A DNA stretch of 55,524 nucleotides. It comes from a virus. Taxonomy: Duplodnaviria > Caudoviricetes. The DNA is taken from IMG/VR virus record IMGVR_UViG_3300025723_000050, positions 1 through 55,524 of that record; one strand, given 5' to 3'. The translations under genes were made by a program, and so were the position numbers. Below, piece by piece: positions 1-55,524 of this stretch (positions are counted from its first letter, which is position 1; each line of letters begins with the position of its first letter). The notes beneath the pieces were generated by a model. It searched no databases, was not told where the DNA came from, and saw only the letters and a program-made list of their open reading frames with translations.

Positions 1-4
1 TAAA

Positions 5-199
5 ATGAACTGGAACAATCGTTACGCTAGTGAAGACGACATTAAAGAGATGAGTAACGATCATAGAGAGTTTAATGATGCCATGGACCGTGTTCACACT
101 AAGAGCATGGAAACCTCAAAAGATCTTTCTAAGAAGATGAAAGATTTACATGAAATGGTTCAAACTATCAAGAGTATAAACAACCCTGATGCACCATAG
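5..199 (+). CDS. Small hypothetical protein with N-terminal WNNRYA tag
   Basis: 64-aa ORF; N-terminus MNWNNRYAS resembles MDWNQRYAA of the ORF at 40966. Confidence 0.6.
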   Translation: MNWNNRYASEDDIKEMSNDHREFNDAMDRVHTKSMETSKDLSKKMKDLHEMVQTIKSINNPDAP

Positions 200-299
200 A
201 GCTAAACCCCTTATAACACAAGGAAAATAGAAAATCGGAATCGGTTCTAAGGCCGGTGACGCGTGGTGCCCGTTTTAACCTAACTAGGAGTATAACTTA

Positions 300-1529
300 A
301 TGTTTAACAGTAAAGAAGCTGCAAAAAGAAATAAGTACTTTGTGCCTGATGCTTCACGGGCTAGGTCTAATACTACACGTGCCAAAGACCCATTGACTCT
401 TTTGCACATGGAAGGCACTGGTGGGTACAGCATCCACAAAGAAGATCCTGAGTTCTTTCATGTAAACAACCAGACTGCTAAGGCTGCTAATGCTTATCTT
501 AGCTACCTTGATGAAGACGAAGCCCCAAGCCCCAAGGCTGTTCGTCTATTTGGCCTTGAAGAAGCTAGTCCGGGCAACTGGAGACACAACCGAGATAAGT
601 CGCAGCTAGCTAACGTTAAAACGCTTGGTGACTATATGAACGTTAAGGTGCGTAACAAGACTTTTGGCCATACATACCAGCTTGGTATTGGGATACGTCA
701 ACCATCGTTGGTTATTGCTCCTAGTGAAGAAGGCTACACGGACTACCGTGGTAAGCGTGCAGGATCGTACACCAATGAGCGAACAGGTGAAAAGCACATT
801 GCTAATCCATTGACTCTTATGGGCCAATCAGAAGCAGAGACAATGTTGCGGTTTAATAGGCTAGTAAACGAGAATGTTACTGATCCTGAGCGATACCGTG
901 AACAAATGAAGAAAGTAAATTACCGCACTCATGGTGTCAAAGAAGGTGGGAGTTACATAGGGATCAAAGAAGGCACCGAACCACTACTTGTTCACCACCA
1001 CATCAACCACACAATCAACAATATGTGTGAAGCTCATGATGCTGTTGCAGGCGGAATTGATCAAAAAACAATTGATCAAGGTAAAACTGCCCGTTTTGTT
1101 AAGTGTTTTTGCCCTCACTGCATAATTGATAAGAGTACTCACCCTGTTAATCAGTGGAAAGATATGCAACACCACGAAGAAGCAGCCCGTAAAGCTGACC
1201 CAGCGACCGGTGAACTCGAAGATCCTAGAATTAGAAAAGCATATTTTGTTGGTTTTCCTGTTTCTGAGAGTGCTCAAGAGCTTGGACCAGTGGGTAAGCG
1301 TTGTCACCACCGTATTATGGAAGGTACTAAGGCTGAATCACAGGTTATTAACCACGCTGTTCGCGGTAGAAAAGATAGAGCAGCAAAATCTATGGACAAT
1401 TCACGGGGATCTCGACGTCGTCCATCCAGTGGTACTCCTCTTGATAACCTGATTGATAATTCAGGAATACAATCAAGAGTGCATTTTGACAGTGATACTG
1501 ACAGTGATACTGACAGCGATGAAGAATAA
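300..1529 (+). CDS. Hypothetical His/Cys-containing protein, possible head cargo
   Basis: 409-aa ORF, AGGAG RBS upstream; starts MFNSKEAA; CxCxxC motif; acidic DSDT-repeat tail. Confidence 0.75.
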   Translation: MFNSKEAAKRNKYFVPDASRARSNTTRAKDPLTLLHMEGTGGYSIHKEDPEFFHVNNQTAKAANAYLSYLDEDEAPSPKAVRLFGLEEASPGNWRHNRDKSQLANVKTLGDYMNVKVRNKTFGHTYQLGIGIRQPSLVIAPSEEGYTDYRGKRAGSYTNERTGEKHIANPLTLMGQSEAETMLRFNRLVNENVTDPERYREQMKKVNYRTHGVKEGGSYIGIKEGTEPLLVHHHINHTINNMCEAHDAVAGGIDQKTIDQGKTARFVKCFCPHCIIDKSTHPVNQWKDMQHHEEAARKADPATGELEDPRIRKAYFVGFPVSESAQELGPVGKRCHHRIMEGTKAESQVINHAVRGRKDRAAKSMDNSRGSRRRPSSGTPLDNLIDNSGIQSRVHFDSDTDSDTDSDEE

Positions 1530-1553
1530 AATCAAATTGTTACCTGAAATCTA

Positions 1554-1590
1554 TTGACAAGAATAAAAAAATCCTCTTATATATATAACT
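1554..1590 (+). promoter_or_regulatory. Possible sigma70-type promoter
   Basis: Perfect TTGACA at 1554-1559; TATA-rich segment 17-18 nt downstream is an imperfect -10. Confidence 0.35.
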
Positions 1591-1599
1591 AAGGAAAAC

Positions 1600-1980
1600 A
1601 TGTCAGATAACCGTGACTATGAATCACACACTGATGAAGAAAAAAAGCATAGTGATACTGATATCCTCCGGTTTAAGGAGAATATTGACCAAATTTCCTC
1701 CTTATCATCAATCTTTTCGGTAGAAAAACCAAAAGAAAACGATAACGATCATGTTTATCGCATAAATATCACTGAATATTGCAAACATGACGGTGTTATC
1801 ATCGAATACACCAAAGAAATTGACGTTTATGACTTTTCTTTGGTCATGGATGAGATTTTTGACATCGATATTGACAATTTTGACATCGATGAAGACAATT
1901 ACGAAGAAGATGTCAGGGTTTTCGGTAGCTTAGACGAAGTTATTGACTATCTTCAGCAAAATAAAGAAGAAGATAGCTAA
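1600..1980 (+). CDS. Highly acidic hypothetical protein
   Basis: 126-aa ORF with AAGGA RBS; very D/E-rich. Confidence 0.7.
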   Translation: MSDNRDYESHTDEEKKHSDTDILRFKENIDQISSLSSIFSVEKPKENDNDHVYRINITEYCKHDGVIIEYTKEIDVYDFSLVMDEIFDIDIDNFDIDEDNYEEDVRVFGSLDEVIDYLQQNKEEDS

Positions 1981-2402
1981 TGACAGTAGAAAGCCACGAC
2001 CAAAATGTTACTCATCATTACACTGTTCATTATCCTGATCACCCTGAGCGTACTTCAGACCCACACTACGTTGATTTCAATCATTTTAGAGCAAAAACTA
2101 AAGATACTGCTGTTTGTAGCATCGGTTCTCACCGCAATGACTTTAGCGAATGCGATTCCGATCACCCCTTAGAGCTTCACCACACTCATATTGAGTTCAG
2201 TTTGCAAAACGGTGTTGATCTTAAATGGCTCGAGGCTGATTACCCAGGTGTTAGTGATCCTGACAACATTGGTGCATGGGTAGAAAGTGCAGACAACCTT
2301 GAGTGGCTTTGTTTATTCCATCACAGAGGGCACGGAGGTGTCCATACGGCAGCAGCAGCCGACTATGAAGCTGAAAAATATGTGAGAGGGCTCATAAAAT
2401 GA
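1980..2402 (+). CDS. His-rich HNH-like (His-Me finger) protein
   Basis: C..C, LELHH and NLxxLCxxHH...GVH pattern typical of HNH-like folds; TAATG coupling to upstream gene. Confidence 0.55.
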   Translation: MTVESHDQNVTHHYTVHYPDHPERTSDPHYVDFNHFRAKTKDTAVCSIGSHRNDFSECDSDHPLELHHTHIEFSLQNGVDLKWLEADYPGVSDPDNIGAWVESADNLEWLCLFHHRGHGGVHTAAAADYEAEKYVRGLIK

Positions 2403-3127
2403 CAGACCGTATCGTAGGTAAACTAGGTAAGCTAGACCCAAGACGCCCTGCTGGGCTTCATTCACTTGCTTTTTATCAAGGCAACCCTCTTCCAGCTGCA
2501 CCAGATAGCGTAATTACACCAAATGTACCCAATTGGGGAGTCTTAGGAAACGATACACATGGGGATTGTACTTTTGCTGGTATTGTACACGCCAGAATGG
2601 CTAACGCTGCTACGCTGGGCCTCACAGAAACCTTCCCCTCCGACGCCGATGTGGTCAACGCGTACCTTTCTTTTACGGGAGGAGCAGATCAAGGAGCGGT
2701 AGAGGCAGATTTGCTTAAGTTCTGGCAAACCAATGATTTGTTTGGTAGCAAACTTGCTGCTTTTGCTCCTACTGATCATGCTGACCTTGACGAGCTTCGT
2801 AGCGTCATTGCTTCTTATGGCCTTGTATACATCGGTGTAAAGCTTCCTGTCACATTCCAACAGCAGTTCGTACAGAACCAACCATGGGACCTTACAGGCA
2901 CTCCTGCTGACAATCAGATCGAGGGTGGGCACTGCATCATCCTTACTGGTTACGATAAGGACTACGCTGAATGTATTACCTGGGGTAAAGTGCAGAAGGT
3001 GTCATGGAGGTGGCTGCAGAGCTACATGGAAGAGAGCTGGGCTCTCATCACTCCAGAAATTGTTGAGAAAGGTCTTTACGGCAACATGCGCCTCGAAGAA
3101 CTTACTACTGACCTAGGAAAACTATAA
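2399..3127 (+). CDS. Papain-like (C1-type) cysteine peptidase
   Basis: GDCTFAG (catalytic Cys), GGHCIILTGYD (catalytic His), ITWG motif. Confidence 0.8.
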   Translation: MTDRIVGKLGKLDPRRPAGLHSLAFYQGNPLPAAPDSVITPNVPNWGVLGNDTHGDCTFAGIVHARMANAATLGLTETFPSDADVVNAYLSFTGGADQGAVEADLLKFWQTNDLFGSKLAAFAPTDHADLDELRSVIASYGLVYIGVKLPVTFQQQFVQNQPWDLTGTPADNQIEGGHCIILTGYDKDYAECITWGKVQKVSWRWLQSYMEESWALITPEIVEKGLYGNMRLEELTTDLGKL

Positions 3128-4092
3128 TGGCTAATATCCCAAAGAGAACAGATGAGATCCTTGAAGAGCAAGGTGACCGAGTTCGCATTATTGCTAACAT
3201 TGGCCCAATGCGTTATAAGACCGGTGGACTGTTCTCTGGCCTTCTTGTAGAGGCAATGCTTGGTGATGAACGTATTGGCTATTTTACTGCTGAAAAGCAA
3301 GCTAGCGGTAACTACATTATGGATGGCGTCTATGTTGAGCCAGATTATAGAAATAATGGTATTGCTACTGAGATGCTGCGCAAGGCGCATGCAACCGTAA
3401 ACCTTACCCCTTATGCATTGACTGATAACCAGGTTTACCAATCAGAAGCTGGTAAGAAGCTTATTGACAAAGAAACACGCATGTTCACTGCTAGTACTCT
3501 TGTAACTGCTGGACCACTGCTTGCTTTGCCTGAGATTGCTGCTGTAGCTGAAGAAGCTGGTGCTGCAGGATCAGGCGCTAGCAATGTTGGTAAAGCGTTG
3601 AATACTGTAAGTAATATAACATCTAATGGTGGCAATAACGGTGGATCAGATGGCCAACAACAAGATGGCACAGCTGAAAGCCCTTCAACTAGTTCACAAG
3701 ATTTTGCAAACCCTGCGAATCCTGTGATGGGTAGTTTTAAGGTTGTTTCTTTTATGCCAACGCCAACTGTACCGATGGAAACTCCATTGATGATGCCACA
3801 ACCAAGTACATCAGGCAACCACCCAGGTTATAACGTTAACCAAACAGAAACTAAAACAGAATCGCCTAAAGAAGAAAAGCCTGTAGCAAAAGAAATAACA
3901 GAACTAAAAAAACCAGTTTCTAATCCAGACAAAAACTTTTCTTTTGAACTTGACTTCCCTATGCCAATCTCTCACTTTTCTGATTCAGCTCATCCAAGAA
4001 CTAGCAGTATTGATAGCAATAGATTATTTGATTTGCTTGCTGAAGACCAATCACGCTTTGCTAGCGCCGAGAAAACCACTACTTGGGAATAA
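3127..4092 (+). CDS. GNAT acetyltransferase domain plus low-complexity C-terminal region
   Basis: VYVEPDYRNNGIATEML acetyl-CoA-binding motif A; SEAG motif; G/N/S/P-rich tail. Confidence 0.7.
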   Translation: MANIPKRTDEILEEQGDRVRIIANIGPMRYKTGGLFSGLLVEAMLGDERIGYFTAEKQASGNYIMDGVYVEPDYRNNGIATEMLRKAHATVNLTPYALTDNQVYQSEAGKKLIDKETRMFTASTLVTAGPLLALPEIAAVAEEAGAAGSGASNVGKALNTVSNITSNGGNNGGSDGQQQDGTAESPSTSSQDFANPANPVMGSFKVVSFMPTPTVPMETPLMMPQPSTSGNHPGYNVNQTETKTESPKEEKPVAKEITELKKPVSNPDKNFSFELDFPMPISHFSDSAHPRTSSIDSNRLFDLLAEDQSRFASAEKTTTWE

Positions 4093-4127
4093 GAGTTAAA
4101 ACAACCCTTAAGGCGCACTAGTCATTG

Positions 4128-5033
4128 ATGAGATACGCTACGCAAGGCAATGGTAACTACGGAGATGATGCTTCGTTACGCGCTATTGAGTCTCCTACAG
4201 AGGAAGACGAAGGGTTTGGTTTGCCTGGCCAATCTGCGATTGGCACTGTTGGTTACTTTAGATTTGCAGACATTGGTAACGAAGACGAAAACTCAACAAG
4301 ATTGACTGCTTTGGGTGATAAACCTAAAGATACCATTGATCTTGGCGGAGAACCACCAGTTGCAAGCAATGAAGGACTAGCTAGCGTTTCACCTGGTTCG
4401 CTATCAACGATTATTGGAGCAAATATGAGCATGAATGCAAGAATTGCATATGTTATGGAGAATGGTGAGCCATTCTGTAACCACTGTGAAAAGAACTACT
4501 TTCCAAAAGGACGCATTGCTTGCACGTGGTGCGGCTGTGGACGCCCGAATGATGATCATGGTGTAGTTGAGAATGATTTCAATGGTTCAAGCTTGCTTGA
4601 GAACGTAGAAGGCCCTACTGCTGGTGATCTTGACGCTGGTCGTGACATCGTTAAAGAAGAAGCCAAAATGGGTGCCGCTGGAGCATTCTACGCAATGTTT
4701 AAACAAGCTAACGATAGTGAGCTTTACTACCAAGGGTATGGCGATGCACAATCGGGCAAGCCAATGGATGAAGACCTTGCACTCTTGAGCAAAGACTATT
4801 ACGAAGGCTACAGAGGGTACAAGTTTTATAACAAAACTCCTCAGCAAAGCGTTGGTCAAAGTCTTTATGATATTAAACCAAATAGCAATTCAATTCCTCG
4901 TTCGCACGACATGCACCAGATGACCCCAGGTGAAGCTGACCGTGGTCCTCTTGAATTGACGGATGGTTTTAATCACGCTACCGCTTCTGCTGGGCTTCCT
5001 ATTGATGTGATTCAAAAGTTCTTTGAGATCTAA
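4128..5033 (+). CDS. Hypothetical protein with Zn-ribbon
   Basis: ATG at 4128 (MRYA...); CxxC...CxxCGC. Confidence 0.7.
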   Translation: MRYATQGNGNYGDDASLRAIESPTEEDEGFGLPGQSAIGTVGYFRFADIGNEDENSTRLTALGDKPKDTIDLGGEPPVASNEGLASVSPGSLSTIIGANMSMNARIAYVMENGEPFCNHCEKNYFPKGRIACTWCGCGRPNDDHGVVENDFNGSSLLENVEGPTAGDLDAGRDIVKEEAKMGAAGAFYAMFKQANDSELYYQGYGDAQSGKPMDEDLALLSKDYYEGYRGYKFYNKTPQQSVGQSLYDIKPNSNSIPRSHDMHQMTPGEADRGPLELTDGFNHATASAGLPIDVIQKFFEI

Positions 5034-5034
5034 T

Positions 5035-5703
5035 ATGGCACAGTGTTTTATCTGTAATAATGGTGAACTTGTTAGGACAGCTAGCAAAACAGGACCAGAA
5101 ATTTATTGTAATGGTTGCCGTAGAGTAGTGCTTAGCTCATACCTTGGGTTTAGTATCACTGCTAATGAGATTGAAAGTTCACTTGAACCATGTGAGGTCA
5201 AAACAGATCAAGGCATTAAACCTGGTTGGAAGGGCCCTGGTGACAGAGCCAAATGTAATATCTTTGACCCATCAATCAAGGGTGATTACACTGTGCCAGG
5301 TACTGAAGCAAGTGCTAAGAAAAAAGCTACTGACTCTGTTTATTCTTACAGACACCGTCAAGCTGCAAACAAAATCATTAATGCTACTGCCTATTTCTCT
5401 GGTGCCCCTGCCGCGATTGTTCCTCAATCGAGTAACTCTCAAGATTTTGCTAATAATGGACCTAACCCAGCACCTCCTTCAGCAAAACCACAAGATTTTA
5501 GTGCTACTGACCAAAGCTCTATCGGTCAAGCTACAGCGCCTGGTGGTATACAGCCTGGTGATATGAACAAGAACAACCCACTTAATAGTGGCACTACTGC
5601 CAGCAGAAGATTGGCTGAATTGCTTAGTGAAGAACTAGGCCCAAGTTTTTGCACAGAACATATGACGCATGATGAATGTAATCACAGCCGTAAATCGCAA
5701 TAG
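5035..5703 (+). CDS. Hypothetical protein with N-terminal Zn-ribbon
   Basis: ATG directly after upstream TAA; CFIC...CNGC; P/Q-rich C-terminal half. Confidence 0.7.
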   Translation: MAQCFICNNGELVRTASKTGPEIYCNGCRRVVLSSYLGFSITANEIESSLEPCEVKTDQGIKPGWKGPGDRAKCNIFDPSIKGDYTVPGTEASAKKKATDSVYSYRHRQAANKIINATAYFSGAPAAIVPQSSNSQDFANNGPNPAPPSAKPQDFSATDQSSIGQATAPGGIQPGDMNKNNPLNSGTTASRRLAELLSEELGPSFCTEHMTHDECNHSRKSQ

Positions 5704-5730
5704 TGACTGAGGAAAAAGAAAGACTCCATT

Positions 5731-6441
5731 ATGAACTACGACAACATTGAGATCGAAGCCAAGACTGCTGCTGCTGATGCACGTTGGTTTAACGGTACAT
5801 CCGAAAGCATCTTGACACGCCTTGACAGACTCCAAGACATCTTGGATAGAACGCGCATGGCTGCTAGCAACCCTAATGCTGGCATGAGAGACATTGAGCG
5901 TTATGCCAATATCCTAACTGAGTTGGGTGCTGAGAAGGAATCGCTCGAGAAGCTTGCTTCAGAGTACGTTGACTTTGACACTGACATGTACCTTGACAGC
6001 CTTCCTGGTGGCACCATTGCCAAGGAATACCGTGTGAGCAGTGCTGGTACCAGTGACCTGGGTGAAGACGATGGTAGCCTCTTGTACCGTACAGCTGCAG
6101 GCATTGAAAACGAATTTGAGAATGCTGACTGGATTAACTTTGTTACTGCTGGTGCTGAAGTCTGGATTGAAGACCAAAGTCCTCACCTGCTTAACAGCCA
6201 ACTCAACACTCGTGAAGCTGCTGTCTACTATGTTGAGCGTAAGACGTTTCCCATTCTAGATACAGTTAAGCGTGCATCTATCATTGAGAATTTTGTTGAT
6301 AATGTAGAAATCTGCCGCCGAGCTAAGAATGATGGGTCTAGCTTCCGTAGTATTAAGAGTGCTAGCGCGAATAAGCTTTCTGCTCGTATTATTGAGCAGG
6401 CCATTGACGAGTCGTTTGGAGATGGCCTTAACTGGCTCTAA
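5731..6441 (+). CDS. Hypothetical helical protein, probably head-associated
   Basis: 236-aa ORF with strong codon bias; several K/R-x-A motifs. Confidence 0.7.
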   Translation: MNYDNIEIEAKTAAADARWFNGTSESILTRLDRLQDILDRTRMAASNPNAGMRDIERYANILTELGAEKESLEKLASEYVDFDTDMYLDSLPGGTIAKEYRVSSAGTSDLGEDDGSLLYRTAAGIENEFENADWINFVTAGAEVWIEDQSPHLLNSQLNTREAAVYYVERKTFPILDTVKRASIIENFVDNVEICRRAKNDGSSFRSIKSASANKLSARIIEQAIDESFGDGLNWL

Positions 6442-6443
6442 CG

Positions 6444-6959
6444 ATGGAAACATGGAATGGCTTTAGAGTCGTCGGTGCAGTAGAAGACGATACTGATACT
6501 GACAATGATTTCACCAAAGATGGTGAGCTTGTACCTACTTTAAAGAAGATGCTTGCTGAAGCCTATGTTCTTTATCACACTATCCATGGGTTTCATTGGA
6601 ACGTAGAAGGATCAGACTTCTATGAATACCACAAGCTATTTGATGAAATTGTAAGTGATATTTACGAGAACATTGACCCTATCGCTGAAAATATTAAAAA
6701 ACTAGGCGAAAAAGCACCATTTTCTATGAGTCAGCTTGTTAGTATAAGTAGTATCAAAGATACTGACCTTGAAAGCAATAATACAAAAGAGCTGTCTAAG
6801 AAGTTCTTGGGTATGAACGAAGAGTACATCGATCATATCAAGAAAGCATTTAGAGTTGCTAACGATGCTGATGAACAAGGCATCGCTAACTTTATTGCTG
6901 AACGCATTGATCAACACCAAAAGTGGAGTTGGTTCTTGAAGGCGTCTACTGAGGCATAA
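6444..6959 (+). CDS. dps: Dps (DNA-binding ferritin-like protein) with N-terminal extension
   Basis: HGFHWNVEGSDFYEYHKLFDE and DPIAE ferroxidase motifs; C-terminal KWSWFL. Confidence 0.92.
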   Translation: METWNGFRVVGAVEDDTDTDNDFTKDGELVPTLKKMLAEAYVLYHTIHGFHWNVEGSDFYEYHKLFDEIVSDIYENIDPIAENIKKLGEKAPFSMSQLVSISSIKDTDLESNNTKELSKKFLGMNEEYIDHIKKAFRVANDADEQGIANFIAERIDQHQKWSWFLKASTEA

Positions 6960-7189
6960 TGGATTCTGTTACAGAAAACATAGGTAATGTAGTTGCTTTG
7001 CTTACTGCAATTGTTAGTGGCCAAGAAGAATTAGCTTATAAAATGGTTCTTGAGAGTGATCCTGTCGAGTTGTTCAGTTCAATCGCTGGAGTTATGATGG
7101 TTTTCATTAATAAGTTATCAAGTATTAATGGGATTACCCCAGAAGAGTGCCTAAAGAACTTGGCACTAATAGCGTACAAAGCTAATTAA
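6959..7189 (+). CDS. Hypothetical protein
   Basis: 76-aa ORF, TAATG coupled. Confidence 0.6.
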   Translation: MDSVTENIGNVVALLTAIVSGQEELAYKMVLESDPVELFSSIAGVMMVFINKLSSINGITPEECLKNLALIAYKAN

Positions 7190-7191
7190 TT

Positions 7192-7494
7192 ATGCCATTA
7201 GAATTGCCTGAAGGTATTACTTATAACGATGATAGTAATAAGTTTAACGAAGTAGAAGTTGATTCTACCGTTGATGTTGTAAATGATACAAAATGTATCA
7301 AATGTGAATTGCATTTGCAAGCTACGTTAGTTACAATAAACAATAGACACGAAGGCATTATCAAAGCAATGCCAAGTGAAAACATCCTGTGGAAAAACGT
7401 CTTACCAAAAGATCGCATTCGATGCATTAAGTTGATCAATGAGACTCTTATGGCAAAGCTAGAAAAACACATGGAAAGGCATAAACATGATTAG
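7192..7494 (+). CDS. Hypothetical protein
   Basis: 100-aa ORF with CxxC. Confidence 0.6.
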   Translation: MPLELPEGITYNDDSNKFNEVEVDSTVDVVNDTKCIKCELHLQATLVTINNRHEGIIKAMPSENILWKNVLPKDRIRCIKLINETLMAKLEKHMERHKHD

Positions 7495-7660
7495 ATACAG
7501 CAATACGCCAGACAAGAGCCCAAAGGTTCTTTACACAGATAGCCCAACGTCACGTGTCACCACTACGTCAGACCTTAAAGGTTTTAATGACGAAGGCACT
7601 CCTAACGAGAACTTTAGGAACTTGCAAGACTTAGACGCGGATGATGCTAACGATAACTAA
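7487..7660 (+). CDS. Small hypothetical protein (57 aa, not in ORF track)
   Basis: Read manually: MIRYSNTPDK...DDANDN*; fills the gap between neighbours. Confidence 0.55.
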   Translation: MIRYSNTPDKSPKVLYTDSPTSRVTTTSDLKGFNDEGTPNENFRNLQDLDADDANDN

Positions 7661-7668
7661 GGACAATA

Positions 7669-8523
7669 GTGACTGATAAACTGGAAACAAATCCAGCTAC
7701 ACACATTGTAATACCTGATACTCAAGCCAAGAACGGTGTTCCAACTGATCACCTTACTTGGATTGGGAACTACATCGTAGAAGAGTTCCACAACCAAGAT
7801 GTGAAGATCATTCACCTTGGTGACCATGCTGATATGCCAGCTTTATCAATGTACGATAAAGGCAAGAAGAGTATGGAAGGTCGCCGTGTAAAAGCAGACA
7901 TTGAAGCTGCAAACGAGCACTGGCATATTCTTAACCAACCATTGTATGACTACAATGAGAACAAGCGTAAGAATAAACATGCTGCGTGGAATCCAGAGCG
8001 TCATATCTTGCTTGGCAACCATGAAGATCGCATTAACCGTGCTACAGAAATGGATGCTCAGATCTCTGGGTTGTTTAGTACCGATGATCTTGACTACGCT
8101 AAGAGTGGTTGGAGAGTTAGTCCTTTTAAGAATATCCTATGGCTAGATGGTGTAGCTTATAGTCACTTTTTCTATAACCATATGACTGGCATCCCATACG
8201 GTGGGAACATTGATACCCGCTTGAAGACCATTGGCCATTCGTTTACTATGGGGCATCAACAAACATTCCTTTATGGTATGCGTTATGTAAACGATAGTAA
8301 CGAACCATACTCACAACATGGCCTTGTCGCAGGCGCGTGCTACTTGCACGATGAAGACTATAAGGGTCCACAGGGCAACGCTCACTTCAGAGGTATCGTA
8401 GTAAAACATGGTGTACAGCATGGTAGCTATGATATCCAGCAGATTTCACTTGACTCTTTATGCCGTAGATACGAGGGAATGAGCCTCGAACGGTTTAAAA
8501 AGCTCAAGTATCCGCGTATGTAG
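7669..8523 (+). CDS. Calcineurin-like metallophosphoesterase
   Basis: DTQ, GDHAD, GNHE, SH and GH metal-binding motifs; AAGGA RBS with GTG start. Confidence 0.88.
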   Translation: MTDKLETNPATHIVIPDTQAKNGVPTDHLTWIGNYIVEEFHNQDVKIIHLGDHADMPALSMYDKGKKSMEGRRVKADIEAANEHWHILNQPLYDYNENKRKNKHAAWNPERHILLGNHEDRINRATEMDAQISGLFSTDDLDYAKSGWRVSPFKNILWLDGVAYSHFFYNHMTGIPYGGNIDTRLKTIGHSFTMGHQQTFLYGMRYVNDSNEPYSQHGLVAGACYLHDEDYKGPQGNAHFRGIVVKHGVQHGSYDIQQISLDSLCRRYEGMSLERFKKLKYPRM

Positions 8524-8526
8524 TAT

Positions 8527-9591
8527 ATGGCTTCTGCAATTACTCCTCAGCGTAAGAACTTTCGTTGCACCTTTAATCGTTATGTATCTGAATACAATAG
8601 GGATGCAGTAGTTCGTTCAATTATATCGCAATTTGAAGGGTATTTTGCTGAACCCGAAGTTACAGTCACCGATGATGGTTTTATTATCTCTTTAGCCCTT
8701 GGCGACAACCTATCTGCCACAATGGTTAGAGACAAGATCCTTTGGAACCAATTTGTAGAGAGCGTTACAGCTGCTGACGCCATTCGTAAGATGCAGATCA
8801 TCCGTTTGCCTAAAGCTAGTAAAGAGAACGAAGGCACCGTAGGTGGTTTTGGGCCACATGGTAGTGATAGCGGAGTAGATGAGATTATGGTTGCTGATGG
8901 CCGCCCTATCCCCCATAAAGAATTCAAGATTGATATGGGTGATCGAGCTGATGGCCCACCCACAGTTACTGCTAGTCTTCGTTACGCTGACCCAACTGGC
9001 AACATGCTTCCTCAGGTTTATGGTCCAGGTGCTGAAACTGATAAACCAGTTGATGAAGACCTTAACAGCGACATTACTAACATGAAGAGTGACCCTTCTA
9101 CTGAGCTTGACTCAGGTAAGCCTGCTCAAAACCACCCAAAGCTTTTTATGGGTTTTAGAGTGGTTGCTATCAATAGTGATACTGGTGGTGCCTTCACTCT
9201 TAATCAACCAAATGGCTTCCAGGACGTTGGTAAGCCACCTAGAAGTGGAGACATCCATCAAGAAGCAGGTGCTGCAACTGGTATTGGTGGTGGAGCCCCT
9301 ATTAGTGGTGCTAGCTGGTATGTAACCCAACCTGGCAATGAACAAGGCACTGATCTAGGTACAGAGCGTATCAAGAGTGATGCTTCTGCTGCTCCTTTTG
9401 GTGCTATTGCTGCTAGCAAGATTGAACCAGAACCAGAAGATGTAGATAGTGCAATTGACTTACCACAAGCGCGTGGTGGTACACAATCTGTCCCCGATGG
9501 TGGGCAAGTAGAGGGTTGGTTTGCCAGCCGTTACTTTGGTTTAAATGAAACATATGGATATGAAGGCGATATAGATGACTACGACATATAA
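8527..9591 (+). CDS. Hypothetical protein (folded N-terminus, G/P/D-rich remainder)
   Basis: 354-aa ORF; contains LRYA and GFRVVA motifs. Confidence 0.7.
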   Translation: MASAITPQRKNFRCTFNRYVSEYNRDAVVRSIISQFEGYFAEPEVTVTDDGFIISLALGDNLSATMVRDKILWNQFVESVTAADAIRKMQIIRLPKASKENEGTVGGFGPHGSDSGVDEIMVADGRPIPHKEFKIDMGDRADGPPTVTASLRYADPTGNMLPQVYGPGAETDKPVDEDLNSDITNMKSDPSTELDSGKPAQNHPKLFMGFRVVAINSDTGGAFTLNQPNGFQDVGKPPRSGDIHQEAGAATGIGGGAPISGASWYVTQPGNEQGTDLGTERIKSDASAAPFGAIAASKIEPEPEDVDSAIDLPQARGGTQSVPDGGQVEGWFASRYFGLNETYGYEGDIDDYDI

Positions 9592-10123
9592 GGTATATGC
9601 CGCAGGGCAAGAACCAATTAAATACGTACCAGGAGACTTTGTCTTGGTTTCATCTACTGGTGTTCTAGCTAAACTCATTCGCTTTGGTCAATTCTTTCGT
9701 TACCATGGCAAGATGAAACCATTCGCTCATTGGAACCATGCTGCGATGATTGTCAACGAAGATGGTACCATTGTTGAGGCTGTTGGCCGTGGGGTCATCA
9801 CTAGCAACATAAGCGATTATACAAATGTAGAATATTACTACGTTTCAACTAAGCTCAACAAGCAAAGCCGCGATCAAACAGTAGCTGCCTGTAAGAGTTT
9901 TATTAAGGATAAGTATGGTTTCTTAACCATCTTGAGTATTGCTTTGGAATTAGCTACTGGCATCAAAATGCAGTTCACTAATAGTAACACTATGATTTGT
10001 AGTGCTGTAGTAGCACAATCCTTATGGGCAGGTGGGGTCGTATTCGACCGAAACCCTTATCAAATGATGCCAGCTGATTTAGCTGCTGCTTTCAATATTT
10101 TGACAGAATTGCCAAATACTTGA
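9575..10123 (+). CDS. Permuted NlpC/P60 (YiiX/YaeF-like) papain-fold amidase/peptidase
   Basis: PGDFVL...WNHAAM...VEA with His N-terminal to the ICSAVVA Cys. Confidence 0.82.
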   Translation: MTTTYKVYAAGQEPIKYVPGDFVLVSSTGVLAKLIRFGQFFRYHGKMKPFAHWNHAAMIVNEDGTIVEAVGRGVITSNISDYTNVEYYYVSTKLNKQSRDQTVAACKSFIKDKYGFLTILSIALELATGIKMQFTNSNTMICSAVVAQSLWAGGVVFDRNPYQMMPADLAAAFNILTELPNT

Positions 10124-10155
10124 TTTTTGTGCATTTTATGCATTAAAGTAAAAAT

Positions 10156-10329
10156 ATGAAAAAAGCAGTCATCACTATCAGTTATGATCCCCGTGATGCA
10201 CAGAGCGACGAGCTCGCAAGCCAAGAGATTAGCGAGACTATGTCTGGCCTTCTTAATAGCTTGCGTACTCAGGTCAATGGCGTCCAGGTATCCGTCAAGT
10301 TTACAAATACAAACAATAAGGAGAAGTAA
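10156..10329 (+). CDS. Small hypothetical protein (57 aa, not in ORF track)
   Basis: Read manually: MKKAVITISYD...NNKEK*. Confidence 0.55.
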   Translation: MKKAVITISYDPRDAQSDELASQEISETMSGLLNSLRTQVNGVQVSVKFTNTNNKEK

Positions 10330-10331
10330 AG

Positions 10332-10649
10332 ATGTCTAATCCAATTAACACAACTACAACTAGAGCAACAGGTCGTGCCTTTGCTTCAGCTATCGTTGGT
10401 GCTTTGCTTGCTTGGGGTGCAACCAAGTGGGGCAATCTCAACACTGGTACGTTCACCGTTTTGGTGCCTGTTGCCACTGGTGTTTACTACTCAGCTGTTA
10501 CACAACTCGAGAAGAAGTACCCTAACCTTGGTTGGTTGCTTGGTACTCTTCCCCAGCCTAAGGTTGTTGCTACGCCTGTTGTAGAGCCCACTCCGGCACC
10601 TGTTGCTGCAAAGGCACCTGCTGCTAAGAAGGCTGCAACAAAGGAATAA
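10332..10649 (+). CDS. Holin-like membrane protein with P/A/K-rich tail
   Basis: Two hydrophobic segments, LEKKYPxLGWLLG, basic tail; AAGGAG RBS. Confidence 0.55.
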   Translation: MSNPINTTTTRATGRAFASAIVGALLAWGATKWGNLNTGTFTVLVPVATGVYYSAVTQLEKKYPNLGWLLGTLPQPKVVATPVVEPTPAPVAAKAPAAKKAATKE

Positions 10650-10658
10650 CGCAGTTTA

Positions 10659-10732
10659 GGTCCTGTAGCTCAGTTGGTTAGAGCACTTCCCTGTCACGGA
10701 AGGGGTCGTCGGTTCAAGTCCGATCAGGATCG
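10659..10732 (+). tRNA. tRNA-Asp(GTC)
   Basis: Full cloverleaf: GGTCCTG/CAGGATC acceptor, CTTCC/GGAAG stem with GTC, TTCAAGT T-loop; no encoded CCA. Confidence 0.95.
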
Positions 10733-10734
10733 CT

Positions 10735-11583
10735 ATGAATAAAGTAATTAACTTAGACATGTTAATGACAAACGAGCTTTACTTCCATTGTGATAAAGGT
10801 CATGGTGATTGTATCGTTGCATTGCACACATTGAAAAAATTGTGTGATAATAATGAACAAATTAAATGCAACATCTTTATACCTGAGCAATATCGTTCTC
10901 AGCTTGGTGAAATGATCCAAGATACGAACGTAAGTTTCATTGATGCACCACACCCACGTTATTCAATTGACCTATGGTGCCATGCTTTGCTCGGTGATAG
11001 CATTTATAGCCCCATCCATCATTCAAAGCAAGATAACACTCTTAGTAGCTATTCTATGTGGGTATACGAGATGGGTAATTACCTACACCAATATAGTTTG
11101 CCTCACCTAAACAAGCCATTTAATTCTATTGAAGATGTTGTGCTTGATGAAAAGTGTTTTGCAGAAGATGTGCTTGATGGTGAAGAATTTGATTGCTTAA
11201 TTATCAATGGCTATCCAGTTAGCCCAGTTCTTCTTATGTCTAGAGAAGAACAAGACAAGAACTTTGCTGCATTGCTGCAATATTTGACTGATGAAGGTAA
11301 CAAAGTTATCACCACCATTAAAGTCGATGGTTATCGTAGCACACAGGATCACAATATGACTTTGGTTGATATTGGCAAACTTGCTAAGCGTTGCAAGGCA
11401 GTTGTTGGTGTGCCAAATGCACCATTCATTGCTTCTGTTAACAAGTGGAGCATGGAAACTGTTGGTGAGTTCATTTCTCTGCTTGATCGAGTTAACATCA
11501 CTACCCCTTACCACGATATGGCTAGGACTTTTGATATCAACAAGAAGTTCAGCACTGTCAAGACATTGCATGAGTTGATCTAA
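10735..11583 (+). CDS. Putative glycosyltransferase (GT9/heptosyltransferase-like)
   Basis: N-terminal GHGD motif like the GT9 xGD loop; heads a sugar-nucleotide cluster; true start may be a later Met. Confidence 0.45.
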   Translation: MNKVINLDMLMTNELYFHCDKGHGDCIVALHTLKKLCDNNEQIKCNIFIPEQYRSQLGEMIQDTNVSFIDAPHPRYSIDLWCHALLGDSIYSPIHHSKQDNTLSSYSMWVYEMGNYLHQYSLPHLNKPFNSIEDVVLDEKCFAEDVLDGEEFDCLIINGYPVSPVLLMSREEQDKNFAALLQYLTDEGNKVITTIKVDGYRSTQDHNMTLVDIGKLAKRCKAVVGVPNAPFIASVNKWSMETVGEFISLLDRVNITTPYHDMARTFDINKKFSTVKTLHELI

Positions 11584-12593
11584 TGAAGGCAGCTATTCTT
11601 AAAGAGCTCAACGCTCCTTTGTCTATAGAGAATATTGGCCTTACTGAACTACAAGTGGGTCAAGTACAGGTCCGAGTCCTAGTCAGTGGTATCTGTGGAT
11701 CACAGCTGCACGAGATCAATGGCAACAAAGGCAATGGTAAGTTCCTTCCCCACCTCATGGGCCACGAAGGCTGTGGTATCGTAGAAGACATTGGCCCTGG
11801 TGTTACTACTGTTAAAGTAGGAGACAAGGTTGTTATGCATTGGCGACCAGGTGCTGGTATTGAGTCTGCATTCCCCCAGTACATGCTTGGTGACACCACC
11901 TTTAGTAGCGGTAAAGTAAATACCCTATCTCAGTGGTCTATTGTTTCGGAGAACCGACTTACCACAGTCCCCTCAGAGACCCCTAATGACCTCGCTGCGC
12001 TCCTTGGATGTAGTTTGACTACCGCACTAGGCATTATTGATAATGAGTGCGATTTTAAGTTCGGTGAAAGCGTTGCTATCATTGGCACAGGTGGTGTAGG
12101 TCTCAACCTTATCCAGGGTGCAGCTATGCGTAGTCTTAGCCCTATTGTTGCAATCGATAACAATGAAAACAAGCGTGAGCTTTCATTCACTGCTGGTGCT
12201 GATCTCTTCTATAATACCTCAGAAGAAAAGTTCCAAGGCAAGGTTGATGTTGTTATTGACACAACTGGCAATGTTGATGTAATCAAAGAAAGCTTTGGTT
12301 ATCTTTCTAACAATGGTCGAATGATATTGGTAGGCCAACCCAAGCCAGGTACATCGCTTGAGATTGCTAATGCTCTTAGTTTCTTTAATGGCAATGGTCT
12401 TAGCATCAAAGCTACACAGGGTGGCAAGACAGACCCAACGGTTGATATCTTGCGTTATGTTAACCTTGAAAAGGCTGGGAAGCTTTACTTCGATGAGTTT
12501 ATTACTCACAGATACAAGCTTGATGAAGTCAACAAAGCATTTGATATGCTTAGAAGTGGTAATGCCGGTAGAATCATGATAGATATGGAATAA
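11583..12593 (+). CDS. Zn-dependent alcohol dehydrogenase (MDR family)
   Basis: GICGS, GHEGCG, GTGGVG; lacks the 4-Cys structural zinc loop. Confidence 0.92.
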   Translation: MKAAILKELNAPLSIENIGLTELQVGQVQVRVLVSGICGSQLHEINGNKGNGKFLPHLMGHEGCGIVEDIGPGVTTVKVGDKVVMHWRPGAGIESAFPQYMLGDTTFSSGKVNTLSQWSIVSENRLTTVPSETPNDLAALLGCSLTTALGIIDNECDFKFGESVAIIGTGGVGLNLIQGAAMRSLSPIVAIDNNENKRELSFTAGADLFYNTSEEKFQGKVDVVIDTTGNVDVIKESFGYLSNNGRMILVGQPKPGTSLEIANALSFFNGNGLSIKATQGGKTDPTVDILRYVNLEKAGKLYFDEFITHRYKLDEVNKAFDMLRSGNAGRIMIDME

Positions 12594-13792
12594 TGGACAA
12601 GCGCAACTGGACCCCAGAAGAATTGATTGCCTTTGAAGATAGAATTGGCGATCTTTACCTTGATAATAAATTGCCTTTTTTGTTTCACCTCTCTGGTGGC
12701 AACGAAGAACAATTGATTGATATCTTTAAGGATATTAAAGAAGGTGACTACGTTATTTCTAACCACCGTAGTCACTACCATGCTCTTTTGCATGGTATCC
12801 CCGCAGATGACCTAGAAGACAAGATCCTTAATGGTCGTAGCATGTTTGTTTACGATCGTGCACGTAACTTCTTCTGTTCTGCAATCATTGGTGGTACCCC
12901 TGCGATTGCTGCTGGCATTGCTGTTGCATTGAAGAAGAAGGGATCTGACCAAAGAGTCTGGTGCTTTGTTGGCGATGGCACAGAAGACAATGGTCACCTC
13001 TTTGAAGCTGCACGGTACGTAGAAGGCTTTGACCTTCCATGCACATTTGTTGTGGAATCAAATAACCGCTCAGTAGAAACTACTAACGAAGAGCGTTGGG
13101 GCACCACTGCTCACTTTGAGTGGCCTTTTGAGTGCGTAAAGAAGTACCAATATGACATTACGTACCCACATGCTCGTAAGCCTGGAATGATTGACCTATC
13201 AAAGGCTGTCAAACTTACAGATGATGATTACTTCCCTAAGCTCGAGCCTTTTGAATACCCTGTGGTTGATATTGACCCAAGTATTTCTTACAAAGATGCT
13301 ATTAGTCAGGTAATGACTAAACTTGGAGAAGAAGGTGCTGTATTCATTGGCTATAACGTAGCTAGAGGCGATGCTATGGGCACCATTAAAGAAGTGCCAT
13401 ACGAACAGAAGCTAGAAACTCCTGTAGCAGAGAACCTTATGATGGGTATAGCTATTGGTATGTCATTCGAAGGTTACAGACCAGTAGTTTACTTTGAACG
13501 TCATGACTTTATGCTTGTAGCTATGGATGCAATTGTTAACCACCTTGACAAGATCGAAAGAATCTCGCATGGTGAGTTCAAGGTACCTGTTATCGTACGT
13601 GCAATTGCTGCTGACTCAGGGCCTTTCTACTCAGGCATTACTCACTCGCAAGATTTTACTGAGCTTCTAAAAGCTGCTGTTACTATCCCAGTTATTGAGC
13701 CAACAAACGGTGCAGAAGTAGTAAACGCTTTTTATGGAGCTGCTTTGAGTGGTCGTCCAGCAATTATCATCGAAAAGAAATCACGATACTAG
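12593..13792 (+). CDS. Fused minimal TPP-dependent enzyme (E1-alpha-like plus transketolase pyrimidine-binding domain)
   Basis: HRSH, GDG...NN TPP motif, ETPVAE, THSQ; no C-terminal transketolase domain. Confidence 0.88.
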   Translation: MDKRNWTPEELIAFEDRIGDLYLDNKLPFLFHLSGGNEEQLIDIFKDIKEGDYVISNHRSHYHALLHGIPADDLEDKILNGRSMFVYDRARNFFCSAIIGGTPAIAAGIAVALKKKGSDQRVWCFVGDGTEDNGHLFEAARYVEGFDLPCTFVVESNNRSVETTNEERWGTTAHFEWPFECVKKYQYDITYPHARKPGMIDLSKAVKLTDDDYFPKLEPFEYPVVDIDPSISYKDAISQVMTKLGEEGAVFIGYNVARGDAMGTIKEVPYEQKLETPVAENLMMGIAIGMSFEGYRPVVYFERHDFMLVAMDAIVNHLDKIERISHGEFKVPVIVRAIAADSGPFYSGITHSQDFTELLKAAVTIPVIEPTNGAEVVNAFYGAALSGRPAIIIEKKSRY

Positions 13793-14518
13793 ATGAGTCG
13801 TGTACTTGTAGTCGGTGAGAGTTGCAAAGACGTATTTGTTTACTGTGATGCAATGCGCCTTGCCCCTGATGTTCCAGTGCCAGTGCTAAATGTACTTGGC
13901 CAAGTAGAGAATGCAGGCATGGCAATGAATGTACTGAATAACATCAGTATGTTTGTTGACTATGACATCATTACTAATGAGAACTGGGATAGCATCACTA
14001 AAACGAGGTATGTGCATAACGCTACTAACCATATGTTCTTTAGAGTTGATGCAGAATCTAACTATGGTAGATTTCATAACAATATTGATTACAGCAAGTA
14101 CGATGCTATTATTATTTCTGACTATAACAAGGGATTCCTTACAGAAGAGGACATCCAAGACATTTGCGAGTCGCACCCACGTGTTTTTGTTGACACAAAG
14201 AAGAAGCTTGGCAAGTTTATAAGTGATGCATTCATTGTTAAGATCAATGATTATGAGTACAACAACTCAGAACCTATTGCTAGACTTTTTTACTCAGATA
14301 TCATTATTCATACCATGGGTGCTAAGGGCTGTGAGTACAGAGGCGAAAGATTCCCCGTTACCCCTGTAGAAGTTAAAGATTCTTCAGGTGCAGGTGATGC
14401 TTTCATAGCAGCACTCGTGGTCAAGTACGTTGAAACTAACGATATCGTACAAAGCATTGAGTTTGCTAACAAGTGTGCTTCTGAGGTAGTAACACATAGA
14501 GGAGTTACAACAATATGA
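13793..14518 (+). CDS. hldA: PfkB-family heptose-phosphate kinase (HldE kinase domain-like)
   Basis: RLAPDVPVPV, KTRY, ISDYNKG, DSSGAGDAF motifs. Confidence 0.85.
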   Translation: MSRVLVVGESCKDVFVYCDAMRLAPDVPVPVLNVLGQVENAGMAMNVLNNISMFVDYDIITNENWDSITKTRYVHNATNHMFFRVDAESNYGRFHNNIDYSKYDAIIISDYNKGFLTEEDIQDICESHPRVFVDTKKKLGKFISDAFIVKINDYEYNNSEPIARLFYSDIIIHTMGAKGCEYRGERFPVTPVEVKDSSGAGDAFIAALVVKYVETNDIVQSIEFANKCASEVVTHRGVTTI

Positions 14519-15300
14519 TCATTCTGACTGGTTCAGAAGGGTTTATTGGAAGTAATTTTAAAAAAGCGCTCTCAGGCAAGCAAGTCATCTATCTTGACTA
14601 CAAAGACTGCCATAGTTTCTTATATAGCTTTAAAGAATGGGACAAAGTTGAGCTTATCCTTCACCAGGGTGCTATCTCGAGCACAACGGAGAAGGATCTT
14701 AGAAAACTATACACGTGGAACGTCGAATTTACGATGGATCTATTTGAAATCGCTATGTTGTTTGGCATCCCTGTAAAATATGCTTCTTCTGCCTCTGTTT
14801 ATGGCAATTTAGATGGCATTGTTAATCCAATCAACCAATATGCCATTTCAAAACTGCAAATTGATTATTGGGTGCAAGATCGTATTAAAGACTTCTCACT
14901 TATCCAAGGATTCCGTTATTTTAACGTATATGGTAACGGTGAGCAGTATAAAGGCGACCAAGCAAGCCCAGTTAGCAAGTTCTCAGCTCAGATTGAAGAA
15001 ACAGGCGTACTAAAACTGTTTGAAGGCTCTGACAAGTTCTATAGGGATTTTATTTGCGTAGATGACGTCGTCAATATCGTTCTTAACAATGATAAGACCT
15101 CTGGCATCTATGATCTTGGTACAAGCAACCCAATTAGCTTTCAAGACGTTGCTGAGGCAGTTGCATATAGGTACAGTGGTGCATTAGAGTACGTACCATT
15201 CCCAGAGCATCTAGTTGGCAAGTATCAAACGTATACTTGTGCCAAAAAAGAGTGGGGCGACTACAACTTCAAGACAATAGGTGATTATCTAGATGGATAA
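14515..15300 (+). CDS. hldD: ADP-L-glycero-D-manno-heptose 6-epimerase-like SDR
   Basis: TGSEGFIG, HQGAISST, YASSASVYG, YAISK, FRYFNVYG, RDFI, YQTYT. Confidence 0.88.
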   Translation: MIILTGSEGFIGSNFKKALSGKQVIYLDYKDCHSFLYSFKEWDKVELILHQGAISSTTEKDLRKLYTWNVEFTMDLFEIAMLFGIPVKYASSASVYGNLDGIVNPINQYAISKLQIDYWVQDRIKDFSLIQGFRYFNVYGNGEQYKGDQASPVSKFSAQIEETGVLKLFEGSDKFYRDFICVDDVVNIVLNNDKTSGIYDLGTSNPISFQDVAEAVAYRYSGALEYVPFPEHLVGKYQTYTCAKKEWGDYNFKTIGDYLDG

Positions 15301-15682
15301 GAAGATATTTCTCACTGGTACGTTTGATGTAATCCATCCTGGCCATATTGAGTTGTTGAAATACGCTAAGAAGCATGGTGACCACTTGACTGTTGCTATT
15401 GACACCGACAGAAGAGTAAAAGAGAAGAAGGGCGAGGATCGTCCGTTCCACAACCAAGATGATAGGCAACTTGTTATCAGCTCTATAAAATACGTTGATC
15501 AGACTTTCCTATTTGACTCAGATGAAGAGCTAATTAACCTTGTTAAGGCTTTAGAACCAGACGTGTGGTTTGCTGGTGCTGACTGGTGGGGTAAAGAATT
15601 TCCAGGTAAAGAATACGCTAAGAAAATTAGCTATTTTACTAGGATTGAACCGCATTCAACGACTAGGATACTAGAACGATGA
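15293..15682 (+). CDS. hldC: Heptose-1-phosphate nucleotidyltransferase-like (HldE domain II, cytidylyltransferase fold)
   Basis: GTFDVIHPGH (HxGH), KGEDRP, STT motifs. Confidence 0.82.
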   Translation: MDKKIFLTGTFDVIHPGHIELLKYAKKHGDHLTVAIDTDRRVKEKKGEDRPFHNQDDRQLVISSIKYVDQTFLFDSDEELINLVKALEPDVWFAGADWWGKEFPGKEYAKKISYFTRIEPHSTTRILER

Positions 15683-15996
15683 GATATGTTGTAGACATTG
15701 ATGGTACTATCTGTACGCTTACAGATGGCAAGTATGAAAACGCACTACCCATAGAAAATGCTATCAAAAAGATTAATGATTTGTATTCTAAGGGCAATAC
15801 TGTTGTTTATTTTACTGCTCGTGGTATGAGCAGGACCACTAATGACCCAGTGCTGTCTGATAGGCTTTTCCGTGAGATTACAGAGCGCCAATTAGAAGAA
15901 TGGGGTTGTAAGTACCATTACCTAATTATGGGCAAGCCTTCTGGTGATGTTTATATTGATGATAAAGGAATCAACAGTGATGACTTCTTTAAATAA
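15679..15996 (+). CDS. Small HAD-family phosphatase
   Basis: DIDGT, TAR, GKP..D.YIDDK. Confidence 0.85.
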   Translation: MRYVVDIDGTICTLTDGKYENALPIENAIKKINDLYSKGNTVVYFTARGMSRTTNDPVLSDRLFREITERQLEEWGCKYHYLIMGKPSGDVYIDDKGINSDDFFK

Positions 15997-16336
15997 AGAG
16001 TTTGTAGAAAAGGGCTGGGGTTACGAAGAGATTCTCTGTAACTCTAAGAAGTACTGTGCCAAGATCTTGCATATGAACAAGGGCAAGAAGCTTTCTTACC
16101 ACTACCACAACATTAAAGACGAGACATTCTATGTAGAGAATGGCAAAGTCATTGTTGTGTACGGTGAGACAGATGACATTGAGCTAGCACAAGAGAAGGT
16201 ACTTAACGCGGGTGATCTTTTCCATGTACCAACAGGGTTGCGTCACAGGATCATTGGCTTAGAAAACTCACGGGTGTTTGAGTTCTCGACACAGCACTTT
16301 GATGATGATAGTATTAGAGTAATCAAAGGCGATTAG
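15980..16336 (+). CDS. Cupin (sugar isomerase/epimerase-like)
   Basis: ATG 15980 after AAGGA; KGWGYE, SYHYHxxKDETF, HR motifs. Confidence 0.82.
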   Translation: MTSLNKEFVEKGWGYEEILCNSKKYCAKILHMNKGKKLSYHYHNIKDETFYVENGKVIVVYGETDDIELAQEKVLNAGDLFHVPTGLRHRIIGLENSRVFEFSTQHFDDDSIRVIKGD

Positions 16337-16344
16337 TTTTACAA

Positions 16345-16416
16345 TCCCAGGTAGCTCAGCGGCAGAGCAAGCGACTGTTAATCGCTCGGTCGTAGGTTCG
16401 ATCCCTACCCTGGGAG
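16345..16416 (+). tRNA. tRNA-Asn(GTT)
   Basis: TCCCAGG/CCTGGGA acceptor; AGCGA/TCGCT stem with GTT; canonical T arm. Confidence 0.95.
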
Positions 16417-16421
16417 CATAA

Positions 16422-16508
16422 GGAATGATGGCTGAGTGGTCGAAAGCACCGGTTTGCTAAACCGGCGAGGTGTTAAAGCCTCCGTAGGTTCGAATCCTAC
16501 TCATTCCG
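16422..16508 (+). tRNA. tRNA-Ser(GCT)
   Basis: GGAATGA/TCATTCC acceptor; CCGGT/ACCGG stem with GCT; long variable arm. Confidence 0.95.
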
Positions 16509-16530
16509 CTGCATGCCATGCTAGTGTCTT

Positions 16531-16692
16531 TGAGGGATGGTGTAATGGCAACACGTCTCATCAGATAATGCTGTGCGTAAACGCTTAAAACATTCTGGGG
16601 TAGTGTAAAGGTAGCACCGGAGTCTTTGGAACTTCTAGCCCTCGTTCGACCCGAGGCCCCAGAGCTTGAAGGTTCGAGTCCTTCTCCCTCAG
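16531..16692 (+). pseudogene. Interrupted Gln-like tRNA (outer shell) enclosing another tRNA
   Basis: 5' TGAGGGA plus D arm (16531-16554) and T arm plus TCCCTCA-G (16668-16692) pair perfectly; the anticodon arm is replaced by an insert of about 110 nt. Confidence 0.8.
16594..16664 (+). tRNA. tRNA-Gln(TTG), nested
   Basis: TCTGGGG/CCCCAGA acceptor; GGAGT/ACTTC stem with TTG; CCTCG/CGAGG T stem. Confidence 0.92.
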
Positions 16693-16696
16693 CAAA

Positions 16697-16769
16697 CCGA
16701 CAGTAGCTCAGTGGTAAGAGCGGAAAGCTTATATCTTTCTGGCCGATGGTTCGATTCCATCCTGTCGGA
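16697..16769 (+). tRNA. tRNA-Ile(TAT)
   Basis: CCGACAG/CTGTCGG acceptor; GAAAG/CTTTC stem with loop CTTATAT; A73. Confidence 0.88.
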
Positions 16770-16784
16770 CTTTTATTATTGCAT

Positions 16785-16847
16785 GTTCAACTCCTACTGC
16801 CCGGACTCATAATCTCTTGGTCGGGGGTTCAATTCCCTCCTGCCGGA
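16785..16847 (+). pseudogene. tRNA fragments: T-loop remnant fused to the 3' half of a CAT-anticodon tRNA
   Basis: GTTCAACTCC remnant, then CTCATAA loop, GGGGG-TTCAATT-CCCTC T arm and CTGCCGG-A; no 5' acceptor strand or D arm. Confidence 0.7.
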
Positions 16848-16940
16848 CAATTTAAAACAAGCTCTATCTTATAACAGGTATTAGGCAATATGTTGCCTAC
16901 TGTCCAGCGTTTCTACGGAAACAATATAAGGAGTAACACG

Positions 16941-17708
16941 ATGACCTCAATGTTTGATTATGACGACTCAGTAAATATGGCTTTTGATGCCAAGATTGCT
17001 GGTAAAAACCTTGTCACCGCTAAGCACGAATTGCTTACTAAGACCGGTGATTTCTTGTTCATGGCACACAGTGACCGTGAACTTGCTTTCCGTATGCAGA
17101 TGGTTGAAGAGGACATCGAGCGCACTGCTCACCGTAGACTCGCTAACGTTAGTGACTCCAAGGCTAAGCTCGTCCGTGCCGTGCTAGAAGAGTGGACTCT
17201 GCGCCACGCATCTTGCCAGTTCTGCAAGCTTGCTTCTGATAAAGACCCCAATAGCAATAAAGACGTTCCTGACTACACGCCCAAGAGCAATGCCAATGAC
17301 TACCACAAGCACTACGATGGAAGTGATGAACCTCCTTGCACTAACTGTGGTATGCGTGGCAACCACTACTGCACAGGCAGTAAGGGTCACCCTAACACAC
17401 CTAACCCGTACAACCCAAAGAAGGGTCCTAACCCGTACAGCCCGGATAAGGGTCCTAACAAGGGTCCTAACAAAGATCCTTACAGAACTGACCCTAACAA
17501 GCCATTTACTCCACACCCCAACACAGCTCCTAACAAGCAACCTGACAACCCTTACAAGGGTCCTAACAAGGGTCAACCTGGCATCCCTAACCCGTACAAC
17601 CCAGGCAAGGGTAAGGATCGTCCTGAGACCAATATCATGCCTCCACACCCTAACAAGCGGCCCGATAATCCTGACAAAGGTCCTAACAAGCCCCCTTACC
17701 AAAAGTAA
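16941..17708 (+). CDS. Hypothetical protein: helical N-domain plus Pro/Asn/Lys repeat tail
   Basis: ATG 16941 after AGGAG; KGPN/PNPY repeats. Confidence 0.75.
   Translation: MTSMFDYDDSVNMAFDAKIAGKNLVTAKHELLTKTGDFLFMAHSDRELAFRMQMVEEDIERTAHRRLANVSDSKAKLVRAVLEEWTLRHASCQFCKLASDKDPNSNKDVPDYTPKSNANDYHKHYDGSDEPPCTNCGMRGNHYCTGSKGHPNTPNPYNPKKGPNPYSPDKGPNKGPNKDPYRTDPNKPFTPHPNTAPNKQPDNPYKGPNKGQPGIPNPYNPGKGKDRPETNIMPPHPNKRPDNPDKGPNKPPYQK
17390..17700 (+). repeat. Coding repeats (AAGGGTCCTAAC = KGPN; CCTAACCCGTAC = PNPY)
   Basis: Multiple dispersed and tandem copies visible in the DNA and protein. Confidence 0.8.
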
Positions 17709-17738
17709 TATCAACCTTTATTAAATCGTTAGGTTGAT

Positions 17739-19217
17739 ATGGATAAAACATTTAACTCTAAATACTCGTCGGGTACTGGTAGCATTAGTGGGAGTGACCC
17801 TGAATGGGGCACTGGCAAAATGGTCAGCAAGTCTCCTTTTGGGTTGCCTTGGTATGTTGACGAACCAGAAGATCTTAAGGTTATTCGTAGATCAAAAGAC
17901 CCCCATTGGCAATTTGGTTCAACTCCTAGAAGCAGAAAAGAACGTGATGAACTCGGTCGCCCAATAGCACCTGTTGAAAAGAGAGAAAAGGATACTTGGG
18001 AAGAATTTGATCCTGACGTACACAAACCTAGTTTTGCAGTCGATTCTGAAGGTGTAAAAGAAAAAGATCCAGCAGAACCAACCCCTCCAAAAACTCGTTA
18101 TACAAGCGAAGAGGATGCTCTTAAGCGTATTCTTAACCAACAGGGTCAACGAACAACTGATTTCCCCATTATCTATTCTCCAGAGGCACTTGAATTCTTG
18201 AAGGAATCAAGTGTTATTACTTTGTCACGTATTGAAGACATTGTTAAGCCAACCAGAAGAATTTTTAACGCTGCTGTTAACTCAGAAGATAATTATGACA
18301 CTGATAATCCTGAGAACTTGCAGGATGAATGGACTGATCGTACTCCTGAGGAAGAAGAAAAAGACCAAGCTGAATCAGAAGCATCAGAGGAAGAGGAAGA
18401 AGAAAATCAGGTAGGTAAGTTTACTTACGATGATAATCATTCTTTTACCCCTGCTGCTCCAGGGGTAGACGAAGAGCCCGAAAACGAAGACAATCAAGAA
18501 GAGGGTACTTCACAAGACAGCGGTGAAGAGGGTAAAGAAGACGAGGATATCGTCCCAATCCCAACAGCACCACCAAGGCCTAAGAAGTTTAAGAGCTCTA
18601 CGCCAAAAGTAATTACAGAACAAACTGCTGTCCCTCACAACCCTGAAAACGAAAGTTTTGATGAAGAAGATGAGAACCTTGCTCCTATTGCTGAATCAGG
18701 TGCTGCTAGAAAGCTAAAGCAAGATAAGAACCGTAAGAAAACTGTCAATGTTCCTCCTCACGCTGTGCAAGGGCCTGACCGTTTCATTGCTCACCTTTTA
18801 CGTGAAGACAACGAAAAAACACAAAAAATGCTTGTAAGAAAAAGTGACAAAAAAGGCATTACTTACAATGCTGCTCTTGATGATACCTTAAATGACTTAA
18901 GAGAAACTAATGAAAAACGCGAGAATATAAAAGAGCTTAGCAAGGCAATCCTTGACAAAGGCCTGTCCGATGACGGGTATGGCAAAGCAGTCACTAAAGA
19001 ACGTGGAGAAAAAGAAACTCACGTGCATTGTGGTTGTGAAAAAAGAGATGGCTTTGAAACGCTTGATAACATTGCTAAGATCAAGGGATCTGATCAGTAT
19101 AAGCAAGGCATCATTGATATCAAAAGAGATCCACAAGAATATGACTCTGATGGTTACTCAAAGCGTGACCGTATGGATAAATTTATTGCAGAATCTACTC
19201 GTTGTAAGGGTGACTAA
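17739..19217 (+). CDS. Large acidic, probably disordered hypothetical protein
   Basis: 492-aa ORF; starts MDKTFNSKYSS; E/D-rich centre. Confidence 0.75.
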   Translation: MDKTFNSKYSSGTGSISGSDPEWGTGKMVSKSPFGLPWYVDEPEDLKVIRRSKDPHWQFGSTPRSRKERDELGRPIAPVEKREKDTWEEFDPDVHKPSFAVDSEGVKEKDPAEPTPPKTRYTSEEDALKRILNQQGQRTTDFPIIYSPEALEFLKESSVITLSRIEDIVKPTRRIFNAAVNSEDNYDTDNPENLQDEWTDRTPEEEEKDQAESEASEEEEEENQVGKFTYDDNHSFTPAAPGVDEEPENEDNQEEGTSQDSGEEGKEDEDIVPIPTAPPRPKKFKSSTPKVITEQTAVPHNPENESFDEEDENLAPIAESGAARKLKQDKNRKKTVNVPPHAVQGPDRFIAHLLREDNEKTQKMLVRKSDKKGITYNAALDDTLNDLRETNEKRENIKELSKAILDKGLSDDGYGKAVTKERGEKETHVHCGCEKRDGFETLDNIAKIKGSDQYKQGIIDIKRDPQEYDSDGYSKRDRMDKFIAESTRCKGD

Positions 19218-19978
19218 TGTCAATTCATGATACACACTACGACCCAAAGAAGCGTTGCGCTATAGCAGACTTTGTAGACTCTCTTCCCGAAGATGAAAAA
19301 AAAGACTGGGCTTACTTAGGTAATTGCGGCATTATTCAGCGAGAATCTAGAAAAGCAAAAAAAGCTAGAAAACGTGGTGGTAAGAGTTGGGATAGCACCA
19401 TCGGCGCAGAGAACAAGCATGGTGAGATTATTATCACCCGCTCCGGCAATAGTCAAATCCATTCTTGTGTTAACCATGCTGCTTTGCTTTTGAATGAAGG
19501 CGTCAACATGGAGCACATGCTTCAGCATCAACGACCTGATCTAAATCCTGGTGAAAGCCCAGACACGCAGAACCGTTTCCACAACAGAACAGAAATGCGC
19601 ACTGAAAGATCAGACAAAGCAAAAGCTAGGCTGACTAAAAGAAAAATCTTGGAAAATAAAGAAAATAGAACGCGACGTAGAACTGATGCTGATGCTGATG
19701 CTACACCAGTGCCTAATCCAAATAGAACACCAGTGGAATACTTTAATGAAAAAGAGCTTAAACCAAAGATTAAATTCAATGCTGGCGAAACAGAAACGCC
19801 TACAGCTCCTACAGCTCCTACAGAAACCAAGCGTCCTGGTCGAGAGCGTAAGAACAAGCCAACACCTGCCGCGCCAACACCTGCCACGCCAACTAGTAGC
19901 CCAACAATTAATATTCCAAAAGCAAGAGTAAACCGGTTGTTTAATGAAAACGAACTCGAAGATGACGAAAGCTTATAA
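19217..19978 (+). CDS. Hypothetical basic protein with P/T-rich tail
   Basis: 253-aa ORF, TAATG coupled at both ends. Confidence 0.7.
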   Translation: MSIHDTHYDPKKRCAIADFVDSLPEDEKKDWAYLGNCGIIQRESRKAKKARKRGGKSWDSTIGAENKHGEIIITRSGNSQIHSCVNHAALLLNEGVNMEHMLQHQRPDLNPGESPDTQNRFHNRTEMRTERSDKAKARLTKRKILENKENRTRRRTDADADATPVPNPNRTPVEYFNEKELKPKIKFNAGETETPTAPTAPTETKRPGRERKNKPTPAAPTPATPTSSPTINIPKARVNRLFNENELEDDESL

Positions 19979-22431
19979 TGAAAAAGTTTGTTTTTAATAA
20001 AGAGATAGAATACGTTAAGACTTCAGCCAATAACTTTGAGCCTGAGCTGCCTAACGCAAAACAAGAAGAATACAATCGGCTTGAGAACGAAGCACGTAAG
20101 ACTCGCAAAAAGCGTGAAAAAAAGCGCAAACAAACTGATGATTTTAATGACGCACCATTTGCTATTTTGATGGGTGATCACGACTATGACCCAGACACAA
20201 ACCCAACTGCAGAACCACCTTCGTGGGAGTTTGTTCACCATGAAATACCTAAGTACTCGGGAGAAAATAACCGTGGTGCTGACTATACCCGCGACTTGAA
20301 GCAAACTTTGCTTAGTAGTGGTCAGTACCGTACAGTTCGTATCCCTAAATCACAATACTCAAACTCTGAGCATGCTGATTTTCTTCTTGATAAAGCACCG
20401 ACTGGTATCTTAGGTTTTAGACGCGTAAATCCTGGCGAGAACATTAGTAGTGCTACAAGCAAGCTTCTGCGTGCTAATGAACAGGGTGAGAAAAGCAAAG
20501 CGCAAGGCGCAGGGACTGGCTCTGATGGGCTAGACCCAGACTCAGTTGCTAATATCATTGCCAACCACAAAGGTGATGCTATTCACCACTTAATGTCATT
20601 GGCTCTTAGTGCTAGCCCTTATAAAAAGGGTGACGATCTTTGTGTGTGCGGAGGGGATTCAACCCATGGTTGTGTAGTGCCTCATGGTAGAGGTGATACC
20701 CCAGAACAACTGCCACAAAGAGTGCAAGGTGGCAGTGTCCCTGGCTACAAAGAGCGTCTTTCACAGAACCCATTGCTCAAATTTTTCCGCAATGTGAATG
20801 GAAAAACTACATTAGCTCACGCTTTTGATGAAGGTGGTCCCGAGGGTACATTCATGCCTATGACGCACTTTACAACAGAGGGTGATACTGTTAGACGTTA
20901 TACAAGTTACAACGCTGCAAAAGCAAGCGATGTTACTGGCGATGATCCTGATATGTATGAACGTCCTTTGTGCGCATGTGGTGATGGTAAGGTTAACGCA
21001 TACCAGAATGAAAACATTGTTGGGGACCGTGATTGCTTCAAGGGCAACGTAAGAAAAAAAGAATCCGTTGATAGCAACGGTAAGCCTATCCTTGTACCAC
21101 ACACAATTGGTTTGGGCGCGGGCAAGCTAAAGTACGTTAATCCTGAAGACGCACCTACATGCAGAACTTGTGCTGGTAACAAATTTACTGATGATGGTGC
21201 AAAATCAGTACGATGCGCAACCTGTAAGGGTACAGGGCATGATCTAAGCGCAATTGATTGTGATAACTGTGAGTCACACGACTCTAGTATCCATTTGACA
21301 CCCGATAACGTTTGTCCATATTGCGATGGAACAATGTACGATAAGACTAGTGACACCCCAACTTTGGTTAAAAAAGATTCAACATCATGGGATGATAACT
21401 ACGAAAGCGCAACTAAAAACCATACTGCAGATGTACTTTATGGCATGGCACAAGTTGCTTTCCCATTGAAAGGCACTGGTGTTGGTAGCACTGGCATTGA
21501 TCACTACCACCATGAACGTCGTAAAGACTGCATAAATTGTGATCATGATGATCAAGAGATGTTTGACGAGAATGGTAAAGCTACAGGTTTGCCATGCCCC
21601 TGCCACATAAGAAGCGCAGCAGACTCAAGCACGTTGCCTCCAGGTACACACATCTTCCATGGTGATTCTAAGACTGGTGCGGGCGCTGGTGTCTATGTTC
21701 CTACCAGAATGCTACAAAAGTCTATGGTTGATACCTATGGTGAAGGTCTTGAAGCTAGTCCTCATGAATTCCACCACTTTCCTGACCTTATTGATGCAAA
21801 GACTAAAAAAACAACAACAGATTTCTATAGAAATATGAATGATGCAGATGTTGATGATATAAACAGTACTAAGCCACTTAGATCACAGTTCGTTACTGGT
21901 ATGTTGCAAAATGGTGTTAGCACGCCTAAAGAAGATCTGCTTGACGCTCTTAGGAAGAGTGAAGAGAACTGGAAAAAACCAAATGCTCATTACACAGCAC
22001 CTTCAGCGGATCTTGCTTTAGCTAAAGAATTAGCTAGCAAAGTGGGTACAGTTCCTGACTTAGTCCATCCCTATGTTGCAAAGAAAGTAAAAGAACGTGC
22101 AGTAAACCAACCTGTCTTTAGACACGACCCAGAAAACTTCCCGGAGCACATGCAAGAAGGTGTGTATGCTGTTGAACGTACTATGGGCATTTTGCCTGAT
22201 GCAAATTCTGGTCGTTACAATATGGATACAGATGCATTGTATAAATCTCTTAGACAAGGTGACACTGAAGGTGCTGCTAAATCATCTGCTAAGTTACATG
22301 AGCGTATTAAACGTTTCAGTGGGCCTAGAAGTGCAGAATTGTTTAAGCAATCAGTATCTAAGTTCCCAGATTATCAGACAGATAGCTGGACAATTAAGCC
22401 AGCAGAAGTAGAGGCAAAAGCAAATGAATAA
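19978..22431 (+). CDS. Large Cys-rich protein with DnaJ-type CxxCxGxG zinc-finger repeats
   Basis: CRTCAG, CATCKGTG, CPYCDGT and further CxC/CxxC motifs. Confidence 0.75.
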   Translation: MKKFVFNKEIEYVKTSANNFEPELPNAKQEEYNRLENEARKTRKKREKKRKQTDDFNDAPFAILMGDHDYDPDTNPTAEPPSWEFVHHEIPKYSGENNRGADYTRDLKQTLLSSGQYRTVRIPKSQYSNSEHADFLLDKAPTGILGFRRVNPGENISSATSKLLRANEQGEKSKAQGAGTGSDGLDPDSVANIIANHKGDAIHHLMSLALSASPYKKGDDLCVCGGDSTHGCVVPHGRGDTPEQLPQRVQGGSVPGYKERLSQNPLLKFFRNVNGKTTLAHAFDEGGPEGTFMPMTHFTTEGDTVRRYTSYNAAKASDVTGDDPDMYERPLCACGDGKVNAYQNENIVGDRDCFKGNVRKKESVDSNGKPILVPHTIGLGAGKLKYVNPEDAPTCRTCAGNKFTDDGAKSVRCATCKGTGHDLSAIDCDNCESHDSSIHLTPDNVCPYCDGTMYDKTSDTPTLVKKDSTSWDDNYESATKNHTADVLYGMAQVAFPLKGTGVGSTGIDHYHHERRKDCINCDHDDQEMFDENGKATGLPCPCHIRSAADSSTLPPGTHIFHGDSKTGAGAGVYVPTRMLQKSMVDTYGEGLEASPHEFHHFPDLIDAKTKKTTTDFYRNMNDADVDDINSTKPLRSQFVTGMLQNGVSTPKEDLLDALRKSEENWKKPNAHYTAPSADLALAKELASKVGTVPDLVHPYVAKKVKERAVNQPVFRHDPENFPEHMQEGVYAVERTMGILPDANSGRYNMDTDALYKSLRQGDTEGAAKSSAKLHERIKRFSGPRSAELFKQSVSKFPDYQTDSWTIKPAEVEAKANE

Positions 22432-24763
22432 ACCAACTTTTAACTCAAAGATTGCTGCTACCCCAGAAGATTTTAACCAATACGACGAATATAGCTCAAT
22501 GACTCCAGAGCAAATGGGTGAAGCTGGTTTTTATTCTGAGGAAGCTCAAGAACGTGTACGCCCAAGTAAAGCTAAAGAAAAGCCAAGCACAACCCGTAAG
22601 ACTCCATTGCCTGGTGACATTACTGTTTATTCTGCTGAGCCTATTACATATAAACCAAAGCTTCAAAAAGGTCAAAAGTTTAGGAACGTTGTAGACCCAG
22701 AAGAGTATAAGCCTTTTGAAAGTGAAGCTAGCGAGTACCATAGCAATCTTCACAAAATGGCAGCATTGTTAAAAGTACCTGTGCTTACTATGATTTCACA
22801 GTTCCCATGCCCAACATGCAAAGGGAAGATGCACGGTGGCTTTGAGGAAGCTCCAGTAAACAAACCACATGAGCAACTTGAATGTATTACTTGTGGTAAC
22901 AAAGGTTTCCATCTACCGAAAGAGCATGCTGACTTGCTTGACAACATGTCTGACGTTTCTATGGAGAACCGTAAGCACAACGAAAACGTTCAATGGCACG
23001 AAGATAACTGCCTTGCTCATGACTGTGCTGATGGTTGCCCTATCAATAGAGCTATCTTACGCCACAGATTAAACAGAAAAGATGAAGATGGTAACTTGAT
23101 AAAAGGTTGCCATCCTTCTGAGTTCTGCACTGATAACCAGTGCATGCACCATGAAGAAAAAATTAATGGTCAAAGAATGCACTGTGCAAAAGATTGTGAT
23201 CATGTTCTTGGGCAAGGCAATCTTGACGAAGAAGGTGGTGGCCCACTAGGACCAGCCGACCAGGCACGTGCTAATTTCCTTGAAAAAAGAAAAAAGAACT
23301 GTACTAAATGTGACGGAAATGGCTGCAGAGAATGCAGTAGCCCTAAGATCCCACGTGGTGTTGCTTTCTCACGAGCTGGATCAAGCACTAGTACTGTGTC
23401 TTTTGCTGCCCGCCGCGCCACTGTTGGTGAAAAAGACAACATTGCTCCTATGTTGCAAATCATGGGTGGTCACCCTAGACAAGGAATTAGACGAGGCACT
23501 CCCATCTATAAGATTGGTGGTTGGGACAATACTAACCCTAATGCTGCTCTTTATTCTGATTTGCCCCAAGAAGACTACATGCTGCGCCACCACACTGATG
23601 GTGCTGTCCATGTACCGGGTATGCCTACAGAAAATAATTATGAAGGCGGCATAAACGATCCTAAATTTCATGAGGATTATGGTAAGTGGAAGAATGTTGT
23701 AGACGAAGCAAACGCAAAAAGTTATCAAGAATCTTTTTACAAAGCTCCTCATAGACAAAGAGAAATGCGTGATGAAACCGCCAATGCTGGTGGCTATCAG
23801 GGTAAACACACTTTTGGTGTTATTACAAACGTCAGCCATGATGGGCAATACGTTGAAGGCGTTGAGTGGGGCGCTAGTGCGGAAGATGATCGTAATGCGT
23901 TAAGAGATCAGATAAAAGGTACGTATGGTTATCGTCGTCAAACTAGACGTACTAGTGGTGACACGGTTAACAAATCTTGGAAGAGTAAACGGGATAGAAT
24001 CGTAAGAAAGCCTGTGCAAGACCACATTGCTAATGCAATGGATGAACTGCAGCCAATGATTGGTGAAAAGACTACATCAAGAAGAGTAACTGCAGTACCT
24101 TTTGCCTGTCACGTTAGCCAGGTTGGTAGAGTAGATACAGTCAACTCTCAATTCTTGCAAACTGTTGGAGACGTTCAGACAACCATGTTTAGACGTGATG
24201 TCGATCCTAGCCACAGAGATAACCCTGATGCGAACCAAGATCAAAAGATTCAGGCTGTTGTTCACCACTTAAAACCAACGCTTCTTAGTACAGAAGGTTA
24301 TAAGCACCTCATGTATACCACGCCTAACAATGAAGCTAGACGACGTATGTATGGTCTTGCAGAGGAAGCTCATGCCGTATATGGGGTCCCACTAAACCAC
24401 AAACACAGTTTGATTCCTAGAGAAATGCATGGAGTACTCGCTGGTCACGTAAGTATCAATAACAGAAATGACTTTGATGAAGCTTCACCATCAACTTTAG
24501 CTTACCAAGCAGCTATTAAGAGCCCAGGGCTTAATCTACCAACAAGTCAAATGCCCGGTCGATTGAAGGGTGGTGTACCTGAGATTTCTGACGAAGATGC
24601 GCAAAGAATGGCTGATACAGTCAATAAAAAACACTTCCGCGAGAAAAAAAGAAACCTAAGCAAAAATGAATTGGAAGATGTCCACGACGCTATCAAGAGC
24701 GAAGGTCACATCAATGGTGGCCTAAGAGCTGCTGGATTTGATCCAGATGATGAGGAAGAATAA
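22424..24763 (+). CDS. Large Cys/His-rich protein with CxxCxG motifs
   Basis: CPTCKG, CITCGNKG, CTKCDGNGCREC; starts MNKPTFNSKIAA. Confidence 0.75.
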   Translation: MNKPTFNSKIAATPEDFNQYDEYSSMTPEQMGEAGFYSEEAQERVRPSKAKEKPSTTRKTPLPGDITVYSAEPITYKPKLQKGQKFRNVVDPEEYKPFESEASEYHSNLHKMAALLKVPVLTMISQFPCPTCKGKMHGGFEEAPVNKPHEQLECITCGNKGFHLPKEHADLLDNMSDVSMENRKHNENVQWHEDNCLAHDCADGCPINRAILRHRLNRKDEDGNLIKGCHPSEFCTDNQCMHHEEKINGQRMHCAKDCDHVLGQGNLDEEGGGPLGPADQARANFLEKRKKNCTKCDGNGCRECSSPKIPRGVAFSRAGSSTSTVSFAARRATVGEKDNIAPMLQIMGGHPRQGIRRGTPIYKIGGWDNTNPNAALYSDLPQEDYMLRHHTDGAVHVPGMPTENNYEGGINDPKFHEDYGKWKNVVDEANAKSYQESFYKAPHRQREMRDETANAGGYQGKHTFGVITNVSHDGQYVEGVEWGASAEDDRNALRDQIKGTYGYRRQTRRTSGDTVNKSWKSKRDRIVRKPVQDHIANAMDELQPMIGEKTTSRRVTAVPFACHVSQVGRVDTVNSQFLQTVGDVQTTMFRRDVDPSHRDNPDANQDQKIQAVVHHLKPTLLSTEGYKHLMYTTPNNEARRRMYGLAEEAHAVYGVPLNHKHSLIPREMHGVLAGHVSINNRNDFDEASPSTLAYQAAIKSPGLNLPTSQMPGRLKGGVPEISDEDAQRMADTVNKKHFREKKRNLSKNELEDVHDAIKSEGHINGGLRAAGFDPDDEEE

Positions 24764-25236
24764 TGAACCGTAAAAGAAGCTACGTAGAGCCAAAGGATGC
24801 CCCCGAGGGTGTACCCTGCCGTTTTTGTGATCTACCTTCGTATACAGATGGTCTTGGCCCTGTACACCAAGATGGTGTTGCTGTAGATAAGAAAAGGCCA
24901 TTGTTTTCCCACGAATACTGCCTTATGAACTCAGGTGGTTTGAAGCAAGACAACCAGGACTTCTCACTACAAGAGCTGCTCCCGTCTTACCTTAGAACTA
25001 ATCAAATGAATACTTTGGGTGCCCCAGCTGAGCAGCCTATGCAAATGGTTGCCAATGTTCAAGATGATGATAGCGTGTGGGCTTTTGCTTCAAAAATGCG
25101 TTTTATTGCTAAAGAAGAAGTTAATAACTTGACTCATATGAAGAAATCACCAGCAGTACAACCTGCAACAGAAGTTAATAAATCAGAAGAATATGACTCT
25201 GATGACACGGGTGCACCTAACCCACCAAGCAAGTAG
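24763..25236 (+). CDS. Hypothetical protein with CxxC...HxxC motif
   Basis: 157-aa ORF, TAATG coupled. Confidence 0.65.
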   Translation: MNRKRSYVEPKDAPEGVPCRFCDLPSYTDGLGPVHQDGVAVDKKRPLFSHEYCLMNSGGLKQDNQDFSLQELLPSYLRTNQMNTLGAPAEQPMQMVANVQDDDSVWAFASKMRFIAKEEVNNLTHMKKSPAVQPATEVNKSEEYDSDDTGAPNPPSK

Positions 25237-25296
25237 AGCAATGTAATTAACCACGATTCATACCGTAGTGTATGTATCCACGCACAGGAGAGATTA

Positions 25297-25866
25297 ATGG
25301 AACCCCGTTTGAATATTAAAGTAGCTGAATTGTTCGATAAGACTGCAGCTGATATGGGTGCTAACCCCGATGTTAACTTTATGGACCCAAGCCAGCAATG
25401 GATTGGTGACTACATTGACCAGGACAGCAACCACTTCGAGAAAAACATGGACGCTTACATGCAACAGCGTCAGGGCCTGGGCGACCAGATTCAACGTTAT
25501 GTTGATGAAGGTATGACCAACAACCAAGTGTTTGGTCCTGCTAGTGACCGTGACATCATGGCTAATGAGCCTGAAGTCGCTGGTACTGGTGACCTGCAGC
25601 TTGTTCCTTCCAAGGCAGCTGGTAAGTTTGCTAGCCAAGCTAATGGCTTCCGTACGAATCAGGCTCACCCTGACTTTACGCTTGGCCTTGTTGCCAACGT
25701 AAGCACCGGTTCGTTGATCAACTCTCGAGTCGTTGCAGAGACACCTAGCACAAAGATCGCCGGTACGGTTATTGCCGTTGGTGACAGTGAGTTCGCTGTT
25801 ATCTGGGATGACCGTACTGCCTCTGTTGAGCGCAAGGGCGACTACGAATTGGTGATTGCCCAATAG
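25297..25866 (+). CDS. Hypothetical, probably head-associated protein with C-terminal small beta-barrel
   Basis: AGGAG RBS; strong codon bias; GTVIAV...FAVIWDD SH3-like pattern. Confidence 0.7.
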   Translation: MEPRLNIKVAELFDKTAADMGANPDVNFMDPSQQWIGDYIDQDSNHFEKNMDAYMQQRQGLGDQIQRYVDEGMTNNQVFGPASDRDIMANEPEVAGTGDLQLVPSKAAGKFASQANGFRTNQAHPDFTLGLVANVSTGSLINSRVVAETPSTKIAGTVIAVGDSEFAVIWDDRTASVERKGDYELVIAQ

Positions 25867-25869
25867 CTC

Positions 25870-26517
25870 ATGTTTAGGTCCAGAAGAACTAAGATCGTTT
25901 CTACTCCTGTAGAAGAGATCCTTGAGGTTGAGTTTCCTATCAAAGATGAATGGGAAGAAATAGAAACTTGGGAAGAACCCGAGCCAGAGCAAATAACTAA
26001 CATTGAATTCTTAGCGATTAAGTACACTGAGAACGAAATGGAATGGGGAACGCTTACCAACTATGATGGCTATGAATTTAGCTTCCAATGGGATAACAAG
26101 GCAAAACGTATTGTTCGCCTTGTTGGACCTAGAGTTGATAAGTTAACTTGGGATCTTTGCAACGATGTGCTACACAAGTATTACATCAAGCCAGAACCAC
26201 CAAAGGTTGAAGAACCAATTGGTCCCCAGATTGAACAAGCAGTAACAAAGATTGAATCAGCAATAAAGAACTCACTGAACCCAGTAGCTAACGCTTTTAA
26301 GAACATGGAAAGCAAGCTAGAAAAAGCGATTACGGTAAGGCCAGCTCCGGCTCCTGTGCAAGCTGCTCCTGCTCCAAGGCCACAGACAGTTCAGTCAGTA
26401 CCAATGGCTGATGCACCGGCTATGAGCGTTGCAGATGATGACATTAGCATGAATGCTATGAAGTTTCTCCAGCAATCAGATACACCGGATCTAGGTATAG
26501 ATTATATGAGTCTTTAA
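25870..26517 (+). CDS. Hypothetical protein
   Basis: 215-aa ORF in operon. Confidence 0.7.
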   Translation: MFRSRRTKIVSTPVEEILEVEFPIKDEWEEIETWEEPEPEQITNIEFLAIKYTENEMEWGTLTNYDGYEFSFQWDNKAKRIVRLVGPRVDKLTWDLCNDVLHKYYIKPEPPKVEEPIGPQIEQAVTKIESAIKNSLNPVANAFKNMESKLEKAITVRPAPAPVQAAPAPRPQTVQSVPMADAPAMSVADDDISMNAMKFLQQSDTPDLGIDYMSL

Positions 26518-26526
26518 GGAGACAAG

Positions 26527-27246
26527 ATGGAATTCGCAGAAGGATACGGTCCAAAGCAAGTAAAGAAGCCATACGTATTAGGTCAATTTGTTACTGTATA
26601 TGGTAACGATGGTACGCCTGGTTCTGTTAACCCTGCTGCAGTTGCATACTCACCAGTATCTTCCGGTAGTGAAATCACACTGAACCAATCATGGAATGGT
26701 GGCATAACTGGGGTTCTGAGTCCCGGCCTCAACCTCAACGTTAATGGTAATGGCAATACAGACACCTCATTCATCTTTGCTCCTGGCGCTGCGACTGCAA
26801 TTACTGACTTGACAACCGCTGTTCTCAACTTGGCACCAGCAGCAACCTTCTCTGGCAGTGCAGGTGTTTCATGGCAAGGTTCATATGACCGTTATTCCGC
26901 AGCGGATGCCTCTTGGAATGTAATTGCAACTGGCACAGTAACTAGTGGTGGTGGATCACTTAATCTTAACCAATCTGGCATTGGTAGCGTAGTTTACAAC
27001 GCTTACCGCATTGTTGCCAGCGGTACACCAGGGGCTGGAATCATTAACTGGTCTATCCCTGGATTCTTCCTTGATATTAATGCTCAGAGCATTGGTCAGA
27101 ATGCTATTTATGATAATGGCAATATCGGTCAGCTCAACATCCAGGACAATGACAGAATCACTATTAGTGGTGGTCAGCAGACCGGATATGCAGAAGACCC
27201 AGAGCCACTTGCTGCAATTAAGAACAACGCAGACTACTTCGGTTAA
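26527..27246 (+). CDS. Putative virion structural protein (G/S/T/N-rich, beta-rich)
   Basis: AAGGAG RBS; composition typical of virion beta-sandwich proteins; lies upstream of portal. Confidence 0.55.
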   Translation: MEFAEGYGPKQVKKPYVLGQFVTVYGNDGTPGSVNPAAVAYSPVSSGSEITLNQSWNGGITGVLSPGLNLNVNGNGNTDTSFIFAPGAATAITDLTTAVLNLAPAATFSGSAGVSWQGSYDRYSAADASWNVIATGTVTSGGGSLNLNQSGIGSVVYNAYRIVASGTPGAGIINWSIPGFFLDINAQSIGQNAIYDNGNIGQLNIQDNDRITISGGQQTGYAEDPEPLAAIKNNADYFG

Positions 27247-27255
27247 GGAGAAACT

Positions 27256-27441
27256 ATGGAAAGACAACAAAACATCAGACAAGCTTCAATCCGCAGAGTC
27301 GGTGCTAACTTTGATTTTAATGGAAATCCTATCACTCAGAACCGTTCAGGTGGTATCATTAGAGCTACACGTAGTGTAAACTATCCATGTGGTCACCAGG
27401 CCATCCCTGGGGTTGAATCTTGTAGCTGCATGGCATTCTAG
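27256..27441 (+). CDS. Small hypothetical protein
   Basis: 61-aa ORF, AAGGAG RBS, C-terminal Cys residues. Confidence 0.6.
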   Translation: MERQQNIRQASIRRVGANFDFNGNPITQNRSGGIIRATRSVNYPCGHQAIPGVESCSCMAF

Positions 27442-27453
27442 AAAGATTAATTG

Positions 27454-29817
27454 ATGGCTACCAATGACTGGAGTGCCTCTACGGAATTAAACCGTATGAG
27501 AACAGCCGGTATTACCCTTCCTAAAAACCCTATTGCTGGTCGTGTTGCTGCTCGCGACATGCTTAGCAGAGCTAAAACTAGTGGATCAATGCTTAATGAC
27601 ATTGGTCCTATGGCTATGGCTATGGGTGGCCCTCCAGAAGGTAGACAACGTCTTAACTCTCTTAAGCAAGGTTTTAACCTTGAAGGAATTGCCAACACAC
27701 CAAATCGTAGGTTAGCTGCCGCTACAGGATCAGATGCCCAGTGGGCTCTTCCTAAACTACATGACCCATTTGAATACTGGCGTGAGCGTACGTGGTGGTT
27801 CAACATGGAGGACCCCGATGAGCAAACCAGAAAAATCAGAGACTGGGCCCGCTTACTTTATACTACTCACCATCTGGTACCTGGCCTTATTGATATTTAT
27901 ACTAGGTTTCCACTTCTAGACATTGAGCTGGTTCACCCAGACAAGCGCATCTCTGATTTCTACAACGAGTTGTTCTTTGATGGTCTTAATTACCAAGACT
28001 TCCTTTATGACCTTGGCCGTGAACACTGGACCGTTGGTGAAGTATTCGCCATGGGTTCTTGGCACGATGGTATTGGTGCATGGGAAGAAGATGAGATCAT
28101 CAACCCCAACGATGTTATCGTTGCTAAGAACCGTGCTCTTAGAACGTACCAGTACCACGTTAAAGTACCTGAAGAGATCAAGCGTCTTATCGAGCGTCGT
28201 GACCCACCACAAGAGTATGCAATGCTTATGCAACTCTACCCTGACGTTGTGGCGTGGGCTAGACAAGATAAAGAAGTACCTGTTTCTGATGTGATCATGA
28301 AACAGATCAAGTTCTCTACTAATCCTTGGAGCGAACACGGTACGCCAATTCTTCTTCGTGCTTTTAGAACGCTTATGCTCGAAGAGTCCCTTAATGCTGC
28401 TCAAGACGCTATTGCTGACCGCCTATACAGTCCTCTTATTCTTGCTACTCTGGGACTTCCTGATGTAGACCAAGACGGTCCATGGATCCCTGACGCTCAA
28501 GAGCTTCAGTCATTGCGTGACGACTTAGCTATGGCTATCAACTCAGACTTCCGTTTGATGACATACCACCATGGTCTGCAGATTCAGAATGCCTTTGGTC
28601 GTGAGTCAATGCCTCGTCTTGATACAGACTTCATGCGCGTACAGACAAACCTCATGGGTGTATTTGGTATTGGTGCTGACCTTATTCAGGGTGGCCAGGG
28701 TGGTACATATGCTTCTGGTGCTCTTAACCGTGAGCTCATCACCCAGATGCTTAGCACATACCAGCACAAGATTGAACGCTTTATCCGTAGCCGTATGGAA
28801 CCAGTAGCAGAAAGACAGGGTCACTACGAGATGCGTAACGTAGGCGGCCAAATGGTTCCTGTTATGGAAACTGTTCTCATGGTTGATGAAGAGACTGGTG
28901 CTGAGTACGTTGAAGAACGACCCAAGCTAGCTATCCCAGAAGTACGATTCCGTTCAATGAACTTGAGAGATGAGACAGTTGAGCGTGGGTTCCTCCAGCA
29001 GCTCAGTGCCTCAGGCTTCCCAATCTCACTCAGCACCCTTGCTGTCAATATCCCAATTGACTTTGATGATGAAATTCATGCACGTAAGGAAGAGAAGATT
29101 AAGACGGTTGTTGCTGAGCAGCAATTCAAGAAAGAACTGTTCAACCGTTTGATGACATTGCAATTGCCAGTGCCACCAGAATATGTGCAGGAATACCAGG
29201 CCTACCTCGCGATGTTGGAAGACCCATCGCTTGGTGCACAGCTTGCTCCAGGTGCTATGGCTGGTCTTGTTGCACCGCCTAGTGCTCCTAACATGACTGG
29301 TAACACAGCAGGTAATAGCGATGCAGCCGCTGGTGCTCAAGTGTACCCAAGCATTAACCAAGAAGCTCAAGAACGTCAACGCCCAGAGATCAGCTACGAA
29401 CAGCGTAAGAGCCAACCTAAGCCTTCTAAGAAGGGTCCTAAGAATGGGCCTAAGAAGAAGACTGCATCGGTATCTGGTTGGGATGAAGACGACGACTTTA
29501 GCGGACGCGTTGAGTATGGTGACCGTATGAAGTTCGCCGTACCATTTGAGCAGCGTAAACGTAAGCGCATGAAGCTTGCTTCTGGTATGAAGGTTATCGT
29601 AGACAATAGCTATGAGAAGTTTGATGAGGAAACGTTTAAACAACACCTTGCTAACGCTCTTGATGGCGAAAGTTCAATGATACCTACGCCTACTAACAAC
29701 CAGAATACGGGCAACCCAATTGCTGATATGGCAGGTGGTAACAACCCAGGTGGTGGTACCGCAAGCTCTGCTCCTGGTGTCGTACAGACAAACCCTGAAG
29801 AAGAAACAGCTTTGTAG
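27454..29817 (+). CDS. Portal protein with long C-terminal extension
   Basis: Helical portal-like core (IDIYTRFP, WSEHGTPILLRAF, GTYASG); position upstream of protease, scaffold and MCP. Confidence 0.82.
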   Translation: MATNDWSASTELNRMRTAGITLPKNPIAGRVAARDMLSRAKTSGSMLNDIGPMAMAMGGPPEGRQRLNSLKQGFNLEGIANTPNRRLAAATGSDAQWALPKLHDPFEYWRERTWWFNMEDPDEQTRKIRDWARLLYTTHHLVPGLIDIYTRFPLLDIELVHPDKRISDFYNELFFDGLNYQDFLYDLGREHWTVGEVFAMGSWHDGIGAWEEDEIINPNDVIVAKNRALRTYQYHVKVPEEIKRLIERRDPPQEYAMLMQLYPDVVAWARQDKEVPVSDVIMKQIKFSTNPWSEHGTPILLRAFRTLMLEESLNAAQDAIADRLYSPLILATLGLPDVDQDGPWIPDAQELQSLRDDLAMAINSDFRLMTYHHGLQIQNAFGRESMPRLDTDFMRVQTNLMGVFGIGADLIQGGQGGTYASGALNRELITQMLSTYQHKIERFIRSRMEPVAERQGHYEMRNVGGQMVPVMETVLMVDEETGAEYVEERPKLAIPEVRFRSMNLRDETVERGFLQQLSASGFPISLSTLAVNIPIDFDDEIHARKEEKIKTVVAEQQFKKELFNRLMTLQLPVPPEYVQEYQAYLAMLEDPSLGAQLAPGAMAGLVAPPSAPNMTGNTAGNSDAAAGAQVYPSINQEAQERQRPEISYEQRKSQPKPSKKGPKNGPKKKTASVSGWDEDDDFSGRVEYGDRMKFAVPFEQRKRKRMKLASGMKVIVDNSYEKFDEETFKQHLANALDGESSMIPTPTNNQNTGNPIADMAGGNNPGGGTASSAPGVVQTNPEEETAL

Positions 29818-29881
29818 GATTTATAGGTGCGTAAATAATGCACTAAGAAGTAGAACATGCATTATTGAACCGGAGACCCCT

Positions 29882-30070
29882 ATGAGCACTCTTTTTAACA
29901 ATGAGACTCCTCGTCTTCTACCAAAAGCTGCTTTTAATAAAAAGAGCTTTCTTGAAGTAGTTAGCCCACTTGTCAAGCTTGACATTATCAAAGAGGGAGA
30001 AGGCAGTAAATGCCGCAACGCCCACAAGCTTGATCTAAGAAACAGCATCTATGAAAAAATTGATGCATAA
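29882..30070 (+). CDS. Small hypothetical protein
   Basis: ATG 29882 after GGAG; 62 aa. Confidence 0.5.
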   Translation: MSTLFNNETPRLLPKAAFNKKSFLEVVSPLVKLDIIKEGEGSKCRNAHKLDLRNSIYEKIDA

Positions 30071-30447
30071 TGCTTGCCTCATCTTTTTTTAACACAAGCA
30101 ATACGTGGTTTAGTTACCTATCTAATTTCTTCTTTGCTGCTGCTGGTTTTGGTGCTGTAGCACGTTTTATTTACAAACTTATTGTTCGTCATAGCGATAA
30201 TAAGATGGATGAACTTGAAGCAAAGATTACAGAAACAAAAATTGATCAAGACGATAAATTTGAACGTCTTTTTAACCAATTTAAAACTAATGGTGGATCA
30301 AGCCCCAAAGACCAGTGGAATCGCTTAGAGACAAAAGTTGACCACTTGATGAGACTTGAGAACCATGTAGACAAACTTACACAATCTCTCGATCGCCACC
30401 TTGGCTACCATGAAGGATTAAGAGCAGCGCACGAAGACGAGGACTAA
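30070..30447 (+). CDS. Single-pass membrane protein with coiled coil (DUF2746-like, lysis-cassette type)
   Basis: N-terminal TM helix; NGGSSxKD motif; coiled coil ending in RHL..H. Confidence 0.6.
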   Translation: MLASSFFNTSNTWFSYLSNFFFAAAGFGAVARFIYKLIVRHSDNKMDELEAKITETKIDQDDKFERLFNQFKTNGGSSPKDQWNRLETKVDHLMRLENHVDKLTQSLDRHLGYHEGLRAAHEDED

Positions 30448-30842
30448 TGGCAAGAACATTTAGGCACCCCATCACGGGCGATTCTATCGGTCTTGGCAAG
30501 CACGTTTCTTGGAAGATTCAATTCTCTATCCGTAATTGGTATTTTATTGGCACTATTACTTTTATCACGGTCTTTTTTGTTATTTGGGGAACATTTGATA
30601 TTGGTGTGATCAGTTGGTGGAATGTATGGGCATCGTACATGGCACTGTTCATTGAGTCTGTTGTTGGCATAAGCATGTTTGAGCAAACACGAGCAGATGC
30701 TGCTGTCCTACGTAAAAGCTTAGAAACAATTGAAGAACTGCTTGTAAAGATCAATCAAATACTTGAGATCGAGCAAGAACAATCTAAAGAAGTGCACAAC
30801 CTTGTTGATGCGCTTGAAGACGAAATTAACTTACACCACTAA
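30447..30842 (+). CDS. Two-TM membrane protein (DUF1003-like)
   Basis: NWYFI TM1, WNxWASYMALF TM2, acidic coiled tail. Confidence 0.55.
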   Translation: MARTFRHPITGDSIGLGKHVSWKIQFSIRNWYFIGTITFITVFFVIWGTFDIGVISWWNVWASYMALFIESVVGISMFEQTRADAAVLRKSLETIEELLVKINQILEIEQEQSKEVHNLVDALEDEINLHH

Positions 30843-30905
30843 TTAACATAGATTTCATCGTTTAGACGATGTAAACGCAGTGTTAACGCAAGATAGGTTC
30901 TGAAG

Positions 30906-31565
30906 ATGATTAAATTTGGCGCCCCCTCAATTACTCTACAAGGTAGAGAGTCCTTGGCTAGCATTGGCCAACCTATTGAGCTGCACAACGTTACGCTTGA
31001 TGACTTTAGTTTCAAGCCAGAACCCGGTTATGTTTACGCTGTTTCTAGAGCCATTTCCTCCAGAGTAAACGCTAATTATGATGGTTGGCCTGTTGACCAG
31101 ATCAAGAAAAGCTACAAGACTTTCGTTGGTCGTCCAATCTATGTTGAGCATAATAACTCAGATCCTGAGCGTGCTCGCGGTGTAATCCTTGATGCTGTTT
31201 ACCGTGAGAGCAAGCTTGCTTCTGGTGCAACAGATGCCAGTGTCTACTGCCTTATGGAAGTTGATGCACAGACTTTTCCTAAGCTTGCCAATTCCATTAT
31301 GGAAGGCAGCTTGAACGCTGTCAGCATGGGTGCTGACGTCGAAGGCACTGAATGCTCAGCTTGCGGTAAATACGCTAGCAAGCCTGCTGAGTATTGCACA
31401 CACATTCCTCGTCTTAAGGGACGTACCGTTACTGTTTACAAAGCTGGAAAGCGCATCGAAAGCCTTGTATACGAAAGTTGCATTAAGCCAAACTTCTTCG
31501 AGCTGAGCTTTGTATTTGAACCAGCAGACGAGAGTGCTTGGCTCTTGCAGAAGAAGCGTTACTAA
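30906..31565 (+). CDS. Prohead (capsid maturation) protease
   Basis: NANYDGW, YVEHNN (His), GVILDA, VSMG (Ser), Zn ribbon CSAC...CTH, FELSFV.EPAD; sits between portal and MCP. Confidence 0.78.
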   Translation: MIKFGAPSITLQGRESLASIGQPIELHNVTLDDFSFKPEPGYVYAVSRAISSRVNANYDGWPVDQIKKSYKTFVGRPIYVEHNNSDPERARGVILDAVYRESKLASGATDASVYCLMEVDAQTFPKLANSIMEGSLNAVSMGADVEGTECSACGKYASKPAEYCTHIPRLKGRTVTVYKAGKRIESLVYESCIKPNFFELSFVFEPADESAWLLQKKRY

Positions 31566-31567
31566 CA

Positions 31568-32287
31568 ATGCCTATTCTTAAAGTATCTAACGATATCAAG
31601 AAGTACGCACTGGAAGTAATCAGAGTAACCATTTCACCTTTGGGTGATTGCCCGCAGTGCCAAGGCAATGGCTACAGAGATGGTATTTGCCCAGACTGTA
31701 GCTATGTTGACCCTCGGGTGCAAGAAGCTATTCAAGAGTGGCAAGATGCAATGGGTATTCAACAGGTTGTAAAGGAACAGCAACAGAGTCTTGCAGAGCA
31801 GAACCCTAATGCTAAAGCAGCTTATCGCAGCTTGTCATTTGTTGATGTCATTTCTAACGACTTCAATGGAATGGACTTCAGTACTCCAGCAGGTAACGGA
31901 AAGGTGAAATGCCCACGTTGTGGACAAATTACTTTTAACAATGATTCCTTAAAAAAGGGAGATTTGTCGGGTTCTTGTGAAAATTCTGCATGTGGACACG
32001 AAATTGCTGGAGCTTTAGGATTTAAAAGACCCAAGTTCCTGGGTATAGATCCTGAGGTGCAAAAAAGTTTAAGGCGTAACTTCCTTAGCCCAGCATCACA
32101 AAAGATCGAAAAGAATAAAAACAAGCTAAAGAAGAAGAGTGCAAAGGGTATGAATCCTGGAGCTCTTCAAGATGACTCAATGAATGCAGCAATGGATGGC
32201 ACCACAAGAATGTGGGACTTGCTTAAAGGTACTGCGGAAGTTGATGCACAGAACAAAAACGAAGAAACTAGCGAGGAGCAATCATGA
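31568..32287 (+). CDS. Double Zn-ribbon head-module protein
   Basis: CPQC/CPDC and CPRC/CENSAC motifs; ATG 31568. Confidence 0.65.
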   Translation: MPILKVSNDIKKYALEVIRVTISPLGDCPQCQGNGYRDGICPDCSYVDPRVQEAIQEWQDAMGIQQVVKEQQQSLAEQNPNAKAAYRSLSFVDVISNDFNGMDFSTPAGNGKVKCPRCGQITFNNDSLKKGDLSGSCENSACGHEIAGALGFKRPKFLGIDPEVQKSLRRNFLSPASQKIEKNKNKLKKKSAKGMNPGALQDDSMNAAMDGTTRMWDLLKGTAEVDAQNKNEETSEEQS

Positions 32288-33735
32288 GCCGTTTTGATGA
32301 CGAGATGATTAAGCAAGCAGACAATGCTTACCAACAGAGAGGTATGTCGGGAATGACTACCACTCCTAGACAGCAACCATATGACCAGATCGACAGTCTT
32401 GGTTCAGGCGGTTGGCCTGAGCAAGCTCCTGCTCCTGCTGCTGAAGTAGGTGGCTGGATTGCTGACCAACCTATGATGCGCCAGCTTGATGTCCGTGATC
32501 TTGATGCAGCTGACCAGGGTGAAATCATCGGTGGTCCTGGCTCGAGTGCCGTTTACGCAGAAGGTGGTCCCGTGTACGCAAGTGTTAAAGCTATTGATGA
32601 AAGCCTCTACCAGGTTTACAAGGCTAGCCGTGAAGTCCGCGATGCAATTCGCGATGAAGTTGACTTTGACTTCAGCAACCTTGTCACTGCTTCTACTGAA
32701 GCTGCAACTGTTCTCCGTTTCGCTAGCGCGGACAGTGACATCAACCAGGTTGTTGGTACCGTTGCAAGCATCGTGAATGACATTGAGAATGACCTCGTTG
32801 TTACTGGTGACTACCGTCAAGCTTCTGTCGACCTGAGAGCTCTTGAGGGTCTCTTGGAAGACATCAAGACTGCTGCCACTGGCGAAGAAGACGATGGCGA
32901 CGAAGACGACGAAGACGACAAAAAAGGCACCACAGCCAAGAAGAAGACCAAGTCTAAGTCTAAGAAAAAGGACTGCAAGAATTGCAAGGGCAAGGGTTGC
33001 GAAGACTGCGAAGACGACGAAGATGATGATGACGACGACAAGCCTGCTTTCTTGAAGAAGAAGAAGGCTTCCGAAGAGCACTGCACAGGTCCTGGTTGTG
33101 AAAAGGCTGGTTGCAGTGGTAGAATGGCTAACGGGAATATCCACAAGGGTTCTAACGGTAACCAAGAGAGCCTCCAGGTTGTTGATGTCCGTGACCTCGA
33201 TGACCAAGCCGGTGTTTGGGACCGTCAGCGCGTTATGCAGCCTGACCACCAGACTAACGTGCTTGTTCCTGAAGAGGTAAACGGCGAAGATGCTGGTTAC
33301 GTGCCATTCTACAACGATGGTACCGAGACAGGCATCCTTGACGATGAGCTGCATGGCCCTAACCACCAGAGAATTGACTTCTCAGATGGCACAAACCCTG
33401 CTCTTGCTCCTTACGCAGGTACTGTTGCTGCTGTGCAGGCTAGCCGTGAAAAGATCTTCGCTGCTATCCAAGTTGTAGACCGTCTCGAGAAGATGGGTAT
33501 GGTCCAACACGACGATCGTGCTAAGCACATCGCAAAGTTTGAACAAATGTCTGATACTAAGCTGGCAGGTTTTGTAGACAGTATCAACATGTTCGAAGAG
33601 TCTGGGGCTCGTCAACCCCGGAGCCAGAAAGTGGCAAGTGGAAGTAATCGTTTGCCAGAAATGGGTCGGTTGACAACGGCCTCAGCAGTTACTCGTCAGG
33701 ACGTTATGTCTGACGATTGGCTGATGACACTTTAA
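32284..33735 (+). CDS. Scaffold-like protein
   Basis: Acidic, helical and disordered; between protease and capsid genes; strong codon bias. Confidence 0.6.
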   Translation: MSRFDDEMIKQADNAYQQRGMSGMTTTPRQQPYDQIDSLGSGGWPEQAPAPAAEVGGWIADQPMMRQLDVRDLDAADQGEIIGGPGSSAVYAEGGPVYASVKAIDESLYQVYKASREVRDAIRDEVDFDFSNLVTASTEAATVLRFASADSDINQVVGTVASIVNDIENDLVVTGDYRQASVDLRALEGLLEDIKTAATGEEDDGDEDDEDDKKGTTAKKKTKSKSKKKDCKNCKGKGCEDCEDDEDDDDDDKPAFLKKKKASEEHCTGPGCEKAGCSGRMANGNIHKGSNGNQESLQVVDVRDLDDQAGVWDRQRVMQPDHQTNVLVPEEVNGEDAGYVPFYNDGTETGILDDELHGPNHQRIDFSDGTNPALAPYAGTVAAVQASREKIFAAIQVVDRLEKMGMVQHDDRAKHIAKFEQMSDTKLAGFVDSINMFEESGARQPRSQKVASGSNRLPEMGRLTTASAVTRQDVMSDDWLMTL

Positions 33736-33767
33736 CCAAAATCCCCTACTAACAGGAGAAAGAAAAT

Positions 33768-34286
33768 ATGCTGCAACTTAATAGCGTAGCTAACGTTGGG
33801 GTTCACCGTACGTGCACCCCATTGTACGAAAAGTACGAGGCTACACCTTACAACACGTTCCTGGATCCTTCGGACACCACGAACATCTACTCAGGTATGG
33901 TCATGTACCGTACTGGTCCTGACACCGTTGCCAATGCTGGTACCGCTGTTACTACGACTGGTGCTCGTGCCTTTGGTCTTTCGGCTCTCGACCGCAACCC
34001 CAACATTGATGACGTGACTCAGGTCGGTATCAACGCTTGGGCTGTGTGGCTTGGTGGCTCTAACGCCTTCTTCACGTTGACTGCTCCTGCTTTTGACACA
34101 ACCCAGGCTTACAACGTTCTGACAACTGGTGTTCGCACCCTGTTGTACACCAACGCTAACGGTCAGGTTACGTCTGTCTCCGGTACTGCTAACACCCTTG
34201 GTGGTAGCCCAGTTGCTGAGCTGATCGATGTCATCAGCCCAACCCAGATCGTTGTCCGTCTCGTACCATTCGGTTCAACGAACTAA
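33768..34286 (+). CDS. Capsid decoration/cement protein
   Basis: 172 aa directly before MCP; IYSGMV...AFGL beta-tulip-like pattern; highly expressed codon usage. Confidence 0.65.
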   Translation: MLQLNSVANVGVHRTCTPLYEKYEATPYNTFLDPSDTTNIYSGMVMYRTGPDTVANAGTAVTTTGARAFGLSALDRNPNIDDVTQVGINAWAVWLGGSNAFFTLTAPAFDTTQAYNVLTTGVRTLLYTNANGQVTSVSGTANTLGGSPVAELIDVISPTQIVVRLVPFGSTN

Positions 34287-34304
34287 TCTGAAAGGAATAT
34301 ACAT

Positions 34305-35315
34305 ATGTCAATTACTCCTAATGGCGCTGTCGCTGAGCACCTTGCTCCCCGTACAGCCAAGAAGTCAGACGACTACGTCGCTGGCATCATCGAGGCCCAG
34401 GACCGTCTTAAGACAGCCACTGGCCGCGTAACTGCTACTCGTGAAGAGAAGCAACGTCGTCTCGCCGGTGTTCTGGCTGACAAGGACAACTACATGGTCC
34501 GTTTGGGTCAGGGTATGATTGGTCCCATCCAGCTTAAGCTTCGTTACCAGGGTATGACCCGTAACGTGCTTCTGGAAGACCCGTTGACCCCTGGTGTTCC
34601 CGTCATGTACGACGTCTTGGACGAGTACGGTCAGGCTTACATTCTTTCCGGTAACGAAGGTGAAGTCCGTGTGACCCCCTTCGAAGGTAAGAAGGTTCCA
34701 GTCCGCTTGTTCCGTATCGCTACCTTCCCCCAGATCAAGAAGGAAGACCTCTGGTACCTCCGCGTGAACATCGTGGAATACGCCCAGGACATGTCCAAGC
34801 AGGCAATCATGATGCAGGAAGACGCCCGTTTGATCACGGTGCTCGAAGCTGCCATCAACAACTACGCGGTTGACCCCAACCACGTTGTGTCGCCTAACCA
34901 CATCGTTAACGAGCTCTCGGGTTACATCACCCCTGACTCGCTGTACGACCTCGTTGCACTCATCGAAGTCCACCAGTTGGAAGCCTCGCGTCTTTTGTTC
35001 AACCCACTCGACTACCGTGACCTCTACAAGTGGGACATCAACCAGACGGGTTGGGCCTTCAAGGACCGCGTCGTTGCTGGTGAGCGCATCGTTCAATTCG
35101 GTGGTTTCCAAGTTCAGCGTTCGATCGAAGTGCCTCAGGGTACTGTCTACATGACCCCAAGCCCCGAGTTCCTCGGTGTGTTCCCCGTCATGTACTCGCT
35201 CGACGTCGAAGAGAACCACACGCCTGAGAAGTTCCACAAGGGTTGGGTCATGGACGAGCTCGTTTCCGAGATCGTTCTCAACCCCCGTGGTTTGGGCAAG
35301 ATCGTTAAGGCTTAG
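34305..35315 (+). CDS. Major capsid protein (HK97 fold)
   Basis: 336 aa; strongest codon bias in the window; QEDARL and C-terminal GWVMDE..SEIVLNPRG pattern; gene order. Confidence 0.88.
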   Translation: MSITPNGAVAEHLAPRTAKKSDDYVAGIIEAQDRLKTATGRVTATREEKQRRLAGVLADKDNYMVRLGQGMIGPIQLKLRYQGMTRNVLLEDPLTPGVPVMYDVLDEYGQAYILSGNEGEVRVTPFEGKKVPVRLFRIATFPQIKKEDLWYLRVNIVEYAQDMSKQAIMMQEDARLITVLEAAINNYAVDPNHVVSPNHIVNELSGYITPDSLYDLVALIEVHQLEASRLLFNPLDYRDLYKWDINQTGWAFKDRVVAGERIVQFGGFQVQRSIEVPQGTVYMTPSPEFLGVFPVMYSLDVEENHTPEKFHKGWVMDELVSEIVLNPRGLGKIVKA

Positions 35316-35332
35316 TCTTAACAACCATACGA

Positions 35333-35456
35333 GCCGGGGGGACGATCCCTGCCTGCAAAGCATATCGCCCCCGGCACGGTATAGAACTCGTAGTACCTAC
35401 AGATTTCCTAGATCTGTTAGCAGTGTGCAAAATGTGCACATTGCCTTGAAACAAGG
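35333..35456 (+). other. Structured intergenic RNA (tandem hairpins) after MCP
   Basis: GCCGGGGG/CCCCCGGC, ACAGAT/ATCTGT, GCAGTGTGCA/TGCACATTGC and CCTTG/CAAGG stems; no U-tract. Confidence 0.65.
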
Positions 35457-35467
35457 AGAAGAACAAA

Positions 35468-36034
35468 ATGGCAAGAACAGTATCAAAATCAAGCGACACA
35501 AGCTCAGAGAGTACTCCAGTTCCAGTAGTGGATCTTGGTGGACACTTTGAGGAGCACAAGGCCGATCCAGTGGACAGAGCTGCTGCGCTTTCTAAGTGTG
35601 CGCCTGCTTCATTCACAGGTATGCAGGATATTCAAACTGCAGACTGGATTGAGAACCTTATGGATGGATCGACTGTGTTTACTAGCGACAAGGGCAGCTT
35701 CAAGCTGAACGGCGCTGGTTACCACGGAAGCATTCAACCAATCGCTGAAGAAGTTCGCAAAGATGCTTACCTGTTGAGAGCCGTGCAACGTGGACGTATT
35801 GCTTTCATTACGGCTGATGAGGCTGAAAGCAAGATTGCTGAACTTAGAGATGAGAACAGCACAAGCGAGAGTCACATGGATCACCTCCGTGAGAGTCTTG
35901 CTGCAGGAGCTAGCGAGAACACAGGTCTGTACAAGATCCCCCTTCCTGACGAAGCAGAGCCTAAGGGTCCTGCTCAAACATGGGAGCAGATCTGGAACTC
36001 GAGCACTAGTGCTGCAAAACCAAAGAACGTATAA
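35468..36034 (+). CDS. Hypothetical head-module protein
   Basis: 188-aa ORF, AAGGAG RBS. Confidence 0.75.
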   Translation: MARTVSKSSDTSSESTPVPVVDLGGHFEEHKADPVDRAAALSKCAPASFTGMQDIQTADWIENLMDGSTVFTSDKGSFKLNGAGYHGSIQPIAEEVRKDAYLLRAVQRGRIAFITADEAESKIAELRDENSTSESHMDHLRESLAAGASENTGLYKIPLPDEAEPKGPAQTWEQIWNSSTSAAKPKNV

Positions 36035-36076
36035 CAACCGGTGGACTGCAAAGCTCCACCTCTAGAAGGAGCTTAA

Positions 36077-36343
36077 ATGAGCGACGAGATCAAGAACACA
36101 GTGAAGCCTAGTGTTTCCACTGCTGAGCCATTGGGTGCAATCATCCCAAGCGGTACAGTTCTCAGCGGTACCACAATTTATAACGAGCCATGGTTCGCTG
36201 TCTGGTCACCTCAGACGTTCGCCGGTACCGTTAGCGGTGGTTATGCACAGCCTACCCTCAGTGGTAATGGTTGGCAAGGCCAGAACAACACTGGTTACAT
36301 TTTCCAGACTGACCAATACAACACAACCGTGAGAGGATTCTAA
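36077..36343 (+). CDS. Small putative structural protein
   Basis: 88 aa, AAGGAG RBS, S/G/T-rich. Confidence 0.65.
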   Translation: MSDEIKNTVKPSVSTAEPLGAIIPSGTVLSGTTIYNEPWFAVWSPQTFAGTVSGGYAQPTLSGNGWQGQNNTGYIFQTDQYNTTVRGF

Positions 36344-36344
36344 C

Positions 36345-37052
36345 ATGGCTACACCAAACACAGCAACAGAACAAGGTAATAAGGCTACACTCCGTGGGGT
36401 AACTCGTGGTGGTGCTAACGCTTACTACGAAGGCATTGACCCAGCAATTCTGATCAATGCTGCCGCTACAACTAGTGGTATCTTGAACCTGTCGGTGCCA
36501 GCAACTGGTGCCACAACGTTCAGCATTAGTGGTACGGGTGGTAACTCGGTTACACTTACCGGTACTTCTACTGGTAGTCAAGTTAGCAACCTGATCACTG
36601 CTCTTGCTGCTGGTCCTCTGAACGGTGTTAACTTCTATGTTAACAACGGTGGTGCTAACTACCTGAACAGTACCATTACAACGATCATCGTTCCTAGCGG
36701 TGCAGTTCTTACGGTTATCAGCGGTACCGGTGGTGCAGTTCCTACCATTACAGCTGTGGCTATCACTGGTACAAACGGTGAGGCTGTCACATACCCTAAC
36801 TACGTTGGTACTCCTAATGCCGCTCCTACTTGGATTGACGATGCCACTGTGCACGCCTACCAGGTTGGTTTCGCTGGTCAGTTGGTTGTCAACAACAACG
36901 GTACTATTTCAGGTGCCAACGTTGTGCAAACGCAGGTCCGTCAGCTCCAAACAAACGTTTCTGAGACTCAGCAGTACGCTGGTTACCAGGCTACCTACAG
37001 TGGTAACTTGGCTCAAACTAAGCAGTACCGCACACAGCGTCAACAGTGCTAA
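36345..37052 (+). CDS. Putative structural protein (T/G/A/N-rich)
   Basis: 235 aa; virion-like composition. Confidence 0.65.
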   Translation: MATPNTATEQGNKATLRGVTRGGANAYYEGIDPAILINAAATTSGILNLSVPATGATTFSISGTGGNSVTLTGTSTGSQVSNLITALAAGPLNGVNFYVNNGGANYLNSTITTIIVPSGAVLTVISGTGGAVPTITAVAITGTNGEAVTYPNYVGTPNAAPTWIDDATVHAYQVGFAGQLVVNNNGTISGANVVQTQVRQLQTNVSETQQYAGYQATYSGNLAQTKQYRTQRQQC

Positions 37053-37193
37053 ATGGAACTCAAGCCTTTTAACATAAAGGTCGAAGCAGTAGTTATAAGA
37101 GCCAATGGTGACCGGGAAGAATTCGGCACCATTGGTTCTACTACTTTAAAGGACAATAGTGAACACAGTATTGACATCAACGACAAGAAGTAG
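37053..37193 (+). CDS. Small hypothetical protein (46 aa, not in ORF track)
   Basis: Read manually: MELKPFNIKVEAVVIRANGDREEFG... Confidence 0.5.
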   Translation: MELKPFNIKVEAVVIRANGDREEFGTIGSTTLKDNSEHSIDINDKK

Positions 37194-37764
37194 TCTTGTA
37201 AACGCCATCACAGGTTCTGGTTATTCCTTGAGTCAACCAAAATACCTCTCTTGGGGAACTGGTGTAAGTCCTGCTTTGCCTACAGATGTTGCTCTTGGTA
37301 ACCCTAATGGACCCTCTATCACCGGTACTGTTAGTACTATTTCTACCGTTACATCAGGTGATACGTACTTCTGTACGGGTACTTTTACCTCAAGTAGTAT
37401 CCTTTCGGTTACCGAGGTAGGCCTTTTTACCAGTCAGTCTAGTCCAGCTGTTGGTTCACTGTCAAATCAGGTAAACCCTACAGATACAACCATTACCATC
37501 AGCGGTTATAGCAAGTTCTCTACCAGTTTCCCATTCAATGTTCAGGTCTCTTCTGAAGTTATGACGGTGCTTTCTGGCAATGGTAGCAATGTCTTCTACG
37601 TGACTCGAGCAGCAAACGGTTCTAGCAAGAGCACCAGCATCATCCCAGCACTCACACCAGTGGTAGCTCCATCTGGGAACATGTTCATGAAATCAACTTT
37701 CTCGGGCATGACCCTACAATCTGGTGACAGCATGCTTTTTAATATTCAAATTCAATTCGTTTAA
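37159..37764 (+). CDS. Putative fibre-attachment/structural protein
   Basis: YLSWGTG...TDVAL and TEVGLF motifs resemble tail-collar/fibre N-terminal domains. Confidence 0.55.
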   Translation: MNTVLTSTTRSSLVNAITGSGYSLSQPKYLSWGTGVSPALPTDVALGNPNGPSITGTVSTISTVTSGDTYFCTGTFTSSSILSVTEVGLFTSQSSPAVGSLSNQVNPTDTTITISGYSKFSTSFPFNVQVSSEVMTVLSGNGSNVFYVTRAANGSSKSTSIIPALTPVVAPSGNMFMKSTFSGMTLQSGDSMLFNIQIQFV

Positions 37765-37773
37765 GGGGCGTGT

Positions 37774-37902
37774 ATGCAATACACAATGAATATTAATTTG
37801 GTTGAATCTGGTTCTACCCAGCCAGTAAGCGAGATAAATAGCTATACAGCTGTGGATAACTTTGCAACTCTTGGCGAAGAATCAGTCCCGTACTCAATTT
37901 AA
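37774..37902 (+). CDS. Small hypothetical protein (42 aa, not in ORF track)
   Basis: AAGGGG RBS; MQYTMNINLVES... Confidence 0.4.
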   Translation: MQYTMNINLVESGSTQPVSEINSYTAVDNFATLGEESVPYSI

Positions 37903-37946
37903 AACCAACCCTATCTTGCCTAAGAAGGTAGATCAAAGGAGATAAT

Positions 37947-38438
37947 ATGACTACACCAGTTGACGCAAGACCAGCCATTGTTGAATGGATGGCATGGGGT
38001 GTTAAGAACCATGCCCACTTTACCTACACTGAGGGGGCTCAGCGCATGGCCGAGATCGGTCACCCTGGTGCTCTTCCCGTTACCTGTGACTGCAGTGCTT
38101 GGGTCACAATCTGCTACAACTGGGCCGGTGCTGATGACCCCAACGGCCAGAATTATAACCACACTGGGTATACTGGCACTCTTCTTGCCCACGGCACTCG
38201 TATTCCATTGGCTCAAGTGCAGCCTGGCGATGTTGTGGTTTACGGTGCTGGTACTGGTGTTCACGCTGTTCTTGTCTACGACACCACTAATAAACTTGAT
38301 CCACTTTGTGTGAGCATGGGTCAGCAGGGTGACCCCAACTTTGTTCACGACTCAGTGCTTCGTGGACTTGGTGCTCCTAACTACCTTCGTTTTCACACTG
38401 GTACAACAAGACCCGTTCACTATCCACCTACAAAGTAG
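37947..38438 (+). CDS. NlpC/P60 peptidoglycan endopeptidase (possible endolysin)
   Basis: DCSAWV, QPGDVVVYG, H motifs; AAGGAG RBS. Confidence 0.82.
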   Translation: MTTPVDARPAIVEWMAWGVKNHAHFTYTEGAQRMAEIGHPGALPVTCDCSAWVTICYNWAGADDPNGQNYNHTGYTGTLLAHGTRIPLAQVQPGDVVVYGAGTGVHAVLVYDTTNKLDPLCVSMGQQGDPNFVHDSVLRGLGAPNYLRFHTGTTRPVHYPPTK

Positions 38439-38445
38439 GGTATAA

Positions 38446-40098
38446 ATGCCACGTTATCGTGCTAATTTCCTATCAGGTGTAGCTTCTGGTGTACAAAACA
38501 GTACCGGTCAAACGGTAATCACTGGTACCAACTGGCCCACCAACATACCAGCGGGATCTTACCTGCCCGTAACCCTTAACCCTGGATACTTTGGTGCTAA
38601 TAACACCTCAGGTCCAGAAGTTATCTATGTTACAAGCGTGTCCAGCAACGTTGCTACAGCAGTACGCCAGCAAGAGAACTCTTCATTGGCTAGTGGTACA
38701 GTTGTTCCATGGGTAGCTGGCCCCTTGGTCGCTGACTTTGATGTAAGCAATCTTACCAGCACGGGTACGTTAACTCTTAATAACGTTCTTGTCGTCAGTG
38801 GCGGTGGAACTTCTATTAGTGCACCCAATGGTTCTATTGTTCTTGGCAACAGTGCAACAGTTAGTGGTGAAATTTATGCACTCAATACCGGAGTCGCTAT
38901 CAATGCACCCAGTGGAAACGTTGTTGTTGGTGGCAACACAACAGTAACTGGTTATTCAACAGCATTGGGTGGAATTTACTTCAGCACAAGCAACAAGTCT
39001 GCTGCTGGCACATCACAAGCTACTGCAACTTCTATAACCACTCAGTACACAGTTGTAAACGCTGGTACTACTGCTACTAGCAATGGTCAAACTGGACAAG
39101 CTGCTGTTGTTTTGCCAAATATTGTTTACCTTGGTCAAACAATCTTTATTGACAACTCTACAAGTAACTGGTTGCTTGTCTACCCATACTCTACTCAACG
39201 AATTGACAGTGCAGGTTCAAGCAACCCTATTTGGCTTGCCCCTAGTGCTTACTGGCAAGGTGTTGCCGAAACAACTGGTGTTACTGGTTCATGGGCTAGT
39301 TTTGTCCCATCATTTAACTCAGACTCTTCAAACAGCATAAACATCACATATACCAATGGTCAGATCCAATATGGTATTAATCCAGTAGTTCAAGCAACCA
39401 CCCTTACAGTAACTGGTGGTGCAACAGTACTAGGATCTTTGGGTGTTGCAGGGAACTTCAATGTCAATGGTACTTCAATCGTATTGCCAAGCGGAACATT
39501 GCAAGTTGGCCAAAATGTAACCGTCACAGGCAACGTAACCGTCACAGGTAACATCACTACTTCTGGCGGTAAAGTTTTCACGGGTATTATAAATTCACCT
39601 GGATATACTGCATACTCAATTGGATCTACTGGTGGTGTGCTTGTTAATGGTGTACAGTTCCCAATACTCAACACAAGCAGCGGTATAATTTCTCCGCTTG
39701 CAATCACATCTGGCAACTATCTCTCTGGCGGTATTCAAAGTCTCACACTTGGATCAGGTACTTGGTTGTTAACTGCTCGTGTCGCAGGTGTAGCATCAGC
39801 GACTGCAATAACAGATCTTTGGATTGGACCAAGTTATACAACCGCATCAGGTTGTTACGGTATAACTACTACAACTTTTGTACCAAACAACCCTGTAACT
39901 GCAACTGTTACTTGCATAGCAAACATAACTAATAGCGGTACAGTTTATCTTCAAGGCTATCAAGCTGCATCTCCTGTTGCTACTGTTACATTGGCTTCAG
40001 GTGCTTATTACAGCGCCGCTGCTGGTGGTATAACTCCACCATATTCGAGTAGCACGGTTAGTAAATCAACAGGCCTTACCGCATTCCAGTTGGCATAG
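38446..40098 (+). CDS. Fibre-like structural protein
   Basis: 550 aa, G/S/T/V/N-rich; VTGNVT beta-helix-like repeats. Confidence 0.65.
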   Translation: MPRYRANFLSGVASGVQNSTGQTVITGTNWPTNIPAGSYLPVTLNPGYFGANNTSGPEVIYVTSVSSNVATAVRQQENSSLASGTVVPWVAGPLVADFDVSNLTSTGTLTLNNVLVVSGGGTSISAPNGSIVLGNSATVSGEIYALNTGVAINAPSGNVVVGGNTTVTGYSTALGGIYFSTSNKSAAGTSQATATSITTQYTVVNAGTTATSNGQTGQAAVVLPNIVYLGQTIFIDNSTSNWLLVYPYSTQRIDSAGSSNPIWLAPSAYWQGVAETTGVTGSWASFVPSFNSDSSNSINITYTNGQIQYGINPVVQATTLTVTGGATVLGSLGVAGNFNVNGTSIVLPSGTLQVGQNVTVTGNVTVTGNITTSGGKVFTGIINSPGYTAYSIGSTGGVLVNGVQFPILNTSSGIISPLAITSGNYLSGGIQSLTLGSGTWLLTARVAGVASATAITDLWIGPSYTTASGCYGITTTTFVPNNPVTATVTCIANITNSGTVYLQGYQAASPVATVTLASGAYYSAAAGGITPPYSSSTVSKSTGLTAFQLA

Positions 40099-40100
40099 AC

Positions 40101-40964
40101 ATGAGAAATCGTCCTATTCCTCAATACGCATCAGAACCCGTTGGTATCACGACATACATTAGTGGTTCTTTGGCTGATCCTGATAACCAATACGTATGGC
40201 TTAACATAACCAACACAGATAATGGTGCAGTTGTGCTCGCATCAGGGCAAGCTGCATACGAGAGCACTGGCACATACCAATACTCTTTGACATCTAGTCA
40301 GACTGCTATTCAAGGAAACTATGCCGTTACTTGGAATTACACCATTAATAGTGGCACAAAAACCTACGTAGATAATATTGTTATTACTGATCAGATGCCA
40401 TATTGGAGCAATCTCGATCAAGGGACACGTCAACTTGTTATTGGTATTGTCCATAGACTTGACAAAAGTTTTGATAGTACAGCGGGTGGTCCATACCTCC
40501 AAGAACTTAATCAAAGCGGTTTCTTAATGTATGAAGAAGTTGCAATGGTAATGTCTGACGAAACCATGGACTACATCAACTTTGAGTTCCAGCCAATATT
40601 TACTCCTGCTTATGAAGTTGGTATTAATGCAACCGTGCCATTCCCAACTACGTATTATGGTGTGCTTGCTACGCAGACGTATGCTCACTTTTTGAAGCAC
40701 ATCGCACGTAACTACATTGAACAACCTACTCCACAGGGTATGAATGCTGCGTGGATGGACCGTAGGGACTACTACAACCGTTGGTGGCAACTTTACCTAT
40801 TCGATAAAGAAGTTGCTGACAAGCAGCTACGTCAGATGAAGCGTCAATACATGGTTGGATCTAAGCGAAGCCTTCTGGTTGCTGGTGGTCTTATCCCACG
40901 TATGTTTAGCAACCCAGCACGTCCTCACTTCCAATATGCCTCGGTCAATATGGGTGGAGTCTAA
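40101..40964 (+). CDS. Head-tail adaptor/neck protein (Ig-like N-domain plus helical domain)
   Basis: Position; GTYQY...GNYAVTW Ig-like pattern followed by helical adaptor-like region. Confidence 0.6.
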   Translation: MRNRPIPQYASEPVGITTYISGSLADPDNQYVWLNITNTDNGAVVLASGQAAYESTGTYQYSLTSSQTAIQGNYAVTWNYTINSGTKTYVDNIVITDQMPYWSNLDQGTRQLVIGIVHRLDKSFDSTAGGPYLQELNQSGFLMYEEVAMVMSDETMDYINFEFQPIFTPAYEVGINATVPFPTTYYGVLATQTYAHFLKHIARNYIEQPTPQGMNAAWMDRRDYYNRWWQLYLFDKEVADKQLRQMKRQYMVGSKRSLLVAGGLIPRMFSNPARPHFQYASVNMGGV

Positions 40965-40965
40965 T

Positions 40966-41322
40966 GTGGACTGGAACCAACGCTATGCAGCAGGCAGAAA
41001 AAGAACACCAAGCAACGAAATAACGTACCGAGCTCAATGCGGTAGTCGTTATGGTTATGATCTACATCGTAAATTCGATGAACCATCATGTATTCTTTGC
41101 CAAGAAGCTGTGAATGATTACGCAACAAAGCGTAATAGAGAACGTGGTGTGCAGGAGTTTAAACCTGCTGCTTGCGGCACAAATGGTGGCTACATGAAGC
41201 ACCTAAGAGAATTTGAACCAGCGTGTGAGGATTGTCTTAAAGCACATAAAGATCATGTCACCTGGTACAACCTAGCTGTTGACACTAGGAAAAAGATCCT
41301 TGAAGAATCGAGCGGACAATGA
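40966..41322 (+). CDS. Small protein with two CGxxxGYxxHxxxxExxCxxC Zn motifs
   Basis: GTG 40966 after GGAG; starts MDWNQRYAA; duplicated motif. Confidence 0.65.
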   Translation: MDWNQRYAAGRKRTPSNEITYRAQCGSRYGYDLHRKFDEPSCILCQEAVNDYATKRNRERGVQEFKPAACGTNGGYMKHLREFEPACEDCLKAHKDHVTWYNLAVDTRKKILEESSGQ

Positions 41323-42047
41323 GCGGTATTAATCCAGCACCAGGGCCAGTCGTATCTGGCAGTGGCACTGGTCTAAACACACAGCTCGAGAGTCCATTGC
41401 TTGTTGTAAAGCAACGTGAGAACTGGTCCCAAGTAGACCAACAAAGATTCCACGATGAAGCATTACAATGGTTTGGTGAGGAATGCATCGTTCGTCTCCG
41501 ATGGAGAGCTGAAGATGCGGCTGCAGGTCTCGTAGGCTACTGTCAACAATGCCAAGATAGTCCCAACCCAACAAGCCCCAATAAGTCTGTACAACAACGT
41601 GTAAGCAATGTTTATAAACAGACTGGTAATAGTTACTGCGGTACTTGTTACGGGACTACCTTTTCGGGTGGTTTTCAACCTACGTGCTATCACATCTACA
41701 TGCTTGCATCTGATACAGATGATGATCGAAAGAACCTATCGACTGGTCAATTCTGGCAACAGAATCCAAGAGTGCAGTTCTCATGGTTCCCTCAGATACG
41801 TGTAGGTGACCTTGTAGTACGTGTAGAGAGCTGGTCAAACGGTTCTCCTACAGTTACGAGCCAACGATTCCAAGTGAGCTCTGTACAGCCTCAAACGATC
41901 AGAACTGGTCCTGGGGTAAGCGCGCAATACCCATATAGGGTTGGAACCACACAACCATATAGCAATACAACAATTGTTGTTAACCAGCAAACAGAGCTCG
42001 AGAGCATTTGGCCTGGCCACCCCTACTACAGCATACCGGTACTATGA
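41319..42047 (+). CDS. Head closure/connector protein with Zn finger
   Basis: GEECIV, CQQC, CGTCYGTTFSGGF, PQIRVGDLVV; gene order. Confidence 0.6.
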   Translation: MSGINPAPGPVVSGSGTGLNTQLESPLLVVKQRENWSQVDQQRFHDEALQWFGEECIVRLRWRAEDAAAGLVGYCQQCQDSPNPTSPNKSVQQRVSNVYKQTGNSYCGTCYGTTFSGGFQPTCYHIYMLASDTDDDRKNLSTGQFWQQNPRVQFSWFPQIRVGDLVVRVESWSNGSPTVTSQRFQVSSVQPQTIRTGPGVSAQYPYRVGTTQPYSNTTIVVNQQTELESIWPGHPYYSIPVL

Positions 42048-42562
42048 GCGATATCCAAGTCCCAGAGCAATTAACCCAACAGCTGGCCAGGCGTGCGGTA
42101 GAGATCGCTCAGATCATAGGACCTCGCAAAACCGGTAAAGGTTTAATTAGCCTTGTGCCGTTCTATGAACCTGGTGTTGTAGGCATTGATGTTCCTACAG
42201 ATACTGCATACATGCTGGATCTTGAGAATGGTATCCAAGCTCACGCAATGGTTGATTTGGCTGGTCGTGTAATCCCCATCCGTAACCCTGGTGGATCTAT
42301 ATCGTTTAGAAGAGCTAGCAATAAAAGTATTGGTAAAATACCAGTAATTACTAGATTATCCAATAGTGGTAGGTTAAAGTCTGGTGAGCCAGAGTGGTAC
42401 TACCCAGAAAAAGCAGCTCTTGGATTCCTTCATAAGTCTATCAAAATGAGCGTAGACGAATGGAAACGTTCAGTCAGATCGCAACAAGTACTTGATGTGC
42501 TTATGCAATCTGAAGCAAAAGATGATGTAAGCAATATATTTTATGGAAGGAACATAGGCTAA
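42044..42562 (+). CDS. Neck/tail completion protein (HK97 gp10-like)
   Basis: PRKTG motif; ATGA coupling; gene order. Confidence 0.5.
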   Translation: MSDIQVPEQLTQQLARRAVEIAQIIGPRKTGKGLISLVPFYEPGVVGIDVPTDTAYMLDLENGIQAHAMVDLAGRVIPIRNPGGSISFRRASNKSIGKIPVITRLSNSGRLKSGEPEWYYPEKAALGFLHKSIKMSVDEWKRSVRSQQVLDVLMQSEAKDDVSNIFYGRNIG

Positions 42563-43242
42563 TGTTTGTAACAGCAGTTAAGACTGCCATCGTTGAAGCC
42601 TTAAATGCTGGGTTTTCTCAGCTTTCTTCTTCTCCAAGTGATACTAGTTTGGACTTAACTCCTAATAGTATAACTATCGAGTATCCGCTAGAGTTAGTGC
42701 AGTGGCCAGCAATCTTTGTTCAGTTCAGACCAAACAAGATCCAATGGTCAGGTATCAACCCTGATTCATATACAGCTGTACCCTCTGGCTATACAATAAA
42801 CGGCATTACTTATTACCCAGGTAGTGAACCCACTAGAAATGGCTATTTTGAAGGAAACATTGACCTTCAGATCATGGCTATGCACAGTGAAGAAAGAGAC
42901 CGTCTCTTCGACAGCATTACAAACTTGATACTTATGGATACGATTAGCCCAGCTAGTTCAGCATTCGTAAGCAGTATCTACAACAATACATTGATTGGCA
43001 TGACGTTATTGCTAGATAATGTAACTTTCTTGGGTGATAGTGTCAGTGCGGGTACACCCTTTAGCCCAGAAGAACTAACGTACGAAGCTAGTGTAAGAAT
43101 TCCATGCATTGGGGACTTCTACACAAACAAGTACAGCCAGATTTATCCACAGATTACAAGCATTCCTGTGTCTGGTTCTGTTTCATTGAACCTATATACG
43201 ACATCAGGCCAGCAGTACACAGAAAACAATCAGTTTACTTAA
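42562..43242 (+). CDS. Tail terminator-like protein
   Basis: EYP...WPAIFV, ERDRL; directly upstream of sheath. Confidence 0.6.
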   Translation: MFVTAVKTAIVEALNAGFSQLSSSPSDTSLDLTPNSITIEYPLELVQWPAIFVQFRPNKIQWSGINPDSYTAVPSGYTINGITYYPGSEPTRNGYFEGNIDLQIMAMHSEERDRLFDSITNLILMDTISPASSAFVSSIYNNTLIGMTLLLDNVTFLGDSVSAGTPFSPEELTYEASVRIPCIGDFYTNKYSQIYPQITSIPVSGSVSLNLYTTSGQQYTENNQFT

Positions 43243-43308
43243 TAATTTCTAGAAAAACAGATACTGTAAAAACGCAGACAACCTGCACAAGGCATTGAAG
43301 GAGAAAGC

Positions 43309-44892
43309 ATGCCTACACCTATTCCTAACTATCAAATTCCCGGGGTCTATGTAACCCAGTCTGGATCATCCCTCCAGGCTATTAACCCAACGAATTTGAA
43401 CATCGCAATCGTTGCCGATAACCCGTTGCCTGGTTACAACACAGACACGTTCAATAACATCACTGCCGCCAGCGGTGCCACCATTGGTCTTTTGACGGTA
43501 CCGATGGTGAACACCACAAGCAATGGTAACTACTCAACCTATTCGGGCTATACGGTTACCTGGGTCAGTGGTACTACTACCATTACCGGTACATTTGGTG
43601 TTAACTTTAACATCAGTACTCCAAGTGGTCAGGCATTTAGTTACCTGACAACCAGCGGTGTTACTGCTACTGGTGTTGCTTCTCTGCCTAGTGGTACTGT
43701 GCAGATCACATACGGTCACAACTGGGCTGCTTACGGTACTTACTACGAGTACACACAAGCTGCTAACGTAATTGGTAACACCGTTAGTGGTACTACCATT
43801 GTTAACCCAGCTTTGCTTGCAACCCAGCTTGCTTTCCAAAACGGTGCAAATACAGTGGTTGTCTTGCCAGTAGCTAGAATTGCTACCTCTGGTACGGGTG
43901 CTGCTCAGATTTCTGACTGGACTAGAGTCTTCCAGATCTCTACCAGTGGTTACAACGGTAATGACCCAACGTACTTGGCTAGCCAATACAGCGTTGATGT
44001 TATCGTTCCTCTGTACGGTTTCCTTAGCGTCAGCGGTACAACTGCTGGTCAGCTTCTTACGTATTCCAACAGCAATGTTGCTGCAGCTATCTCTAACTAC
44101 TTGACTGTTCAATCAGGTATTGGTAACTACCAGCGCGCTTTCCTGGGTTACGATGGCACGAACAACCAGGTCACTGCTGGCCAGGTTCAAGCTCTTGCCA
44201 GCGGTTTTGGTAGCAGTGGTGCTGGTACCAGAATTACTCTGGTTGCCCCTGGTTCTATCAACTACAACCCAGGTCTTAGCACATCGACTGGTCTTACGAA
44301 CGTTAACTTCAACGTTCCTGGTTACTACTTGGCTGCTGCCCTTGCCGGTATCTTCGTTGGTCAGACTGATGTCTACGTGCCGATTACGAACAAGACAATC
44401 AATGGTTTTAACTATGTTCCTAACCAAATCAGCACATCGGATGCTCAGTACAACTACCTTTCATACGGTATCTGCACTGCCTACCAAAACAGAAATGGTG
44501 TGTTCACTGTTCTGCAAGGTTTGACTACGAACACAAACAACTGGCTGACACAGGAAATCTCGATTAACGCTGTTGGTGACCGACTTGCTAACAATGTTAG
44601 AAACGGTCTTGTTAATAGCTTCCTTATCGGTGGTCCATTGACAGATATTACGGCTGCTACTGCTCAAGGTATCGTTCAAGGTATCCTGACAGACGCTGTT
44701 TCTAATGGTTTGATTCAGAGCTATCAGAACTTGTCTTACACGGTTAACCCAGCTACACCAACCACGATTACGATCACGTTCCAATACTCTCCGACTTACC
44801 CAATCAACTACATCCAGGCTGTATTGAGTCTTAACACCTCAACTGGTACTGTAATTGCTGGTAACGCTCAGAGCAACACTGTAGTTTACTAG
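43309..44892 (+). CDS. Contractile tail sheath protein
   Basis: YQIPGVYV N-terminus, AFQNGA, YYLAAALAG, QGLTT, YSPTYPINYI. Confidence 0.9.
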   Translation: MPTPIPNYQIPGVYVTQSGSSLQAINPTNLNIAIVADNPLPGYNTDTFNNITAASGATIGLLTVPMVNTTSNGNYSTYSGYTVTWVSGTTTITGTFGVNFNISTPSGQAFSYLTTSGVTATGVASLPSGTVQITYGHNWAAYGTYYEYTQAANVIGNTVSGTTIVNPALLATQLAFQNGANTVVVLPVARIATSGTGAAQISDWTRVFQISTSGYNGNDPTYLASQYSVDVIVPLYGFLSVSGTTAGQLLTYSNSNVAAAISNYLTVQSGIGNYQRAFLGYDGTNNQVTAGQVQALASGFGSSGAGTRITLVAPGSINYNPGLSTSTGLTNVNFNVPGYYLAAALAGIFVGQTDVYVPITNKTINGFNYVPNQISTSDAQYNYLSYGICTAYQNRNGVFTVLQGLTTNTNNWLTQEISINAVGDRLANNVRNGLVNSFLIGGPLTDITAATAQGIVQGILTDAVSNGLIQSYQNLSYTVNPATPTTITITFQYSPTYPINYIQAVLSLNTSTGTVIAGNAQSNTVVY

Positions 44893-44901
44893 GAGTAACT
44901 A

Positions 44902-45375
44902 ATGGCAAAATCAACTTTTCGCGTAGGTGGGCACTATACAGCATTCACCTACAATGGTCAACACTTGATCTACGCTCAGATGATCAACGAGCGTGGTCCT
45001 CAGCCTGTTAACCAGCCACAGCCAATCCAGCCTCTTGACTCTGCTTACCCAATCGAGATTGCATTGCCAGGTGCTTTGCAAGCCGGTATGTTGGAACTCA
45101 CGTTCCTGGAACAGTGGAACGCAGAAGTCTGGGCACAGCTTGGTTCAAACTTTGCTACTGCTTCTGACTTGCTTGACGTGTTTAAGGCACAGCTTGCTCA
45201 GGGCGAAGTGCAATGCATTAAGGTCATCAGTAAACCAGACGGTACTAAGCGCAAGATTGTGTACCAGGGTTGTGTCGTTGTAAACGTCCAAATTGATGAA
45301 TTGGTCCAGATCGGTACCATGACAATCCCTAAGACGATCACAATCATGTATCGTTCGAGAAAAGAACTCCTGTAG
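44902..45375 (+). CDS. Tail tube protein
   Basis: 157 aa directly after sheath; YQGCVV...TITIMY beta pattern. Confidence 0.78.
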   Translation: MAKSTFRVGGHYTAFTYNGQHLIYAQMINERGPQPVNQPQPIQPLDSAYPIEIALPGALQAGMLELTFLEQWNAEVWAQLGSNFATASDLLDVFKAQLAQGEVQCIKVISKPDGTKRKIVYQGCVVVNVQIDELVQIGTMTIPKTITIMYRSRKELL

Positions 45376-45391
45376 GAAAGGTAATATAAAT

Positions 45392-46393
45392 ATGTCCGTA
45401 CGTTCATATGTAATTCAATTGCAGGCAGGAGTTGGCCAAGCCATCCTTCCTGACCACCGCAAAATGGTCCCAGGTCAACAATACGTTGTAGACGCTGATA
45501 CATTCTCTAGATTTAGCCTTGGTGCTCGTCAGAGTGTTATTCAGGTTGTTAGCGTTAACACTGACTCGTCGACTGCCAGTGGAACGTTCTTCCCAGCACA
45601 GGTATCTAACGGTGTCAACCGTCAGATCGGTGCTAGTGGTCAGAGCTTCTTCAACGTCCTGACACAGACAAGCACCTCGCTGACTACGTTCAGCATTGCT
45701 GGATTTGCTGCTCAGGGTGCTTCGGCTGGTGGAGCTGCTGGTGCTGGTGCTGGTATCCAGTTCCCACAAGAAACACTTAGCGGAAATGCTAACAACTATT
45801 CGTTGATTGGCCCAGATGGTGCTCGTTACATCCTTGCTTACAACGGTACTTCTTCTACGCTTAATGCTGGTTGGGCCACCGTATGGCAGGACTACAACAA
45901 CCGTTACATCAGCACTGCTTCGGGTAACCCACTCGTTGTTAAGCAAGACGGTCAAAGCGTCAGCTACGTCATTAGCTCGAACACAACCCTTACCGGTGTG
46001 AACGGTGCTGTTACGACTGTTGGTACCAAGGTTGGTGAGTTTGCTGGTATTCCACTGGTTAACATCCCTGCCGGTAACTTCGGATTCGTTCAGATTGAGG
46101 GTATCCACCCTAACGCCGTGGTTGCTTCCGGTACTCCTGTGGGTTCTGCTGTGGGTGTTCTGCCAACTGCTTCTGGTGCTCTTAGTGCCTCGGGTGTGCT
46201 TGCTGTTCCTGCCAACACAACCTTCTCGGTCACCAACACGGTTGTTTCCGGTACTGCTCTGGCTAACAACATTGTTGGTACAGTCCTTACCACCCCTGCC
46301 TCTGGTACGGGTACGGGTCAGTACTTTGCTCAGGTTGAACTGCGTAGCCGCCGAGTCAAGAAGCCATACAACCGCTTCCTGAATAAGAACTAG
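45392..46393 (+). CDS. Putative structural protein between tube and chaperone
   Basis: 333 aa, strong codon bias, G/S/T/V-rich, basic C-terminus. Confidence 0.65.
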   Translation: MSVRSYVIQLQAGVGQAILPDHRKMVPGQQYVVDADTFSRFSLGARQSVIQVVSVNTDSSTASGTFFPAQVSNGVNRQIGASGQSFFNVLTQTSTSLTTFSIAGFAAQGASAGGAAGAGAGIQFPQETLSGNANNYSLIGPDGARYILAYNGTSSTLNAGWATVWQDYNNRYISTASGNPLVVKQDGQSVSYVISSNTTLTGVNGAVTTVGTKVGEFAGIPLVNIPAGNFGFVQIEGIHPNAVVASGTPVGSAVGVLPTASGALSASGVLAVPANTTFSVTNTVVSGTALANNIVGTVLTTPASGTGTGQYFAQVELRSRRVKKPYNRFLNKN

Positions 46394-46447
46394 CATTCTG
46401 GATGGGTAGGTTGTACAATAAAGTACAACCCTAGACCCAGAGGTAAT

Positions 46448-46954
46448 ATGACACAGATCGACAGTTTCGATAACGAAACCGACAGTAAGAATATTAATAC
46501 GTTCCCAGACGAGTGGAAGGACGAATTCGAGGGGCTTCTCTTTGTGGGTTATCTGCAGAGAGAAGTCACTCGGATTCCCTTCCACAAGTTTGTTGTTAGA
46601 ACTCTTACAGTAAACGAGAAGTTGGAAGTTAGTCTCATCACTAAGCCATACATGGATACCATTGGTTATGGCCGTGCATACAAGGCTGCAATAGTCGCAG
46701 CAGGTTTAATGACAGTTGATGGTAGGGACCTTATCCCTAACAATAAGAACATCAACATCATCAGACAAAAGTATGAGTATGTAGTTAATAACTGGTTTGA
46801 TACAACCATTGACATTCTTTATAACGAGATTGATTACCTTGAGAACAGAGTTATCCTTGTTCTCCAAGAGCTTGACATCATCGAAAAAGTAGTCCCTGAG
46901 TCTGTCTTCGAAAAAGAAGAAGAGGAATCTGATACCCCAAAAGATGGGAATTAG
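46448..46954 (+). CDS. Tail assembly chaperone (G)
   Basis: Acidic 168-aa protein upstream of tape measure; slippery site near its end. Confidence 0.75.
   Translation: MTQIDSFDNETDSKNINTFPDEWKDEFEGLLFVGYLQREVTRIPFHKFVVRTLTVNEKLEVSLITKPYMDTIGYGRAYKAAIVAAGLMTVDGRDLIPNNKNINIIRQKYEYVVNNWFDTTIDILYNEIDYLENRVILVLQELDIIEKVVPESVFEKEEEESDTPKDGN
46936..46942 (+). promoter_or_regulatory. Programmed -1 frameshift site C CCA AAA
   Basis: X XXY YYZ in the correct phase; the -1 frame is open and continuous with ORF 46981..47370. Confidence 0.78.
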
Positions 46955-46980
46955 ATCCATACGTAGTAGATAGGTCAGAG

Positions 46981-47370
46981 ATGGCCAGTCTCATGGGAGT
47001 TTATACAAGAGCTGACTTGAACTTTGTTCAACAGCAAATGCTTGTGGCAGTCACTGTTCGTAAGCGCAAGAACGATGCTCTCTACGAAGAAGTCAAGTTT
47101 GAACAGCAAATGATGATTACTAACCCAGAAATGTATGGGGAGTACATCAAGCATAAAGCTGACAACGCTGAGAATGAAGGCGCAGTTTGGCGAGTACCTG
47201 AAAGCATTGAAGAGTCTCGAGAACTTGACAAGATCTTTAATGATATTCATGACCAGTTGTCCAAGGAAGACTTGGTTGCTGATCAACAGTTCATAGAACA
47301 AATAGAACAAGCTGGTTTCCTTGACATGTTTAAGGGGATCAATGTGGATGAGATCGGAGGTGATGAATAA
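46981..47370 (+). CDS. Tail assembly chaperone, post-frameshift part (GT)
   Basis: In the -1 frame relative to 46448..46954; ends in TAATG overlap with tape measure. Confidence 0.72.
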   Translation: MASLMGVYTRADLNFVQQQMLVAVTVRKRKNDALYEEVKFEQQMMITNPEMYGEYIKHKADNAENEGAVWRVPESIEESRELDKIFNDIHDQLSKEDLVADQQFIEQIEQAGFLDMFKGINVDEIGGDE

Positions 47371-50225
47371 TGGCAATGGGCGATGACGAACTTAAAGTAC
47401 CGTTAGGGTTTGACGTAAACACTGCTAATGCTGAGCAGGGTATGCAGCGCATTAGCACATTGGCTAGTCAGATCCGTGAAGACTTCCGCCTCATCAATGA
47501 AGCTGTTGAAGGTGTTACCGACAAAGCTGACCGAATGAGAGAGTATTTTCAGGGTAACGTAGACATCATCAGTGGTATGAAGTCTCTCCTGGAATCTATT
47601 CAGGCTATTAACCAGGCCAACCAAACAACCATTGGTAACAACATCACCCTTATCAGTGAGCTTCTTAATAGCGTTAAGGGACTCAACGGTGACATCACTC
47701 ACGCAATGCAGCTTGTCAGCCAAGCATCTGGTGCTATGCAAGGCGTCGGTGGTGGAGTAAATATTGGCAACACTAGTACTAGCAGTCAGAACTTCTCTGG
47801 TCTAGTACAACATGAACGTAGAGTAGAACCCATTAGCCCTATTGGCTATGATGAGCGTGAGCAAGAGGGCGTAACCGGTACATCTGCTGTAAATCCAGTT
47901 TCTTCTGTTGTTCAAACTAATGTTGTTAAGCCAACGAACCCGATCCAACAACAGATTGTTCAACAACAACAGCAACAACCAGGACCTACACCACCAGGAC
48001 CAGGGCCAAGCATTCCACCAACCCCTCCTAGACCTCCTAGACCTCCAATTGCTGGTCCAGGATCGCCTCCTCCTGGTGATGATGATAGCAATCAGCCATG
48101 GTGGAAGCTTTGGAGCCGTACTAGACCACGCACAGCTACCAATCAACCAGTTGGTGCGCAGAATAACTCACAAGTTACTGGTGAAGATCAGCAGTACTAT
48201 GCTGAACCACGTGGTGCAAAACAATCAGTTGACCAGATTGAATTGCAGAATTATTTAAGAGCAAACGCCAACATGCTTTACGAACGCACCCAGGGTTCTA
48301 ATGCAATCCCAGCCGGTGGTGAGCATAGAGCTGCAGAGTATGCCTATGCAAACATGCTCAGACAGATGAACACTGTTGCAAATGTTCTCCCAGGTAGTCT
48401 TGGTAGACAAATTATGGCTCACGCTAAGGGTGCTTTGTACAACTACGGTAACTTAGACCCAAGAATCGGTGGGCCTCTTGATATGGAATCGATCAAGAGA
48501 GCACAAAAAGAAAATACAGATTACCTCAGAGACGCCGATGGCAACATTCAATATAGAACTTTTGTTGATAGCTCTGGCGTAGAACAAAAGATGCCTCTCA
48601 TGCAGAGAACTAGTGGTTCGTACACACCAGTCGAACAAGCAGCAATTCATATTGCTAATACCATCGCTAAGGTGATGAGCAGCCCAGCAGGTCAGTATGG
48701 AACAATGGCTGTTAGTGCCTACGGCCTTGGTAAGAATCTTTATGGTGGTGCTAAATCAATTACTGATTACATTGGCCAGTATGCACAGAATGCTCAAGCA
48801 CAAGCCCAAGCTTTTGGTACTGTTAGTTATACGCGCAGTGCAAAGAACTACATGCAGGCTCTTGAAGAATCAGGTTTTGGTCTTAACCCATTGATCACAA
48901 CAGCACAGGTTCAGCAGATGCAAATCCAAGGCGGTGCACTGGGTCTTAGAGGGTCAGCCCTAAGTAATTACACAGAGCAAGCCGTACAGAACCAAGAACG
49001 TTATGGTATGAGTAGCGCAGCTAGCCAGAACCTTGCTAACACCGCCCTTGGCGCTGGTATCTCTATTAATGACATGATGGGTGCTAATGCTCAAGTGCGT
49101 CAGATAGAAGCTAATAGCCAGACAAGCACAACGTATGGTTCATTGGCTTTGGCTACGGGTGCTACAGGTGCTGCAACTATGGGTGCTGGTTCAGCCGCTG
49201 CTGCAACTATGGGTGTTCAAGCAGTCAAATTTGGTAAGGGTGACTTTATTGCTCAGTCGTATGGTATGACTGGCCAAGAAGGTACTGGTACTTCACTAAA
49301 TAACGTGTTGATGTCACAAGCACTTGGTACTTCATACCTTGGGTTGTTCGCAGCTGAAAGAAAAGCCAAGGGATCAGACCTTGCTCGAGCTCAGAACAAA
49401 TCAGATGAACAGATTCTTGGATGGGCTGGTATTAACACTACTGATCACTATAAAGACAAGAACGACTTCCTCAATAAGAACCAAAATCAAATTATGATTT
49501 TGTCTCAATTGTTGTCTGACCCATCTATGGGTTCAAAGCTCAACAATATAGGTTCTAGCCCACAAGCTTCTGCTGACTGGGCATGGAATGTTGTTAGACA
49601 ACACCAAAACTTTGCTAAAGCAGATGCTGCTAATAAAGCTGAACAGCAACAAGGTTTCTTCCGTCACCTATGGGGAGACGTTAGCCATGGACCACTCTCT
49701 GAGATCGACAGTGCCATCCACACTGGAAAGGTTGTTGCCACAACCATTGGTCATGGTGTGCGTAACACAGTCGATGCAGCTGGTTCGGTTATTGGCAATG
49801 CTGAGCACGCTGCTAACTATGCAACAGCCTTCGTTCAAGTAGCAGGCGGTGCTTTGTTGCAGGGGCATGACTTTAAACTCAGTCAAGTTGATGCAAGATC
49901 TGCTGCATACTCTAGAGAATATGACACATCTGCCATTAACAGAACTCTTTCACCGCTTACCGCACAGAACACCAACTGGATTGCTACCAACACACACAAC
50001 GCTTGGAACTCAGCATATGCATCCGCTACAAGAGCTGGTAGCAGCATGCTAAACTCAGTTCCAAATGCTCTCAATAGCATGATGGGCATGAATCAATCAC
50101 CATCACAACAAGTTGAGATCAATTTGCACCCAGATGCTAAGAAGCTAATAACTGCTGCAGTTAAGAATGGCACCGCTGGATTTAATAGCGGTGTAGTGCC
50201 ACCGAACAAACAACCAACTAGATAA
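47370..50225 (+). CDS. Tape measure protein
   Basis: 951 aa, A/G/Q-rich helical; follows chaperone pair. Confidence 0.78.
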   Translation: MAMGDDELKVPLGFDVNTANAEQGMQRISTLASQIREDFRLINEAVEGVTDKADRMREYFQGNVDIISGMKSLLESIQAINQANQTTIGNNITLISELLNSVKGLNGDITHAMQLVSQASGAMQGVGGGVNIGNTSTSSQNFSGLVQHERRVEPISPIGYDEREQEGVTGTSAVNPVSSVVQTNVVKPTNPIQQQIVQQQQQQPGPTPPGPGPSIPPTPPRPPRPPIAGPGSPPPGDDDSNQPWWKLWSRTRPRTATNQPVGAQNNSQVTGEDQQYYAEPRGAKQSVDQIELQNYLRANANMLYERTQGSNAIPAGGEHRAAEYAYANMLRQMNTVANVLPGSLGRQIMAHAKGALYNYGNLDPRIGGPLDMESIKRAQKENTDYLRDADGNIQYRTFVDSSGVEQKMPLMQRTSGSYTPVEQAAIHIANTIAKVMSSPAGQYGTMAVSAYGLGKNLYGGAKSITDYIGQYAQNAQAQAQAFGTVSYTRSAKNYMQALEESGFGLNPLITTAQVQQMQIQGGALGLRGSALSNYTEQAVQNQERYGMSSAASQNLANTALGAGISINDMMGANAQVRQIEANSQTSTTYGSLALATGATGAATMGAGSAAAATMGVQAVKFGKGDFIAQSYGMTGQEGTGTSLNNVLMSQALGTSYLGLFAAERKAKGSDLARAQNKSDEQILGWAGINTTDHYKDKNDFLNKNQNQIMILSQLLSDPSMGSKLNNIGSSPQASADWAWNVVRQHQNFAKADAANKAEQQQGFFRHLWGDVSHGPLSEIDSAIHTGKVVATTIGHGVRNTVDAAGSVIGNAEHAANYATAFVQVAGGALLQGHDFKLSQVDARSAAYSREYDTSAINRTLSPLTAQNTNWIATNTHNAWNSAYASATRAGSSMLNSVPNALNSMMGMNQSPSQQVEINLHPDAKKLITAAVKNGTAGFNSGVVPPNKQPTR

Positions 50226-50851
50226 TGGCTAATTCTACTAAAGACACGCCGCCATTCCCCTACCCAGATGTACCAGCGGTGGCAACATTTACAGATACGA
50301 CCAACGGTAATGTTTACGCTTTCCCGTTTAATATCAATGCACTTAACTGGAACTATCAGTTAAACACACAGAGTTACAGTACATTGGGTGGTCGTGTTAC
50401 GCAACTACTTTCAGTACAGATAACAACAATGACAGTACAAGGTGAAGCTGGCAGCCGTAAAAACTTGATTGATTTATACAATGCGTTTAGATCAATGCAG
50501 GATAATCAAAATGCCACTAAGTTATCAATGCGTTTTGATGTTCCAAGTAGGAACCTATCATTCAATGTTTGGTTAGAAAACTTCCAACTTGGTTGGGGAG
50601 TCCAAACAGTAACATACGAATACCAAATTCAGTTAGAAGTGCACCAAGACCTTAGCGGCATTGCTATTAATGCAGCGACCACTGATGCACTTAACCATGT
50701 TGTTAATAACAACGGTGGTAACATTGGATTCAGTGCAGACTGGACAGGTCTAGCTACAAGCGTACAAAACTATCAGTATGTAGACATTCAAAATGCTATT
50801 AACAGTGGTGCTCTTGTACCAAGCAACAACGGATCAACGACGACAGGATAA
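50225..50851 (+). CDS. Baseplate/tube-initiator-like protein
   Basis: FPFNINAL...TLGGRVTQ pattern; follows tape measure. Confidence 0.55.
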   Translation: MANSTKDTPPFPYPDVPAVATFTDTTNGNVYAFPFNINALNWNYQLNTQSYSTLGGRVTQLLSVQITTMTVQGEAGSRKNLIDLYNAFRSMQDNQNATKLSMRFDVPSRNLSFNVWLENFQLGWGVQTVTYEYQIQLEVHQDLSGIAINAATTDALNHVVNNNGGNIGFSADWTGLATSVQNYQYVDIQNAINSGALVPSNNGSTTTG

Positions 50852-50853
50852 TA

Positions 50854-51030
50854 ATGAACAACACTCACTATTCAAACTGCAAGGTTTCTAACCCTATTCT
50901 TTACCCTGATCAACAACTTACTAGTTTTAATGGGTTCGCATGGAGTGACAGAATGGGCATGATCCATGAAATAACTAACATTCAAACTACTAATCAAGGT
51001 TGGGATCAATGGCTGGGAACGCAACAGTAA
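50854..51030 (+). CDS. Small hypothetical protein (58 aa, not in ORF track)
   Basis: Read manually: MNNTHYSNCK...WLGTQQ*; fills gap. Confidence 0.5.
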   Translation: MNNTHYSNCKVSNPILYPDQQLTSFNGFAWSDRMGMIHEITNIQTTNQGWDQWLGTQQ

Positions 51031-51686
51031 CATTAATTTATAACAATACTCCCACTCAGTTTGAAATCTGGATCCAGACACTGAGCACAAACTCGCAGAA
51101 TGAGTTCGCCAGCCAACAAGTTCGTGGTGGTATGTCATGGAGCCCTATTAGACGTGCAGAAAGATATTTTAATTTCACGGCTGTATGGCCATTAATCAGT
51201 GTTCCTCAAAAGAATAAGCCAAGAGATGCCGGTTTTGAGGATATCGATCCTGCTGATGGTTTTGCTAAAATGAACAAGTTTCAAGATGCGATTAGATCAC
51301 ACCATATGTCTATCGCTAATGGTTCTACTGTTGAGCCAATGGTAGTAAACTACTATAATAACTCTGATGCTAGCTCACCATTGTTTAATACCTTGATTAG
51401 TAAGCAACCATTGACTAATATGCAAATGCCATACCAGGGTTTTATCCAAACTGTAGAGAAGCAATACGTGCGTTTTCAGAACATGTTCACGACTAACTAT
51501 ACAATGCATATCCTTAACCCAAACGTAGCAAACACCGCTCCAACGACTCTTAAAGTTGGCGGCACATACGCTCCTACATCTGCTGACCAATCTACTTACG
51601 GTGGCAGTTGGATCCTTATGACTGGTAGCGGTGGGCTTGCTACTGTGGCTAGTACTATTTCGGGAATACCTTCAAACAATGGCTAG
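51009..51686 (+). CDS. Baseplate protein
   Basis: ATG 51009; position in baseplate module. Confidence 0.55.
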   Translation: MAGNATVTLIYNNTPTQFEIWIQTLSTNSQNEFASQQVRGGMSWSPIRRAERYFNFTAVWPLISVPQKNKPRDAGFEDIDPADGFAKMNKFQDAIRSHHMSIANGSTVEPMVVNYYNNSDASSPLFNTLISKQPLTNMQMPYQGFIQTVEKQYVRFQNMFTTNYTMHILNPNVANTAPTTLKVGGTYAPTSADQSTYGGSWILMTGSGGLATVASTISGIPSNNG

Positions 51687-54636
51687 CACAAACAACTCAG
51701 CACAGCTTGGCAACTCGGGTACATTTGTATACACGCCTGATATTAGTGTTGCTGTGAGCACAGTAGACAATGGCATCATTGACATCTCTGCTGACATAAT
51801 CAACTTTACATTGGACCGTGAGATTAATCAGGTTAGTACTTTCACGGCTACTCTAAACAACCCTGGCCGTAAATACGTAACACAAAATTCCAATGGTAAT
51901 CGTTTGATTAGCACAATGGATAGAATCACTGTTTTTTTAAAGCGTACTAATTTTATTCAATGTTTTACTGGATATATTACATACGCACCAATACTTACGC
52001 TTCAGCCAGAACCAGTTACAATCACCGCGAATTGCACTTTGCGTATTTTGCAAACTACTTATTGGGATAACACTCTTATCTCATTCCAAACACTCTTGCT
52101 TAACCAGCTTGACTCAGCTGCATGGAGTACTCAAGGGGCCACAGGCGATGGTGGTGTAGCTCAAGCTGTCGTCAATGTTCTTTACAAGGTATGTGGTTGG
52201 AACCCTAGCTCTATTCATATCCAAAGTTTGCCATCAAACTTTGTTACTTTTGCAGCAACAACATACATTCAACAGATCGCTGGCTCTGAGCTTAGTCAAG
52301 ATGCATTGCAGCAATTAAGTCAGATTCTTAGCGTGCAAGGCATATCTAACGGTAGAAGTGTGTCTACTGGGTTGCCATCAGACCCCAACAGTAGTAATGC
52401 CAATGCACCAACCGGAGTTACTACTAATGCCACCGTTGTAACGCCATTCATTACTGGTCCAATTGCTGGTGGGCAGCCAAACTATCCAGGTCCAAATACG
52501 CTTAATCCTGTTAACACTAACGCAATTAATGAAGATGTTTATTATTGCTCAGCACCGTGGGGGTATCTGCAATATCAGATAACACCAAGCCTAACAGCGT
52601 CAGGCAAGCAGAACTATCAAAGTATTCAAGACAATGCTAAGTCATGGCTTGCAAACAACTGGGCTCAGAATACGCAAGATGGTCGTTTGTTGTTGTTCTA
52701 TAACAACAAGACAGACAGAGCTGTAGCTGTTAGAGCCACAAGCATTCCACAAAAAGCAGACGTAACTAGCAAGGGATATGCTGTATACGATCCAGATGTT
52801 ACTACTTTTCAATGCCACCCAAGCGTTGTTGCGTATTTGAATGGTAACGTTGGCGATCCAAATTCATGGACAAGCAGCATCGATCCAGGGAAAGCAAACG
52901 TAACTGTCAGCTGGGCAGACATGAATAAGATTAACAAAGCTGGTGTTTTGCCAAACCCCAATTCAAACTTGCTTAAGAGTGGTATTGATAACTCTACAAA
53001 CTCTGGTAACACAGCTGACCCATTGGTGATAGTAGGAGTTCTACACACTTTGGTTGAAAACTTGCTGGGTCAAGTGGGTGACGTTTATACAGAGAATACA
53101 TCCCCAAGCGCAGGACCAACAAGATCTAATCCAGGTAAACCTGGCACTGGCACTGGTTCTTTTGACTGCTCAGGCCTTGCTTACTGGGCTTATTCAACCA
53201 TTGGTATTCAACTTGGCGGTGAAGCTTGGGGAGATACATGGACTGAATGTGGTCCAACAGATGGTAGTAAACCAGAAAAATATGGTGCATGGACACCGAA
53301 CACTACTCAACCACAAGTTGGAGACCTAATCTTCTGGGAAGTAAATGGTGATGGTGGTAGCCCACCACAGCACGTATCCATCTTAATCTCTGACTTTGGC
53401 GCAACAGGACCACAAGGTCAAGCAGCCAACCCAGATGTTGCATACCTTATTGAAGCTTCTCATGGTGGATATAGTTCAGCAGACTCGAGCCCAGCAATCA
53501 ATAGTTATGTTTATCTGCACGACAACAACGCAGGCCCTAACATTCAACCTATTTATTGGAGTCAGGTAAAGAACGGTAAGTGGCAATCGTGGGGTGGAAG
53601 AATTATTGGATTCCGCAGCCCGATCACACTTCACCCAGCTTATACAGCTTCAGACCTACAAAAACTTCAAATCACACAGTCAAACTTGGACAATATCGTT
53701 GCACAAGGAACAGGCGTAGGAACAAACCCTTCTACAAAATACACAGTCCCAAGCAACCCTAACAATCCAAGTAACCCAACAGGTACGGGTAGCGCAGCAA
53801 CAACAAGTATTGCTTCGGGTACTGCTACTGCTGCTACTTTGACTAATGCGTATAGCAACCTACTACAACCTCCACAGTTTGACATTAGAGCATCAATGCT
53901 TGTAAGTACACCAAGAGCATTCTTGCTTGATAATCCTGTGATGAATGACATCACACAAATTATGGGTGCGGGTCTTCGTTCATACCAGAGCGCACCTAAT
54001 GGTGACTTTGTTGCGTGGTTCCCTGATTACTATGGTATTTATGGAACTGACCCTGTGCTTGAAATCAGCCCAGTAGAAATCATCGACTTCCAAATTTATC
54101 ACGATGACAATCAGCTAACAACACACGTTGGTGTTGTGGGTGATACTGCAGGTATTGGTTCGCAGGTCAGCAATGTTGACTACCTGACTACTAATGGTAT
54201 CGTTAGTATCCAAGATGGTAGTACTATGCAAATGCTATTTGGTAAGCAGAGTCCAAACCCTAAGAACAATAGCCAGAACAGTAGTTCTTCTCTTAATTTC
54301 TTAAACAAGTATGGTATGCGTCCATACGTTCAAGAGCAACAAATGGTGCACAACCATTCTCTAGAATACATGTACGCGCTGTATACTTTTATGAACCAAT
54401 GGGCTAATCAGTTTGCTAGCAATGTAACCTTTACTTTCATGCCTGAACTCTACCCAGGTATGAGAATTGTTATCAACATGCCCAACGGTACTTCTGCACC
54501 AGATGTATATGAGTTCTACTGTATGTCAGTAACCCACACAGGAGATCGCTCTGGAGGCTTTACTACGCAAGCAACACTGGGATCGCCAAAAGCAAATGGT
54601 AAAATCATGCACTACGGTTTGGATATGGCAAAATGA
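51679..54636 (+). CDS. Baseplate hub / tail-associated lysin with inserted NlpC/P60 domain
   Basis: N-terminal hub-like STFTATLNNP; internal FDCSGL, PQVGDLIFW, QHV; C-terminal FMPELYPGMRI...SVTH hub motif. Confidence 0.82.
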   Translation: MASTNNSAQLGNSGTFVYTPDISVAVSTVDNGIIDISADIINFTLDREINQVSTFTATLNNPGRKYVTQNSNGNRLISTMDRITVFLKRTNFIQCFTGYITYAPILTLQPEPVTITANCTLRILQTTYWDNTLISFQTLLLNQLDSAAWSTQGATGDGGVAQAVVNVLYKVCGWNPSSIHIQSLPSNFVTFAATTYIQQIAGSELSQDALQQLSQILSVQGISNGRSVSTGLPSDPNSSNANAPTGVTTNATVVTPFITGPIAGGQPNYPGPNTLNPVNTNAINEDVYYCSAPWGYLQYQITPSLTASGKQNYQSIQDNAKSWLANNWAQNTQDGRLLLFYNNKTDRAVAVRATSIPQKADVTSKGYAVYDPDVTTFQCHPSVVAYLNGNVGDPNSWTSSIDPGKANVTVSWADMNKINKAGVLPNPNSNLLKSGIDNSTNSGNTADPLVIVGVLHTLVENLLGQVGDVYTENTSPSAGPTRSNPGKPGTGTGSFDCSGLAYWAYSTIGIQLGGEAWGDTWTECGPTDGSKPEKYGAWTPNTTQPQVGDLIFWEVNGDGGSPPQHVSILISDFGATGPQGQAANPDVAYLIEASHGGYSSADSSPAINSYVYLHDNNAGPNIQPIYWSQVKNGKWQSWGGRIIGFRSPITLHPAYTASDLQKLQITQSNLDNIVAQGTGVGTNPSTKYTVPSNPNNPSNPTGTGSAATTSIASGTATAATLTNAYSNLLQPPQFDIRASMLVSTPRAFLLDNPVMNDITQIMGAGLRSYQSAPNGDFVAWFPDYYGIYGTDPVLEISPVEIIDFQIYHDDNQLTTHVGVVGDTAGIGSQVSNVDYLTTNGIVSIQDGSTMQMLFGKQSPNPKNNSQNSSSSLNFLNKYGMRPYVQEQQMVHNHSLEYMYALYTFMNQWANQFASNVTFTFMPELYPGMRIVINMPNGTSAPDVYEFYCMSVTHTGDRSGGFTTQATLGSPKANGKIMHYGLDMAK

Positions 54637-55524
54637 GCACAGTAGGTAGGCAACACGATCCAAATAGCGGTGTACGTCGCGTAGTTCTAACAACGCTACC
54701 AGCACTACACCCATTTAGTCTTGTGCCCAATGCACCACAGAACTATTTCTGTTATGGGCATGACATGAAGGGTTTTCAGATTGAGATTGACTTACAGGCT
54801 TTACCACCTGGGGTTACTATCAATCAGCTAGCTGTCAACCAAGTTTGGTGGGTAGAAAAGCGCACAAGCCTTTACCGTATTTATCTATACGGTGGTGTTT
54901 ATGACCCAGTTACTCGCCAGATAAACACTACTGCTCCATTGCCTACACCAACTGTGTCTGGTAATTACTTGCCAATATCTGGTGGAACAATCAGTGGTAA
55001 CTTAACGGTAACTGGCACAGCAACACTCCAAGGTGGTTTGTACGTTACTAGCCCATTAGTGGGTGGTGTAACCGCTACAAATGGCCAATCGTTGGTCTAC
55101 AACGGTACGCAATGGGCACCAGCTACCATCAGTGGTGGAACCGCATCCGGGAATTATCTACCTATTTCAGGTGGTACAGTCTCAGGCAACTTGGTTGTTG
55201 CATCGGGCCTAACCGTTAGTGGCAGTGTTACTGGACAATACTTTTCTGCAACTGGTTTAACTGGTGCCACTACTTCTACCAGGTATGTCGGTGCTACCAC
55301 CAACGGCCCACCGCTCTCCGGCTCGTTCCTCACGGGTGACTTCATTGTTGACCAATACGGCAAAATGTGGGTCTGCACAGGTGGAGGGACCCCAGGATCT
55401 TGGCAATCAGTCGGAAATGGAACAGTTGGCACGACTGGTAATATTACTGCATCAGGATCAACGCAGTTTAGCTCGTCCGCGTTGGCTTACAATTATAACA
55501 TTGTATCTGGCGCAACTGCCACCA
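54633..55524 (+). CDS. Baseplate spike-like/fibre protein (3' truncated by window end)
   Basis: ATGA-coupled start at 54633 (MSTVGRQHDPNSG...), open to window end; two NYLPISGGTxSGNL repeats. Confidence 0.65.
   Translation, partial: MSTVGRQHDPNSGVRRVVLTTLPALHPFSLVPNAPQNYFCYGHDMKGFQIEIDLQALPPGVTINQLAVNQVWWVEKRTSLYRIYLYGGVYDPVTRQINTTAPLPTPTVSGNYLPISGGTISGNLTVTGTATLQGGLYVTSPLVGGVTATNGQSLVYNGTQWAPATISGGTASGNYLPISGGTVSGNLVVASGLTVSGSVTGQYFSATGLTGATTSTRYVGATTNGPPLSGSFLTGDFIVDQYGKMWVCTGGGTPGSWQSVGNGTVGTTGNITASGSTQFSSSALAYNYNIVSGATAT

Follow-up and report, generated by a model that had tools for sequence, protein, structure and literature searches.

We identified a short N-terminal leader, [FW]-[NS]-x-[KR]-x-[AS], that lies 1 to 5 residues after the initiator Met on five unrelated proteins encoded by a 55,524-nucleotide stretch of viral DNA (the window), and that is also present in four relatives of the window. 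The leader is real, is confined to one clade, is carried by unrelated proteins, and is under selection at the peptide level. Its best reading is a T4-like capsid-targeting leader or propeptide, to which we give a probability of roughly 0.45; capsid targeting, the exact position of the cut, and injection of the tagged proteins are the parts that we infer. This DNA is a piece of an uncultured, actinophage-like myovirus that is related to Bacillus phage G and to the Mycobacterium phages of cluster C. When 24 kb of it was compared with phage genomes by megablast, zero matches were returned.

A sequence-only reading of this DNA had proposed that otherwise unrelated open reading frames begin with near-identical short tags, and every N-terminal string that it listed was found at its position. 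The tags are real, and they are also clade-wide and carried by hypervariable proteins. Three proteins start with an FNSK form (MFNSKEA at 300, MDKTFNSKYS at 17739, and MNKPTFNSKIA at 22424) and two with a WNxRYA form (MNWNNRYA at 5 and (V)DWNQRYA at 40966, which has a GTG start). A short form, RY[AS], is found on two further proteins (MRYA at 4128 and MIRYS at 7487), and the GFRVV string opens the gene at 6444 (METWNGFRVVGA), where the variant of the leader is WNGFRVVGA. Credible leaders are thus carried by 8 to 10 proteins (5 strict, 2 RY[AS], 1 Dps variant, and 2 weak variants, at 19978 and 25870), and the earlier figure of about 20 packaged orphans was an overreach. These genes, together with a further orphan at 16941, are as follows.

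5..199, + strand: 64-residue orphan with the strict leader MN-WNNRYA (nucleotides 11-28); homologue absent from relatives G001-G004
300..1529, + strand: 409-residue orphan with the strict leader M-FNSKEA (nucleotides 303-320); the G001 orthologue has MFNSREA
4128..5033, + strand: 301-residue orphan with an MRYA start (short form), also found in the G001 and G005 orthologues
6444..6959, + strand: Dps/ferritin-like protein (Pfam Ferritin, 9e-20) with an N-terminal extension of about 18 residues containing WNGFRVVGA (nucleotides 6453-6479)
7487..7660, + strand: 57-residue orphan with an MIRYS start (short form), also found in G001, G002, G003, and G005
16941..17708, + strand: orphan with an orthologue-supported start, MTSMFDYDD...AKIAGK, and a conserved [K]-x-A-G at residues 18-21
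17739..19217, + strand: 492-residue orphan with the strict leader MDKT-FNSKYS (nucleotides 17751-17768); it lies in the operon that immediately precedes the portal gene
19978..22431, + strand: 817-residue orphan with a weak variant, MKKFV-FNKEIE (low confidence)
22424..24763, + strand: 779-residue orphan with the strict leader MNKPT-FNSKIA (nucleotides 22439-22456); no family or fold found
25870..26517, + strand: 215-residue orphan with a weak variant, M-FRSRRT (low confidence); the G002 orthologue has MFNFKKT
40966..41322, + strand: WhiB-like protein of 118 residues (phrog_12112, 1.4e-13) with the strict leader (V)D-WNQRYA (nucleotides 40972-40989)

A six-frame scan of the window for [FW]N.[KR].[AS] yielded six occurrences, one on the non-coding strand and five in coding frames, and all five of the latter lie 1 to 5 residues after a start codon. 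By an unbiased count over residues 2-12 of the 65 proteins, seven pairs share an exact 4-mer, compared with 2.08 +/- 1.5 in 2000 local shuffles (P = 0.0075); the same count in internal windows gave 0 pairs. Paralogy among the three FNSK proteins was not detectable, and their Ser codons are unlike one another (AGT, TCT, and TCA). Pfam and PHROGs searches with the orphans at 5, 300, 4128, 7487, 17739, and 22424 gave zero matches. For the 779-residue orphan at 22424, a search for related loci found zero distinct loci and the ESM Atlas provided nothing usable, the orphan's own model having a pLDDT of 0.38. The WhiB-like gene overlaps the flanking genes of a neck and tail run at both its start and its stop, and the two large tagged orphans near the portal gene, which are likewise part of the run of structural genes, overlap the adjoining genes at their starts and stops.

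In 26 N-terminal instances from the window and three relatives, the leader reads W13/F13 and N20/S5/K1 at its first two positions and R18/K8, Y17, and A21/S5 at positions 4 to 6. Its codons vary synonymously (Arg as AGA, CGA, CGC, or CGT, Ser as AGY or TCN, and Ala as GCA, GCC, or GCT), and because the codons differ, it is the peptide that is under selection. Among 34 tagged proteins there are only 11 pairwise BLAST links (E < 1e-3), mostly between orthologues, so that about two dozen groups with no relation to one another remain. When IMG/VR was scanned for MNWNxRYA, there were 52 matches in 30 stretches from 24 contigs; all 52 are at the start of open reading frames of at least 42 codons, which encode 37 distinct proteins and frequently form tandem arrays of two to four genes. 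Membership of the clade was shown for 15 of the 24 contigs (10 of the 24, then 5 of 7 further contigs tested).

Leader-bearing genes are hypervariable, as are the T4 internal-protein loci. Only two of eight tagged proteins in the window, those at 4128 and 6444, have homologues beyond G001, and the untagged neighbours at 1980, 2399, 5731, 6959, 7192, and 8527 are each retained by at least three of the four relatives. Where a tagged protein has a recognisable domain, it is mostly related to nucleic acids: WhiB-like, Dps, ParB-like (five), ParB C-terminal (two), HTH/HNH-like, DnaQ-like exonuclease, and Q-like zinc finger. In one tagged family the protein is a free-standing, phrog_2859-like domain that in other phages forms part of head-morphogenesis genes. 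It matches 43 phage records, and 18 of the 25 records listed are annotated as prohead or capsid-maturation protease, minor head protein, major capsid protein (MCP), or portal.

The head module of the window has its protease gene between the portal gene and the genes for the scaffold-like protein and the MCP (portal 27454, protease 30906, scaffold-like 32284, MCP 34305). In the lines below and in the text, a slash marks a predicted or mapped cut.

27454..29817, + strand: portal protein (phrog_2833, 3.5e-165), whose first 18 residues (nucleotides 27454-27507) form a tag-like leader ending ...ELNRMRTA/GITLP
30906..31565, + strand: predicted prohead (head maturation) serine protease (phrog_18299), assemblin fold with a Cys/His cluster insertion
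31568..32287, + strand: Cys-rich protein of 239 residues following the protease, N-terminus MPILKVS..KKYALE
32284..33735, + strand: scaffold-like protein of 483 residues, assigned by its position between protease and MCP, N-terminus MSRFDDEMIKQA
34305..35315, + strand: MCP with candidate sites R16-T-A18 (nucleotides 34350-34358) and R66-L-G68 (nucleotides 34500-34508)

The product of 30906 is, from its predicted structure, an assemblin-fold prohead protease. PHROGs searches matched phrog_18299, 'head maturation protease' (7.9e-26), and phrog_2774 (1.3e-65); Pfam gave zero families at E <= 0.01, and phmmer against PDB sequences gave chance-level matches only. The AF2 model (mean pLDDT 87.3) superimposes on T4 gp21 (5jbl_A) by VIA-align with Z 10.4 and an rmsd of 2.9 A over 129 residues, and on herpesvirus assemblins with Z 7-10, while unrelated entries score Z 6.1 or less; Foldseek E-values are weak, 0.012 at best. 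Across 22 sequences with 32-93% identity, H82, S140 (in an SMGA motif), E190, and E199 are invariant, and H82 and S140 are the probable catalytic residues. Protease orthologues frequently have R-E-T-L-A at the N-terminus, a string that matches R-x-x-L-A no less than R-x-[AS]. Relatives of the same fold read a P3-x-P1 motif, such as AXE in SPN3US (PMC10052503).

The leader, the portal leader, and the Dps extension are present or absent together. The 18-residue portal leader and the Dps extension both occur in the five tag-bearing genomes, the extension being kept in G001, G002, G003, and G005. It is missing in G004 and G013, which are tagless and whose portals start MxNNGEGLTLP, a few residues from the predicted cut. 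Since G004 and G013 form one lineage, this co-variation amounts to a single evolutionary contrast. Comparison of gene content, which is coarse and has effectively one tagless lineage, named no partner gene confined to the tag-bearing genomes.

The MCP is assigned by homology to the HK97-fold family of Bxz1 and phage G (phrog_2522, 3.1e-107; phage G gp27, PDB 6wkk_A, E 7.6e-30) and has 63% identity with cluster C MCPs across 98-100% of its length. The [KR]-x-[AS] strings listed earlier for the portal (RTA, KTAS, KLAS), scaffold (KQA, RFAS, KTAA, KVAS), and MCP (RTA, KTA) were all located. MCP orthologues have a leader of variable length and then an invariant R-x-A. At residues 10-12, most scaffold orthologues keep [KR]-x-A, and [KR]-x-[AS]-G is mostly conserved in the portal. 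Some portals depart from it, 5 of 38 distinct N-termini reading R-[RK]-E-G and so breaking the small P1 residue. The only experimentally mapped cut in the MCP family is that of phage G, where the MCP is shortened from 282 to 255 residues by loss of 27 N-terminal residues (table in PMC5646251). That cut, RVALA/Q, aligns with R66-L-G68/Q69 of the window MCP and not with R16-T-A18, which tells against K/R-x-A as the cleavage signal. Our literature searches on virion N-termini or proteomics of Bxz1 and cluster C phages brought up nothing on cleavage and no published motif for the protease family. Only position and conservation link K/R-x-A, as a putative and unproven cleavage signal, to the 30906 protease, and the motif is too loose, lacking enrichment across the proteome.

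It is plausible, if on balance doubtful, that only the strict leader is meaningful, the wider K/R-x-A/S pattern reflecting composition, helix periodicity, and post hoc choice, with the protease using another motif such as x-L-A/ or R-L-G/. Counting of [KR].[AS] against shuffles bears out the earlier expectation of enrichment in the first 20 residues, where 31 of the 65 proteins carry 35 copies between them and local shuffles give 19.6 +/- 3.9 (P = 0.001), but not in the whole proteome, where 242 were observed and 225 +/- 12.5 expected. The N-terminal motif is found in 9 of 13 head-module proteins (P = 0.012), 7 of the 10 orphans upstream of the portal gene (P = 0.006), and 9 of 18 left orphans (P = 0.057); sugar genes (2 of 8) and neck and tail genes (4 of 16) are not significant. 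These P values are soft because the loose motif was picked after inspection of the data, when about 1200 simple two-residue patterns were available, and independent replication applies to the strict leader only. A strong excess within a single protein is seen only at 5731 (13 versus 4.9), with weaker ones (P 0.02-0.035) at 25297, 35468, and 42044. The phage G site, A-L-A/Q, and the recurrence of R-x-x-L-A in protease and MCP also fit a different protease motif. Against this, N-terminal enrichment over local shuffles (z = 3.7 in the window) repeats in G001 (2.9) and G004 (2.3) and is missing from four control phages (0.0 in 41 kb of Catera, 0.9 in 45 kb of phage G, 0.3 in 50 kb of T4, and 0.4 in 50 kb of L5); the position of the motif is conserved in MCP, scaffold, and portal orthologues; and [KR]-x-[AS] also forms the end of the strict leader.

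Less probable, and in our estimate rather unlikely, is that the leader serves for recognition but has nothing to do with the capsid. It might act as a degron read by a host or phage AAA+ protease for timed turnover, or a docking peptide for a partner common to small DNA-associated proteins, such as DNA, RNA polymerase, or a chaperone. N-terminal ClpX recognition motifs are known on phage proteins, the extreme N-terminus is the usual place for such signals, and the tagged proteins are mostly DNA-binding regulators and nucleases. Moreover, conservation continues just past the leader in orthologues, for example through residue 23 of 17739, whose first 27 residues are 74% identical to those of the G001 homologue (46% over residues 111-492), which would not be expected of a mere throw-away propeptide. 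However, its loss together with the tag-like leader of the portal is unexpected for a pure degron, and a signal of either kind fits poorly with a tagged domain that is a head-gene module elsewhere, large tagged orphans in a portal-adjacent operon, and a tagged WhiB-like gene embedded among structural genes. A degron or docking peptide would still be a new clade-wide N-terminal signal, common to at least 37 proteins.

A further reading takes the common 5' ends as boundaries of recombination or cassette exchange, or as a shared region for translation initiation, so that conservation would concern the DNA or mRNA and the peptide itself would be without function. This is very improbable: tandem arrays of tagged genes in hypervariable regions and the A-rich codons after the start, usual in well-translated genes, would suit it, but the conserved Arg, Ser, and Ala vary freely in their synonymous codons, either TGG (W) or TTY (F) is used, the leader begins anywhere from 1 to 5 codons after the ATG, and no common upstream sequence is seen among the tagged genes of the window.

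If the leader is a capsid-targeting signal or propeptide, a short add-on sequence would bring diverse, fast-evolving accessory proteins into the assembling prohead. Most of the cargo would consist of small proteins associated with DNA (WhiB-like, Dps, ParB-like, zinc-finger, and exonuclease proteins), along with the two large portal-adjacent orphans. The 30906 protease probably trims the leader after a small residue (P3 K/R, P1 A/S), and the portal may carry the ancestral version of the leader site, ...[FL]-[NS]-R-M-[KR]-x-[AS]/G-I-T-L-P. The fullest form of this proposal, which we regard as unlikely, is that a leader mimicking the portal site loads a changeable arsenal, that the protease trims after [KR]-x-[AS], and that the proteins enter the host with the DNA. 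The arsenal would consist of the late-made WhiB-like transcription factor and the Dps/ferritin-like, ParB-like, and nuclease proteins, and would unite T4-style internal proteins with encapsulin-style ferritin cargo, neither of which has been described in the lineage.

The T4 prohead protease motif has Glu at P1, in contrast to the putative small A/S here, and the T4 capsid-targeting sequence (CTS) presumably differs from the leader of the window. T4 also belongs to another phage lineage, and among the putative cargo of the window and its relatives are WhiB-like, Dps, and ParB-like proteins, with packaging and cleavage predicted from sequence. The likeness lies in a short N-terminal leader on unrelated hypervariable proteins (IPI, IPII, and IPIII in T4) and a prohead protease of the same fold. 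The T4 internal proteins are diverse defence proteins with the conserved CTS as their sole common feature; the leader loads them into the scaffolding core and is then removed, and they enter the host by injection together with the DNA (PMC3012670). In phiKZ and SPN3US, a P3-x-P1-reading protease strips N-terminal propeptides, some of 20-24 residues, from many head and ejection proteins (PMC10052503). That arrangement resembles the one proposed here, but most of the propeptides are long, at 111-254 residues, they share no leader sequence, and the AXE motif ends in Glu.

Bacillus phage G and the Mycobacterium cluster C phages (Bxz1/Catera) have homologous MCP, portal, cement protein, and protease. 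Catera keeps the R-F-A of the MCP and the R-K-A-G of the portal; it differs in that N-terminal motif enrichment is absent in the 41 kb examined and that [FW]N-type leaders were not seen at its N-termini. Herpesvirus assemblin shares the fold of 30906 and prefers Ala at P1 and Ser at P1', resembling ...R-Y-A followed by S or A, but it serves eukaryotic viruses, and the scaffold is cut at its C-terminal end, not in N-terminal leaders of cargo. Encapsulins have an HK97-fold shell and load ferritin-like cargo by short terminal peptides, usually C-terminal and uncleaved; the Dps/ferritin-like protein with its add-on peptide is reminiscent of them, although no sequence likeness is known. Should capsid targeting prove true, the leader would represent a second, independently evolved CTS principle, in the Bxz1/phage G lineage, and would hint for the first time at the specificity of a prohead protease family to which no motif has been assigned. 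From sequence alone, it would point to dozens of proteins that may be injected by abundant uncultured freshwater phages and that are likely to act in anti-defence or takeover, and it would supply a short tag by which foreign proteins could be loaded into the heads of actinophages.

Two internal strings had also been put forward as copies of the tag, GFRVVA at residue 209 of 8527 and GSFKVVS at residue 202 of 3127. We rejected both as cleavage sites. The second is without counterpart in other genomes, the first is conserved core sequence in the G001 orthologue, and neither stands in a leader context; both look like ordinary conserved core.

We located every tag string listed in the sequence-only reading at the position it had been assigned, and the proteins concerned (three with FNSK, two with WNxRYA and two with RY[AS]) have no mutual similarity beyond this leader in an all-against-all BLASTP comparison. 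The 55.5-kb window is a fragment of an IMG/VR viral contig (35% complete by CheckV estimate), with all credible genes on the + strand. Its major capsid protein (MCP) shares 63% identity with the MCPs of Mycobacterium cluster C myoviruses, e.g. Phabba, Myrna and Catera, and has a single relative of solved structure, Bacillus phage G gp27 (6wkk_A, E 7.6e-30). Genes are arranged as follows; single numbers, here and below, are ORF starts.

5-10.6 kb, + strand: orphans and a Dps/ferritin-like gene
10.7-16.8 kb, + strand: heptose/sugar-nucleotide cassette between tRNAs
16.9-27.4 kb, + strand: orphans, three of them 492-817 aa
27454, + strand: portal (head genes)
30906-31565, + strand: prohead protease (head genes)
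31568-32287, + strand: Cys-rich protein, directly 3' of the protease (head genes)
32284, + strand: scaffold-like protein (head genes)
33768, + strand: cement protein (PF23968)
34305-35315, + strand: MCP, end of the head genes
downstream of the MCP, + strand: neck and tail genes, with a WhiB-like gene embedded (40966)
43309, + strand: sheath, then tube, tape measure and baseplate

The strict leader, [FW]-[NS]-x-[KR]-x-[AS], heads the WhiB-like protein and orphans of 64, 409, 492 and 779 aa; the short form RY[AS] heads orphans of 301 and 57 aa, and Dps carries the variant WNGFRVVGA. Five of the six matches to [FW]N.[KR].[AS] in a six-frame scan of the window fall in coding frames, each 1-5 residues past the start codon, and the sixth lies on the non-coding strand. 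An unbiased test of exact 4-mers common to residues 2-12 of 65 proteins found seven pairs, where 2000 local shuffles gave 2.08 +/- 1.5 (P = 0.0075); FNSK occurred three times (P = 0.0065 for a maximum of at least three), and internal windows had no shared pair. Leader residues use differing synonymous codons (Ser AGT/TCT/TCA; Arg CGT/CGC; Tyr TAC/TAT). The tagged genes are the variable ones: only two of the window's eight, 4128 and 6444, have homologues outside the related contig G001, and six untagged neighbours are kept in three or all four relatives. The WhiB-like gene (40966-41322) overlaps its neighbours at both ends, its GTG start running into the stop of the neck gene upstream and its stop into the start of the following gene; its product is therefore probably made late, along with the structural proteins. 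At this position G001 carries a Cys-rich gene of 208 aa that is unrelated and untagged.

At least 80 close relatives of the window MCP are present in IMG/VR; five long contigs (G001-G005) and one 52-kb contig (G013) were sampled from them. Many N-termini in G001, G002, G003 and G005 bear the same leader, including forms that bridge the two types first distinguished, and one orthologous pair has W-N-L-R-Y-A in one member and F-N-E-R-F-A in the other. A logo of 26 instances reads W13/F13, N20/S5/K1, a variable position, R18/K8, Y17 (then I, F, E, T, N) and A21/S5, followed mostly by S, A or K and beginning 1-5 residues after Met. Because synonymous codons vary at the conserved positions (Arg AGA/CGA/CGC/CGT; Ser AGY/TCN; Ala GCA/GCC/GCT), as does the offset from Met, it is evidently the peptide, not the DNA, that is under selection. 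Among 34 tagged proteins collected, BLAST linked no more than 11 pairs at E < 1e-3, and these were mostly orthologues.

A scan of all IMG/VR with back-translated MNWNxRYA gave 52 matches (a few double-counted at overlapping loci) in 30 stretches on 24 contigs. All of them head ORFs of at least 42 codons, representing 37 distinct protein sequences, and the genes often form tandem arrays of two to four small genes. Of the 24 contigs, ten also appear among the listed MCP relatives; seven others were checked for clade markers and five were positive (protease, 81% identity; 2399 homologue, 53%; PolIII-alpha-like protein, 55-61%), with none of these markers seen on the other two, both fragments. The shared tags are thus confirmed, and extended beyond the window.

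Recognisable domains occur in 15 of 40 tagged proteins scanned from the relatives: ParB-like (five), phrog_2859 (four), ParB C-terminal (two), HTH/HNH-like zinc proteins (two), and one each of a DnaQ-like exonuclease and a Q-like zinc finger. A separate Pfam search gave weaker hits. We rank the phrog_2859-like domain as mattering most. It has tblastn matches in 43 phage records. Of the 25 that were listed, 18 are annotated at the matching site as prohead protease, capsid maturation protease, minor head protein, MCP (fusion genes) or portal. In Actinomycetia phage DSL-LC01 and halovirus HGTV-1 the domain is part of large 'protease' genes that immediately precede the MCP. Other phages thus carry this domain into the head as a fusion, whereas in the tagged clade it is free-standing and leader-bearing.

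Leader-like sequences also occur internally, as SSWNKRYANSK at residue 211 in G003 (+ strand, 1076-2212) and RSFNSRYADPT at residue 160 of the G002 orthologue of 8527 (minus-strand ORF starting at 19348); these are possible remnants of fusion or sites of internal processing. The G002 orthologue of the untagged, conserved 2399-3127 (phrog_19005) has a possible 16-residue N-terminal extension with a leader-like MQWNEKYI, which may instead be a mis-called start.

The 30906 product, modelled with confidence (mean pLDDT 87.3), best matches T4 gp21 (Z 10.4, rmsd 2.9 Å, 129 residues), followed by herpesvirus assemblins (Z 7-10), with unrelated folds at Z 6.1 or less; taken by themselves, the Foldseek E-values are weak, the best being 0.012. 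The cleavage preference of herpesvirus assemblins is Ala|Ser. Invariant across 22 protease homologues are H82, S140, E190, E199 and a Cys/His cluster (C150, C153, C164, H166, C192). This cluster is an insertion in the assemblin fold and hints at a zinc site; T4 gp21 shows no obvious counterpart.

In phage T4, according to PMC3012670, diverse internal proteins share only a conserved leader, the capsid-targeting sequence (CTS), which directs their loading into the scaffolding core. The architecture of the window clade resembles that described for T4 in being diverse proteins with a common leader, but leader sequence, phage lineage and cargo all differ; we therefore file the leader as CTS-like, in that it would work like a CTS, with its membership only putative by the defining experimental features. 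As described in PMC10052503, giant-phage proteases related to the 30906 product recognise a P3-x-P1 motif, AXE in SPN3US, and remove N-terminal propeptides, two of them just 20-24 residues. The best reading, to which we give a probability of roughly 0.45, is a CTS-like leader that would target diverse proteins to the capsid and probably be trimmed by the 30906 protease. The main rival, in our view less likely, takes the leader to be an N-terminal degron or a docking signal that has nothing to do with the capsid.

Several head proteins bear on the targeting reading. MCP orthologues have an N-terminal stretch variable in length and sequence, then an invariant R-x-A (R-F-A in Catera) three residues before a conserved SDDY. 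Most scaffold-like orthologues keep MSRFDxE[LM]x[KR]xA, and most portal orthologues keep ...[F/L]-[N/S]-R-M-[K/R]-x-[A/S]-G-I-T-L-P, which is the cargo leader plus one residue; in these three proteins the proposed motif is mostly conserved. The strongest comparative point is that cargo leaders, portal leader and Dps extension come and go together, because all three are present in the five tag-bearing genomes (window, G001, G002, G003 and G005; portal leader of 18 residues and Dps extension in 5/5) and absent from the tagless G004 (complete, with terminal repeats) and G013, where portals begin MxNNGEGLTLP, a few residues from the predicted cut, and Dps is without extension; G004 and G013 are one lineage, and the co-variation is thus a single contrast.

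The G004 portal has 1173 aa vs 787 aa in the window, and G004 lacks several large orphans that precede the portal. The Cys-rich protein (31568-32287) contains CPQCQGNGYRDGICPDC; G004 has a 540-aa protein with a similar N-terminus that matches the scaffold-like protein in its C-terminal part and may represent the two genes fused.

The sequence-only interpretation, a protease-matured capsid cargo cut at K/R-x-A, is partly supported: a clade-wide leader and an assemblin-fold protease stand, a link to the head is suggested by the comparisons above, and K/R-x-A is a candidate motif of the protease. Several observations tell against the proposed mechanism. By N-terminal sequencing, the phage G MCP is shortened from 282 to 255 residues (table in PMC5646251). 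This cut, the only one mapped experimentally in this capsid family, falls at RVALA|QAMANP and aligns with V-R66-L-G68|Q69-G-M-I-G-P of the window MCP, a stretch invariant in all relatives and Catera, and not with R16-T-A18. Given this alignment at G68|Q69, the window MCP may be shortened by about 68 residues, or both sites may be cut. At the phage G site, P1 and P3 are Ala and P5 is Arg; P3 is not K/R. Of 38 distinct portal N-termini, five have R-[RK]-E-G; the protease N-terminus is often G-R-E-T-L-A-G, to which R-x-x-L-A applies equally well; and orthologues also conserve sequence downstream of the leader.

Over the whole proteome the loose motif [KR].[AS] is not enriched (242 observed vs 225 +/- 12.5). 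Within the first 20 residues it occurs 35 times in 31 of 65 proteins, above expectation from whole-protein shuffles (14.2 +/- 3.6) and from shuffles keeping N-terminal composition (19.6 +/- 3.9, P = 0.001). Its weakness by eye in tail and sugar genes agrees with the N-terminal counts: 9/13 head-module proteins (P = 0.012), 7/10 orphans upstream of the portal (P = 0.006) and, weakly, 9/18 left-hand orphans (P = 0.057), with no excess in sugar (2/8) or neck/tail genes (4/16). With one automatic gene caller for all genomes, N-terminal z against local shuffles was 3.7 in the window, 2.9 in G001 and 2.3 in G004, and in the controls 0.0 for Catera (41 kb), 0.9 for phage G (45 kb), 0.3 for T4 (50 kb) and 0.4 for L5 (50 kb). 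The motif was chosen post hoc, one among roughly a thousand comparably simple patterns, and its N-terminal enrichment is therefore suggestive only. The per-protein excess is strongest in 5731 (13 vs 4.9) and weaker (P 0.02-0.035) in 25297, 35468 and 42044. The 13 occurrences in 5731-6441 (z about 4) are spread along the protein, a distribution that suggests a helical repeat more than cleavage sites.

The eight-gene sugar-nucleotide/heptose cassette (10735-16336) lies between tRNA-Asp (10659-10733) and four tRNAs (16345-16770), and its members include a Zn-dependent dehydrogenase, a TPP enzyme, a PfkB kinase, an epimerase, cytidylyltransferase-like and phosphoheptose-isomerase-like proteins and a cupin. 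Its occurrence in only the window and G001, and its absence from G002-G004, suggest a mobile auxiliary module that sits between tRNA genes. Two NlpC/P60 proteins were also found, a small one in the head/neck region (37947-38438) and a domain inside a 985-aa baseplate/virion protein (51679-54636, phrog_2810).

What the first reader, a model, noticed from the sequence alone, without database searches (positions are those of the whole stretch)
16531..16692. A tRNA inside a tRNA
Seen: a 5' acceptor strand and D arm (TGAGGGA TG GTGT AATGGCA ACAC, 16531-16554) and a matching T arm and 3' acceptor strand (GAAGG TTCGAGT CCTTC TCCCTCA G, 16668-16692) are separated by 39 nt plus a complete tRNA-Gln(TTG) (16594-16664). 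The outer shell keeps perfect 7-bp acceptor and 5-bp T stems and Gln-type U1-A72/G73, but has no anticodon arm. Inference: either an insertion into the anticodon region supplied a replacement tRNA, or the shell is retained as a processing or protective scaffold or decoy. Standard tRNA finders would probably report only the inner gene.
Basis: partly seen in the sequence, partly recalled or inferred. Interest (0 to 1): 0.82.

Follow-up and report, generated by a model that had tools for sequence, protein, structure and literature searches.

The report
Homing-endonuclease scar splitting a phage tRNA-Gln gene
The "outer tRNA" is the two leftover ends of the phage's original glutamine tRNA gene, which was split by a mobile endonuclease cassette that brought its own replacement glutamine tRNA and later lost most of the endonuclease gene.

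Summary
The shell is not a second RNA. All 14 related IMG/VR contigs that carry the same 24-nt 5' shell have it as an uninterrupted 71-nt tRNA-Gln(UUG), at the same place in the tRNA array.

In five other contigs the two halves are separated by about 0.8 kb. That insert holds a 225-aa HNH endonuclease gene whose last five codons and stop lie inside the "inner" tRNA-Gln. The window has the same junctions but lacks 691 bp of that gene. What remains is 5 nt of the cassette's left end and the last 33 nt of the ORF.

The 105-nt cassette core is 100% identical across phages whose flanks are about 80-87% identical or unalignable. In relatives the shell decays or is lost.

A second nested case has a different outer tRNA-Gln allele and different junctions in the same anticodon arm. 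This points to a site-specific, tRNA-carrying homing cassette.

The scaffold or decoy reading has no support. It is a new variant of free-standing homing endonucleases in phage tRNA clusters, of moderate interest.

The parts
16345..16509 (+). Upstream neighbours in the tRNA array: tRNA-Asn(GUU) 16345-16417 and tRNA-Ser(GCU) 16422-16509. The 21-nt spacer from Ser to the shell has the same length as in relative L002, which has the intact gene.
16531..16555 (+). 5' remnant of the resident tRNA-Gln(UUG) gene: acceptor 5' strand, U8/G9, D arm and G26. It is identical to the intact type-A allele up to this point.
   Evidence: L002/L051 intact...ACAC G GGAGC CTTTGGA GCTTT TGTT GAAGG...
16556..16560 (+). 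TCTCA, the left end of the inserted cassette. The same 5 nt follow G26 in the HNH-bearing relatives G001 and G002. A 691-bp deletion relative to G001 lies between 16560 and 16561.
   Evidence: (in runs X3 and X9 a 1019-nt contig joins 16560 to 16561 through 691 other letters)
16561..16608 (+). Relic of the 3' end of the HNH endonuclease ORF (SDNAVRKRLKHSGVV*). 16561-16593 lies before the tRNA. The last 5 codons and the stop TAA (16606-16608) lie inside the inner tRNA. No start codon or HNH domain is left.
   Evidence: (residues 210-225 of P0001)
16594..16664 (+). Inner tRNA-Gln(UUG), 71 nt up to discriminator G73, anticodon at 16626-16628. It is the only complete tRNA-Gln called in the window and is carried by the cassette.
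   Evidence: 49.9 bits; 71/71 identical in G001, G002, G004, L101-L103
16665..16667 (+). CTT, what is left of the resident anticodon-stem 3' strand and variable loop. Relatives G001 and G004 have CTTTTGTT here, so 5 nt are deleted in the window.
16668..16692 (+). 3' remnant of the resident tRNA-Gln: T arm, acceptor 3' strand and G73. It is identical (25/25) to the intact type-A allele.
16697..16770 (+). Downstream neighbour tRNA-Ile(UAU).

Best explanation
The outer 'tRNA' is a scar, not a gene. The phage lineage originally had an ordinary 71-nt tRNA-Gln(UUG) gene between tRNA-Ser and the next tRNA. A mobile cassette entered its anticodon arm. The cassette is a free-standing HNH homing-endonuclease gene whose last codons overlap a second, divergent tRNA-Gln(UUG) gene. 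It removed resident nt 27 to about 37, anticodon included. It left nt 1-26 on its left and nt 40-73 on its right. A GAG is shared at the right junction, so that junction is ambiguous by 3 nt. The resident gene was destroyed and the cassette's own tRNA-Gln took over its function. In the window's lineage a later 691-bp deletion removed the endonuclease gene. It left 5 nt of the cassette's left end and the last 33 nt of the ORF. That brought the two shell halves to 113 nt apart and produced the 'tRNA inside a tRNA' picture.

Shown: orthologous intact alleles; the complete cassette in relatives with the same junctions; the deletion; cassette identity far above flank identity; decay of the shell in relatives.

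Inferred: the HNH enzyme cuts intact tRNA-Gln genes in or near the anticodon arm; the cassette spreads by double-strand-break repair in co-infections, with the tRNA halves and neighbouring tRNA genes as homology arms; the inner tRNA and the split allele are not cut; the shell is transcribed only as spacer of the tRNA precursor and is discarded.
For: (1) Intact allele at the same place. All 14 IMG/VR contigs with the exact 5' shell carry an uninterrupted tRNA-Gln(TTG). In L002 the order is Asn-Ser-Gln, with the same 21-nt spacer from Ser to Gln. It scores 61.5 bits in Rfam.
(2) Complete cassette. In G001 and G002 query nt 1-30 and nt 31-162 lie about 690 nt apart. Between them is a 225-aa ORF matching phrog_10822 'HNH endonuclease' at E 2.3e-55 and Pfam HNH at 21.9 bits against a cut-off of 21.4. 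Its stop codon lies in the D loop of the inner tRNA.
(3) The window shares G26|TCTCA and the last 33 nt of the ORF with these relatives and lacks 691 nt. The relic reads VSSDNAVRKRLKHSGVV*. The GVSDNA(V/I)-K motif is conserved at the C-terminus of distant family members. The window is therefore a deletion derivative, not an ancestor.
(4) Mobility. The 105 nt at 16561-16665 are exact in G001, G002 and L101-L103, and the 71-nt tRNA is exact in G004. Flanks are 82% identical on the right. On the left they align only over a 74-nt tRNA-Asn or a 17-nt word. The cassette sits in three neighbour contexts: Ser|Ile here, Asp|Ile in G001, Asp|Tyr in G002.
(5) Hybrid 3' remnants. G001 has GAAGG...CCTGG and G004 has GAAGG...CCTAG. 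The 5' strand of the T stem travels with the cassette and the 3' strand matches a different resident allele, as expected for co-conversion tracts that end in the T loop.
(6) Independent second case. G003 has a diverged inner tRNA and a diverged HNH tail (GVLDNAIRKHLNNLG*) nested in a different tRNA-Gln allele. That allele is intact in 12 of the 13 contigs that carry its 5' 24 nt; G003 is the 13th. The junctions are different but in the same anticodon arm: the 5' part is kept to about nt 29 and the 3' part resumes at nt 35.
(7) All 7 contigs with the inner-type tRNA (6 in IMG/VR plus the window) have a 3' remnant of an outer-type tRNA-Gln right behind it.
(8) HNH-bearing and HNH-deleted forms occur in the same runs at similar depth: 20 against 12.8 in X3 and 977 against 803 in X9.
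(9) G001-type and G002-type HNH genes differ at 6 of 678 nt, 5 of them synonymous and 1 giving S16T.
Against: No enzyme activity, cut site or homing event was tested, so the HNH gene could be a passenger of ordinary recombination in a recombination-prone tRNA array. The founding insertion needs an illegitimate join, because resident bases are lost and at most 3 nt of microhomology are present. The homology arms inside the tRNA are short (26 and about 34 nt). The inner tRNA scores lower than the intact resident allele (49.9 against 61.5 bits), so its full function is assumed, not shown. No RNA data were available. The window's shell is perfectly paired, which taken alone could be read as constraint. 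Only two cassette lineages from one kind of habitat were seen. Several contigs may be the same phage population sampled repeatedly. The left junction in G003 may be the later deletion's edge rather than the original insertion edge.
Confidence: 0.85

Rival explanations
1. The outer shell is kept because it works. It would be a tRNA-like scaffold closed by its acceptor helix around the inner tRNA, guiding or protecting processing, or acting as a decoy for a nuclease or tRNA-binding enzyme.
For: The acceptor (7 bp), D and T stems are perfect in the window. The minimum-energy fold of 16531-16692 does pair the outer acceptor strands around an inner cloverleaf.
Against: The fold is no better than shuffles (z = -1.12; 23 of 200 shuffles fold as well). 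The shell equals the intact type-A allele base for base, so its perfection needs no selection. In relatives with the same cassette the T stem has 2 of 5 mismatches (G001, G004). The 5' half is missing in G004 and L021/L022. The two halves lie about 830 nt apart in the HNH-bearing forms. Variable-region bases are deleted in the window. Rfam finds no tRNA-like family here: YrlA scores 15.7 bits against a gathering score of 69.
Confidence: 0.04
2. Ordinary recombination in a tRNA array, with no role for the endonuclease. A foreign tRNA-Gln and a neighbouring gene were joined into the resident gene by chance illegitimate recombination and then spread by general homologous recombination.
For: tRNA arrays of these phages are mosaic. 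Neighbours differ between relatives. Another half-tRNA scar lies 100 nt downstream. The junctions show loss of bases rather than a clean insertion.
Against: Two independent insertions, in two different tRNA-Gln alleles, both fall within the anticodon arm and both carry an HNH ORF of the same family fused to the same type of tRNA. The HNH family is tied to tRNA arrays: 28 of 30 metagenome loci examined hold tRNA genes, and 14 of 30 have a same-strand tRNA overlapping the ORF stop or starting within 20 nt of it. The same is seen in Escherichia phage mistaenkt. Cassette identity is 100% against about 80% for flanks.
Confidence: 0.08
3. Assembly artefact: a metagenome assembler joined pieces of two co-occurring strains that carry different tRNA-Gln alleles.
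For: Several variants do share the 16561-16665 segment in the same runs (loose ends and alternative contigs), so the graph branches there. Each Logan contig has only 29-30 letters on one side of a junction, below the tool's 31-letter bridging rule.
Against: The junction words themselves are in the reads of 4 runs: contigs covering 16300-16590 with 0 differences. Depths left and right of the shared segment are similar: 27.4 and 31.9 in X1, 12.8 and 16.4 in X3. The same shell-cassette-shell order stands in 5 separately assembled contigs that carry the HNH gene.
Confidence: 0.02
4. An intron-containing tRNA: the 113 nt would be spliced out to give a working outer tRNA.
For: The interruption lies in the anticodon arm, where bacterial group I introns and archaeal introns sit (named from general knowledge; the search listing shows such papers).
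Against: Compared with the intact allele, the outer exons lack nt 27 to about 37, including the anticodon, so no splice can restore a tRNA. ARAGORN in intron mode calls nothing on this strand. The Rfam table for 16200-17000 lists no intron family among its 16 matches at E up to 10. 113 nt is shorter than the group I cores I recall.
Confidence: 0.01

Closest known systems
Phage T4 SegB, a GIY-YIG homing endonuclease in the T4 tRNA gene cluster (PMC2330249; abstract and discussion passages read)
   Same: It is a free-standing endonuclease gene inside a phage tRNA array. It cuts within tRNA genes of related phages that lack it. The tRNA region is inherited preferentially in co-infection, with co-conversion of flanks. 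[quoted passage not shown]
   Different: SegB is GIY-YIG, not HNH. It lies between tRNA genes, not inside one. It recognises the T-psi-C region of many tRNA genes. No split resident tRNA with a carried replacement copy is described in the passages I read.
[quoted passage not shown] 2004; original paper not seen)
   Same: They are endonuclease ORFs located in a phage tRNA cluster. Homologs of the HNH here (33-48% identity) are annotated in cultured phages, and I checked the neighbourhood of two. In Escherichia phage mistaenkt the gene sits inside a tRNA array with tRNA-Leu starting 2 nt after the stop. In Enterococcus phage 113 tRNA genes lie about 200 nt upstream and about 1.5 kb downstream.
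   Different: I did not test relatedness to the T5 enzymes. As far as the passages I read go, they are intergenic and do not split a tRNA gene.
Free-standing endonuclease genes that split or partly replace a host gene: Aeromonas phage Aeh1 mobE in nrdA, 'fractured genes' with split inteins (PMC2677866, search listing and abstract only), and mitochondrial endonuclease ORFs that bring a replacement 3' end of atp6 and leave the old end as a pseudogene (recalled from Paquin et al. 1994, not seen here)
   Same: The endonuclease gene sits inside a useful gene without a self-splicing intron. In the mitochondrial cases function is kept by a carried replacement copy and the displaced piece stays as a scar.
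   Different: Those are protein-coding genes and the replacement is partial. Here a whole RNA gene is carried and both ends of the old gene remain, giving nested cloverleaf halves.
Disrupted tRNA genes of Archaea and algae: split, permuted and multi-intron tRNAs (PMC4390854, PMC3218864, PMC3293823; search listing and abstracts only)
   Same: tRNA halves are separated in the DNA. Mobile elements have been proposed as the cause of disruption.
   Different: Those halves are rejoined by a splicing endonuclease and a ligase to make a working tRNA. Here bases including the anticodon are missing and the halves are dead.

Membership tests
tRNA (Rfam RF00005): outer shell | Complete cloverleaf with an anticodon arm, scoring above the gathering score | tested here: not met
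   No Rfam or ARAGORN call for the outer shell, with or without intron mode. Nt 27 to about 37 of the intact allele are absent.
tRNA (Rfam RF00005): inner gene | Complete cloverleaf above the gathering score, with a readable anticodon | tested here: met
   49.9 bits against 29, model positions 1-71. ARAGORN calls Gln(ttg). Charging and use were not tested.
Intron-containing tRNA (group I or bulge-helix-bulge) | Exons that join to a full tRNA | tested here: not met
   Comparison with the intact orthologous allele shows exon bases missing, including the anticodon.
Intron-containing tRNA (group I or bulge-helix-bulge) | Intron core or motif recognised by models | tested here: not met
   The Rfam table for 16200-17000 at E up to 10 lists no intron family. 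ARAGORN -i gives no call on this strand.
Free-standing homing endonuclease element (HNH class) | Intact endonuclease ORF with an HNH motif | tested here: not met
   In the window only 16 codons remain. The feature is met in relatives G001, G002 and L101-L103: 225 aa, phrog_10822 at E 2.3e-55, Pfam HNH just above its cut-off. The window holds a degenerate relic of such an element.
Free-standing homing endonuclease element (HNH class) | Presence/absence polymorphism at one site among related genomes | tested here: met
   14 contigs have the uninterrupted site. 5 have the HNH cassette and the window has the deleted cassette, all with the same junctions.
Free-standing homing endonuclease element (HNH class) | Element much more alike than its flanks, and co-conversion of adjacent sequence | tested here: met
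   105/105 identical against about 80-87% or unalignable flanks. Hybrid T stems occur in G001 and G004.
Free-standing homing endonuclease element (HNH class) | Site-specific cleavage of the empty allele and gene conversion in co-infection | not testable with these tools
   Needs protein expression and cleavage or homing assays.
Integrase-borne island at a tRNA gene | An integrase gene and a direct repeat of the tRNA 3' part at the far end of the insert | tested here: not met
   The insert is 113 nt here and about 0.8 kb in relatives. It encodes only the HNH ORF and a tRNA. The two shell halves are complementary parts of one gene, not repeats.
tRNA-like non-coding RNAs (tmRNA, YrlA) | Match to the family covariance model | tested here: not met
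   YrlA scores 15.7 bits against 69. The tmRNA hit scores 13.2 against 47 and lies elsewhere, at 16822-16839.

The most novel reading that the evidence does not exclude
The HNH-plus-tRNA-Gln unit is a self-complementing homing cassette. Its endonuclease targets the anticodon arm of resident tRNA-Gln genes, and the cassette makes the hit harmless by delivering a divergent, uncut tRNA-Gln. This would be a way for a homing endonuclease to live inside a useful gene without a self-splicing intron or intein. Having the ORF's last codons and stop inside the tRNA would tie endonuclease expression to RNase P processing. The tight ORF-tRNA spacing is seen in part of this HNH family (14 of 30 metagenome loci), so many 'HNH next to tRNA' pairs in phage tRNA arrays could be such mobile units that drive tRNA-gene replacement between phages.
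Probability: 0.45. Interest if true: 0.7.

Novelty: new variant of a known kind. Interest (0 to 1): 0.5.

Why it matters
It turns an odd-looking "tRNA inside a tRNA" into a readable record of a mobile element's history: invasion of a tRNA gene, rescue by a carried copy, spread between diverged phages, then decay of the endonuclease. It gives a concrete, testable case of how homing endonucleases reshuffle the tRNA sets of large phages. It names a candidate enzyme-target pair, the 225-aa HNH protein and the anticodon-arm region of tRNA-Gln genes. It also warns annotators that perfectly paired tRNA halves around a tRNA can be scars rather than genes. It does not reveal a new kind of RNA.

Tried and rejected
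ARAGORN with introns allowed (-i, -i0,200, thresholds down to 80%) gave no outer-tRNA call. At the lowest threshold it gave only two reverse-strand calls that I take to be spurious.

Rfam at E up to 10 on 16200-17000 gave only the four tRNAs above their gathering scores. Everything else was weak, including antisense plastid UTR models over tRNAs, sX4, YrlA and a tmRNA 3' end at 16822-16839.

blastn against 50,697 phage records found only single tRNA genes at 71-85% identity and no close relative.

An exact search for 29 nt starting at the window-specific junction found nothing in IMG/VR. The pattern included the deletion junction, which no listed contig shares, and records of the window's own genome may be left out.

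Exact searches for the inner and the outer 5' parts in 185,579 bacterial and archaeal genomes found nothing. Neither allele could therefore be traced to a host.

The PDB sequence search with the HNH protein gave nothing below E 0.04.

The RNA fold of the 162 nt was not better than shuffles (z -1.12).

My own scan for other split tRNA shells covered all loci from L055 up that had been fetched by then. The rule was 7/7 acceptor pairs, a D stem, a T arm and halves 110-1500 nt apart. It recovered this cassette in L055 and L101-L103 plus the window. It also returned cross-pairs between two tRNA-Phe copies (L111) and several hits rich in G-U pairs that I take as chance. G001 was missed because its T stem is mismatched.

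For the tRNA census around HNH homologs I used 30 of the 80 metagenome loci returned: L101-L125, L127, L128, L131, L133 and L134. I dropped L126, L129, L130 and L132 (cut or short matches) and the 46 weaker ones. ORF ends there come from a simple extend-to-stop script.

No RNA holder was listed among the sequencing runs, so expression could not be examined. Logan contigs do not meet the tool's 31-letter bridging rule at either junction; they have 30 and 29 letters.

Literature searches found no description of an endonuclease cassette with a replacement tRNA nested in a tRNA gene. These searches cover open-access full text only. Supplements were not opened. The Akulenko 2004 and Paquin 1994 papers were not seen.

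I first took the two HNH versions to be identical proteins because tblastn printed 100%. A direct comparison showed one replacement, S16T.

Full report
What is there. The window is a 55.5-kb IMG/VR virus record, about 35% complete by CheckV's estimate. It carries a tRNA array: Asn 16345-16417, Ser 16422-16509, Gln(UUG) 16594-16665 and Ile(UAU) 16697-16770. TGAGGGA TG GTGT AATGGCA ACAC is at 16531-16554 and GAAGG TTCGAGT CCTTC TCCCTCA G is at 16668-16692. Between them are 39 nt, then the 71-nt tRNA-Gln, then CTT. tRNA finders report only the inner gene, even with introns allowed.

The shell is a real tRNA gene in relatives. A search with the protein encoded just downstream gave 27 related IMG/VR loci. 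ARAGORN calls a tRNA-Gln(ttg) in 22 of the 27. An exact search with the 24-nt 5' shell gave 14 contigs. In all 14 the 3' shell follows so that the two make an uninterrupted 71-nt tRNA-Gln(TTG). This is seen directly in 13 of the search loci; the 14th locus is cut, but the same contig is intact in L013. Four contigs (type A, for example L002) match both halves of the window's shell with 0 mismatches. Their gene reads ...ACAC G GGAGC CTTTGGA GCTTT TGTT GAAGG.... It lies after Asn and Ser with the same 21-nt spacer and scores 61.5 bits in Rfam. The window's shell is therefore this gene with its anticodon arm replaced.

What replaced it. The inner-type tRNA occurs in only six other IMG/VR contigs. 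In G001 and G002 the sequence upstream of it is coding, and the window's 16561-16593 is its last 33 nt. In G001 and G002 the 5' shell and the rest of the query lie about 690 nt apart. Between them is a 225-aa ORF. It matches phrog_10822 'HNH endonuclease' at E 2.3e-55 and Pfam HNH at 21.9 bits against a cut-off of 21.4. It has a C-terminal helix-turn-helix-like tail. The ORF ends ...GVSDNAVRKRLKHSGVV*, and its last five codons and the stop lie inside the inner tRNA.

Three further metagenome contigs (L101-L103) carry the same arrangement. The window shares the left junction (G26 then TCTCA) and the ORF tail but lacks the 691 nt between them. In the window's frame the relic reads VSSDNAVRKRLKHSGVV*. 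The GVSDNA motif is conserved at the C-terminus of distant family members. The window is therefore a deletion derivative of the HNH-bearing form.

Junctions. Against the intact type-A allele, resident nt 1-26 are kept on the left. On the right the resident sequence resumes at CTTTTGTT GAAGG (nt 40 onward) directly after the inner tRNA's ...CCCCAGAG. GAG is common to the inner tRNA's end and resident nt 37-39, so the right junction is ambiguous by 3 nt. Ten to thirteen resident bases, including the anticodon, are gone. No splicing could restore the outer tRNA. In the window the remnant has also lost 5 nt, reading CTT instead of CTTTTGTT.

Signs of mobility. The 105 nt at 16561-16665 are identical in the window, G001, G002 and L101-L103, and the 71-nt tRNA is identical in G004. 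The flanks are much less alike. Against G001 and G002 the right flank is about 82% identical. The left flank aligns only over a 74-nt tRNA-Asn in G002 and a 17-nt word in G001. The closest genome with an intact gene (G005) is 82-89% identical in the flanks. The cassette has three sets of neighbours: Ser|Ile(UAU) here, Asp|Ile(UAU) in G001 and Asp|Tyr in G002.

In G001 and G004 the 3' remnant is a hybrid. The 5' strand of the T stem (GAAGG) is the cassette-linked type. The 3' strand (CCTGG or CCTAG) belongs to another resident allele, which leaves 2 of 5 pairs mismatched. This is what a co-conversion tract ending in the T loop would give. The two HNH versions differ at 6 of 678 nt, five synonymous and one giving S16T.

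Logan contigs of four runs hold both the HNH-bearing form and the HNH-deleted form. The HNH-bearing form is a contig that joins 16560 to 16561 through 691 letters; that joint is listed for X3 and X9, and for X1 and X5 only the 5' end of the matching contig is shown. The HNH-deleted form covers 16300-16590 with 0 differences in all four runs. Depths are comparable.

A second, independent case. G003 (L044) has a diverged inner tRNA (different anticodon-stem bases) and a diverged ORF tail (GVLDNAIRKHLNNLG*). The shell there is different: TGGCAGA...TCTGCCA, with perfect acceptor, D and T stems. That shell is an intact 71-nt tRNA-Gln(TTG) in 12 of the 13 contigs that carry its 5' 24 nt. Against the closest intact allele (L197) the 5' part is kept to about nt 29 and the 3' part resumes at nt 35. 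The junctions differ from the window lineage but lie in the same anticodon arm. The left edge in G003 may be the edge of its own later HNH deletion. A loose end in run X1 shows the G003-type right junction on yet another allele.

Two more contexts show later stages. G004 has the inner tRNA directly after tRNA-Ser, with a 3' remnant only. L021 and L022 have an inner-type variant with a degenerate 3' remnant and no HNH. In all 7 contigs with an inner-type tRNA, a 3' remnant of an outer-type tRNA-Gln follows it.

The endonuclease family. Homologs at 29-47% identity lie in tRNA arrays. Of 30 metagenome loci examined, 28 hold tRNA genes. In 14 a same-strand tRNA overlaps the ORF's stop or starts within 20 nt of it (the choice of the 30 is given under Tried and rejected). 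In Escherichia phage mistaenkt the annotated HNH gene ends 2 nt before tRNA-Leu, inside a tRNA array of 12 annotated genes in the stretch shown. Nested shells were found only for the tRNA-Gln cassette.

How it most likely works. Shown: the structure, its orthologous empty site, the full cassette, its later deletion, its identity across diverged backgrounds, and decay of the shell. Inferred: the HNH enzyme cuts intact tRNA-Gln genes near the anticodon arm of co-infecting relatives. The break is repaired from the cassette-bearing genome, using the tRNA halves and neighbouring tRNA genes as homology. The carried tRNA-Gln compensates for the destroyed gene and is itself not a target. Once the endonuclease gene is common it decays, which I recall as the usual fate of homing genes. 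The shell halves are then only spacer in the tRNA precursor. I put 0.85 on the scar-of-an-HNH-cassette reading, and about 0.6-0.7 on active, site-specific homing by this enzyme.

Rivals. A functional scaffold or decoy is not supported. The fold is no better than shuffles, the shell equals the intact allele, and it decays in relatives. Passive recombination without endonuclease action cannot be excluded, but it does not explain two independent hits in one arm by the same gene pair. Misassembly is unlikely given and five separate assemblies with the same order of parts, although no single record meets the 31-letter bridging rule. An intron is excluded by the missing exon bases.

Comparison with what is known. 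T4 SegB is a GIY-YIG homing endonuclease in the T4 tRNA cluster. It cuts tRNA genes of related phages and drives inheritance of the region, and the paper notes that tRNA-Arg processing separates the stop codon of segB from the ORF (PMC2330249; abstract and passages read). That paper also cites endonuclease ORFs in the T5 tRNA cluster. The present case works like these. It differs in that the gene sits inside a tRNA gene of the same specificity and brings a whole replacement. From memory, the nearest parallels are endonuclease ORFs in mitochondrial genes that bring a replacement gene end. I found no paper describing such a tRNA case. The library is limited to open-access full text and no supplements were seen.

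Verdict. This is a new variant of a known kind of mobile element, not a new kind of RNA. Interest is 0.5.

Noticed in passing
window 16771-16848: Directly behind tRNA-Ile(UAU) lies the 3' two-thirds of a tRNA with a CAT anticodon (…GGACTCATAATC…GGTTCAATTCCCTCCTGCCGGACA). It is homologous to the complete tRNA(CAT) of relatives L007 and L013, and its 5' third is replaced by unrelated sequence. It is another half-tRNA scar, suggesting that tRNA-gene replacement leaving 3' remnants recurs in this array. The earlier-scan note e1-6348995 covers this stretch.
   Followed up: partly
L044:5139-5317 (same as L050, record G003): A second 'tRNA inside a tRNA'. It has a different outer tRNA-Gln allele with perfect stems, a diverged inner tRNA-Gln and a diverged relic of the HNH tail. 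The outer allele is intact in 12 of the 13 contigs that carry its 5' 24 nt.
   Followed up: yes
L108, L116, L127, L133 (ORF ends); L182:1501-2030: In several distant homologs of the HNH gene the ORF's stop lies inside or within a few nt of a same-strand tRNA (Arg, Pro, Ala, Gln; Leu in Escherichia phage mistaenkt). T4 segB and tRNA-Arg are described the same way. This may be a general coupling of endonuclease expression to tRNA processing.
   Followed up: partly
L111:1049-2001: An HNH homolog is flanked on both sides by a tRNA-Phe(GAA) gene on the opposite strand. This may be a duplication linked to the insertion.
   Followed up: no
L109:1113-1140: A 5' tRNA-like fragment (acceptor strand plus a Gln-like D arm, GTGT AATGGTA) lies about 60 nt upstream of an HNH homolog that is followed by tRNA-Leu(UAG). 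No matching 3' half was found.
   Followed up: partly
L147:727-912: A perfectly paired acceptor helix, D arm and T arm are separated by about 110 extra nt, some 300 nt upstream of a weak HNH match in an unrelated metagenome contig. Its nature is unknown.
   Followed up: no
window 12593-16336: The genes just upstream of the tRNA array match PHROG families named nucleotide-sugar epimerase, heptose kinase/adenylyltransferase, phosphoheptose isomerase or polynucleotide kinase, and cysteine dioxygenase (cupin). This is a sugar-nucleotide pathway block, and the earlier-scan note e1-6348991 covers it. The four ORFs downstream (16890-22431) have no PHROG match.
   Followed up: no

Follow-up and report, generated by a model that had tools for sequence, protein, structure and literature searches.

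How did a phage tRNA array come to hold one tRNA-Gln gene inside another, and what is the short stretch of DNA that parts the inner gene from the 5' piece of the outer one? The locus lies in a window of 55.5 kb, the whole of a virus record that encodes a tail sheath and a portal about 40% identical to the portals of cluster C mycobacteriophages. A preliminary description, made from the letters alone, had seen in this stretch the C-terminal end of an HNH homing endonuclease. From the comparison with related sequences, we consider it highly probable that 33 bases of it are the last remnant of a gene for a 225-aa HNH protein, which would have belonged to a mobile cassette of nuclease and tRNA-Gln inside the resident tRNA-Gln gene.

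The nested tRNA-Gln gene and the frame ahead of it

ARAGORN found four genes in the array (16345-16770): tRNA-Asn, tRNA-Ser, tRNA-Gln(UUG) and tRNA-Ile(UAU). In the resident tRNA-Gln gene at 16531-16692, the anticodon arm has been swapped for the end of a cassette (5 bases), a 33-base remnant and a second tRNA-Gln(UUG) (Table 1). The insert is flanked by the outer 5' half on one side and by the outer T arm with the complementary acceptor strand TCCCTCA (16668-16691) on the other, and 38 bases separate the outer 5' piece from the inner tRNA. Owing to the loss of its anticodon arm, the outer tRNA escaped ARAGORN in intron mode. A search of this region and of eight related loci against Rfam returned only tRNAs and tRNA look-alikes, and a scan of 15900-17100 for promoters and terminators gave four promoter-like sites (1.9 expected), none of them bearing on the relic.

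Table 1. Parts of the nested tRNA-Gln locus, in window coordinates
Feature	Position	Strand	Evidence
Outer tRNA-Gln, 5' half (acceptor strand TGAGGGA, D arm, G26); dead fragment	16531-16555	+	7/7 pairs with 16685-16691
TCTCA, retained left end of the cassette; the 691-base deletion starts directly to its right	16556-16560	+	Same place in full alleles
Relic of the HNH gene (S211-H221, last 11 codons before the inner tRNA)	16561-16593	+	Identical to L041 1468-1500
Inner tRNA-Gln(UUG), intact; replacement cargo	16594-16664	+	Rfam, ARAGORN; 71/71 against full alleles
Outer tRNA-Gln, 3' part (CTT, T arm GAAGG-TTCGAGT-CCTTC, TCCCTCA, G73)	16665-16692	+	97% against L001 4632-4666

The inner gene scored 49.9 bits with the Rfam tRNA model (cut-off 29 bits) and was typed as Gln/ttg by ARAGORN. 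It is identical at 44 of 71 positions to the resident tRNA-Gln of L001, a relative in which that gene is uninterrupted. Its anticodon stem reads GGAGT/ACTTC in the window and CAACT/AGTTG in the inner copy of L037, so that the changes compensate each other. Score and compensating changes identify it as a tRNA, and its charging and use are predicted.

The spacer at 16555-16608 had been described as a frame without a start codon that reads VSSDNAVRKRLKHSGVV and stops in the D arm of the inner tRNA. Translation bears this out: the TAA at 16606-16608 is made of tRNA bases 13-15, and no ATG, GTG or TTG precedes an internal GTG at 16573. From stop to stop, the frame covers 16543-16608 and reads WQHVSSDNAVRKRLKHSGVV. 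Only the part SDNAVRKRLKHSGVV (16561-16605) is derived from the nuclease (tblastn, residues 211-225, 100% identity), and the final four sense codons of the former HNH frame, together with its TAA, fall on bases 1-15 of the inner tRNA (16594-16608). The leading 'VS' (16555-16560) is composed of the outer-tRNA G26 and the cassette end TCTCA, and mimics the G-V-S of the family without being nuclease-derived. When the whole window was searched with the 225-aa protein (tblastn), the remnant was the sole match; the catalytic beta-beta-alpha-metal core and the Cys4 zinc site are not in the window, where residues 211-225 only survive. The window carries a remnant, not a member, of the HNH phrog_10822 / F-TflIV-like family.

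The full-length ORF of this family, 678 bases in both L041 and L040, matched Pfam HNH with 21.9 bits (cut-off 21.4) and phrog_10822 ('HNH endonuclease') with an E value of 2.3e-55. In the enzyme, a helical domain at the N-terminus is followed by a His-Me finger with a Cys4 zinc site and, at the C-terminus, by a helix-turn-helix. We aligned 70 homologues, drawn from the best 120 of 7689 with E ≤1e-10. Residues C102, H122, N134, C139, N141, C142 and H143 are invariant in these 70 sequences, and no or almost no variation is seen at L208, G209, V210, S211, D212, N213, A214, R216 and K217; the motif LGVSDNAxRK also occurs in 8 of the 9 members that were aligned from viral contigs and cultured phages. 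The remnant, with SDNAVRKRL in frame, encodes SDNAVRKRLKH, the stretch that had been assigned at the outset to the C-terminal helix-turn-helix of such nucleases. This assignment was confirmed by the near-invariance of the motif in the 70 homologues and by the AlphaFold model (pLDDT 92.8), in which three helices end the protein (189-198, 201-208 and 212-221). In the model, the relic corresponds to the recognition helix, the last of a three-helix C-terminal bundle. The best match of the family profile among PDB sequences for the C-terminal part was the helix-turn-helix of LrpA (E 0.0023); when the HNH model was compared with the PDB by Foldseek, nothing reached E ≤0.001, and the best rows were HNH domains (McrA, Cap5) and small helix-turn-helix domains. 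Since the residues concerned are family-wide, the 33 bases descend from the gene and are not a spacer that a gene later extended into. The relic itself is inert and is now just the 5' leader of the inner tRNA; its interest lies in the design that it reveals.

As the preliminary description had it, the family sits in phage tRNA arrays: tRNA genes lie within 1.5 kb at all ten loci scanned (two with the cassette, eight of relatives). Most of the other relatives are located between tRNA genes, not inside one. The homologue of Enterococcus phage vB_OCPT_Bop, 40.7% identical, lies between tRNA-Asn and tRNA-Ser and carries the note 'H-N-H endonuclease F-TflIV'. Several members (P0002, P0009, P0011, P0071 and others) are named 'Zn finger protein HypA/HybF', 'transposase-like protein' or 'RNA-binding Zn-ribbon protein' by one source, which are probably misnomers that stem from the Cys4 motifs.

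Full, empty and decayed forms of the site

As for the checks proposed at the outset, the peptide proved to be the end of an HNH protein (tblastn, 100%), and the longer alleles that had been predicted exist, with a full HNH ORF placed exactly behind the outer D arm and ahead of the inner tRNA, in five contigs of the same lineage as the window (v1) and one of a second lineage (v2). In G001 (L041) and G002 (L040), the order is outer 5' half, TCTCA, a 61-base spacer, the 678-base ORF (225 aa, coded by L041 838-1512), inner tRNA and outer 3' half, the end of the ORF overlapping the inner tRNA directly with no bases between them. Window positions 16561-16664, that is the 33-base remnant and the 71-base tRNA, are identical at 104 of 104 positions to L041 1468-1571, and likewise to L040. 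That the window should agree so fully with an intact HNH ORF, at its end, and with the adjoining tRNA is far beyond chance. The left block is identical to L041 at 29 of 30 positions.

Between these blocks the window has lost 691 bases (L041 777-1467), and with them most of the nuclease gene, as had been supposed; 33 bases are left of it. Full alleles read ACACG TCTCA CTGACTCG at the junction (TCTCA being L041 772-776), whereas in the window TCTCA is joined to TCAGAT, without microhomology. At the right flank, the outer 3' part of the window is shorter by five variable-region bases than that of empty and full alleles (GAGCTTTTGTTGAAGG in full alleles, GAGCTTGAAGG in the window); the longer right flank, with CTTTG inserted after 16665, was found in all four sequencing runs.

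The first 24 bases of the inner tRNA were found in 6 viral and 15 metagenome contigs, and had no exact match in a collection of one genome per prokaryote species. Against 50,697 phage records, megablast of the region gave 2 records (10% of the query) and blastn 95 records (up to 19%), all at the level of tRNA matches, and no close cultured relative was present among these records. The relatives are without exception metagenomic contigs of freshwater origin, perhaps from few campaigns, and the five full v1 contigs may represent one phage population sampled repeatedly.

The first 24 bases of the outer 5' piece occur in 14 viral IMG/VR contigs, in each of which they start an uninterrupted tRNA-Gln(UUG) gene (one is cut by the end of the locus). 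Four of these contigs, L001, L002, L003 and L009, are the closest relatives by backbone (92% identity of a neighbouring cupin-like protein). Collinearity between L001 and the window runs from 13808 to exactly 16555 and resumes at 16666. Compared with the L001 allele, the window is without ten bases, GGAGCCTTTG, which form the 5' strand of the anticodon stem and the anticodon, and has 16556-16664 in their place. The site is thus polymorphic for presence and absence among related genomes, the target being intact where the cassette is absent. Empty-site alleles (joint 16554>16670) co-occur with the allele of the window in the same four of four runs; the window form, the empty-site form and the form with the longer right flank were found together in all four of these freshwater runs. 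Among the sequencing runs listed for the window, none was of RNA.

The second full lineage, v2, is represented by L095, which encodes a 225-aa homologue. The v1 and v2 nucleases share 141 of 227 aligned positions (62%), and 75 of the identical residues are specified by different codons, which suggests that the nuclease has been under selection. With respect to the inner tRNA (69/71 identical), the v2 gene is placed as in v1, and it lies inside another allele of the resident tRNA-Gln; its ORF stops in the acceptor stem of the inner tRNA, in another frame. Relics of v2, ending in GVSDNAIRKHLNNLG, are present in L035, L090, L099 and L102, and their distance from the outer D arm to the inner tRNA is 58 bases, compared with 56 in the window.

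We classified the 20 records that contain the inner tRNA, after merging two pairs of contigs of equal length and identical printed sequence. Five are full v1 and one is full v2; the window is the one relic of v1, and four are relics of v2. In four others, the inner tRNA lies directly behind tRNA-Ser, the outer 5' half and the nuclease being gone; a small unrelated ORF precedes it in three, a protein gene reads into it in one (L088) and other sequence lies upstream in one (L098). Nine of the 20 records have neither a trace of the nuclease nor the outer 5' half. The outer 3' half follows the inner tRNA in all 18 records with at least 45 downstream bases. In L088 (1-1034), an unrelated protein gene with a 255-codon open frame runs straight into the inner tRNA; this contig shares window positions 16587-16810 at 98% and is without tRNA-Asn, tRNA-Ser and the outer 5' half. 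One site thereby documents the empty site, the invasion, the decay to a 33-base stump and the complete loss of a homing endonuclease gene.

The cassette is also far more similar between genomes than its surroundings. Measured per 100 bases, identity between G001 and G002 is 98-100% within the cassette and 37-87% in the flanks. In its backbone, the window shows about 78% identity with L001 and, downstream, about 79% with G001/G002, yet its part of the cassette is 100% identical to theirs. The outer halves occur as three alleles with complementary acceptor strands (TGAGGGA/TCCCTCA, TGGGGGA/TCCCCCA and TGGCAGA/TCTGCCA). Because a broken gene is no longer selected for pairing, the three alleles predate the insertion, which therefore took place in at least three separate entries.

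Origin of the insert

It had been claimed that a cassette of HNH gene and replacement tRNA invaded the anticodon region of tRNA-Gln and later decayed. The full and empty alleles uphold the insertion, whereas active homing by cleavage we only infer, from the comparison of alleles. The natural target of the 225-aa enzyme would probably be the tRNA-Gln gene. On this model, the nuclease would cut uninterrupted tRNA-Gln genes of related phages that infect the same cell, and repair would copy the cassette in, with the tRNA halves and the neighbouring array serving as homology. The cargo tRNA would compensate for the destroyed resident gene, so that insertion would cost little. In the intact form, RNase P cleavage at the 5' end of the tRNA would cut the nuclease mRNA ahead of its stop codon, which may keep nuclease expression low, by analogy with what has been proposed for T4 segB. 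Once the site was occupied, the nuclease gene would be useless and would decay. The window would represent such a decayed stage, in which the 691-base deletion took the promoter-proximal spacer and codons 1-210, and the leftover would be a non-coding leader before the sole intact tRNA-Gln of the array.

An alternative is that nuclease and tRNA-Gln moved as passengers of ordinary homologous or illegitimate recombination, the HNH protein acting elsewhere or otherwise. The untidiness of the insertion, with ten target bases gone and left junctions that differ between v1 and v2, would fit this, and the array recombines anyway, since the slot behind tRNA-Gln is occupied by Tyr, Met or Ile among relatives. 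Free-standing endonucleases are, moreover, able to cut far from their own gene (SegG/MobE literature), and an enzyme of this kind could act away from the tRNA-Gln site. The anticodon stem-loop of the cargo, GGAGT CTTTGGA, almost equals the resident GGAGC CTTTGGA, which would count against homing if the target were the anticodon arm itself, as the cargo should then be cut too. However, two diverged HNH lineages have the same architecture in three resident alleles, without any change of position within the anticodon arm; an HNH of phrog_2255 together with a tRNA-Asn lies likewise inside a tRNA-Asn gene; and the Enterococcus phage homologue is inside a tRNA gene too. We therefore regard passive transfer as unlikely.

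Still less probable, in our judgement, is that the 33-38 bases were kept for a function of their own, for instance as a leader in the processing or expression of the inner tRNA. The independent deletions in v1 (the window) and v2 (L035, L090, L099 and L102) do end 33-40 bases before the inner tRNA, as such a function would lead one to expect. However, the v2 junction lies where it does because of a GGGA microhomology, L038, L093, L089 and L091 manage without a leader, having just CCAT between tRNA-Ser and the inner tRNA, and other contigs have unrelated sequence upstream.

That the relic junction is a chimera of coexisting full and empty alleles, produced during assembly, we find hard to credit. 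Full-type, empty and relic forms do share k-mers and coexist in the same runs, but independently built Logan contigs from all four runs cover 16250-16590 with zero differences, crossing the junction 16560|16561 with 30 letters to its right (one fewer than the 31 required for bridging). In addition, there is no repeat common to both sides of the junction by which an assembler could be misled, and the right flank shortened by five bases recurs in L088.

The reading of the insert as an intron, with a spliced outer tRNA-Gln and an intron-encoded nuclease as in group I introns, can practically be dismissed: the insertion point in the anticodon arm is where bacterial tRNA group I introns sit, but neither a ribozyme core nor a spliceable pair of exons is present, Rfam finds no intron family in window positions 16000-17200 (E up to 1) or in L041, L035, L037 and L038 (E up to 0.1), the start codon follows TCTCA after a mere 61 bases and the ORF and the tRNA have no spacer at all, ARAGORN in intron mode makes no call, and ten bases including the anticodon are missing, so that no spliced product could be tRNA-Gln.

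Other nested tRNA genes and known systems

The nested arrangement is not confined to tRNA-Gln. On the reverse strand of L089 (174-780), a split tRNA-Asn gene encloses a 139-aa HNH ORF (phrog_2255, E 3.4e-23) and a complete tRNA-Asn; G001 has the same nest at about 509-660 of L041, with the ORF cut to about 22 bases. In L098 (2994-3744), the halves GCCCCAA and TTGGGGC enclose an ORF of 173 aa that resembles endonuclease VII (Pfam, 63.5 bits), together with a tRNA-Leu(UAA); immediately downstream of this nest comes a copy of the inner tRNA-Gln that retains an outer 3' half. In the record of vB_OCPT_Bop (ON125307.1; L103 1352-2179), the homologue hegA lies inside a tRNA-Ser(cga) called by ARAGORN in intron mode, which places an insert of 754 bases at position 40; no tRNA is annotated around hegA in the record, and the insert leaves no space for a ribozyme. 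We also searched for split tRNA genes with a script, the first version of which gave 7 hits (1 in reversed sequence) and the second 10 distinct hits in 106 loci (0 in reversed sequence). The second version missed the tRNA-Asn case seen by the first, and the hits in L014, L048 and L105 were discounted, their stems being AT-rich or unconvincing.

Behind tRNA-Ile(UAU), the window holds two orphan 3' fragments of tRNA genes (16771-16851): a piece resembling a T loop and acceptor (about 16786-16810), and a longer one with a CAU anticodon loop, T arm and acceptor strand CTGCCGG (16811-16851). About 42 bases of this stretch (joint 16800>16843) are absent from L088 and from contigs of two of the four runs. 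The fragments would be a further layer of replaced tRNAs, in this case for the AUA codon. Further downstream (16890-19978) follow three consecutive ORFs (272, 492 and 253 aa) with long low-complexity stretches rich in Pro/Asn/Lys or Glu/Asp, two of which were compared with PHROG and had no match.

Group I introns with homing endonucleases occur in tRNA anticodon loops and spread by cleaving empty alleles. The cassette shares with them the target region and a presumed selfish spread; they have a ribozyme and are spliced, whereas the cassette has no ribozyme and brings a replacement gene.

Endonuclease genes in phage tRNA arrays are of a known kind. According to the passages on SegB in PMC2330249, this free-standing GIY-YIG homing endonuclease is encoded in the T4 tRNA gene cluster and targets tRNA genes, and the end of the segB ORF is cut off by maturation of tRNA-Arg. 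An endonuclease gene in a phage tRNA array whose ORF runs into the next tRNA is thus common to both systems, and a further likeness is that SegB cuts the tRNA genes of related phages without segB and carries neighbouring tRNA genes along (same passages). By the same account, SegB differs in being GIY-YIG and not HNH and in recognising the T-psi-C region of many tRNA genes, and segB lies between tRNA genes, those passages describing no paired replacement of a disrupted gene. The F-Tfl enzymes of phage T5, like the 225-aa protein, are HNH endonucleases encoded in a tRNA gene cluster (Akulenko et al. 2004, as cited in PMC2330249 and PMC10644984); the link to them runs through the F-TflIV note of vB_OCPT_Bop, and the citing passages in these two papers contain no nested tRNA architecture. 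HNH genes also adjoin bacterial tRNA arrays (PMC8421152).

There is a likeness in design, though not in descent, to the mORFs of fungal mitochondria, which bring a foreign C-terminal gene segment, as in Allomyces atp6 and in Glomus atp6, atp9, cox2 and nad3 (PMC3630166, in the parts that treat these genes). In both cases, an endonuclease sits in an essential gene together with a foreign replacement and a dead native remnant alongside; here the foreign copy is the inner tRNA, with its 44 of 71 positions shared with the resident gene. As far as the same parts of PMC3630166 go, the fungal replacement is a portion of a protein gene fused in frame, whereas the cassette carries a whole separate tRNA and both native halves remain, and nuclease families and hosts differ.

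We found no prior description of a nuclease nested with a whole replacement tRNA in a matching tRNA gene in the main texts of open-access PMC and bioRxiv. At least three types of nuclease appear with this design: F-TflIV-like HNH with tRNA-Gln, phrog_2255 HNH with tRNA-Asn and endonuclease VII-like with tRNA-Leu. Whether cassettes of endonuclease and cognate replacement tRNA form a general, undescribed class of homing elements that enter the anticodon arm of matching tRNA genes is a proposal to which we give an even chance. If it holds, these elements would pay for the damage with a tRNA of their own, not with an intron or intein, and a main cause of the turnover, lateral spread and many tRNA fragments seen in phage tRNA arrays would lie in their recurrent invasion and decay. 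Beside introns and inteins, a spare copy of the broken gene would be a third route to harmless residence in an essential gene. It would account for nested and partial tRNA genes that confuse annotation, and suggests a route by which tRNA genes may pass between phages.
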